Below are positions 1 through 32,000 of a stretch of DNA of 32,000 nucleotides, piece after piece (position 1 is the first letter of the stretch; every line of letters starts with the position of its first letter). Both the position numbers and the translations under genes were made by a program. The stretch lies in the NCBI RefSeq assembly GCF_003966335.1, contig NZ_CP034549.1, positions 1,080,001 through 1,112,000 on the forward strand. Direction: 5' to 3'. This stretch comes from Nonlabens ponticola. GTDB taxonomy: Bacteria > Bacteroidota > Bacteroidia > Flavobacteriales > Flavobacteriaceae. A model generated the notes under the pieces. The model saw only the letters and a list, made by a program, of their open reading frames with translations, was not told the origin of the DNA and did no database searches.

Positions 1-78
1 GGTGAGGACGCAGATGATGACGATGACAATGAAAGTTTTGATCTATTCTTTGATGGTGAAGTTTACGTGGTGAACTAA
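1..78 (+). CDS. 3' end of an upstream CDS (partial, product unknown; acidic tail GEDADDDDDNESFDLFFDGEVYVVN*)
   Basis: Frame 1 is open from the window edge to TAA at 76-78. A strong hairpin terminator follows at 101-133. It is absent from the ORF track because it has no start codon in the window. Confidence 0.45.
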   Translation, partial: GEDADDDDDNESFDLFFDGEVYVVN

Positions 79-100
79 TCTATCTTCTTTAAGACTTATA

Positions 101-133
101 AAAAATCCCGATCACTAGATCGGGATTTTTTTA
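101..133 (+). terminator. Rho-independent terminator after the upstream CDS
   Basis: Perfect 9-bp stem ATCCCGATC (105-113) / GATCGGGAT (118-126) with loop ACTA. It is flanked by an A-run on the left and a T-run (126-132) on the right. Confidence 0.75.
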
Positions 134-236
134 TGTTCAAACATGGTGTAAAAGATCATTTATAAGGTAGGTAGTTGTGCAAGGATAACGTTGCACATGA
201 GTTATTTTTAAATCTTTAAAAATCTACCCGATATCC

Positions 237-1784
237 ATGAGCAATATCAAAGCAAAATCCGCATTAATTTCAGTATTTCACAAAGATGGTCTAGAGCCTA
301 TTGTTAAGAAAATGAATGATTTAGGAATCACTATTTACTCTACTGGTGGTACTGAAAAGTTTATCACAGATCTAGGAATTCCCGTAACTCCTGTTGAAGA
401 CGTGACCTCTTATCCATCCATTTTAGGCGGCCGAGTGAAGACATTGCACCCTAAAGTTTTTGGCGGTATTCTTAATCGTCGCGATCATGATGGAGACAAA
501 GAACAGCTAACGGAATATGATATACCACAAATTGATATCGTCATCGTTGATTTGTATCCATTTGAAGATACCGTTGCGAGCGGTGCTAGTGAGCAAGATA
601 TTATTGAGAAAATTGACATAGGTGGTATTTCGCTCATAAGAGCAGCCGCCAAAAATTTTAAGGACACACTCTGCGTAGCTACCATGCAGGACTATGGCAA
701 ATTGCTGGATGTGCTAGAAAAAGGTTCTGGATCAACAACGCTGGATCAGCGCAAGGAATTTGCAACCACTGCCTTCAATGTGAGCTCCCATTATGACAGC
801 GCGATTTATGAATACTACGCTGGTGACGCATTGGACAAATCTCTCAAGATAAGCGAGACCCATGTCATGCCACTGCGCTATGGTGAGAATCCGCATCAGA
901 AAGGCTGGTTCTACGGTGATTTTGATCAGATGTTTATCAAGCATCATGGTAAAGCACTTTCTTATAACAACCTGCTAGATGTTGATGCTGCAGTAAATCT
1001 CATGAGCGAGTTTGTAAATGAGGCGCCAACTTTCGCCATATTTAAGCACAACAATGCTTGCGGCATAGCTCAACGTGAAACTATTGAACAGGCCTACGTA
1101 GATGCTTTGGCTGGTGATCCGGTGTCTGCTTTTGGCGGGATTTTGATAGCTAATACGGCTATAGATGCTGCGACTGCTAGCAAGATTCATGAGTTATTTT
1201 GCGAGGTTGTCATTGCGCCATCCTTCAACCCAGATGCATTGGAGATTTTAAAGGGCAAGAAAAATAGAATTATGCTGGAGCTTGTTGATGGTGCGCTTTC
1301 GCGAAAGCGTAACAACCCAACACCAGAGGTGCGATCATCGCTTAACGGCTATCTAGTTCAAGATCCTAACTTAAAAACAGACACCGTTGCAGATTTATCT
1401 ACCGCTACTGACTTAGAGCCGACTGCTGAGCAAGTAGAAGATTTATTATTTGCTTCTAAAATTTGTAAGCATACTAAATCAAATACTATCGTGCTGGTCA
1501 AGGATAAGCAATTGTGCGCCAGTGGTACTGGACAAACTTCTAGGGTTGATGCCTTGAATCAAGCGATTCATAAGGCAGAATCTTTTAAGTTTGATTTGCA
1601 AGGTGCTGTCATGGCAAGTGATGCATTTTTCCCATTTCCAGACTGTGTAGAGATAGCTGATAATGCAGGAATAAAAGCCGTAATCCAGCCAGGTGGATCT
1701 ATTAAAGATCAACTTTCTATTGATTATTGTAATAAAAACGGTCTAGCGATGGTTTTTACAGGTACAAGACACTTTAAACACTAG
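237..1784 (+). CDS. purH: Bifunctional AICAR formyltransferase / IMP cyclohydrolase
   Basis: 515-aa ORF. The N-terminal MGS-like domain (ALISVFHKDGL...YSTGGT...GRVKTLHP) and the C-terminal AICARFT region (LRYGENPHQ, KHNNACG, ...FTGTRHFKH end) are typical of PurH. Confidence 0.97.
   Translation: MSNIKAKSALISVFHKDGLEPIVKKMNDLGITIYSTGGTEKFITDLGIPVTPVEDVTSYPSILGGRVKTLHPKVFGGILNRRDHDGDKEQLTEYDIPQIDIVIVDLYPFEDTVASGASEQDIIEKIDIGGISLIRAAAKNFKDTLCVATMQDYGKLLDVLEKGSGSTTLDQRKEFATTAFNVSSHYDSAIYEYYAGDALDKSLKISETHVMPLRYGENPHQKGWFYGDFDQMFIKHHGKALSYNNLLDVDAAVNLMSEFVNEAPTFAIFKHNNACGIAQRETIEQAYVDALAGDPVSAFGGILIANTAIDAATASKIHELFCEVVIAPSFNPDALEILKGKKNRIMLELVDGALSRKRNNPTPEVRSSLNGYLVQDPNLKTDTVADLSTATDLEPTAEQVEDLLFASKICKHTKSNTIVLVKDKQLCASGTGQTSRVDALNQAIHKAESFKFDLQGAVMASDAFFPFPDCVEIADNAGIKAVIQPGGSIKDQLSIDYCNKNGLAMVFTGTRHFKH
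1295..1308. repeat. Iterated palindrome GCTTTCGCGAAAGC, copy 1 (inside purH, read as LSRK; 16-bp palindrome 1294-1309)
   Basis: Exact 14-mer read directly from the sequence. The right flank is GTAA. Confidence 0.95.
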
Positions 1785-1836
1785 AATTGTTTAGTTTTGC
1801 AATACCCTAATTACTAACGTTTTTCCGCTCAATTTT

Positions 1837-2871
1837 ATGGGATTTTTTGATTTCCTCACAGAAGATATTGCCATCGACCTAGGTACGGCAAATACACTTA
1901 TCGTGCATAATGGCAAGGTCGTCGTTGACAGTCCATCCATTGTTGCTCGCGATCGTACCACAGGCAAGATTATCGCTGTCGGGACTGAAGCGGCGATGAT
2001 GCAGGGAAAAACCCATGAAAACATCAAAACCATCAGGCCATTGAAAGATGGTGTTATTGCAGACTTTGACGCGAGTGAGAAGATGATCTCGATGTTCATC
2101 AAGGAAATACCTGCATTGAAGAAAAAACTTTTCACGCCATCATTGCGCATGGTGATATGTATACCATCTGGAATTACTGAAGTTGAAATGCGAGCGGTAA
2201 AAGACAGTGCAGAGCGTGTAAACGGTAAAGAAGTGTATCTAATCCACGAACCTATGGCAGCTGCAATAGGTATAGGCGTCGACATCATGCAGCCTAAAGG
2301 TAACATGATCGTGGACATAGGTGGCGGAACGACTGAGATCGCCGTCATAGCACTAGGTGGTATCGTTTGTGATAAATCTGTAAAAATTGCAGGTGACGTT
2401 TTTACAAACGACATCGTTTACTACATGCGCACGCAACATAACCTTTACGTAGGTGAGCGCACTGCAGAGAAGATTAAAATACAAATAGGTGCCGCCACTG
2501 AAGATCTTGAAGTGCCGCCAGAAGAGATGAATGTCCAAGGACGTGATCTTCTTACTGGTAAGCCTAAAGAAGTAAAAATAGGCTATCGCGAGATTGCTAA
2601 GGCGCTTGATAAATCGATCTTGAGAGTAGAAGATGCGGTAATGGAAACACTATCGCAAACACCACCAGAACTTGCTGCAGATATCTATAATACTGGTATC
2701 TATCTGGCTGGTGGTGGATCCATGCTACGTGGACTGGATAAAAGATTATCTCAAAAAACAGATCTACCGGTTTATATCGCAGAAGATCCTTTAAGAGCCG
2801 TAGTACGTGGTACCGGTCTTACCCTAAAAAACCTTGATAAATACAAGAGCGTATTAGCTAATAAGTACTAG
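1837..2871 (+). CDS. mreB: Rod shape-determining actin-like protein MreB
   Basis: 344-aa ORF with actin-fold motifs (IDLGTANT, DIGGGTTE, LAGGGSMLRGLD). It is followed by mreC and mreD. Confidence 0.97.
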   Translation: MGFFDFLTEDIAIDLGTANTLIVHNGKVVVDSPSIVARDRTTGKIIAVGTEAAMMQGKTHENIKTIRPLKDGVIADFDASEKMISMFIKEIPALKKKLFTPSLRMVICIPSGITEVEMRAVKDSAERVNGKEVYLIHEPMAAAIGIGVDIMQPKGNMIVDIGGGTTEIAVIALGGIVCDKSVKIAGDVFTNDIVYYMRTQHNLYVGERTAEKIKIQIGAATEDLEVPPEEMNVQGRDLLTGKPKEVKIGYREIAKALDKSILRVEDAVMETLSQTPPELAADIYNTGIYLAGGGSMLRGLDKRLSQKTDLPVYIAEDPLRAVVRGTGLTLKNLDKYKSVLANKY

Positions 2872-2874
2872 AAC

Positions 2875-3702
2875 ATGCAGCATATCATCAACTTTCTGAT
2901 CAAGTACAGAAACTTGTTGTTATATCTGTTCTTGTTGACCGTTGCGACTGTTTTTACCATTCAATCGCACAATTATCACCGCACTACATTCATCCATTCT
3001 ACGGGAAATGTTACTGGTAGTATTCTGGAAACACGCACAGGAATCTATGATTATTTTGATTTAGGTGTAGAAAATGAAAAGTTAGCTCTGGAAAATGCCC
3101 GCTTGAGGATGAAATTGCTGGCAACTGGTGATACACTGCTAGGTGAGGACACTAATTTTATTTTTGCCGATAGCATTCCTTATACCATCACACCTGCACG
3201 AGTCATCAACAATGGCTATGCAGATCTAGATAATTTTATCACGCTCGACATAGGTAGTGAACAAGAAATAAATTCAGACATGGGCGTGATTTCTAGCAAC
3301 GGAATTGTAGGAGTGGTAGATGTGGTCAATTCTGATTATGCTCGTGTAATTTCTGTGCTTAACAGTGATATTTCTCTCAATGCTCAAATCAAGGGAACAA
3401 ATACCATTGGATCACTTATTTGGGATGGAAAGGACCCTTATTACATGAATTTGATTGACGTACCGCGATTGGCAGCTGTAAGTAAAGGCGATACCATTAT
3501 CACTGGTCAGTATTCCACGACATTTCCGCCAGATATTGAGATAGGTGTTGTAGAGGATGCTGTGTTGGTGGAGAATGGTAGTCGCTATCAAGTTAGCGTT
3601 CGTCTTTTTAACGATATGACCGATCTAGGCTATGTCTATGTAATTAAAAATCGAGATCGCGAAATCATTCAATCACTAGATACCTTAACCGTCAATGAAT
3701 AG
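2875..3702 (+). CDS. mreC: Rod shape-determining protein MreC
   Basis: 275-aa ORF directly after mreB. It has an N-terminal membrane anchor, a coiled-coil segment (ENEKLALENARLRMKL) and a beta-rich C-terminal domain. Confidence 0.9.
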   Translation: MQHIINFLIKYRNLLLYLFLLTVATVFTIQSHNYHRTTFIHSTGNVTGSILETRTGIYDYFDLGVENEKLALENARLRMKLLATGDTLLGEDTNFIFADSIPYTITPARVINNGYADLDNFITLDIGSEQEINSDMGVISSNGIVGVVDVVNSDYARVISVLNSDISLNAQIKGTNTIGSLIWDGKDPYYMNLIDVPRLAAVSKGDTIITGQYSTTFPPDIEIGVVEDAVLVENGSRYQVSVRLFNDMTDLGYVYVIKNRDREIIQSLDTLTVNE

Positions 3703-4201
3703 GAGTCTCTTGTCATTGGTTTTTGGAGCCATAGGATTGTTGCTATTGCAATTGTTTGTAACAGATCAAATTGGCTTTTTGGGTTTTATAAATCCTTTGG
3801 TTTATATGCTCATTTTTGTAGTGTATCCATTTGACAACAATAGGTTGCTCTTTATAATTCTCGCTTTTTTCTATGGGCTTGTTATGGACACTTTTCATGA
3901 TAGCGGTGGCGCTCATGCAGCGGCATGTGTCACGCTTGCCTTTGCGAGACCGTATTTGCTCAAACTGGTTTATGGTGAGAGTTATTTGATGAAGAATCTC
4001 AAGCCGTTACGTACCGAGTTTTCTCGACTACTCTTATTTCTATCACTGGCAATATTATTGCACCACCTGGTGTATTACAGCTTTATTTTTTTTAACACTA
4101 GCGAGATACTTCATATTCTAAGGTACACGTTACTTGTTGGACTGGCCACGATGCTGGTGAATGTTGTAATTTTATTATTCGTCAAACCTCGAAAACGCTA
4201 G
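3695..4201 (+). CDS. mreD: Rod shape-determining protein MreD
   Basis: 168-aa polytopic hydrophobic protein. Its start overlaps the mreC stop by 8 nt (ATGAATAG). The position in the mreBCD-mrdA-rodA order supports the call. Confidence 0.8.
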   Translation: MNRSLLSLVFGAIGLLLLQLFVTDQIGFLGFINPLVYMLIFVVYPFDNNRLLFIILAFFYGLVMDTFHDSGGAHAAACVTLAFARPYLLKLVYGESYLMKNLKPLRTEFSRLLLFLSLAILLHHLVYYSFIFFNTSEILHILRYTLLVGLATMLVNVVILLFVKPRKR

Positions 4202-4202
4202 A

Positions 4203-6110
4203 GTGAAAAAGCTACTGCTACTTTTCTTTGTGACTCTCACTGGAATCATCTTTATTTCCAGACTTGCTTACCTGCAATTTTTTGAAGAAGATCTCAAACT
4301 TAAGTCAGAAATCAATGCGGTAAAAACTGTGTTTGACTATCCAGAACGTGGATCCATTTATGATCGCGATGGTGAATTGATGGTTTCCAATCAAGTAGCC
4401 TACGATGTAATGGTTATTCCTCGCGAGATCAAAAATCTAGATACTCTAGAGTTATGTTCTCTATTACAAATACCCAAGGAAAAATTAATCAAGCAACTAG
4501 AGAAAGCAAAAAACTGGTCCTATCGCAAACCTAGTCCAGTGGTGCCTCAACTTACTCAGATAGAATATGCATCGTTACAAGAACGATTGCGCAAATTTCC
4601 TGGTTTTTATATTCAACGACGATCACTGCGCAAATATCTTGTGGACCATAGTGCCAATGTACTAGGATACATACGTGAAGTTAATCAAGGTGTCATTGAT
4701 GTAAATCCGTCTTATGAGATGGGCGACTTGATTGGTAAAAGTGGTATTGAATCTCAATATGAGAATGAATTGCGCGGTAAAAAAGGAGTTAAGCGCTTTT
4801 TAAGAGATAACATAGGTCGTCCTATTGAAAGCTATGAAGATGGTCGATATGACACTATTCCTGTGCCAGGAGTAGATCTTACGGTAACACTTGACAATGA
4901 TTTGCAGGCGTACGCGCAAAAACTACTTCAAAACAAGCGCGGTGGCATTGTTGCTATTGAACCTAAAACAGGTGAGATTCTCTCGCTGGTGAGCGCGCCA
5001 TTTTATGATCCTAGTATCACTATGGGACGTGACCGTTCCAAAAACATCAATGCACTCATAAGAGATACGATCACCAGACCTACCTATGATCGTGGTCTGC
5101 AAGCGATGTATCCGCCAGGATCACCTTTCAAGGTTCTCAATGCATTGGTTGCCTTGCAAGAAGGAGTCGTCAATACCCAAGAGAAGTTCTACTGTCGCCA
5201 CGGTTACGATTATGGTGGTCGCAAGTCACTAGGTTGTCACGCTCATTCTAGTCCGTTAGCCATGGAAAAAGGAATAGCAGAGTCCTGTAATGCTTATTTT
5301 GCCCAAGTTTACAGACGTATTATCGAGAGCGCGCCCAATAGCCACAAGGGCATGGATAAGTGGAATAAGCATATAACGTCCTTTGGATTAGGTAATTATC
5401 TGGGATACGATTTGCCAGCCGGTCAAAAGGGTAGAATACCAGATGCAGATTACTACGATCGAGTATATCCTAGCGGCAATTGGTATGCGACCACAACGAT
5501 TTCAAACAGTATAGGTCAAGGTGAGGTAGCGGCAACGCCTATACAGTTGGCAAACATGACTGCAGCTATTGCCAATCGCGGTTATTTCTATACGCCACAC
5601 ATTATCAAGGCAAAAAATGGTGAGCCTATTGATAATGAAGATTACACCACAAAACGTTTTACAACTATTGATGCCCGTCATTTTGAACCTGTAATTGAAG
5701 GAATGAATCAGGTGTATAAATCAGGAACTGCTATCGCCGTCCAGGTTCCAGGAATCGAGATCTGTGGTAAGACGGGAACTGCAGAAAATTTTGCCAAAAT
5801 CGATGGTAAGACCACTCAACTTACTGATCATAGCGTGTTTATAGCTTTCGCACCTAAAGATGATCCACAAATCGCTCTAGCCGTATTTATAGAAAACGGT
5901 TACTACGGTTCCAGATTTGCCGCCAAAATTGCCAGCCTCATGGTAGAAAAACACATACGTGGCGAGATTACGAGAACCGATCTGGAAAAGTGGGTGCTAG
6001 AACACACGCTGGAGCATGAGTACGAGAAACCACTTCTGGGTGAGCCTTTCAAAATCAATGGTCCACCGGTGCGTGTAGAGGATTATCAACCTGTAAAAAC
6101 ACGTCCATAA
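4203..6110 (+). CDS. mrdA: Penicillin-binding protein 2 (elongasome transpeptidase)
   Basis: 635-aa ORF with a GTG start. It has an N-terminal anchor and the transpeptidase motifs SxxK (GSPFKV), SxN (ISNSIGQG) and KTGT (CGKTGTAE). Confidence 0.93.
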   Translation: MKKLLLLFFVTLTGIIFISRLAYLQFFEEDLKLKSEINAVKTVFDYPERGSIYDRDGELMVSNQVAYDVMVIPREIKNLDTLELCSLLQIPKEKLIKQLEKAKNWSYRKPSPVVPQLTQIEYASLQERLRKFPGFYIQRRSLRKYLVDHSANVLGYIREVNQGVIDVNPSYEMGDLIGKSGIESQYENELRGKKGVKRFLRDNIGRPIESYEDGRYDTIPVPGVDLTVTLDNDLQAYAQKLLQNKRGGIVAIEPKTGEILSLVSAPFYDPSITMGRDRSKNINALIRDTITRPTYDRGLQAMYPPGSPFKVLNALVALQEGVVNTQEKFYCRHGYDYGGRKSLGCHAHSSPLAMEKGIAESCNAYFAQVYRRIIESAPNSHKGMDKWNKHITSFGLGNYLGYDLPAGQKGRIPDADYYDRVYPSGNWYATTTISNSIGQGEVAATPIQLANMTAAIANRGYFYTPHIIKAKNGEPIDNEDYTTKRFTTIDARHFEPVIEGMNQVYKSGTAIAVQVPGIEICGKTGTAENFAKIDGKTTQLTDHSVFIAFAPKDDPQIALAVFIENGYYGSRFAAKIASLMVEKHIRGEITRTDLEKWVLEHTLEHEYEKPLLGEPFKINGPPVRVEDYQPVKTRP

Positions 6111-6113
6111 TAC

Positions 6114-7397
6114 ATGTATGCAGCCATAGGCAACAAGCCTAAATTTGACCTGTGGATCATCCTCATTTACCTGGCACTCATCGCTATAGGATGGTTGAGT
6201 ATTTACAGTGCCGCATCTGTAGAGCAGTATGAATCCATACTTGATATGAATCAGGTTTATGGCAAGCAGCTCTTGTGGATAGGTCTCGCCGTATTTCTTA
6301 TTGTTATTATTCTCGCTGTTGAGGTCAAATTCTATGAACGATTTGCTGGTATCATCTATGTCATTTCCTTGTTGTCCTTGGCAGGATTGTTCGTTTTTGG
6401 TAAAGAGATTGCTGGTGCGACCTCATGGTATGCCTTTGGGCCAGTGAGCTTACAGCCTAGTGAGTTTGCCAAATTTGCCACCGCACTTGCCGTGGCTAAG
6501 TACTTAAGCCAGCTGGATATCAATGTACGTGACCTCAAGCATCTTATTATAGTAAGCGGTATTATTTTACTGCCAGCCATCCTGATTGTACCGCAGCCAG
6601 ATCCTGGTAGCGCACTCGTTTATAGCGCATTTTTCTTTGCCCTTCATCGCGAGGGTTTGTCGCTCTGGTTCCTAACGCTAGGCTTGGTGGCGCTAGCCTT
6701 GTTCATAGGCAGCTTGTTAATTGGCCCGATCTGGGTTACAGTGACTGTTATTGTTGTGTTGCTTTTGTTGTTTTTGCTTTCGCGAAAGCGTTACAAACAA
6801 AGACGTACTGCAAAACCAGCAGTCTCGTGGTACTTACTTGCCATGGTGGTCTGTGCGGCATTTGCCTTCTCTACACAATACGTGTTTGATAATCTCTTCC
6901 AGGAGCGTCACAGGAATCGTATAAATATTGTGCTAGGCCTAGTGGAAGACAGCCAGGGCGTGCAGTATAATATTATTCAAAGTGAGATCGCGATAGGTAG
7001 TGGTGGCCTTACTGGTAAAGGATTGCTGCAAGGCACGCAAACCCAAGGTGGTTTTGTGCCAGCTCAGGATACAGATTTTATATTCTCAGCCATAGGTGAA
7101 GAATGGGGTTTTCTAGGTGCAGGATTTACGGTGATACTATTCATGGCACTCGTCTATCGACTAGTCATCATGGCAGAGCGTCAACGCAATCAATTTGCTC
7201 GCGTTTATGGGTACTGCGTGGCAGGAATCTTCTTTATCCACTTTTTTATAAATATAGGAATGGTGTTGGGCTTGTTGCCTACCGTTGGCATACCATTGCC
7301 TTTTATGAGTTACGGTGGTAGTGGACTTTGGGGTTTTACCATACTGCTGTTCATCTTTGTAAAGTTGGATGCGCACAGAATGAGTTATGATCATTGA
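6114..7397 (+). CDS. rodA: SEDS-family peptidoglycan glycosyltransferase RodA
   Basis: 427-aa polytopic membrane ORF with SEDS signatures (QPSEFAK, DTDFIFS..GEEWGF, PLPFMSYGGS). It sits immediately after mrdA. Confidence 0.93.
   Translation: MYAAIGNKPKFDLWIILIYLALIAIGWLSIYSAASVEQYESILDMNQVYGKQLLWIGLAVFLIVIILAVEVKFYERFAGIIYVISLLSLAGLFVFGKEIAGATSWYAFGPVSLQPSEFAKFATALAVAKYLSQLDINVRDLKHLIIVSGIILLPAILIVPQPDPGSALVYSAFFFALHREGLSLWFLTLGLVALALFIGSLLIGPIWVTVTVIVVLLLLFLLSRKRYKQRRTAKPAVSWYLLAMVVCAAFAFSTQYVFDNLFQERHRNRINIVLGLVEDSQGVQYNIIQSEIAIGSGGLTGKGLLQGTQTQGGFVPAQDTDFIFSAIGEEWGFLGAGFTVILFMALVYRLVIMAERQRNQFARVYGYCVAGIFFIHFFINIGMVLGLLPTVGIPLPFMSYGGSGLWGFTILLFIFVKLDAHRMSYDH
6776..6789. repeat. Iterated palindrome GCTTTCGCGAAAGC, copy 2 (inside rodA, read as LSRK)
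   Basis: Exact 14-mer. The right flank is GTTA. Confidence 0.95.
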
Positions 7398-8189
7398 TTA
7401 CCAGCCGCGTCGCGCTGTTTGAGCCTCTAGTTTTTCCTCAATATCATGTGGCAATTGCGCAAAAAAGTCTGTACCAGTCATTGTTTCAATTTGATCAACG
7501 CTGATTAGATAGGAATTCAAGCTGGTATCTTGATCATCTTGAGATAGCAAATAGGCGAGAATCACTGGCTGATCATTGGTTTCCCTAAGTATAATTTTAT
7601 AAAAGCTTCTGGGAACGGTAACATTTTCATTACCTATACTGGATAGATTATTTCCCAAAATACTACCGGTAACAATATATAGATCACCATATTGCTGCGC
7701 ATAACGACGCACTTGCTGTTCTAGATCATTCCAGATACCAGCATTAAACTCATGAAGTTGTGGACTTATATTGCTAGTCAGGAATGTCTCGTTAAAATCC
7801 TGAATGCTACCACGTCTATCGCCAGCAGGAACTAGGTGACCACGATCATAACCACTGTTTTTATAATTGCGCCAGCTGGCAGCTCCTGTGGATACTTGGT
7901 CATCGATCTCAAAGTAAGGTCGTTTAAAATCTACCTGCTGGATGTCTGATGGACGCAGGACGTGCGCAGTCCATTCTGCCTGCTCATGTCTTTCATTATA
8001 GGATAGGCTGTAGGATTTGTGATGAATCACTTGATTTGTGCTGCTAGGCAAATAATCAGTCACATCTAGATCACTAGATCGTTGGTTTTCAAAATTTTCC
8101 TTGGAAATCGCCTCATTTTGATAGTCTTCTATGAGAATCATGCCTACAATTAGTCCGATGACAATGATTATCGTTAAAATCTTTTTCAT
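7398..8189 (-). CDS. Exported DNA/RNA non-specific endonuclease (Serratia NucA / Endonuclease_NS family)
   Basis: 263-aa ORF with an N-terminal hydrophobic anchor/signal (MKKILTIIIVIGLIVGMILI), the catalytic DRGH motif (GYDRGHLVPAGD) and a downstream NISPQ Asn. Confidence 0.85.
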   Translation of the reverse strand: MKKILTIIIVIGLIVGMILIEDYQNEAISKENFENQRSSDLDVTDYLPSSTNQVIHHKSYSLSYNERHEQAEWTAHVLRPSDIQQVDFKRPYFEIDDQVSTGAASWRNYKNSGYDRGHLVPAGDRRGSIQDFNETFLTSNISPQLHEFNAGIWNDLEQQVRRYAQQYGDLYIVTGSILGNNLSSIGNENVTVPRSFYKIILRETNDQPVILAYLLSQDDQDTSLNSYLISVDQIETMTGTDFFAQLPHDIEEKLEAQTARRGW

Positions 8190-9295
8190 GAGCTTGATTT
8201 TACATCCAGCGCATCTCGCAGTGCATTGCCAAAAAGCATAAAAGCCATAACCAGCGTCATGATCGCTACTCCAGGCACGATGGCTAGATATGCTTTATCC
8301 AGGATTATATATTGATAGTGATCTTTAATCATGCTACCCCAAGATGGAATAGGTGGTTGTGCACCTAATCCCAGAAAGCTCAGCCCACTTTCAATTAGAA
8401 TAGCGGCGGCAAAATTTGCTGCACTTATGACAATCACCGGTGCCAAAACATTGGGTAATATGTGTCGATAAATGATACGCCAGTTCTTGAATCCCAAAGC
8501 TCGTGCTGCGGTGACGTATTGATATTCTTTGGCAACAATCACTTGTCCACGTACCACGCGTGCAACTTCAACCCACATGGTAAGCCCAACAGCGATAAAA
8601 ACGGTGAAAAATCCTTTACCCAGCGCAATACTAATGGCAATGACCATGAGTAGCGTTGGTATCGACCAGGTCACGTTAATGATCCACATGATGGCCGCGT
8701 CGATTTTACCGCCGTAATATCCGGCAATAGCACCTAGCGGTATGCCAATTAGTAATGATATCAATACGGCTATAAAACCAATACTAATGCTTACTCGTGC
8801 ACCTATCAACATGCGACTCAACAGGTCACGACCGTATTTGTCTGTTCCCAGCAGGAATGTTTTCTGGGATGTGTAGCTTTCGCGAAAGCTAACCAGATCA
8901 AGCCCATCAACATTTTTCCATTGCAGTGGCTCAAACGGCATCAAGGCATCGTCCACATCGTACGGCCGATAAAACACAGTACCATCGCGCATTTCCACCT
9001 CTGCAAAGGGAATTTCTAGATTTTCATTGTTGCTACCATTCCACCACGAGAAAAAATGCGATTCCTGATTTGTCGCGTTGGGAACTTCAATCATGTCCAC
9101 GGTAAAGCCTGGTGGTTGTGAATGAATAGAGAGGTGCATCTGGTTTGCATACGGGCTATCGTCTGGCGCGAGCGCATACGCAAAAACAGCCAGAAAGGCA
9201 TAAAAGGCAATGATGGAGAAACTCAAAACGCCCCAAAAACTTGATCTAAGTTTATGGAGCGCCTGTTTTCCTAAGGATTGAGAAGCTGTAGCCAT
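8186..9295 (-). CDS. ABC transporter permease, OppC/DppC-like (no partner subunits in this window)
   Basis: 369-aa ORF. TM1 is followed by a roughly 110-aa extracytoplasmic loop and then five TM segments. The EAA-loop-like motif is AARALGFKNWRIIYRHILPN. Confidence 0.85.
   Translation of the reverse strand: MATASQSLGKQALHKLRSSFWGVLSFSIIAFYAFLAVFAYALAPDDSPYANQMHLSIHSQPPGFTVDMIEVPNATNQESHFFSWWNGSNNENLEIPFAEVEMRDGTVFYRPYDVDDALMPFEPLQWKNVDGLDLVSFRESYTSQKTFLLGTDKYGRDLLSRMLIGARVSISIGFIAVLISLLIGIPLGAIAGYYGGKIDAAIMWIINVTWSIPTLLMVIAISIALGKGFFTVFIAVGLTMWVEVARVVRGQVIVAKEYQYVTAARALGFKNWRIIYRHILPNVLAPVIVISAANFAAAILIESGLSFLGLGAQPPIPSWGSMIKDHYQYIILDKAYLAIVPGVAIMTLVMAFMLFGNALRDALDVKSSS
8876..8889. repeat. 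Iterated palindrome GCTTTCGCGAAAGC, copy 3 (inside the permease gene, read as FRES on the minus strand; 18-bp palindrome 8874-8891)
   Basis: Exact 14-mer. The flanks extend it to TAGCTTTCGCGAAAGCTA. Confidence 0.95.
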
Positions 9296-11445
9296 TAATT
9301 TTTAAGCGACATGCCTGTAGTTTCTATGCCGTTGCCCTTTAGTTCTTTGAGAACCTGTACGGCTTCTTCTATATAAAGATCCTTTTGTACTGCTTTGTAC
9401 CATCTATTGCGCTTATCAGCAAGTACGGTATCTGCTTCCATCAGTATGCCTTCATCAACCAGCGCCTTGACTCTCAGGTCATTCTTATAGTTGTCTAGTT
9501 CATCAAACTGTTCGGTTTCTGCCTCTAGGCGATCCAATCGCTTGCTATATTTTTCTAGCGATAGCGGTATAATGGACGCCTCACGCTGCTCGCTCAACCA
9601 TTGTGCATTTTTATCAATCAGCTGGAAATAATTATTGGCATCGACACGCTTTTGTGAATTGGCTATGACTTGTCTTAAGTTAGGGAAGCCTGTAAATTTC
9701 TCAAATGAAGCATCTGCTATCTCATCATAAGGTAGCGGGAATTCCTCATCACGCTCTCCTATTTCTATGTAAGAATAACGATCTGGAGTTACCACGTCAC
9801 TCTTGACACCTTCTAGCTGTGTGCTTTTGCCGTTAATACGATAAAATTTTTGTGTAGTCAATTTGATAGCGCCCAGGTCGCCATATTCTGTTGTGCGTAC
9901 ATATCGATTGAGATCGTCAAAGTTTTGAACCGTTCCTTTTCCAAATGTTTGCTTGCTACCTATCACGACTGCACGCTCATAATCTTGTAACGCAGCAGCC
10001 AAAATCTCTGAAGCACTAGCGCTTAATTCATTAACCAACACCACTAATGGTCCATCCCAAAGGATTTTACCATCATCAAAATCACTTAACGTTTGTACGC
10101 GATCATTGCTCGCTGCAACTTGTACTACTGGTCCATCTTCTATAAAAAGTCCAACCATTTCAACCACCTCGCGTAAAGAACCACCACCATTGTTTCTTAA
10201 GTCAAGAACTAATCCTGTAACGCCTTCTTTCTTCAATTTTTCAATCTCTAGAGCTACATCATCACCTGAGGCGCGACCTTGTTCATTTTCAGTATCAAAG
10301 TAAAATTTAGGTAGGTCTATGATTCCATAAGTAAAGTCATCTGCATCTTCAATGATGGCAGATTTTGCAAAGGTTTCTTCAATCAATACAACGTCACGCA
10401 CTAGCGTGATTTCTTCAATCGAGCCATCTACTTTTTTAAGCGTCAGGATAACTTTAGTTCCTTTAGGACCTTTAATCAGTTCAACGGCATCACCTATTCT
10501 CATACCAACGATGCTCGTAGCGATAGAATCATTTTCTTGAGCTACTCTCAAGATTTCATCACCTTTCTCAATCATGCCGCTTTTCCACGCTGGACCACCA
10601 GAGATGATTTCCATAACGGCGATATTATCCATCTTTTTTTGCAATCTCGCGCCTATTCCTTCTAGTTGACCACTGATCGATGTGTCAAATCGATCCTTGC
10701 TGCGCGGTGCAAAGTAATTTGTATGTGGATCAAAGTGCGTGGTAATATTATTTAAGAACACAGAGAAGTAGTCAATACGTTCTACATCTTCAGTCAAATC
10801 AAAATTCTCTACCATGGATTTTTTTACTTCCATGCGAGCTTCTTTTTCCAGTTCTTCTAGAGACTTTTGCTCGTCCGCTGGTTTATCTTTTTGCGACTCA
10901 ATCTTGTCATGATAAATACCAATAGCCGATAACTTCAATAACTTTTTCCAGTGCTGCTTTAAAGCCTTTTTATCAGTCGCATATGGTGCGTTCTCATAAT
11001 CAGTATCAATTTCTTCATCAATTGTAAAATCAAATGGTTGATCGATTACTTCATAAAAAATCTTTTCAGACTCTTTTTGACGCTTTAATAATCTCTTGTG
11101 AACGATGTTGAATAAATCAACACGGCTGTCTCTTATCTGGTCATCGATCAGGAATTCAAAGGTTTTGAAGTCTTCATAATCGCTTTGTAAAAAATAGCGT
11201 TTAGCAGGATCCATCTCAAAAATGAAGTTGTTAAACACATCCTGTGAGAACTGGTCGGTCAAATCTGCAGGTGCAAAATGACTGCGTTTGAGCACATGAG
11301 ATACCAGATTGATCAATAATTCTTCCTTTTGCTTGTCGCCTGGATCCACTGTATTGTTGGTAAAACTACAGCTGGCAGTAGCAATAAGTAAGGCTACAAT
11401 ACCAATGGCAAAATTATTCTTAAGGAATTTCATAAACATCTTCAT
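9295..11445 (-). CDS. S41-family carboxy-terminal processing (tail-specific) protease, probable lipoprotein
   Basis: The ORF track gives 9295-11460 with a TTG start. I prefer the ATG at 11445, which gives MKMFMKFLKNNFAIGIVALLIATASC (a lipobox-like signal). It has a PDZ-like region, the catalytic Ser context LSASASEI and Lys context FGKGTVQ. Confidence 0.9.
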   Translation of the reverse strand: MKMFMKFLKNNFAIGIVALLIATASCSFTNNTVDPGDKQKEELLINLVSHVLKRSHFAPADLTDQFSQDVFNNFIFEMDPAKRYFLQSDYEDFKTFEFLIDDQIRDSRVDLFNIVHKRLLKRQKESEKIFYEVIDQPFDFTIDEEIDTDYENAPYATDKKALKQHWKKLLKLSAIGIYHDKIESQKDKPADEQKSLEELEKEARMEVKKSMVENFDLTEDVERIDYFSVFLNNITTHFDPHTNYFAPRSKDRFDTSISGQLEGIGARLQKKMDNIAVMEIISGGPAWKSGMIEKGDEILRVAQENDSIATSIVGMRIGDAVELIKGPKGTKVILTLKKVDGSIEEITLVRDVVLIEETFAKSAIIEDADDFTYGIIDLPKFYFDTENEQGRASGDDVALEIEKLKKEGVTGLVLDLRNNGGGSLREVVEMVGLFIEDGPVVQVAASNDRVQTLSDFDDGKILWDGPLVVLVNELSASASEILAAALQDYERAVVIGSKQTFGKGTVQNFDDLNRYVRTTEYGDLGAIKLTTQKFYRINGKSTQLEGVKSDVVTPDRYSYIEIGERDEEFPLPYDEIADASFEKFTGFPNLRQVIANSQKRVDANNYFQLIDKNAQWLSEQREASIIPLSLEKYSKRLDRLEAETEQFDELDNYKNDLRVKALVDEGILMEADTVLADKRNRWYKAVQKDLYIEEAVQVLKELKGNGIETTGMSLKN

Positions 11446-11557
11446 TAGTGTAAGAGGCAAGGTGTAAAAATCGTGCCAACATTATCTAGCGGCAAAGTAA
11501 AGGACATACCTACAGTTCACAGCTAATTTACTTAATTTTAACCACCTTAAGAATGAT

Positions 11558-12340
11558 ATGACAGACAAAAAAAAGCCGCTCATCCTTGTAACCAATGATG
11601 ATGGTATTACCGCCAAAGGAATAAGAACACTAGTAGATATCGCATCAAGTTTAGGTGAGGTCGTGGTTGTGGCACCTGACAAGCCGCAAAGCGCTATGGG
11701 TCATGCCATTACCATCAATGATACCTTGTACATCAAGGAATTCAAGATGCATGATTACGATCACAAAGAATACACTACCAGCGGTACGCCTGTTGATTGC
11801 GTCAAGATGGCTAGTCACGAGATACTGGACCGCAAACCAGACCTATGCATCAGTGGTATCAATCATGGTAGCAATAGCGCGATTAATGTCATTTACAGCG
11901 GTACCATGAGTGCGGCTATGGAAGCAGGAATAGAAGGTATTCCAGCCATAGGTTTTTCCCTATGCGACTATGCCGTAGATGCGGACTTTGAACCAGCCAG
12001 ACCCTACATTAAGAATATCATTCAACAGGTTTTAAAACACGGCATGGCTAAAGGTGTTGTCTTTAATGTCAATATTCCAAAAGCCACTAATGAAGAAATC
12101 AAAGGCATCAAAGTGTGCCGACAGGCAAATGCCTATTGGGTAGAGGAATTTGATAAGCGCACAAATCCCTATGGTAAGGATTACTATTGGCTTACCGGTA
12201 AATTTGTCAACGATGATCACGGCGAGGACACCGATGAATGGGCGTTAGAGAATAATTATATTTCGCTAGTTCCTGTGCAGTACGATTTAACGGCGCACCA
12301 TTATTTGCAAGAACTCAATACCTGGGAATTTGAAGATTAG
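11558..12340 (+). CDS. surE: 5'/3'-nucleotidase SurE
   Basis: 260-aa ORF with SurE motifs (ILVTNDDGI, SGINHGSN, YSGTMSAA). Confidence 0.95.
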   Translation: MTDKKKPLILVTNDDGITAKGIRTLVDIASSLGEVVVVAPDKPQSAMGHAITINDTLYIKEFKMHDYDHKEYTTSGTPVDCVKMASHEILDRKPDLCISGINHGSNSAINVIYSGTMSAAMEAGIEGIPAIGFSLCDYAVDADFEPARPYIKNIIQQVLKHGMAKGVVFNVNIPKATNEEIKGIKVCRQANAYWVEEFDKRTNPYGKDYYWLTGKFVNDDHGEDTDEWALENNYISLVPVQYDLTAHHYLQELNTWEFED

Positions 12341-12629
12341 AATATTAAAGGGATTTTTACTAGGTATGCTCGCAAACGCTGCAGGCATCTTCCTGTATAT
12401 CTATTTTTTTACCAATCAGGCGTTTGAATACGTGATAGAAAATGCTATTGAGATGGGAATCATGGGTAGCTTGATTGGTTTGGGAGCCATCCTCAATTTG
12501 ATCCTGTTTTTCTTTTTCCTGTGGTCTGGTTTTGGCAGGTATCGCAAGCCTGTACAAACTTATGAAGCACGTGGCGTTCTCATGGCTACCATCATTGCGG
12601 CATTTGCCATTTTATATTTTGAATTTTAG
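12330..12629 (+). CDS. Small integral membrane protein, function unknown
   Basis: The 99-aa ORF in the track starts at a TTG. An ATG at 12366 would give 87 aa. It has three hydrophobic segments and fills the surE-lpxB gap exactly, in the same orientation. Confidence 0.5.
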   Translation: MKIRILKGFLLGMLANAAGIFLYIYFFTNQAFEYVIENAIEMGIMGSLIGLGAILNLILFFFFLWSGFGRYRKPVQTYEARGVLMATIIAAFAILYFEF

Positions 12630-12632
12630 CCT

Positions 12633-13745
12633 ATGAAATATTACATCATTGCAGGTGAGGCCAGCGGCGATTTGCACGGCTCACTATTGATGCAGCAATT
12701 GCAGGAGGTTGATAGCGAGGCACAATTTAGATTTTGGGGTGGTGATTTGATGCAGGCACAAGGCGGCACGCTCGTTAAACACTACAAGGATCTCGCGTTT
12801 ATGGGATTTGTTGAGGTGTTGGGCAACCTGCGCACCATTTTCAAGAACATCAAGTTGTGTAAGCAGGATATAGAGTCTTACAGTCCAGATGTGATCATCT
12901 ATATTGATTATCCAGGCTTTAATTTCAGGATTATGAAATGGGCCAGGAGCAATGGCTACAAAAACCACTATTACATATCACCACAAATATGGGCATGGAA
13001 AGAAGGTCGCATCAAGGCCATCAAGCGCGATGTGGACGAGATGTATGTCATCTTGCCTTTTGAGAAAGATTTCTATGAACAAAAACATCAGTTTCCTGTT
13101 CATTTTGTAGGTCATCCATTGATTGATGCCATCCAGCAGCGCGATCAGGTAGATCATGTGAAGTTCTTGAAGAAACACAAGCTGGATGATCGACCGCTTA
13201 TCGCACTATTGCCGGGCAGTCGCAAACAGGAAATCAAGAGCATGCTCAAGGTCATGCTATCACTAGCTACAGATTATCCAGATTATCAATTTGTGATCGC
13301 TGGCGCACCAGGCCAAGATCTCGAGTTTTATGATCAGTTTACACAATCTAGCGACGTGCAAGTCGTTATGAATGAGACCTATGATTTACTGTCTTTGGCT
13401 CATGCCGCGCTGGTAACATCAGGAACGGCGACGCTAGAAACTGCACTATTTAAAGTACCACAAGTAGTATGCTACAAGGGTAGCACCATATCGTATCACA
13501 TCGCAAAACGCATCATAAAACTGGATTATATATCGCTGGTCAACCTAATTATGGATGCACCAGTGGTCACAGAATTAATCCAAAAAGACTTCAATAAAAA
13601 ATCCCTTTCCAAAGAGTTGGACTTGATACTTGATGCCACGCATCGCAATAAGATTTTTGCGGAATATTATGACCTTGAGAAAAAGTTGGGTGGCGCTGGT
13701 GCCAGCGAGCAAACAGCTGGTTTAATATATAAATCCCTAATGTAG
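12633..13745 (+). CDS. lpxB: Lipid-A-disaccharide synthase
   Basis: 370-aa ORF with the LpxB N-terminus (YIIAGEASGDLHG) and later TSGTATLE. Confidence 0.93.
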   Translation: MKYYIIAGEASGDLHGSLLMQQLQEVDSEAQFRFWGGDLMQAQGGTLVKHYKDLAFMGFVEVLGNLRTIFKNIKLCKQDIESYSPDVIIYIDYPGFNFRIMKWARSNGYKNHYYISPQIWAWKEGRIKAIKRDVDEMYVILPFEKDFYEQKHQFPVHFVGHPLIDAIQQRDQVDHVKFLKKHKLDDRPLIALLPGSRKQEIKSMLKVMLSLATDYPDYQFVIAGAPGQDLEFYDQFTQSSDVQVVMNETYDLLSLAHAALVTSGTATLETALFKVPQVVCYKGSTISYHIAKRIIKLDYISLVNLIMDAPVVTELIQKDFNKKSLSKELDLILDATHRNKIFAEYYDLEKKLGGAGASEQTAGLIYKSLM

Positions 13746-13746
13746 G

Positions 13747-14388
13747 ATGGAGATTTTTGGGATTACGCTTTCGCGAAAGCAAAATAATTATAAATCACTT
13801 TACATCGCAGGAGCATTGAGTTTGTCAATCATGTTTCTTGCAAGTTGCGGTAGTGCACGTCCTAAAGTTATCACGACCAAAAAGGAGGCGCTGCGCAAGG
13901 GAAAAGTCCAAAATAGATCTACATCGACTGCCAGTCGAGGCCAAGACAATTATGAAATATACCAGCCCGAAGATGATGAATTGTTGACGGTCGAGAGTAA
14001 TTCCTTAATTGACGATGCGATTGAAAATGCTATGAAATATGACGGCGTGCGATATAAATATGGCGGTTCTACTAGAAAGGGCATGGATTGTAGCGGCTTG
14101 ATTCATATTGCGTTTGATGAGGCTGGCGAGCAAGTGCCCAGAACGAGTGCCAGTTTTTATGCCGCAAGTGAGGCGATTGATATCGATGAGGTGCGCAAGG
14201 GTGATTTGATGTTTTTTGCCACGGGTCGCAACCGTAAAAAAATCAATCACGTGGCGCTAGTCGTGCAAGTCACGCCTGCCGAAATACGTTTTGTACACGC
14301 CACCGTTTCTCGCGGTGTCACGGTTTCTTCTTTTAATGAGCCGTACTGGTTGGGCAGATATATCAGTTCAGGAAGACTTATTCCTTAA
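13747..14388 (+). CDS. NlpC/P60 (C40) family peptidoglycan peptidase lipoprotein
   Basis: 213-aa ORF with a lipobox (FLASCGS), catalytic Cys context GMDCSGLI and His context INHVALV. Confidence 0.85.
   Translation: MEIFGITLSRKQNNYKSLYIAGALSLSIMFLASCGSARPKVITTKKEALRKGKVQNRSTSTASRGQDNYEIYQPEDDELLTVESNSLIDDAIENAMKYDGVRYKYGGSTRKGMDCSGLIHIAFDEAGEQVPRTSASFYAASEAIDIDEVRKGDLMFFATGRNRKKINHVALVVQVTPAEIRFVHATVSRGVTVSSFNEPYWLGRYISSGRLIP
13767..13780. repeat. Iterated palindrome GCTTTCGCGAAAGC, copy 4 (codons 7-12 of the NlpC/P60 gene, read as LSRK)
   Basis: Exact 14-mer. The left flank is TTAC, the mirror image of GTAA. Confidence 0.95.
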
Positions 14389-14396
14389 ATTAGGCC

Positions 14397-16478
14397 ATGC
14401 GTTGGCTTGATTATCCGCTTTATAGATTGCTGGGATTCTTTGTATTGGGAATAATCTCGGCGCGTTTTCTTGAGTTTGATTTACTACAGTTAGGTGCTGT
14501 TTCAATAGTATTGTTTATCGCTTTTTTAACCAGCTTCTTCATTTTTAGGTTCAGCGTGGTATCCAAGTGGATTTTCACTTTAAGTAGCAGCCTGCTATTT
14601 ACTGTAATAGGATTTTGTCTATATCAGATTCAAACTGAGGTTTTTCCCGAGAATCACCTTTCACAATTAGAGCAAACAAGCGCTGAGCAACTCATAGACT
14701 TCACGCTCACGCAACAACTAGCTACTAATCAATACAATCATAGATTCTATGCCAAATTACATTCTGTCGGCGGCACTCAGGTGTCTGGAAGCATTTTAGT
14801 TCTTTTCAAAAAGACAGATTCCGTTGCAGTAAAAGTAGGGTCAAGACTTATAGCTTTTGATGATATAAATGCCGCCAGCGATGGTCGCAATCCAGGAGAT
14901 TTTAATTATAAGGAATATTTGAAATCTATCGACGTTTACGGACAGGTTTATGTAGATCTTCCCAAGATCTTGTCAGTAAGTTCTAAAACGGACTTACCAT
15001 GGTATGTGCAGTTGAGGAACACACTTCTAGAAAAACTAGAATCCTCAGAACTCAAGGCTCAACCACGAGCGATGATTGAGGCGTTGATTTTAGGGCAACG
15101 TCAAAATGTTGATCCGGCAGTAAGTCGCAGTTTTAGAGATGCTGGAGTAATTCACATACTTGCACTTAGCGGTTTACATGTTGGAATTATTTTATTGATA
15201 TTAAGGTTTGCCACTAGATGGATGCACCGATTGCCTTATGGTAGATGGTTGCAGGCTGCGTTGTTAATTGTATTGTTATGGTGTTTTGCGTTCTTGACAG
15301 GAATGTCGCCATCTATAACCAGAGCGGTCACCATGTTTTCTTTTGTAGCATTGGGACTGGCATTCAAGAAAAAGCCATCGGTATTTCATAGTTTGACGGC
15401 ATCGGCATTGTTTCTACTTGTTCTTGATCCTCGATTATTATTTCAAGTGGGTTTCCAACTTAGTTATACAGCTGTTCTGGGTATCGTGTTGTTACAGCCA
15501 TTATTCTTGTCCTTATTTCCTAAGAAAAGAAATTTCTTATACAGACTATTGATCAATACATTTTGCGTGACGCTGGCAGCGCAGCTGGCAGTAGCGCCAC
15601 TTAGTGCATTCTATTTTCATCAATTGCCCGTATCTTTTATCATAGGGAATATGCTCTTGCTACCTGTATTACCTATCATCATTGGGTTATCCATATTGTT
15701 TTTTGTAACGCTGTTGAGCAATATACCAACCTCAGAATTTGCTGTGATTCTCAATTACATTTTTGAAACAATTATCGAGGTCATAAGTGTTATAGGGAGT
15801 TGGACCTCATTAATCATTAAAGACATCTATCTTGACAGTTGGCAGGTGGTACTTATCTATATCGCAATGTTGGGATTAGCTCTTTTTATCAAGCCTCATG
15901 TTGCTCGCAGTAAAAAGGAACAATTTATTCTCGTAAAGCCGAATAATATGTTGCATGTGTCACTAGTTGCCTTGATTCTATTAATAGGTGTTTCATTATA
16001 TGATTCCATGAAAGATGAAGAATATTTCATGGTATTACATCAGTCACGAGCAAGTGCCATAACAATAGCAAATAAAGACCAGGCGCAGCTTTATTGTGCT
16101 GCTGGAAATATGGAATCGCAACGACGCGCAAACAGTATCAAACGATTGTCAAATGTTAGTTTTCTGCAGGGAAAGCATATCGTGATTGACTCACTACCCA
16201 ATCTAGTATCCTATGGCGACCGCAGTATCTTGATAATTGATGAGTCGTCTGTTTTGGGAGCTCTGGATCAAGTACCAGAAGATGCCATCCTATTATTGCA
16301 AGGATCACCTAAGATCAATCTAGAAGAACTGATCATGAAAGTACAGCCGCAAATCATTATCTCTGATGGGTCAAATTATCCCAGCGATGTAAAGCGATGG
16401 ACAGCCACTTGTGAGAAAATGAACGTCAAATTCTTTAATACGTATAATGACGGTGCAATTGATTTACTTAAACTCTAA
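14397..16478 (+). CDS. comEC: ComEC/Rec2-family DNA internalisation channel protein (short, degenerate C-terminal domain)
   Basis: 693-aa polytopic ORF. The competence-domain core is recognisable (RDAGVIHILALSGLHVGI, TGMSPSITRA, QLSYTAVLGI). The C-terminal 155 aa lack an HxHxDH motif. Confidence 0.85.
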   Translation: MRWLDYPLYRLLGFFVLGIISARFLEFDLLQLGAVSIVLFIAFLTSFFIFRFSVVSKWIFTLSSSLLFTVIGFCLYQIQTEVFPENHLSQLEQTSAEQLIDFTLTQQLATNQYNHRFYAKLHSVGGTQVSGSILVLFKKTDSVAVKVGSRLIAFDDINAASDGRNPGDFNYKEYLKSIDVYGQVYVDLPKILSVSSKTDLPWYVQLRNTLLEKLESSELKAQPRAMIEALILGQRQNVDPAVSRSFRDAGVIHILALSGLHVGIILLILRFATRWMHRLPYGRWLQAALLIVLLWCFAFLTGMSPSITRAVTMFSFVALGLAFKKKPSVFHSLTASALFLLVLDPRLLFQVGFQLSYTAVLGIVLLQPLFLSLFPKKRNFLYRLLINTFCVTLAAQLAVAPLSAFYFHQLPVSFIIGNMLLLPVLPIIIGLSILFFVTLLSNIPTSEFAVILNYIFETIIEVISVIGSWTSLIIKDIYLDSWQVVLIYIAMLGLALFIKPHVARSKKEQFILVKPNNMLHVSLVALILLIGVSLYDSMKDEEYFMVLHQSRASAITIANKDQAQLYCAAGNMESQRRANSIKRLSNVSFLQGKHIVIDSLPNLVSYGDRSILIIDESSVLGALDQVPEDAILLLQGSPKINLEELIMKVQPQIIISDGSNYPSDVKRWTATCEKMNVKFFNTYNDGAIDLLKL

Positions 16479-17002
16479 TCTTGGAGCTGGTAATTGAAGT
16501 TGGCTTGATAATCTGCCCAGTCCTTTCCTGTTCTTATGGATTTGTAGGTGTCGTCTGCCAGCATGGTGACATAGATTTCCAATTTTTTAGGACCCATCTT
16601 GCCTGGTACTGGATTGATCACATTGCCGCGCTCATCGAAGAAAATGAGCGTTGGATATTCAAAGATTCTTAGTTTTTCTGCGAGCTCGTGTTGGGCACCA
16701 CGATAGCGGCCATAGTTTTTATTGCCGTACTTTTTTCCCTTATAGGTAATGGGTTCCTTTCCTTCTGCATCAAAGGCCACTGGATAGTAGTGTGTGTTGA
16801 TGTAGTTGGCGAGTTCCGCTTTCGCGAAAGCGTGCTCATCCATCCACTTACAATTAGGACAAGACTCTGTGTAGGTCTTAAAAAGAATCTTGCGCGGCTC
16901 TTTTTTCTGCGCCGCGAGCGCGTCATTCATGCTCATCCAGTTGACCTGTGCATGAGCGGTGACAGCGATAAAAAAAAATAAGAAAGCTCCTAAAATCTTC
17001 AT
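16475..17002 (-). CDS. Secreted thioredoxin-fold protein (CPNC active-site-like motif)
   Basis: 175-aa ORF with a signal peptide (MKILGAFLFFFIAVTAHAQ), a CxxC motif (ESCPNCKWMD) and YPTLIFF typical of the thioredoxin fold. Confidence 0.75.
   Translation of the reverse strand: MKILGAFLFFFIAVTAHAQVNWMSMNDALAAQKKEPRKILFKTYTESCPNCKWMDEHAFAKAELANYINTHYYPVAFDAEGKEPITYKGKKYGNKNYGRYRGAQHELAEKLRIFEYPTLIFFDERGNVINPVPGKMGPKKLEIYVTMLADDTYKSIRTGKDWADYQANFNYQLQD
16818..16831. repeat. Iterated palindrome GCTTTCGCGAAAGC, copy 5 (inside the thioredoxin-like gene, read as AFAK on the minus strand; 16-bp palindrome 16817-16832)
   Basis: Exact 14-mer. Confidence 0.95.
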
Positions 17003-17030
17003 GTTGCAAATTTACAATCGCTTAAGAACA

Positions 17031-17054
17031 AAAAACGCACCAAAATGGTGCGTT
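17031..17054 (-). terminator. Rho-independent terminator downstream of the POT transporter gene
   Basis: 7-bp stem AACGCAC (17035-17041) / GTGCGTT (17048-17054). On the minus strand it is followed by a T-run (complement of the A-run 17031-17036). It lies 25 nt after the stop at 17079. Confidence 0.6.
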
Positions 17055-17078
17055 CTCTGATACTTATATTGATTGGGA

Positions 17079-18674
17079 CTATCGTATGCCGTGCATCTTG
17101 CTGATCATCCATTTATTGATGCCTAGCATTACCAGACCGGCTGCAACTGGAATCGCCGTAAATATTCCGAAGAAGACTGCAAGACCATACTCCTCAACAA
17201 TAGGATCAAGATAACTAGCCGTCACACCTGCCGTGAGATTTGCAATAAAGTTAGCTACAAACCAAATACCGAACATAAGTCCTACTAGTTTGACTGGAGC
17301 CAATTTACTTACATACGATAAACCAACTGGTGAGACACAAAGCTCGCCGAGTGTATGTAATAGATAAGCTACTACCAGGAATATCATACTCAAGGACGCA
17401 GTTTTTGCACCTAAAGGAACATCCATCGATCCATAAGCCAGGAAGCCAAAACCTAAACCTAATAAAATCAAACCAATGGCAAATTTGACTGGGCCAGATG
17501 GATTGTATTTGCTTTCCCAAATTTTAGAAAATAGAGGTGCAAAGGCTATTATGAAGAAAGAATTTAAAATCCCAAACCATGATGCAGGAACTTCAGGTGC
17601 TGGATCGCTAAATTGTTGCTTAAGCATGTAAATAACGATAATCCATATAATTACGAAACTCGTTGCCAGCAGAATATTAGCCAATGCATATTTTTCAAAT
17701 GTCTGTTTAAAGAGCATTGCCAAAACATAAGTGATAATTAACATAGGACCAACGGTCAAAATAGTATTAACAACTTTAAATATCGTGGCGCCATCACCTT
17801 CTAGTATTCTATCAGTATAATCATTTGCAAATATGGTCATAGAACTTCCTGCCTGCTCGAACGCCCACCAGAAGAAGATTGTAAAAAATGCAAACACACT
17901 AATAACTATTAGTCTGTCACGTGTAACCTTAGATTTCTTTGCCTCGTCAACGACATCTTCTACAATCTCAGAGGTTTTCTCAATTTCATCTTCAACGGCA
18001 TCATCAAAATCTTCTGTTGAGTTAGGTGAAAGACCTATTCTACCAAATATCTTCTGTGCGTAATAAAATTGAAGCATTCCAAAGAACATGAAAATACCTG
18101 CTAGTCCAAAGCCATAATGCCAACCCCAATCTGGTGATTCACCTATGTAACCACATAATAAAATTCCTAAAAAAGCTCCTGCATTGATACCCATATAAAA
18201 TATAGTATATCCGGCGTCTTTTTCCTTTCCTTGTGATTTATAAAGCTGACCTACAATGGATGAAATATTAGGCTTGAACAAGCCATTACCCACAATAAGT
18301 AATGTGAGCCCTATAAAGAAGAAGTTGCTTGTAAAACCTTCCAGTGCCATACTAGCATGGCCTAATGTCATAAGTAAGGCACCTATGACAATGGCATTTC
18401 TATAACCAGTGTATTTATCTGCAATGAAACCGCCTATTATTGGAGTTAAGTAAACGAGACCAGTGTACCAGCCATAGAGTAACGTTGCATCTGCACGATC
18501 CCAACCCCAACCACCATCAACTACAGCCGAGATTAAAAACAGAACGAGTAGTGCACGCATTCCATAGTAAGAAAAACGTTCCCACATTTCTGTAAAGAAC
18601 AACACAAACAATCCAGATGGATGGCCTAAAACTGTTTTTTGATTTGTTATCGATCCGCCGAATCTATATTCCAT
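17079..18674 (-). CDS. POT/PTR2-family proton-dependent di/tripeptide transporter
   Basis: 531-aa polytopic ORF with PTR2 signatures (GGFIADKYTGYRNAI, FYMGINAGAF) and an ERFSYYGMR-type N-terminus. Confidence 0.92.
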   Translation of the reverse strand: MEYRFGGSITNQKTVLGHPSGLFVLFFTEMWERFSYYGMRALLVLFLISAVVDGGWGWDRADATLLYGWYTGLVYLTPIIGGFIADKYTGYRNAIVIGALLMTLGHASMALEGFTSNFFFIGLTLLIVGNGLFKPNISSIVGQLYKSQGKEKDAGYTIFYMGINAGAFLGILLCGYIGESPDWGWHYGFGLAGIFMFFGMLQFYYAQKIFGRIGLSPNSTEDFDDAVEDEIEKTSEIVEDVVDEAKKSKVTRDRLIVISVFAFFTIFFWWAFEQAGSSMTIFANDYTDRILEGDGATIFKVVNTILTVGPMLIITYVLAMLFKQTFEKYALANILLATSFVIIWIIVIYMLKQQFSDPAPEVPASWFGILNSFFIIAFAPLFSKIWESKYNPSGPVKFAIGLILLGLGFGFLAYGSMDVPLGAKTASLSMIFLVVAYLLHTLGELCVSPVGLSYVSKLAPVKLVGLMFGIWFVANFIANLTAGVTASYLDPIVEEYGLAVFFGIFTAIPVAAGLVMLGINKWMISKMHGIR

Positions 18675-18693
18675 AATTGTTGATTGAGAATTG

Positions 18694-20847
18694 TTATAGG
18701 TTTTCCTTAATAAAGTTGGTCATCTTGTTATAAAGATGAATGCGTGTATTACCACCGTAGATACCGTGGTTTTTATCTGGATAGATAGCCCATTCAAACT
18801 GTTTGTTGGCTTGAACAAGTGCTTCTATCATTTGCATGGTGTTTTGCACATGTACATTGTCATCGGCACTACCGTGAATAAGTAGATAATTACCTTTCAA
18901 TTTCTCCACGTGATTTATTGGGCTGTTCTCGTCATAACCGCTGGCATTTTCTTGCGGTGTGGTCATGTAACGCTCTGTATAAATGGTGTCGTAGTATCTC
19001 CAGTTGGTCACTGGTGCTACCGCGATAGCTGTGCTAAAAACATCATTACCTTTTAAAATACAGTTAGAACTCATAAAACCACCGTAGCTCCAACCCCATA
19101 TTCCTATGCGCTCTGCATCTACATAATCCATGTCGCCAAGTTGTCTCGCGGCTTCAATTTGATCCTCAACTTCATATTTACCTAGCTCTTTTTGTGTGAC
19201 TTTTTTAAAGTCGGCGCCTTTGAATCCAGTACCACGCGGATCTACACAAACAACAATGTAGCCCTCATTTGCTAGCATACTGTGCCAGTAATCGTTGGCG
19301 CCATACCAGCTGTTGGAAACTTGCTGCGAGCCTGGACCACTGTATTGAAACATTAATACTGGATACTTTTTACTCGCGTCAAAGTCTAGCGGCTTGATCA
19401 TATACATGTTGAGATCATTGCCGTTTACGTTGATGGTAGAAAATTCTTTAGGTGATAGTTTGTAATCTTCTAGCTTTACTAGCAAGTCATCATTGTTCTG
19501 TATTTCTCTAACGATTTTACCGTCTTTGGCTTGTTGCAAGGTGTAAACTGGTGGTCGCGTCGCACTTGAGTACGTATTGATGAAGTAAGTAAAGTTGTCA
19601 CTAAAGGATGCTCGGTTAGAACCTACCATTTTTGATAATTTCTTTTTGCTTTTGCCTTTCAATGTAACTGAGTAGATTCCGCGATTGATACTGCCATCTT
19701 CTGTGCTCTGGTAAAAAATGCGTTTTGATTCAGGATCATAACCATAGTAGGACGTTACATCCCAATTACCGCTGGTCAATTGCTTTTTTTCTTTACCGCT
19801 AGCGTCGTATAAGTAGATGTGTCTCCAGTTATCTTTCTCACTAGTCCAAAGAAAGTCACCATTATCGAGGAATGTCAAATCATCGGTAACATCAACATAG
19901 GCATCATCATTTTCTGTAAAAGCGATACTAGCATTTCCTGCTGGATCTACATAGTAGAAATCCAAAACGTTTTGATGACGGTTAAGCACCTGCGCAGCTA
20001 GTTGACCAGTAGGCGAGTAGTTGATTCTAGCGATGTAGAATTCCTCATCACGTTTTAGGTCAACGACCTTGCGTTCTTTGGTAGCAACATCATAAACATT
20101 GAGCGCTACAACACTGTTTTTCTCACCAGCTTTAGGGTACTTGAACACATAAGGTGATTGATATAATCCTCTACCATAAACATCCATAGAAAACTCTGGC
20201 ACCTCGCGCTCGTCAAAAGAAATAAAAGCTATCTGCTTTCCATCTGGGCTAAATTGGTAAGCTCTCACCAACGAGAATTCTTCTTCATAAACCCAATCAG
20301 TAACACCATTGATAAGCTCATTAGTCACGCCATCATCAGTTACCTGAATGGTTTCACCGCTTACAAGATCCTTGTAGTATAGATTGTTTTCAAAAACATA
20401 ACCTACTTTTTTACCATCTGGCGAGAAAGACGCGCTACGCACCAGATTGTTGCTCAATGGTTGTAGTTGCTTAGTTTTTAGATTATAGATGTGAACCTTA
20501 CTGTTGGCAGATCTTCTAAAGATTGGGATGCGCTGTGAGATGATCAACATTTGCTGTTCATCGTCGCTTAGTACATAATTCTGTATAGGCAGTTTCAAAT
20601 CAATGCTGGAAACTAAGGTTTCTAGCTGGTCACCAGTCTTGTAGCTATACTTGTCAACGGTCTGGCTGCGGTCTGCATTGTAATTGAGAACAAGGTATTC
20701 CTCACCATTTTTAAGAGATCGCAATGACTGCAATCCATCGGTGCGAAATTCTCCCGTATAAATATCTTCAACTGTGATGTTTTGTTGCGCGATGGCAAGA
20801 GGTGCGGCCAGTAAAAAAGCCAGCATCCATAAGGTATATTTTATCAT
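18694..20847 (-). CDS. S9B-family dipeptidyl peptidase IV
   Basis: 717-aa ORF with a signal peptide, an N-terminal beta-propeller-like region (DWVYEEEF), the catalytic Ser motif GWSYGG, then DDNVH and a final His context. Confidence 0.93.
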   Translation of the reverse strand: MIKYTLWMLAFLLAAPLAIAQQNITVEDIYTGEFRTDGLQSLRSLKNGEEYLVLNYNADRSQTVDKYSYKTGDQLETLVSSIDLKLPIQNYVLSDDEQQMLIISQRIPIFRRSANSKVHIYNLKTKQLQPLSNNLVRSASFSPDGKKVGYVFENNLYYKDLVSGETIQVTDDGVTNELINGVTDWVYEEEFSLVRAYQFSPDGKQIAFISFDEREVPEFSMDVYGRGLYQSPYVFKYPKAGEKNSVVALNVYDVATKERKVVDLKRDEEFYIARINYSPTGQLAAQVLNRHQNVLDFYYVDPAGNASIAFTENDDAYVDVTDDLTFLDNGDFLWTSEKDNWRHIYLYDASGKEKKQLTSGNWDVTSYYGYDPESKRIFYQSTEDGSINRGIYSVTLKGKSKKKLSKMVGSNRASFSDNFTYFINTYSSATRPPVYTLQQAKDGKIVREIQNNDDLLVKLEDYKLSPKEFSTINVNGNDLNMYMIKPLDFDASKKYPVLMFQYSGPGSQQVSNSWYGANDYWHSMLANEGYIVVCVDPRGTGFKGADFKKVTQKELGKYEVEDQIEAARQLGDMDYVDAERIGIWGWSYGGFMSSNCILKGNDVFSTAIAVAPVTNWRYYDTIYTERYMTTPQENASGYDENSPINHVEKLKGNYLLIHGSADDNVHVQNTMQMIEALVQANKQFEWAIYPDKNHGIYGGNTRIHLYNKMTNFIKENL

Positions 20848-20995
20848 AAGTATTGTGTGATGCTCAATAAATATTCCGCAAATCGGAAGTTCTTCAATTT
20901 TACTAAAAATTTCCCAATTTACACGGGTTTTCTGCGATTATCATTGGGATTCCTTAAACTCACACATTGTATATTTACAATCTTACTATTTGCCC

Positions 20996-22306
20996 ATGAG
21001 ACAACCTGTTCAAGGATTTTCCAGACTTTCCAAAACCGAAAAAATTGACTGGCTCATCGCCCATAATCTCAACAACGATCCTACAGCTCGCGAGATACTC
21101 TTGCAATACTGGAACAGCGACGAGAAATTACAGGAATTGCACGATGGCTTTAGTGAGAATACCATCTCAAATTATTATTTGCCGCTAGGTCTGGCTCCCA
21201 ATTTTTTGATCAATGACAAGCTCGTCACCATTCCTATGGTGATTGAAGAGAGTAGTGTGGTGGCTGCTGCCAGTAAGGCGGCAAAATTCTGGCTGGATCG
21301 CGGTGGATTCAAGACGACGATTAAGGGCACGACAAAATCTGGGCAGGTACATATTACCTATGCTGGATTGCGCAGTGAGATGGATGCTTTTTATGCTTTC
21401 GCGAAAGCTGACTTATTACAATCTACTGAGCAAATCAATGCTAGTATGAAAGCTCGAGGTGGTGGCCTGCTAGACTTGCAGCTGGTGGATAAAACCAAAG
21501 ATCTACAAGGATACTATCAATTGCACGCGACATTTGACACGCGCGATGCGATGGGAGCCAATTTTATCAATACCATGCTTGAGCAACTAGCGACGACATT
21601 TAGAGAAAAAGCTGCTCAATTTCAGGGCTTTTCTATTGCTCCACCAGAGGTTGTTATGAGCATCTTGAGCAATTATGTGCCAGATTGTACTGTTCATGTG
21701 GAGACTAGATGCAGTATCGATAAATTGGGTATCATCAACGGCATTAGCGGTGCAGACTTTGCCCGCAAGTTTGTGCAAGCCGTTGATATCGCCATTGCCG
21801 AGCCTTACCGAGCGGTAACACACAATAAAGGAATTATGAACGGCATTGATGCCGTGGTGCTTGCCACGGGAAATGACTTTAGAGCTGTAGAAGCTGGTGT
21901 TCATGCCTATGCCGCGCGCGATGGGCAGTATCGCAGTTTGACGCGCGCTAGAGTAGAGGACAACGAACTGATTTTTGAAGCAGAATTCCCATTGGCTTTA
22001 GGAACGGTTGGTGGATTGACTTCGCTGCATCCACTGGCAAAATTATCCTTACAAATTATGGGCAATCCCGATGCTCGTGAACTCATGTCTTTTACTGCCG
22101 TTTGTGGATTGGCTCAAAATTTTGCTGCATTACATTCATTAGTAACCACAGGAATCCAGGCAGGACACATGAAAATGCATCTAGCAAACATGCTGGAACA
22201 AGTAGGCGCAACCGATGCTGAAAAAGTCAAGTTAAGAGAAGCTTTTTCAAAGACCACACCTAGCTATTCTTCCTTAAAAGAAGAAATACAGAAACTAAGA
22301 TCCTGA
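20996..22306 (+). CDS. Hydroxymethylglutaryl-CoA reductase
   Basis: The track ORF starts at a TTG (20990). I prefer the ATG at 20996. HMGR motifs are present: EESSVVAAAS, DAMGAN, GTVGG, and the catalytic His context AGHMKMH. Confidence 0.93.
   Translation: MRQPVQGFSRLSKTEKIDWLIAHNLNNDPTAREILLQYWNSDEKLQELHDGFSENTISNYYLPLGLAPNFLINDKLVTIPMVIEESSVVAAASKAAKFWLDRGGFKTTIKGTTKSGQVHITYAGLRSEMDAFYAFAKADLLQSTEQINASMKARGGGLLDLQLVDKTKDLQGYYQLHATFDTRDAMGANFINTMLEQLATTFREKAAQFQGFSIAPPEVVMSILSNYVPDCTVHVETRCSIDKLGIINGISGADFARKFVQAVDIAIAEPYRAVTHNKGIMNGIDAVVLATGNDFRAVEAGVHAYAARDGQYRSLTRARVEDNELIFEAEFPLALGTVGGLTSLHPLAKLSLQIMGNPDARELMSFTAVCGLAQNFAALHSLVTTGIQAGHMKMHLANMLEQVGATDAEKVKLREAFSKTTPSYSSLKEEIQKLRS
21395..21408. 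repeat. Iterated palindrome GCTTTCGCGAAAGC, copy 6 (inside the HMG-CoA reductase gene, read as AFAK)
   Basis: Exact 14-mer. Confidence 0.95.
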
Positions 22307-23238
22307 TGCAAAAATCACAGTTGGTCGAGATAAAAGAGGAACGTTTTACCGCAGTAGGAAAATTCTTGATTACGGGTGAGTATGCTGTGCTGGACAACGT
22401 TGATGCATTAGCAATCCCTTTAAAGTTAAAGCAGCACCTATCTATTGAGCCCAAAGCTGAAAGTCAGATTGAGTGGATCGGTCGTGATGTAGATCAAAGC
22501 GTCTGGATGCATGAAAAATTCAAGATTGATGATACAGGAAGTGTCACACCAGATCCTGATAGCGCCTCAAAGCTTATTGAAGTGTTGCAAACTGCTTTGC
22601 AGCTAGCAGGAAAGGAAGGTTTTTCAAGTGGGTTTACGGCAACCACAACATTAGATTTTGATAGACAGTACGGCATGGGAACCAGCAGTACTTTTATTGC
22701 TATGGTTGCTCAATGGATCGGTTGTGATCCTTTTGAATTACAGTTCAAGACCTTTGGCGGTAGTGGTTATGATATCGCATGCGCGACGGCGAGCAAACCT
22801 ATCATCTACAATTACAACGATGCTCAACCAGAATATGATACCATAGATTTCAATCCTAGCTTCCATAAGAATCTCTTTTTTATTTATTTGAATCAAAAAC
22901 AGAACAGTCGTGATAGCATCGCCCAATTTGATGCCAGTAAATTGTCTGGCGAGATACGAGAAGAGCTGAATACGTTGCCTAAAAAACTAGTAAACGCTCA
23001 AGACGATCTTATACAATTTCAAGAATTGATTGTCCGTCATGAATTATTGATTAGTGAATTGATAGGTCTGGAACCAGTGAAAGAAAAACTCTTTGCAGAC
23101 TATAATGGCGCCATCAAATCTCTAGGTGGTTGGGGTGGCGATTTTATTCTTGCGGCTGGTGATCCTGAAACACCTACTTATTTTAGGTCTCGAGGTTATG
23201 AAGATATTTATCATTGGAACAATTTGATTGCTCATTGA
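22306..23238 (+). CDS. GHMP-family kinase, phosphomevalonate-kinase-like (contains the GYDIA motif)
   Basis: 310-aa ORF. The N-terminal GKFLITGEYAVLD resembles the PMK-type GEYAV motif rather than the mevalonate-kinase GEHAV motif. The phosphate-loop-like segment is GMGTSST, and GGSGYDIACA is present. Its start overlaps the HMGR stop (TGATG). Confidence 0.8.
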   Translation: MQKSQLVEIKEERFTAVGKFLITGEYAVLDNVDALAIPLKLKQHLSIEPKAESQIEWIGRDVDQSVWMHEKFKIDDTGSVTPDPDSASKLIEVLQTALQLAGKEGFSSGFTATTTLDFDRQYGMGTSSTFIAMVAQWIGCDPFELQFKTFGGSGYDIACATASKPIIYNYNDAQPEYDTIDFNPSFHKNLFFIYLNQKQNSRDSIAQFDASKLSGEIREELNTLPKKLVNAQDDLIQFQELIVRHELLISELIGLEPVKEKLFADYNGAIKSLGGWGGDFILAAGDPETPTYFRSRGYEDIYHWNNLIAH

Positions 23239-23260
23239 TAAAATCAAAAAGTACAATAGC

Positions 23261-23290
23261 AAAAAGCCTGCTCATCGAGCAGGCTTTGAT
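23261..23290. terminator. Bidirectional intrinsic terminator between the convergent GHMP-kinase and PpiD-like genes
   Basis: Perfect 11-bp stem AAAGCCTGCTC (23263-23273) / GAGCAGGCTTT (23277-23287) with a 3-nt loop. A/T runs lie on both sides. Confidence 0.7.
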
Positions 23291-23308
23291 ATTTACAGGC
23301 AGTAATTC

Positions 23309-25426
23309 CTAATAGAATACCGCTCTTTTATCTTCAATATCTGTTGCTTTTTTAAGCGCCTCAACCAGTGCAGATGTAGACTGATTTGCCGTGCGTTGCG
23401 CAACGATTCTAGCATCATTGGTATAATTCTCAAGTTCTGGTGCATTTTCGACACCTGTAACTTTAATCATAAAGACACCTTTCTCACCAGCAATAGCTTT
23501 TGAGGTAGCGCCTTCTTTTAAACCAAAAGCAGTTCCCACCACTCGTGGCTCTTGACCTACACCAGCAATGACTGGTGATTGACGGCTTATACCATTAGCA
23601 GTTTGGACAGTCACATTATTATTAGTCGCAACACTGTTCAAGTCAGTAGCTTTGATCTTGTTGATGATGATGTCTGCTTTTTTCTTGTTTCTCAAGATAG
23701 GTGTGACCTTGGCGCTAGCTTCTTCTGGAGTCATAACACCAGCCTTGCTTATTTTATTCACCTTGGCAACGACATAACCTTGCGTAGTTTCAAAACGTTC
23801 TACATCACCTACTTCACGACCATCTTTAAATGCCCATTGCACAATAGCACGATTGCGGCCTATTCCTGGTAGGTTTTCGTCTAGTTCTTTCAAGTTTAAA
23901 ACAGGACGTGGCGTCACATTGTATTCTTTGGCTAACTCGTCAAAGTCACCATCTTCTGCTGCTTGTTGGAATTTTTGGGTATTGGTGTAATTCTGTTTGT
24001 TGGTAGCTTTAGATGGAATAGATTTCTTTGCAACAGTAGCTAGTTTCAAGGCTTCTACAGGAGCAGATGTCTCATCGATACGTATCACGTGATAACCAAA
24101 ATCACTTTCAGTCACGCCTACAGTTCCTTCATTATTTGCATAGAGGAATTTTGTGTAGCCTGGTGCAAAATTTGCCGCATTACCAGAATACACAGTCCAG
24201 CCTATATCTTGAGCTAGGATGTCGTCCACATTTTCCTCATAGTAAGCAAATCTCGTGTCATACTTATCCTTGCTTTGACCTATAGTTCCTAGAATGCTAT
24301 CTGCGAGTTTTTTTGCCTCGTTCTTAGTACGATTCATATCAGATCCTGCACGAGTTGCGCCAGAATAAGGCACTAAGATGTGACGGTTCTTCACGCTGTC
24401 ACTAATGGTTCTTTTTTCTAGAACCTTAGTAATTTTAGAATATTCACCGTCTTTGTAAGGACCGTAAACTTCGCCAGTTTCAGTTTGTGCGAGTCTTGCT
24501 TGTGCAGCATTAAGATTAGAAACTAGAACATAACGATCATTGTATGGCAAGTCAGAGTTTGCATTTACAAACGCTTTAGAATTATCTGTGGTTTTCAAGC
24601 CTGGAGCATCTTCAGTTTCCTTAGTTTGCTCGTTGTATTGGTTTTGCTTGCCGTTAAGCAATGCAACCATCTCGTCATTGAGAGCCGCAACATCCTCATT
24701 GGATGCTTTGTCCTCAAACAATACATAAGTGATGTCTCTTTCGGCTTCAGCTTTAAATTGAGACTCGTGATCCTTGATGTAGCTTTTGATTTCAGATTTA
24801 GTTACTTCAACAGTTGAATCTGGAATGCTGCTGTAAGGTATGTTTACAAATTGAAAATCACGCTTATCATTCTCCATGCGATAGGCTAGCGCGCCATCAG
24901 CATTTGTTCCTATCACGCCTGATTTAAGAAGGGCAAAAAATTGAGCCTGGCGCACCTGGCTTGCTGCATTGTCAAGATCTTGTTGCCATCCTGCTGGATT
25001 GGATTGAGATACCTGATTTACAAACTGTGCAAATTTGGTTTCAGAAAATTGACCGTTCTCATCTTGAAATTGTGGTGCTCTAGAATAAGCGGCTTTTAAG
25101 TAATTACGCACTTGCTCATCAGTCACCTCAATGCCAGCTGCGTCAATCTGCTCTGCAAGAACGGCATCGCGTACTTTTTGATTCCACACAATATTTGCTG
25201 CCTGTACGGTAGATATACCTTGACGCTGATTCATAGTCGCCTCGACACTGTTGCTAAATTCCTGACGGCTCAACTCTGTATCACCTACATATCCTATCAC
25301 GTTCTCGTTACCGCTAGAAAAACTTCCTTGACGTATCAAATCGCCTATAATAAAGGCAAATAATGCCAGTGCAATGATGATGATCAGGAACAAGCCTTGA
25401 GATCTAATTTTACCTAAAACGGCCAT
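23309..25426 (-). CDS. PpiD/SurA-like periplasmic chaperone, parvulin-type peptidyl-prolyl isomerase, membrane anchored
   Basis: 705-aa ORF with an N-terminal TM anchor (GLFLIIIIALALFAFIIGDLI), a SurA-N-like region and parvulin-like segments (NRHILVPYSG ... FGYHVIRID). Confidence 0.85.
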   Translation of the reverse strand: MAVLGKIRSQGLFLIIIIALALFAFIIGDLIRQGSFSSGNENVIGYVGDTELSRQEFSNSVEATMNQRQGISTVQAANIVWNQKVRDAVLAEQIDAAGIEVTDEQVRNYLKAAYSRAPQFQDENGQFSETKFAQFVNQVSQSNPAGWQQDLDNAASQVRQAQFFALLKSGVIGTNADGALAYRMENDKRDFQFVNIPYSSIPDSTVEVTKSEIKSYIKDHESQFKAEAERDITYVLFEDKASNEDVAALNDEMVALLNGKQNQYNEQTKETEDAPGLKTTDNSKAFVNANSDLPYNDRYVLVSNLNAAQARLAQTETGEVYGPYKDGEYSKITKVLEKRTISDSVKNRHILVPYSGATRAGSDMNRTKNEAKKLADSILGTIGQSKDKYDTRFAYYEENVDDILAQDIGWTVYSGNAANFAPGYTKFLYANNEGTVGVTESDFGYHVIRIDETSAPVEALKLATVAKKSIPSKATNKQNYTNTQKFQQAAEDGDFDELAKEYNVTPRPVLNLKELDENLPGIGRNRAIVQWAFKDGREVGDVERFETTQGYVVAKVNKISKAGVMTPEEASAKVTPILRNKKKADIIINKIKATDLNSVATNNNVTVQTANGISRQSPVIAGVGQEPRVVGTAFGLKEGATSKAIAGEKGVFMIKVTGVENAPELENYTNDARIVAQRTANQSTSALVEALKKATDIEDKRAVFY

Positions 25427-25451
25427 GCTATATTTTTTAAATTAAAACGGT

Positions 25452-25473
25452 GGCGAAAATAGTCTTTTCCGCC
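25452..25473 (-). terminator. Terminator-like imperfect hairpin in the CNNM-ppiD intergenic region
   Basis: GGCGAAAA (25452-25459) pairs with TTTTCCGCC (25465-25473) with one bulged C. On the minus strand it is followed by ACCGTTTTAATTT. The T-run is offset and the stem is weak, so confidence is low. Confidence 0.35.
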
Positions 25474-25560
25474 AAATTATTAAAGTGAATGCCACCCTAT
25501 TTCACCGCTGAAATCACTTGTAAAGGTCTGTTGTTTGTTGAGTTGTGGGTTGATGAGTCA

Positions 25561-25574
25561 GCTTTCGCGAAAGC
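25561..25574. repeat. Iterated palindrome GCTTTCGCGAAAGC, copy 7 (intergenic, 38 nt downstream of the CNNM/CBS gene stop)
   Basis: Exact 14-mer. The right flank is GTAA. This is the only non-coding copy. Confidence 0.95.
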
Positions 25575-25612
25575 GTAATTCTCACCATCTACATTTTACT
25601 ACAAAGCTTGCG

Positions 25613-26887
25613 TTATTCTTCACGCACTATAACAAGTTTAACCAGGTCGATCTTATTATGGGATTTTTCTAGGATCGTAAATTGAAACTGGTCGATGATG
25701 ACTTCTTCACCTTCATCAGGAATATTTTCTGTCACGTGGACAATCAAACCGCCTAGTGTCTCGTATTGTTCACTTTCTGGTAATTCTAGTTTGTAACGTT
25801 CATTCAAATAGTCGACCTCGATTCTTGCGCTCAACTTGTACTCGTCATCACTTATTTGTGAATCGATCAATTGATCGCTGTCATGCTCATCCTCGATCTC
25901 GCCAAATAGCTCTTCTACAATATCTTCAACGGTGATTAATCCGGATGTACCACCATATTCATCCAGCACGATGGCAACACTCTTGTGGCGTTTGATGAGT
26001 AGATTTAAAACGTCCTTGACCAGCATGGTTTCTGGAACGTTTACAATATTACGGCGTATGCCAGCAATGTTTTCAGGTGATTTAAATAGGTCAAAACTAT
26101 GAACATAGCCAGTGATGTCGTCAATGGTATCATCATGGATTAAGATCTTGCTCAATCCGGTGGCGACAAACTTTTTACTTAGTTCCTTGATTTCGGTATC
26201 GCTGTGTACGGCAATCATCTCAGTACGTGGTACCATAACCTCACGAGCCTTGAGCCCACCAAAATCCAGAGCATTCTGGAAAATCTGTATCTCAGTATCG
26301 ACATCTTCCTGCTCTTGGGCGCTTTCCATTTGCTCTGTGATGTAGTTTCCTAACTCCAGTTTAGAGAACGACAGTTGTATCTCATCACCATCTGTCTTGA
26401 AGAAGGTCTTGAGAAAAAAGTCTGATATCTTGATGCAAAACCATGAAATAAACCAGAAGGCTAGGTAGAATAGATAGGCTGGGATCGCAAAGAACTTGAG
26501 TAACTCATTAGCATAGATCTGGAAAAAGACTTTAGGTAAAAACTCCGCAGTGAGTAGAATTACCACGGTAGAAATCAAGGTTTGAAGCAATAGCAATTGA
26601 AAACTACCTTCTAACAACGATGGATAGAATGATTGTAGCTGTGCCGTGAGCAAATCACCCATGACAAACCCGTAGACGACCAGCGCGATGCTGTTCCCTA
26701 TGAGCATGGTAATGATAAACTTAGATGGTTGTGCAGTAAGATTGCGCAACACTTTGCCTATAAAATCCTGCTGTCTTTTCTCGAGCTCTATATGAATCTT
26801 GTTAGAACTCACATAAGCGATCTCCATACCTGAGAAAAAGGCACTGAGCACCAGCATGGTGATGATAAGAAGAATTTGTAACAGCAT
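25613..26887 (-). CDS. CNNM/CorC-HlyC family membrane protein (DUF21 TM domain + CBS pair + CorC_HlyC; hemolysin-like/GldE-like)
   Basis: 424-aa ORF. The N-terminal four-TM region is followed by a CBS pair (REVMVPRTEM ..., VAIVLDEYGGTSGLITVEDIVEELFGEI) and a C-terminal transporter-associated domain. Confidence 0.9.
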   Translation of the reverse strand: MLLQILLIITMLVLSAFFSGMEIAYVSSNKIHIELEKRQQDFIGKVLRNLTAQPSKFIITMLIGNSIALVVYGFVMGDLLTAQLQSFYPSLLEGSFQLLLLQTLISTVVILLTAEFLPKVFFQIYANELLKFFAIPAYLFYLAFWFISWFCIKISDFFLKTFFKTDGDEIQLSFSKLELGNYITEQMESAQEQEDVDTEIQIFQNALDFGGLKAREVMVPRTEMIAVHSDTEIKELSKKFVATGLSKILIHDDTIDDITGYVHSFDLFKSPENIAGIRRNIVNVPETMLVKDVLNLLIKRHKSVAIVLDEYGGTSGLITVEDIVEELFGEIEDEHDSDQLIDSQISDDEYKLSARIEVDYLNERYKLELPESEQYETLGGLIVHVTENIPDEGEEVIIDQFQFTILEKSHNKIDLVKLVIVREE

Positions 26888-27081
26888 TATGGCTTATTGC
26901 GTTCTTCAAATCTACGACGGAAACGCCTCTTGAAGAAAAACATAAATACGGCGATGGCACCCATGAATAGGAGAACATAGGATCGAGATCGATCTATGTT
27001 CCATTCATAGATAGCAGTAGCAAAGAACAATAATGCAAATGCTACGTAGGCATATTCAAAGTATTTGAAAAATTTACTCAT
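26887..27081 (-). CDS. Small two-TM membrane protein with a basic tail, function unknown
   Basis: 64-aa ORF with two hydrophobic helices and the tail KRRFRRRFEERNKP. It is translationally coupled on both sides: an 8-nt overlap with the upstream gene and a 1-nt overlap with the downstream gene. Confidence 0.5.
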   Translation of the reverse strand: MSKFFKYFEYAYVAFALLFFATAIYEWNIDRSRSYVLLFMGAIAVFMFFFKRRFRRRFEERNKP

Positions 27082-27616
27082 CAGTTTTGTTTACGTAAAA
27101 GGTGTCGTTTGAATTGCGTACCAGCGCATCAGTCAAGGCTTCATTTGAATCAAGGATATCACCAGTGCTTTTTCCCGTTGTGTCAAAGTTGATGGTAAAT
27201 TCTTCATTGGTAAAAATCCATTCGGCTTTTTGATCCCAATAAAGCTGGTCACCATTAAAAACGGTTCCATCGCTAGATACTATTGTCACATTGCCTCGCA
27301 TATCTACCAGCTCTACAGCTTGATACAAGATGCCGTAATCTGATGTAATGGTAGTAAACACAGTGCTGTCTAGCGGCTGTTCATATACTTTGACGTACAC
27401 GCCATCTGGAAATTCCATATAGGGAAAGGCATCGTTGGTAAAGTCCAACATGCGTGGGCCTGCTAATGTAACCTTGATATAACCGCTGTCTGTATGTTTT
27501 AAAAGCATGTTCTCGATCTCGCCGATAGGTTCATTTGAGACTACCTGCATTTTTTCTATCTCCTTGAGATTATCAGTACATGCATAAAAACAGATCACGG
27601 CAATTGCCGTGATCAT
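27074..27616 (-). CDS. lptC: LptC-like LPS-export periplasmic protein (probable lipoprotein)
   Basis: The track ORF runs to 27682. I prefer the ATG at 27616, which gives MITAIAVICFYAC (lipobox-like) and removes the 34-nt overlap with the upstream gene. The beta-rich sequence follows an LptC-like pattern (MLDFTNDAFPYMEFPDGVYVKVY ... GDQLYWDQKAEWIFTNEEFTI). Confidence 0.6.
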   Translation of the reverse strand: MITAIAVICFYACTDNLKEIEKMQVVSNEPIGEIENMLLKHTDSGYIKVTLAGPRMLDFTNDAFPYMEFPDGVYVKVYEQPLDSTVFTTITSDYGILYQAVELVDMRGNVTIVSSDGTVFNGDQLYWDQKAEWIFTNEEFTINFDTTGKSTGDILDSNEALTDALVRNSNDTFYVNKTDE

Positions 27617-27648
27617 CGTTTTTAATATGTAGTGACAGGATTTTATCA

Positions 27649-29013
27649 CTATGGTATTCTTACGGATTCTCCTATCCAGCATCCTATAGATATCGTACTA
27701 CCAGAATTATATTTTTCACTCATGAAAATATCATTCTTTTGTGGCGCGCTTGCGTTATAGCTAGCGACTGATTTAAGTGCATTACCCTTGATTGAAGGGT
27801 CAACGGCAGCAGCTTTGCGAGCATATCTTGCAGCGACCCAATAAACAGCACGCTTTTCAAGAGTTGTGCTTCCACAGCTATTGGCACTATTTGCAACCAT
27901 ACTTGCGATTTGTAAATATGGTGCGCCAAAGGAAGGCTTTGCCTCATTAGACTTGATGAACTCTCTTTTTGCCTGGCTGTACTTACCTTGATCTTTAAGA
28001 ACAATACCTTTCTTGTAATGAATTTTTGATACAAGATCATTACTCACACCTAATTCAACTGCTTGATCCCAGTACTTGAACTTCTCAGTCGTCGTGCTTG
28101 CGATGTTTCCTAGACCATAAGCAGTCTTACCACTAGGTCTCAACTCATGCAACGCTTTTACAGATGTGATATACAATGGGGCATCAGTACAATCTTTTGA
28201 CTGTAATCTTTTAAGAACGTTAGATAACCAGTTCTCATCAGCTTTTTTGTTATCAAATTCTGCCTCATATAATGGAATCAATTTGTCACAATCTGCTAGT
28301 TCACCTAGCGTTTTGTTTACACTACCCATCACGATGCCGTAATTCTTGATATTGGTTTCCTGAGCATCGATCTGCTCAAGTTCTTTGTCTGTAATAGTGC
28401 CAGCGTTTTGCTTGTCTAGCAAATCACTCAATATCTTACTACGTTCATCCTGCACATTCTCAATTTGTAGCGTTAACGCATCATAAATATCAAAAAAGCC
28501 TTGAAGATTTACCTTTTCTGCCTCATAACGCTTTTCAGCTAAGGTGAAGTAGGTAATCATCGCATTAGGATCTGTAAATTCATCTGGATTATTCATGAAT
28601 TCATTCTCTAGCATCTTGTACTGCTCGTCATCAGAGCCTATCTTGTACTTATACATCGTGCGAGCGATCTCCATGTTCTTTTTAGGAACATTTATCTTAT
28701 CAGGGAACCTATCAACTTGACCATGTAACATGTCTAGTAGACCTTTAGCATTTTCAGCCTCTGTACCGATGTTTTTTCTAAGTCTGTGCTCGTATATACG
28801 CTCACCGTATTGATAAATGGCTGCGCTTGCCGTAGGACATTGCTTAACTAGTGGATCTAGTTGTTTGTATGCCTCATCATAATTTCTTGCTTTTGCGTTT
28901 TCCGCAAATATTTGTAACATCACATTACAATCGTCTGCCTGTTGCGCTTCCGCGAAAGCGAAACTGAAAACAGCTGTTGCAGCAACTAAAAGGTTTCTCG
29001 TTTTCATAATCAT
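27649..29013 (-). CDS. Secreted alpha-helical TPR-like repeat protein, function unknown
   Basis: 454-aa ORF with a signal peptide (MIMKTRNLLVAATAVFSFAFAEAQQ). It is helical and repeat-like, with a TPR-like C-terminal segment (KKGIVLKDQGKYSQAKREFIKSNEAKPSFGAPY) and six Cys residues. Confidence 0.7.
   Translation of the reverse strand: MIMKTRNLLVAATAVFSFAFAEAQQADDCNVMLQIFAENAKARNYDEAYKQLDPLVKQCPTASAAIYQYGERIYEHRLRKNIGTEAENAKGLLDMLHGQVDRFPDKINVPKKNMEIARTMYKYKIGSDDEQYKMLENEFMNNPDEFTDPNAMITYFTLAEKRYEAEKVNLQGFFDIYDALTLQIENVQDERSKILSDLLDKQNAGTITDKELEQIDAQETNIKNYGIVMGSVNKTLGELADCDKLIPLYEAEFDNKKADENWLSNVLKRLQSKDCTDAPLYITSVKALHELRPSGKTAYGLGNIASTTTEKFKYWDQAVELGVSNDLVSKIHYKKGIVLKDQGKYSQAKREFIKSNEAKPSFGAPYLQIASMVANSANSCGSTTLEKRAVYWVAARYARKAAAVDPSIKGNALKSVASYNASAPQKNDIFMSEKYNSGSTISIGCWIGESVRIP
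28946..28959. repeat. Iterated palindrome, degenerate copy 8 (GCTTCCGCGAAAGC, one mismatch at 28950; read as AFAEA in the signal peptide of the TPR-like protein)
   Basis: 13 of 14 positions match. It has C/G flanks, as in copies 1 and 5. Confidence 0.8.
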
Positions 29014-29025
29014 TTTAATTTGTTG

Positions 29026-30276
29026 TTAGTTGTAACGTCTCTTCTGGAACCACTTATCGCTAAGTGAGATGCCTATCGAGATACTGAAGAAATCTTCCTT
29101 GATTAATCCTGCATCTTGAGTGCCGCGTTGACCGTATTCAAGCCCAATGTTTGCACTGGAGAATGAGGCACCGCGCCCGATGGGTAATCCTAATCCAAAA
29201 GATATGCCAAACTCTGAAATGTCCTGACCGCTCAACTCAATACCTGTTTGCTCATAACGCAGGCCGCCACGATAAACCACTCGATCCCAATAGCTTGTAA
29301 GCGAGTTGAACTTAGGAATATAAAATCCACCTAATCTATAGGATGCGGCGTCATTGTAGTTCACATTGTCAGGCGCAAACGATCTTGTCACCTGCGAGCC
29401 TGTACCACGACGTGAATATTCACCAGCGAGATTCCACTGGCGTGACTTGCCATACCCTATACCAATGGTAAGGTCTGACGACAGGTTTAAATCTTGTTTT
29501 TGCTCATCGCTTTCATCAGTATCGACGATAGCCTCGGCAAGGTCTGCTTGAAGTACAAAGCGACTCAATCTGCGAGTGTTTCTTGCGGTGATATCGCTTT
29601 GAGGTTGAAAGGTGACAGCGCCTTGTAGGTTGTTGCCATTTTTCAAACGCTTATCATAGTGCAGACCAAAGTTGAAAGAAACGCCGCCTATGTCTGATTC
29701 GTTCTCAATTCTAGTACCGAACTCGACACCATCCAATGCAATACTTGACCTATTGACTTGCTGTCCAAAATTGTATCTAAACTCACCACCAATGCTAAGT
29801 TCTGGAGTAAGTTTTGCACCAGCGGCAAAATAGGCTCTATTCAAACTTCCTTCACCAGTAAAGCGAGTGTATCTGACGTCATTCACCTCACCAATGGTGT
29901 AACCAACTGATTGGAATGGAATGAGTCCAAAACCAAAGCCAGCCTTGCGGCCCAATGGGATTCCCAGACTTACATATTCAATAGATGTTGCATCATACTC
30001 ATCATCGCCAGCATTTGAACTGGCAAAAGTTTCTGTATGAACGCCACCAACGGTGAACGAGGTAAGACGTAGTCCTGCATAAGCTGCTGGATTATTAAGG
30101 TTGATGTGCACACTATCTGCATAGGTGCGCACACCAGCCATACTGCGATTTTCAATTGTGCCTCTAAATGTTTCCTGACCTAGACCAAAAAAGGAGTAAG
30201 GTGATGAAGTGCGTGACTGTGCGGTACTCAATACTGTAGCAAGTAAAAAAGTCACGATTAAAATACTTCTTGTCAT
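29026..30276 (-). CDS. Outer-membrane beta-barrel protein (putative porin-like), function unknown
   Basis: 416-aa ORF with a signal peptide (MTRSILIVTFLLATVLSTAQS). It shows alternating hydrophobic beta-strand periodicity rich in G, Y, F and R throughout, and ends in a beta-strand-like FFSISIGISLS. Confidence 0.7.
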   Translation of the reverse strand: MTRSILIVTFLLATVLSTAQSRTSSPYSFFGLGQETFRGTIENRSMAGVRTYADSVHINLNNPAAYAGLRLTSFTVGGVHTETFASSNAGDDEYDATSIEYVSLGIPLGRKAGFGFGLIPFQSVGYTIGEVNDVRYTRFTGEGSLNRAYFAAGAKLTPELSIGGEFRYNFGQQVNRSSIALDGVEFGTRIENESDIGGVSFNFGLHYDKRLKNGNNLQGAVTFQPQSDITARNTRRLSRFVLQADLAEAIVDTDESDEQKQDLNLSSDLTIGIGYGKSRQWNLAGEYSRRGTGSQVTRSFAPDNVNYNDAASYRLGGFYIPKFNSLTSYWDRVVYRGGLRYEQTGIELSGQDISEFGISFGLGLPIGRGASFSSANIGLEYGQRGTQDAGLIKEDFFSISIGISLSDKWFQKRRYN

Positions 30277-30998
30277 GAATTGTTCTTGTAAAGATTATAG
30301 ATGCCGTGTAGCATCAAAAAAGGCGTGGCAAAGAAACGGCTTTTGAGTTGTTTTTTCAATAGCTGTGAATCACCACCTGTGAGTAAGACTTGAGTGTCCT
30401 TAAACTTGTTATTGTAACGGGAAATCATGCCGTCTATTTCAAGAGCGGTGCCTTGAATTACTCCGGTACTGATAGAATCATTAGTGTTTTTTCCTAGGAA
30501 TCCTTTTACACGGCTAGGTTGCAGTAATGGCAGCTTTGCAGTGTAATCATTTAAAGATTTGAATCTCAAGTTCAATCCAGGTGAAATGGCGCCACCTAGA
30601 TATTGATTGTCTTTGTCAATAAAGTCATAGGTAATGCAGGTGCCAGCGTCAATAATAAGTTTAGCACCTTTTTCAAAAGAGGTATGAAAAGACCCAGCAA
30701 CCAGTGCAAGACGATCGTTGCCTAGAGTAGTGGACTCATATTTATTGGTAAAGGGTAGCTTGATGGTATGATTTATATACATTACCCCAACTAGACTCTC
30801 AAGGTGGTGCAATAGTTTAACGTCAATGGTGCCAACCTGACAAACGCAGGCTGCATTGAGGTCATGATAGTTTGAAAAAAGTCTAGAAAGATGATCGATA
30901 AACTCTGGCTCCTGGCAACGAGTAACATCATAGATGGTGGTCTCGTCAACGACGGCCAACTTTATGGACGTATTGCCTATGTCAACTGCCAGGATCAT
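30273..30998 (-). CDS. coaX: Type III pantothenate kinase
   Basis: 241-aa ORF with the N-terminal ILAVDIGNTSIK motif, later IDAGTCITYD and LTGGDS, all typical of CoaX. Confidence 0.92.
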   Translation of the reverse strand: MILAVDIGNTSIKLAVVDETTIYDVTRCQEPEFIDHLSRLFSNYHDLNAACVCQVGTIDVKLLHHLESLVGVMYINHTIKLPFTNKYESTTLGNDRLALVAGSFHTSFEKGAKLIIDAGTCITYDFIDKDNQYLGGAISPGLNLRFKSLNDYTAKLPLLQPSRVKGFLGKNTNDSISTGVIQGTALEIDGMISRYNNKFKDTQVLLTGGDSQLLKKQLKSRFFATPFLMLHGIYNLYKNNS

Positions 30999-31011
30999 AA
31001 GGTAGGTGTAG

Positions 31012-31086
31012 TGTGGAATACTGGATTCGAACCAGTGACCTCTACCCTGTCAAGGTAGCGCTCTAAACCAACTGAGCTAATCCCAC
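31012..31086 (-). tRNA. tRNA-Val (anticodon GAC)
   Basis: Hand-folded 75-nt cloverleaf: acceptor GUGGGAU/AUUCCAC, D-arm GCUC..GAGC, anticodon stem CUACC/GGUAG with loop UUGACAG, and T-arm ACUGG-UUCGAAU-CCAGU. The discriminator is A and CCA is not encoded. Confidence 0.95.
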
Positions 31087-31113
31087 AATTTCAATGTTTG
31101 TATAGTAACAAAA

Positions 31114-31136
31114 AACCCAATCTTTACGATCGGGTT
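31114..31136 (-). terminator. Terminator-like hairpin between tRNA-Phe and tRNA-Val
   Basis: On the minus strand, AACCCGATC pairs with GATTGGGTT (8 of 9 bp, one mismatch) and is followed by TTTTTTG. Confidence 0.45.
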
Positions 31137-31141
31137 TGTTG

Positions 31142-31214
31142 TGGTACCTCCAGGAATCGAACCAGGGACACATGGATTTTCAGTCCATTGCTCTACCAAC
31201 TGAGCTAAGGTACC
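31142..31214 (-). tRNA. tRNA-Phe (anticodon GAA)
   Basis: Hand-folded 73-nt cloverleaf: acceptor GGUACCU/AGGUACC, D-arm GCUC..GAGC, anticodon stem AUGGA/UCCAU with loop CUGAAAA, and T-arm CCUGG-UUCGAUU-CCAGG. The discriminator is A. Confidence 0.95.
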
Positions 31215-31233
31215 TTTTGCTGTAAAGCGGTGG

Positions 31234-31262
31234 CAAATTTACATAAATAAATTTGTGGCAAA
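31234..31262 (-). promoter_or_regulatory. Bacteroidota-type promoter candidate for the tRNA-Phe (and downstream) transcript
   Basis: The minus strand reads TTTG (31262-31259), a 17-nt spacer, then TAAATTTG (31241-31234). The latter is an exact match to the TAnnTTTG -7 consensus and ends 19 nt upstream of the tRNA 5' end. The -7 box is one arm of an 8-bp inverted repeat (CAAATTTA 31234-31241 / TAAATTTG 31248-31255). Confidence 0.45.
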
Positions 31263-31307
31263 AGGAATTTGTCGCTTTTTTGAAGAAAACTTTTAAGCGA
31301 TTGTATT

Positions 31308-32000
31308 TTAACTGATTAGTCGCTCTAGTGCCATTCCTCGTGATCCCTTAATCAATATTGTCTGGTCTTTGTTGTAATCTAGTAGCTTATTCTTGTCGAT
31401 GTCGTCGATGCTTTTTAACTTCAGTGCCTTGGTAGAAGCAACATTCACAAAATTAGCACCGATCAAAATGATGTTTTCTATATCGAGTTCTTCTGCATAA
31501 TCACAGATGGATTGATGTTCTATCCTAGCGTAATCTCCTAGTTCAAACATATCACCTAGAATAGCTGTGCGCGTACCAGAGTATTGAGCTAGGTTCTCTA
31601 AAGCAACTCGCATACTGGTAGGATTAGCATTGTAAGCATCTAATATTATGAGGCTAGAATCCTGTTTGATTAATTGCGATCTATTATTAGTAGGTGAGTA
31701 GCTTTCCAGGCCCTTGATGATCGCATCCTTAGGAACCTTCATGATTTCACCAACCTCGATAGCCAATAGCATGTTGTTGAAATTATATGCTCCTGTTAGT
31801 TGAGTTTTTACCAGCGTTCCCTTGTAGTTGAATTGAATAGGTGAGGCCTCTAATAACTGTAAATCGGTTGTGAAAATCCTGTTTAATTCTTTTGTTCTTG
31901 CAAGTTGTTCATCATCGCTGTGCAATACGATGGCTGTCTTGTGGTGCTTGTTTAAGTATTTGTAAAGTTCACTCTTGCCTTTTTTCACGCCTTCTATACC
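31308..32000 (-). CDS. murF: UDP-N-acetylmuramoyl-tripeptide--D-alanyl-D-alanine ligase, C-terminal part (5' end beyond the window)
   Basis: The reading frame is open to the window edge. MurF-type motifs are present: LDAYNANPTSM and ILIKGSRGMALERL near the C-terminus. Confidence 0.9.
   Translation of the reverse strand, partial: GIEGVKKGKSELYKYLNKHHKTAIVLHSDDEQLARTKELNRIFTTDLQLLEASPIQFNYKGTLVKTQLTGAYNFNNMLLAIEVGEIMKVPKDAIIKGLESYSPTNNRSQLIKQDSSLIILDAYNANPTSMRVALENLAQYSGTRTAILGDMFELGDYARIEHQSICDYAEELDIENIILIGANFVNVASTKALKLKSIDDIDKNKLLDYNKDQTILIKGSRGMALERLIS

Follow-up and report, generated by a model that had tools for sequence, protein, structure and literature searches.

A Previously Undescribed Palindromic Genomic Tag of Unproven Function in Nonlabens, Dokdonia, and Related Flavobacteriaceae

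Introduction

The 32-kb window of Nonlabens ponticola DNA considered here (the whole stretch that was analyzed) carries the 14-bp palindrome GCTTTCGCGAAAGC in seven exact copies and one copy with a single mismatch, where about 1e-4 would be expected, and this raises the question of what such a word is and what keeps it in place. All eight positions given in a preliminary description made from the sequence alone were reproduced, and its estimate of ~40% G+C agrees with the measured 0.40–0.44; copies with two mismatches were absent from the window. We found no published description of this element, which is a previously undescribed genomic tag with an unproven function. By analogy with known uptake sequences, we favor, at a probability of roughly 0.4, the reading that it may be a sequence-specifically recognized "self" tag in DNA uptake, in homologous recombination, or in both, acting on fragments of a few kb.

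Results

The Word and Its Copies in the Window

Gene contexts were assigned by Pfam and synteny, and agree with the six genes and one intergenic site named previously. Two exact copies are read as L-S-R-K-R, one in purH (copy 1295..1308; gene 237-1784, + strand) and one in rodA (6776..6789; 6114-7397, +), the latter directly past a transmembrane helix. The copy in an ABC-type permease gene (8876..8889; 8186-9295, −; BPD_transp_1) is read as F-R-E-S, and those in a thioredoxin-like gene (16818..16831; 16475-17002, −) and the HMG-CoA reductase gene (21395..21408; 20990-22306, +) as A-F-A-K-A. Another lies at the extreme 5′ end of an NlpC/P60 gene (13767..13780; 13747-14388, +), 20 nt inside the ORF and 22 nt past the stop of the lpxB-like gene upstream, and the seventh (25561..25574) is intergenic, flanked by genes for CNNM/CorC (25613-26887, −) and for a SurA-like PPIase (23309-25426, −). 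The one-mismatch copy (28946..28959), GCTTCCGCGAAAGC (T5>C), is probably a decaying or nascent site; it is located near the 5′ end of the ORF at 27649-29013 (−), previously labeled "TPR-like," for which a Pfam search returned no match. It should be noted that comEC is also present in the window (14397-16478), which, as the preliminary description had cautioned, is uninformative about uptake because ComEC is syntenic in outgroups that do not have the word.

The copies are far beyond chance: dinucleotide shuffles averaged 0.09 matches when ≤2 mismatches were allowed, with 0/100 of them reaching eight, and Markov models of order 1 to 5 predict 1e-5 to 4e-2 exact words per 32 kb against the seven observed. 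Shuffling synonymous codons with all proteins kept (n = 200) regenerated only 0.025 copies, not counting the intergenic copy, which such shuffling leaves as it is, and the copies occupy all three reading frames (AFAKA 59, RFRES 25, LSRKR 26) as well as DNA outside long ORFs (41), so that an artefact of codon or dipeptide usage, an explanation raised at the outset, is rejected. The full tally is 166 exact copies against 14 with one and 14 with two mismatches (about 12:1:1), with no symmetric or compensated variants among the mismatched ones. Neither GCGAAAGC nor TTCGCGAA is enriched as a solitary word, and TTCGCGAA occurs almost never outside the complete 14-mer. The word is a DNA-level, sequence-specific feature. 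The even spread reported earlier was likewise recovered, with a CV of spacing of 0.27 within the window (P = 0.0024 vs. random placement) and of 0.27–0.32 overall, and two gaps <1 kb between copies where 14.5 were expected.

Distribution across the Clade and in Phages

Among the 120 word-carrying 8-kb tiles listed, at least 91 are from Dokdonia, Nonlabens, BBFL7, or uncultured Flavobacteriaceae or are unclassified, together with six from four other flavobacterial genera, and among the matches listed those of the clade are scattered across whole chromosomes. Other phyla account for 29/120, all singletons without the flank pattern described below. In loci picked through rodA or purH, and so blind to the word, 138.9 kb contain 30 exact copies, a density of about 1 per 4.6 kb that is similar at loci ~3%, 51%, and 54% along the chromosome records. 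We estimate about 600–700 copies per Nonlabens or Dokdonia chromosome. The syntenic Christiangramia and Rasiella loci have 0 copies at ≤3 mismatches. The word is genome-wide in many Nonlabens and Dokdonia species, as had been proposed by comparison with HIP1, uptake sequences, and Noc sites; it is specific to these two genera and their uncultured relatives in the Flavobacteriaceae and absent from neighboring genera. An assembly artefact is excluded, because numerous independent assemblies, of isolates as well as MAGs, have the word at orthologous positions.

Complete elements are also carried by temperate-phage-like or prophage-like contigs, and the lytic Nonlabens phages P12024S and P12024L, near-identical genomes that encode their own ERF/YqaJ recombination genes and their own primase, have 0 copies (for P12024S by itself, Poisson P about 4e-4). 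We count this difference toward the self-tag reading; that the element is conserved in temperate-phage lineages, however, would suit a role in chromosome maintenance just as well.

Extended Architecture of the Element

Around the 14-mer, its invariant core, extends an element of ~70 bp with two-fold symmetry that Nonlabens and Dokdonia share; the consensus TTAC-GCTTTCGCGAAAGC-GTAA forms a palindrome of 16–22 bp. Flanks had been described as unrelated beyond ~4 nt, which is correct with regard to homology, the copies sharing none, but not with regard to composition, which shows a strong and mirror-symmetric bias over arms of about 25–30 nt per side: 5′ of the core each strand is C-poor and GT-rich, and the 3′ arm is G-poor. 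In the 5′ arm of both strands TTGT, TGTG, GTGG, and GTTG are ~3-fold enriched, and T recurs with a periodicity of 3 nt independent of the reading frame. Within the window, the purH copy has a GT-rich left and an AC-rich right arm (span about 1268–1335), the rodA copy has the strongest GT-rich left arm, and the intergenic copy at 25561 combines a clearly GT-rich left arm with a weakly AC-rich right arm (0.525). The skew is two-sided at each site, and neither pairing between the two arms nor arm covariation was found. This architecture, like the positional conservation and the word-hosting in-frame insertions described below, goes beyond the preliminary description.

The RNA would form a hairpin with a G-poor, C/A-rich tract of ~25 nt behind it, reminiscent of a rut site, and the copy number is near that of E. 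coli REP. An RNA-level element working in both transcription directions, whether as terminator or attenuator, for Rho loading (rut), or as a hairpin that stabilizes mRNA, is nonetheless extremely improbable: copies lie mostly within ORFs in the sense direction, compensatory stem variants are absent, no Rfam family matches the element, 0 copies were flagged as terminator-like, the tail being A-rich without a T run, and typical rut sites are much longer than the tract seen here. Terminators and known RNAs are rejected as identities of the element.

The word places GCGAAAGC on each strand, which as single-stranded DNA forms an extraordinarily stable mini-hairpin with resistance to exonucleases and low affinity for SSB (PMC13037366). 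If the element were a Chi-like recombination signal or exonuclease stop working in both directions, each strand, when unwound at a break or entering single-stranded, would fold into the palindrome or this mini-hairpin and thereby block or reprogram a helicase-nuclease or 3′ exonuclease, the adjoining 5′ GT-rich tract would be the preferred RecA loading zone, and palindromy would let the signal work from both sides. RecA prefers GT-rich DNA and binds it in triplets, which the GT-rich 5′ arm with its T periodicity matches; the density of E. coli Chi is likewise close to 1 per 4.6 kb, the regular spacing fits a need for coverage, and the lytic phages without the word have recombination genes of their own. 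Chi sites, however, are 5–8 nt long, asymmetric, strand-skewed, only few-fold over-represented, and irregularly spaced. Nearest-neighbor calculation gives the hairpins modest energies of −2 to −7 kcal/mol, and since solitary mini-hairpin words are unenriched and the stable variants GCGAAGC and GCGCAAGC unused, structure alone is not selected; we consider a Chi-like role unlikely.

GCGAAAGC is also found at the primase start site of phage G4, where SSB is excluded (PMC13037366), and a single-strand initiation signal would make of the hairpin and its unstructured arms a primase/primosome entry or replication-restart site on the lagging-strand template, like the G4-type ssi. This would be in keeping with an arm composition that precludes G–C pairing inside each arm, with a symmetric design that suits either fork direction, and with the absence of the word from lytic phages that have their own primase. 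It is very improbable all the same, given that a spacing of ~4 kb exceeds the typical Okazaki fragment length, that the exact conservation of the 14-mer exceeds what a structural signal needs, and that we know of no bacterial chromosome requiring sequence-specific priming signals.

Positional Conservation and In-Frame Insertions

Sites are orthologous between Nonlabens species at 63–76% nucleotide identity. Both the purH and the rodA copies are kept in N. marinus, N. dokdonensis, and N. spongiae, the rodA copy also in L018; the permease copy has an equivalent in Nonlabens L014, L018, and N. marinus, the NlpC/P60 copy a match in N. xylanidelens L014 and another, at 17699, in the syntenic N. marinus L121 gene, and the thioredoxin-like copy is kept in N. 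marinus. The permease site of L170 has decayed to two mismatches, and LSQKR/LTQKR variants among homologues are decayed orthologous sites. The alignments indicate that sites have been maintained over long periods, with occasional decay.

Small in-frame insertions are present at 3/4 sites compared with outgroups, the inserted lengths being 0, 6, 18, and 21 nt. The purH copy sits in an 18-nt insertion that Christiangramia and Rasiella do not have and that is encoded in 53/53 Nonlabens-group and 0/67 outgroup PurH sequences (120 listed, 37 of them with LSRK proper); the rodA copy lies within a 21-nt insertion (LSRK in 82 RodA homologues, missing from 38 outgroup ones, among the matches listed); and at the permease site Rasiella has no copy and is 6 nt shorter. 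Christiangramia aligns to the thioredoxin-like site as NTFTNKD with no indel, so that this copy arose by substitutions only. The differing lengths imply that no fixed element is involved and, with neither a fixed-size insertion nor an extended hairpin element in evidence, the earlier statement that the word is not a mobile element, regulon operator, or local duplication holds, and a mobile element is rejected.

A selfish or mutational by-product without cellular function could take the form of a tiny mobile palindrome, of biased very-short-patch-type repair linked to a methyltransferase that recognizes TCGCGA/CGCG, or of template-switch "palindrome correction." Such an origin would fit the insertions, the confinement to one clade, and the TCGCGA/CGCG within the core, on which a methyltransferase could plausibly act, as an analogy with HIP1 suggests (PMC4390886). 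We regard it as highly unlikely: the inserted lengths are unequal, a length of 14 bp is not divisible by 3, arms that do not covary bear no template-switch signature, and an arm skew present on both sides of every site rules out a mutational footprint of replication direction. Moreover, neutral replenishment does not predict long conservation and even spacing, methyltransferase sites are ≤8 bp, yet TTCGCGAA is nearly absent outside the 14-mer, and lytic phages of the same hosts are without the word.

The main rival to the self-tag reading is an architectural site, in which every palindrome would be occupied by a dimeric nucleoid-associated protein in contact with ~25–30 bp on either side, and the regularly spaced sites would organize the chromosome in ~4 kb units; a Noc/SlmA/ParB-like factor, a condensin/topoisomerase loading or boundary site, and a HIP1-style role in nucleoid structure are candidates. 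A perfect palindrome of operator size (16–22 bp) with a symmetric ~70 bp footprint argues for it, as do the strongly regular spacing, the long-term conservation of positions, the like density at ~3%, 51%, and 54% of the chromosome records, and the presence of the element in chromosome-resident prophage-like DNA and not in lytic phages; for HIP1, a parallel inference was drawn from conservation and periodicity (Xu et al. 2018). We nevertheless find it doubtful, in that ~600–700 nearly invariant 14-mers are far more numerous and far less degenerate than the known sites of Noc, SlmA, MatP, or parS, no candidate protein came to light, duplex-reading proteins have no obvious need for one strand to be C-less over 25 nt, and the half-sites are spaced as TTTC-GC-GAAA here versus TTTC-N4-GAAA in parS/NBS. 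Noc sites, for instance, number about 70.

Discussion

For the self-tag reading, we infer that the element is recognized by a protein and that the process concerned is uptake or recombination. A candidate factor, either a dimeric receptor or a DNA-binding protein, would bind the exact palindrome and is perhaps part of the Flavobacteriales-specific transformation machinery, for which we know of no DNA receptor. Tag-bearing fragments would be preferentially taken up or recombined, and recombination (molecular drive) would continually restore and spread perfect copies, and/or selection would keep them. A second tag near an existing one would bring little gain, which would lead to the regular ~4 kb spacing, and copies would settle where the protein tolerates them, such as in variable loops, at the cleavage sites of signal peptides, and where transmembrane helices end, sometimes arriving via small in-frame insertions. 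We offer only as a suggestion that the GT-rich tracts 5′ of the core might be preferred RecA/ssDNA-protein loading zones. We know of no demonstration of competence in Nonlabens or Dokdonia, which counts against uptake. The reading gains plausibility from the natural competence described in Flavobacteriales, with a preference for self-DNA and no uptake sequence identified (PMC7965970); their transformation machinery is lineage-specific and widespread among marine genera (PMC8459023).

We propose the Haemophilus USS, the Neisseria DUS, and the cyanobacterial HIP1, itself conserved, quasi-periodic, and now proposed as an uptake signal, as counterparts of the flavobacterial element. Known uptake sequences are asymmetric 9–12-mers at ~1 per kb, whereas here a perfect palindrome of 14–22 bp occurs at ~1 per 4.6 kb, and mismatched copies are proportionally commoner in USS/DUS genomes. 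The ~70 bp two-fold footprint and the strand-specific composition suggest a large dimeric nucleoprotein complex or a feature at the single-strand level, neither of which, to our knowledge, is known for uptake receptors. A consensus with weaker flanks is shared with the Haemophilus USS and its 29-bp extended consensus (PMC1939737). USS are also spaced significantly evenly (Karlin, cited in PMC1939737), and the spacing of the flavobacterial element (CV ~0.3) is more regular than that reported for them.

Copies in the Window and Expectation by Chance

All copies of the palindrome GCTTTCGCGAAAGC that the preliminary description had listed in the window were recovered: seven exact copies, starting at positions 1295, 6776, 8876, 13767, 16818, 21395, and 25561, and one copy with a single mismatch, starting at 28946; copies with two mismatches were not found in the 32 kb. 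By chance, the 14-mer is expected about 1e-4 times per 32 kb, and dinucleotide shuffles of the window yield 0.09 matches at up to two mismatches. The preliminary description had left it to codon-preserving shuffles and Markov models to expose a by-product of codon usage, and neither regenerates the word: Markov expectations of orders 1–5 range from 1e-5 to 4e-2 exact copies in the window, and 200 synonymous-codon shuffles in which all proteins were kept produced 0.025 copies beyond the untouched intergenic one. The even spread noted at the outset also holds, the eight positions being placed more evenly than at random (coefficient of variation [CV] 0.27, P = 0.0024).

Pfam matches and synteny support the gene names originally assigned to purH, rodA, the BPD_transp_1 permease, NlpC/P60, the thioredoxin-like gene, HMG-CoA reductase, and comEC, but not the label "TPR-like" for the open reading frame (ORF) at 27649–29013 on the minus strand, which has no Pfam match at E ≤ 1e-5. 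The RodA and PurH proteins encoded in the window are 100% identical to those of N. ponticola. The comEC gene is also carried by outgroups without the word. The sole Rfam matches in the window are two tRNA genes on the minus strand (31012–31086 and 31142–31214), a region with 87% identity over 247 nt to a Nonlabens stretch (L040) from the scan described below.

Distribution across Genomes

To survey the word we scanned one genome for each of 185,579 species, which returned at least 120 word-containing stretches of 8 kb (tiles). Among the 120 tiles listed, 91 derive from Dokdonia, Nonlabens, strain BBFL7, uncultured Flavobacteriaceae, or unclassified bacteria, plus six of four other flavobacterial genera (Leeuwenhoekiella, Aquimarina, Flavobacterium, and Altibacter). 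The clade tiles listed represent many species and contigs, with positions dispersed along complete chromosomes, which rules out a local parS-like cluster; the remaining 29 of the 120 are singletons from unrelated phyla without common flanks.

Loci of ~21 kb each were fetched through rodA or purH and are therefore unbiased for the word. The loci of N. marinus, N. dokdonensis, and N. spongiae contain six, four, and five exact copies, respectively, and those of two uncultured relatives five and three; together with the window, this amounts to 30 copies in 138.9 kb, or one per 4.6 kb. No copy, even at three mismatches, is present in the corresponding syntenic regions of Christiangramia echinicola and Rasiella rasia. 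A zero-truncated Poisson fit to the listed tiles gives one copy per 5.6 kb for Dokdonia and one per 7.9 kb for the Nonlabens tiles. Copy density hardly differs between loci situated about 3%, 51%, and 54% along the chromosome records, and by extrapolation we estimate about 600–700 sites per chromosome. From the tile distribution, the unbiased loci, and the empty outgroup loci, it follows that the word is genome-wide and clade-specific; the genome-wide iterated word proposed from the window alone is thus real in both Nonlabens and Dokdonia, and it cannot be an assembly artefact. Comparison of Dokdonia with Nonlabens tiles by tblastx found no orthologous overlaps, and the PurH homologues fetched as a route to Dokdonia were Nonlabens-like.

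Isolated exact copies occur in other genera of the Flavobacteriaceae: at 7055 in tile L071, at 157 and 1090 in L110 (Aquimarina), in L030 and L112 (Leeuwenhoekiella), and in L101 and L107. Two Aquimarina species have in common an orthologous signal-peptide site (…FVSAFAKAQQL…) with an exact copy. These isolated copies outside the clade may have arisen by chance or by horizontal transfer, or they may reflect the same system at low density.

Level of Constraint

We classified 151 copies by reading frame, with ORFs of at least 360 nt counted as long. The three frames of the 14-mer, encoding AFAKA, RFRES, and LSRKR, are used 59, 25, and 26 times, and 41 copies lie outside long ORFs. The copies within long ORFs (about 73%) are found at signal-peptide cleavage sites, just past transmembrane helices, and in variable loops. 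The use of all three frames and the 41 copies outside long ORFs rule out a peptide motif; the three frames, together with the Markov expectations and synonymous-codon shuffles, likewise rule out codon, dipeptide, or oligonucleotide bias, the word being long enough to make chance and codon usage irrelevant.

A total of 748 kb of clade DNA contains 166 exact copies, 14 copies with one mismatch, and 14 with two, and none of the mismatched copies is a palindrome-symmetric variant. The inner words TTCGCGAA and GCGAAAGC are almost never found outside the full 14-mer, and GCGCAAGC, checked as a second word, is not one. The unit maintained is the full sequence and neither a peptide, nor a pattern of codons, nor a generic hairpin. 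A role at the RNA level is extremely improbable: no Rfam family overlaps any copy in the window and no copy scored as terminator-like in a terminator scan, which rules out a terminator or a known RNA.

Architecture of the Element

Across the 151 copies, the 5' neighbour of the 14-mer is C in 79% and the 3' neighbour G in 80%, followed outward by TT on one side and AA on the other, and the non-coding copies extend to the 22-bp palindrome TTACGCTTTCGCGAAAGCGTAA. The left arm, about 25–30 nt long, is poor in C (2–9% vs. 19%) and enriched in T and G, and the right arm is its mirror, G-poor and A/C-rich; GT-rich tetramers are about threefold enriched in the arms. T peaks at every third nucleotide, at distances of 4, 7, 10, and 13 from the core (e.g., window positions 6746–6775 and 6790–6819), with an identical phase in the non-coding copies and in all but one of the six coding frame and arm classes, the exception being the flat upstream arm of RFRES. 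As this phase is the same across frames and non-coding copies, codon structure is not the cause of the periodicity. All of these features are common to the Dokdonia and Nonlabens copies.

Non-coding copies and each of the three reading-frame classes show the arm bias, in upstream and downstream arms alike. At individual sites both arms are skewed; the distribution is unimodal, and the inter-arm correlation is not negative. The bias is therefore neither a coding artefact, which the frame-independent T phase also rules out, nor a one-sided mutational footprint of replication or transcription, and the skew also runs opposite to the direction that pausing-associated deamination would produce.

An extended imperfect hairpin or MITE is ruled out as well: folds of copies with 40-nt flanks give stems that are inconsistent between copies, past position 2 the mirrored complementarity of the arms does not differ from the column expectation, and real arm pairs fold no better than chimeric ones (p = 0.55). 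The core includes TCGCGA/CGCG, and nearest-neighbour calculations give its DNA hairpins a modest stability (14-mer, −2.1; 16-mer, −4.3; 22-mer, −7.3 kcal/mol). On either strand, the 3' half of the palindrome is identical to the 8-mer mini-hairpin d(GCGAAAGC) of Hirao and colleagues, which melts at about 76 °C, is nuclease-resistant and poorly bound by SSB, and occurs at the phage G4 primase site; nearest-neighbour models capture neither its exceptional stability and nuclease resistance nor its weak binding of SSB (PMC13037366). This is a physico-chemical motif rather than a genomic system, and since solitary copies of the mini-hairpin are not enriched in these genomes, it does not explain the word by itself and is ruled out as the selected unit. 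That the element serves as a single-strand priming signal, the setting of the mini-hairpin in phage G4, is very improbable.

Site History, Insertions, and Spacing

The sites at 6776, 8876, and 13767 are position-matched across two Nonlabens tiles with ~68% overall nucleotide identity, the 14-mer being intact and the flanks diverged, and the purH and rodA sites are kept in all four named species (N. ponticola, N. marinus, N. dokdonensis, and N. spongiae). Compared with the outgroups, the word brings 18 extra nucleotides (six codons) in purH (window 1286–1303), 21 (seven codons) in rodA (6770–6790), and 6 in the permease; in the thioredoxin-like gene it brings none, NTFTNKD having become HAFAKAE by substitution. 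This variable inserted length (0, 6, 18, or 21 nt) rules out a fixed-size insertion and with it a fixed mobile unit.

PurH is 515 amino acids long in the Nonlabens group versus 509–510 in other Flavobacteriaceae, and the residues adjoining the PurH and RodA insertions are shifted toward GT-rich or AC-rich codons. Among the 120 PurH and 120 RodA homologues listed, the LSRK-type insertion is shared by all proteins of the Nonlabens group, with a few decayed variants (LSQKR and LTQKR), and the outgroup proteins lack it. The six codons of PurH and seven of RodA were added throughout the Nonlabens group by DNA-level selection for the word.

An uncultured Nonlabens-like lineage (L170/L171) has orthologous purH and permease sites, at 11059 and 18605, that have decayed to one and two mismatches, leaving a gap of 8.5 kb; this shows a slow turnover of sites. 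Orthologous conservation with occasional decay indicates that the sites are old and are kept by selection or by a restoring drive. A by-product of a selfish element or of biased repair is quite improbable.

Gaps below 1 kb in the listed tiles are 7-fold rarer than random (2 observed vs. 14.5 expected, P < 2e-4). The 23 gaps in the unbiased loci have a mean of 4.0 kb and a CV of 0.32 (range 1.5–5.5 kb), and the regularity extends to those stretches of the N. dokdonensis and N. spongiae loci that are not syntenic. The element is clade-specific, is a DNA-level feature, is sequence-specific and two-fold symmetric, has long been maintained, and recurs once every few kb.

Phages and an Iterated Word in Rasiella

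The lytic cultured Nonlabens phages P12024S and P12024L (35.7 kb each and near-identical) contain no copy at up to two mismatches, against an expectation of about eight in each genome (P about 4e-4 for P12024S). Each has its own genes for a primase, for ERF/YqaJ recombination proteins, and for DNA methyltransferases. In IMG/VR, the 16-mer occurs in 40 stretches; those of low GC content form several groups of phage-like contigs with genes for HNH endonuclease, portal, protease, major capsid, adaptor, and baseplate (hub) proteins, which could represent temperate phages, prophages, or GTA-like particles. Exact copies in these contigs lie about 4.3–4.5 kb apart, have the same skewed arms, and occupy positions conserved between related contigs (e.g., 191, 6705, and 11185 in L139; 1288, 7848, and 9087 in L162).

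A different word was observed in the rodA region of Rasiella rasia (L125), where the non-palindromic 9-mer CTTCGGAAA occurs eight times in 21 kb on both strands (positions 5062, 11372, 13054, 14138, 15748, 16355, 17151, and 19350) against an expectation of 0.31 (about 2e-4 after correction, for one locus). Several of its copies form (T)nC-TTCG-G(A)n hairpins, and two have CTTCGGAAAAGCATCG in common; Christiangramia has nothing comparable. The 9-mer may represent this lineage's own version, or dialect, of an iterated hairpin word.

A Putative Tag of Self DNA

Taken together, these features are characteristic of a "coverage" tag, one that a DNA-handling machine reads. The same combination is found in uptake sequences and in HIP1, and the Flavobacteriales include competent bacteria with a preference for self DNA, so that we rank a tag of "self" for DNA uptake or recombination first, with a probability of roughly 0.4. 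Riemerella, of this order, is naturally competent and prefers self DNA, and no uptake word has been described for the Flavobacteriales (PMC7965970); the transformation machinery of the Flavobacteriales is lineage-specific and widespread in the family, and no DNA receptor has been described for it (PMC8459023). We tentatively suggest a further reading, in which the palindrome is the recognition site of an undescribed system, a bidirectional self tag read by a receptor or a nuclease and needed strongly enough for codons to be inserted. Its build would be an ultra-stable hairpin-forming palindrome with a GT-rich, triplet-phased tract on each strand; its reader might be the DNA receptor of the Flavobacteriales-specific transformation machinery or else a recombination nuclease, for which the tag would be a structural two-way Chi; and a need for one tag per fragment of ~4 kb could have been enough to insert codons into PurH and RodA.

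Our literature search found no paper with the 14-mer and none tying Dokdonia or Nonlabens to such a palindrome. The kind is already known, and the 14-mer is a further case of a hyper-abundant, clade-specific genomic word; its length, strand-skewed symmetric arms, very regular spacing, and insertions into housekeeping proteins have not been reported for the known words. Such words are rare, and those that are understood (USS/DUS, Chi, KOPS, and parS) each revealed a core DNA-handling machine, while HIP1 has been an open question for 30 years. The 14-mer adds a case from another phylum that is independent of these and unusually clean, and its hosts, Dokdonia and Nonlabens, are cultured model marine bacteria. 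The sharp contrast between ingroup and outgroup within one family makes phylogenetic profiling for a cognate protein straightforward, and the extended symmetric architecture offers concrete handles for biochemistry. The in-frame insertions further mean that selection at the level of DNA rewrites conserved proteins. If the element does act in uptake, it could be the specificity determinant so far lacking for natural transformation of the Flavobacteriia, and the genetics of hard-to-transform organisms would benefit.

Comparison with Known Systems

REP/BIME elements (RAYT), MITEs, and Rickettsia palindromic elements (RPEs) resemble the 14-mer in being hairpin-forming, lineage-specific, and present in hundreds of copies, and RPEs also lie in-frame within genes. 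REPs, however, are extragenic, imperfect, and clustered, and MITEs and RPEs are fixed-length insertions of at least 100 bp with arms of similar sequence, whereas here 14–22 bp are conserved in ancient, evenly spaced sites, 73% of them in long ORFs, and the unpaired arms are alike in composition but not in sequence. The GC-rich hairpin with a T run, or the Rfam match, of terminators and RNA families is absent from the copies.

The Noc-binding site (NBS), parS, SlmA SBS, and matS are likewise palindromes of 14–16 bp within genes, with half-sites of the TTTC...GAAA type, and are bound by dimers. A site for an architectural nucleoid protein, favoured by the symmetric footprint of ~70 bp and the very regular spacing, is the foremost rival of the self tag, though rather unlikely. 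The known sites number in the tens, are often confined to ori or ter, and have a degenerate consensus, whereas the estimated 600–700 sites here are near-invariant and of similar density at three chromosome regions. The word matches neither TGTTNCACGTGAAACA nor ATTTCCCGGGAAAT, having only the TTTC/GAAA blocks in common and a central spacer 2 bp shorter, and its tiles are dispersed over complete chromosomes, unlike the few to about 100 ori-proximal or ter-excluded sites of parS and NBS.

Chi is also an over-represented, taxon-specific word at about one per 5 kb, and it too is absent from lytic phages with their own recombination genes; Chi itself is GT-rich, whereas here the arms are. A bidirectional Chi-like signal or exonuclease stop would offer the most direct rationale for the GT-rich, triplet-phased 5' arms and the mini-hairpin. 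We consider it unlikely: Chi is an asymmetric word of 5–8 nt, co-oriented with replication, modestly enriched, and without a hairpin, and a perfect palindrome of 14–22 bp cannot have a strand skew.

The systems nearest to the self tag that we favour are HIP1 and the uptake sequences. HIP1 (GCGATCGC) of the cyanobacteria is a clade-specific, hyper-abundant perfect palindrome inside and between genes, with conserved orthologous positions and non-random (quasi-periodic) spacing, which no peptide or RNA function explains and for which roles in nucleoid structure and in uptake or transformation are debated; the 14-mer is alike in all of these respects. It differs from the HIP1 octamer and its variants in sequence, phylum, length (14 bp, or 16–22 bp extended, vs. 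8 bp), density (about one per 4.6 kb vs. up to about once per gene), and over-representation (about 10^4- to 10^5-fold vs. 15- to 300-fold). To our knowledge, long strand-skewed arms have not been reported for HIP1, and we know of no cognate methyltransferases for the 14-mer, unlike for HIP1. Conservation and periodicity have been described for HIP1 (PMC5861425), and a role as an uptake signal is now suggested for it.

The uptake sequences of Haemophilus (USS) and Neisseria (DUS) are short words hugely over-represented in one family, with hundreds to thousands of copies and related taxa with the same word; like the 14-mer, they are used in all coding frames at tolerant, poorly constrained protein positions and have an extended consensus with weaker flanks (PMC1939737). 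Their spacing is significantly more even than random (PMC1939737). They are asymmetric 9–12-mers at about one per kb with many mismatched copies, and their uptake has been shown experimentally, whereas the 14-mer is palindromic, longer, about 4-fold sparser, more regular, and nearly free of mismatched copies. The preliminary description had likened the word to HIP1 and uptake sequences and set it apart from mobile elements, which the feature tests bear out at the level of analogy: the element lacks the features that define parS/NBS, REP/MITE, Chi, and terminators, and, while a member of neither group, it is an analogue of HIP1 and of USS/DUS.
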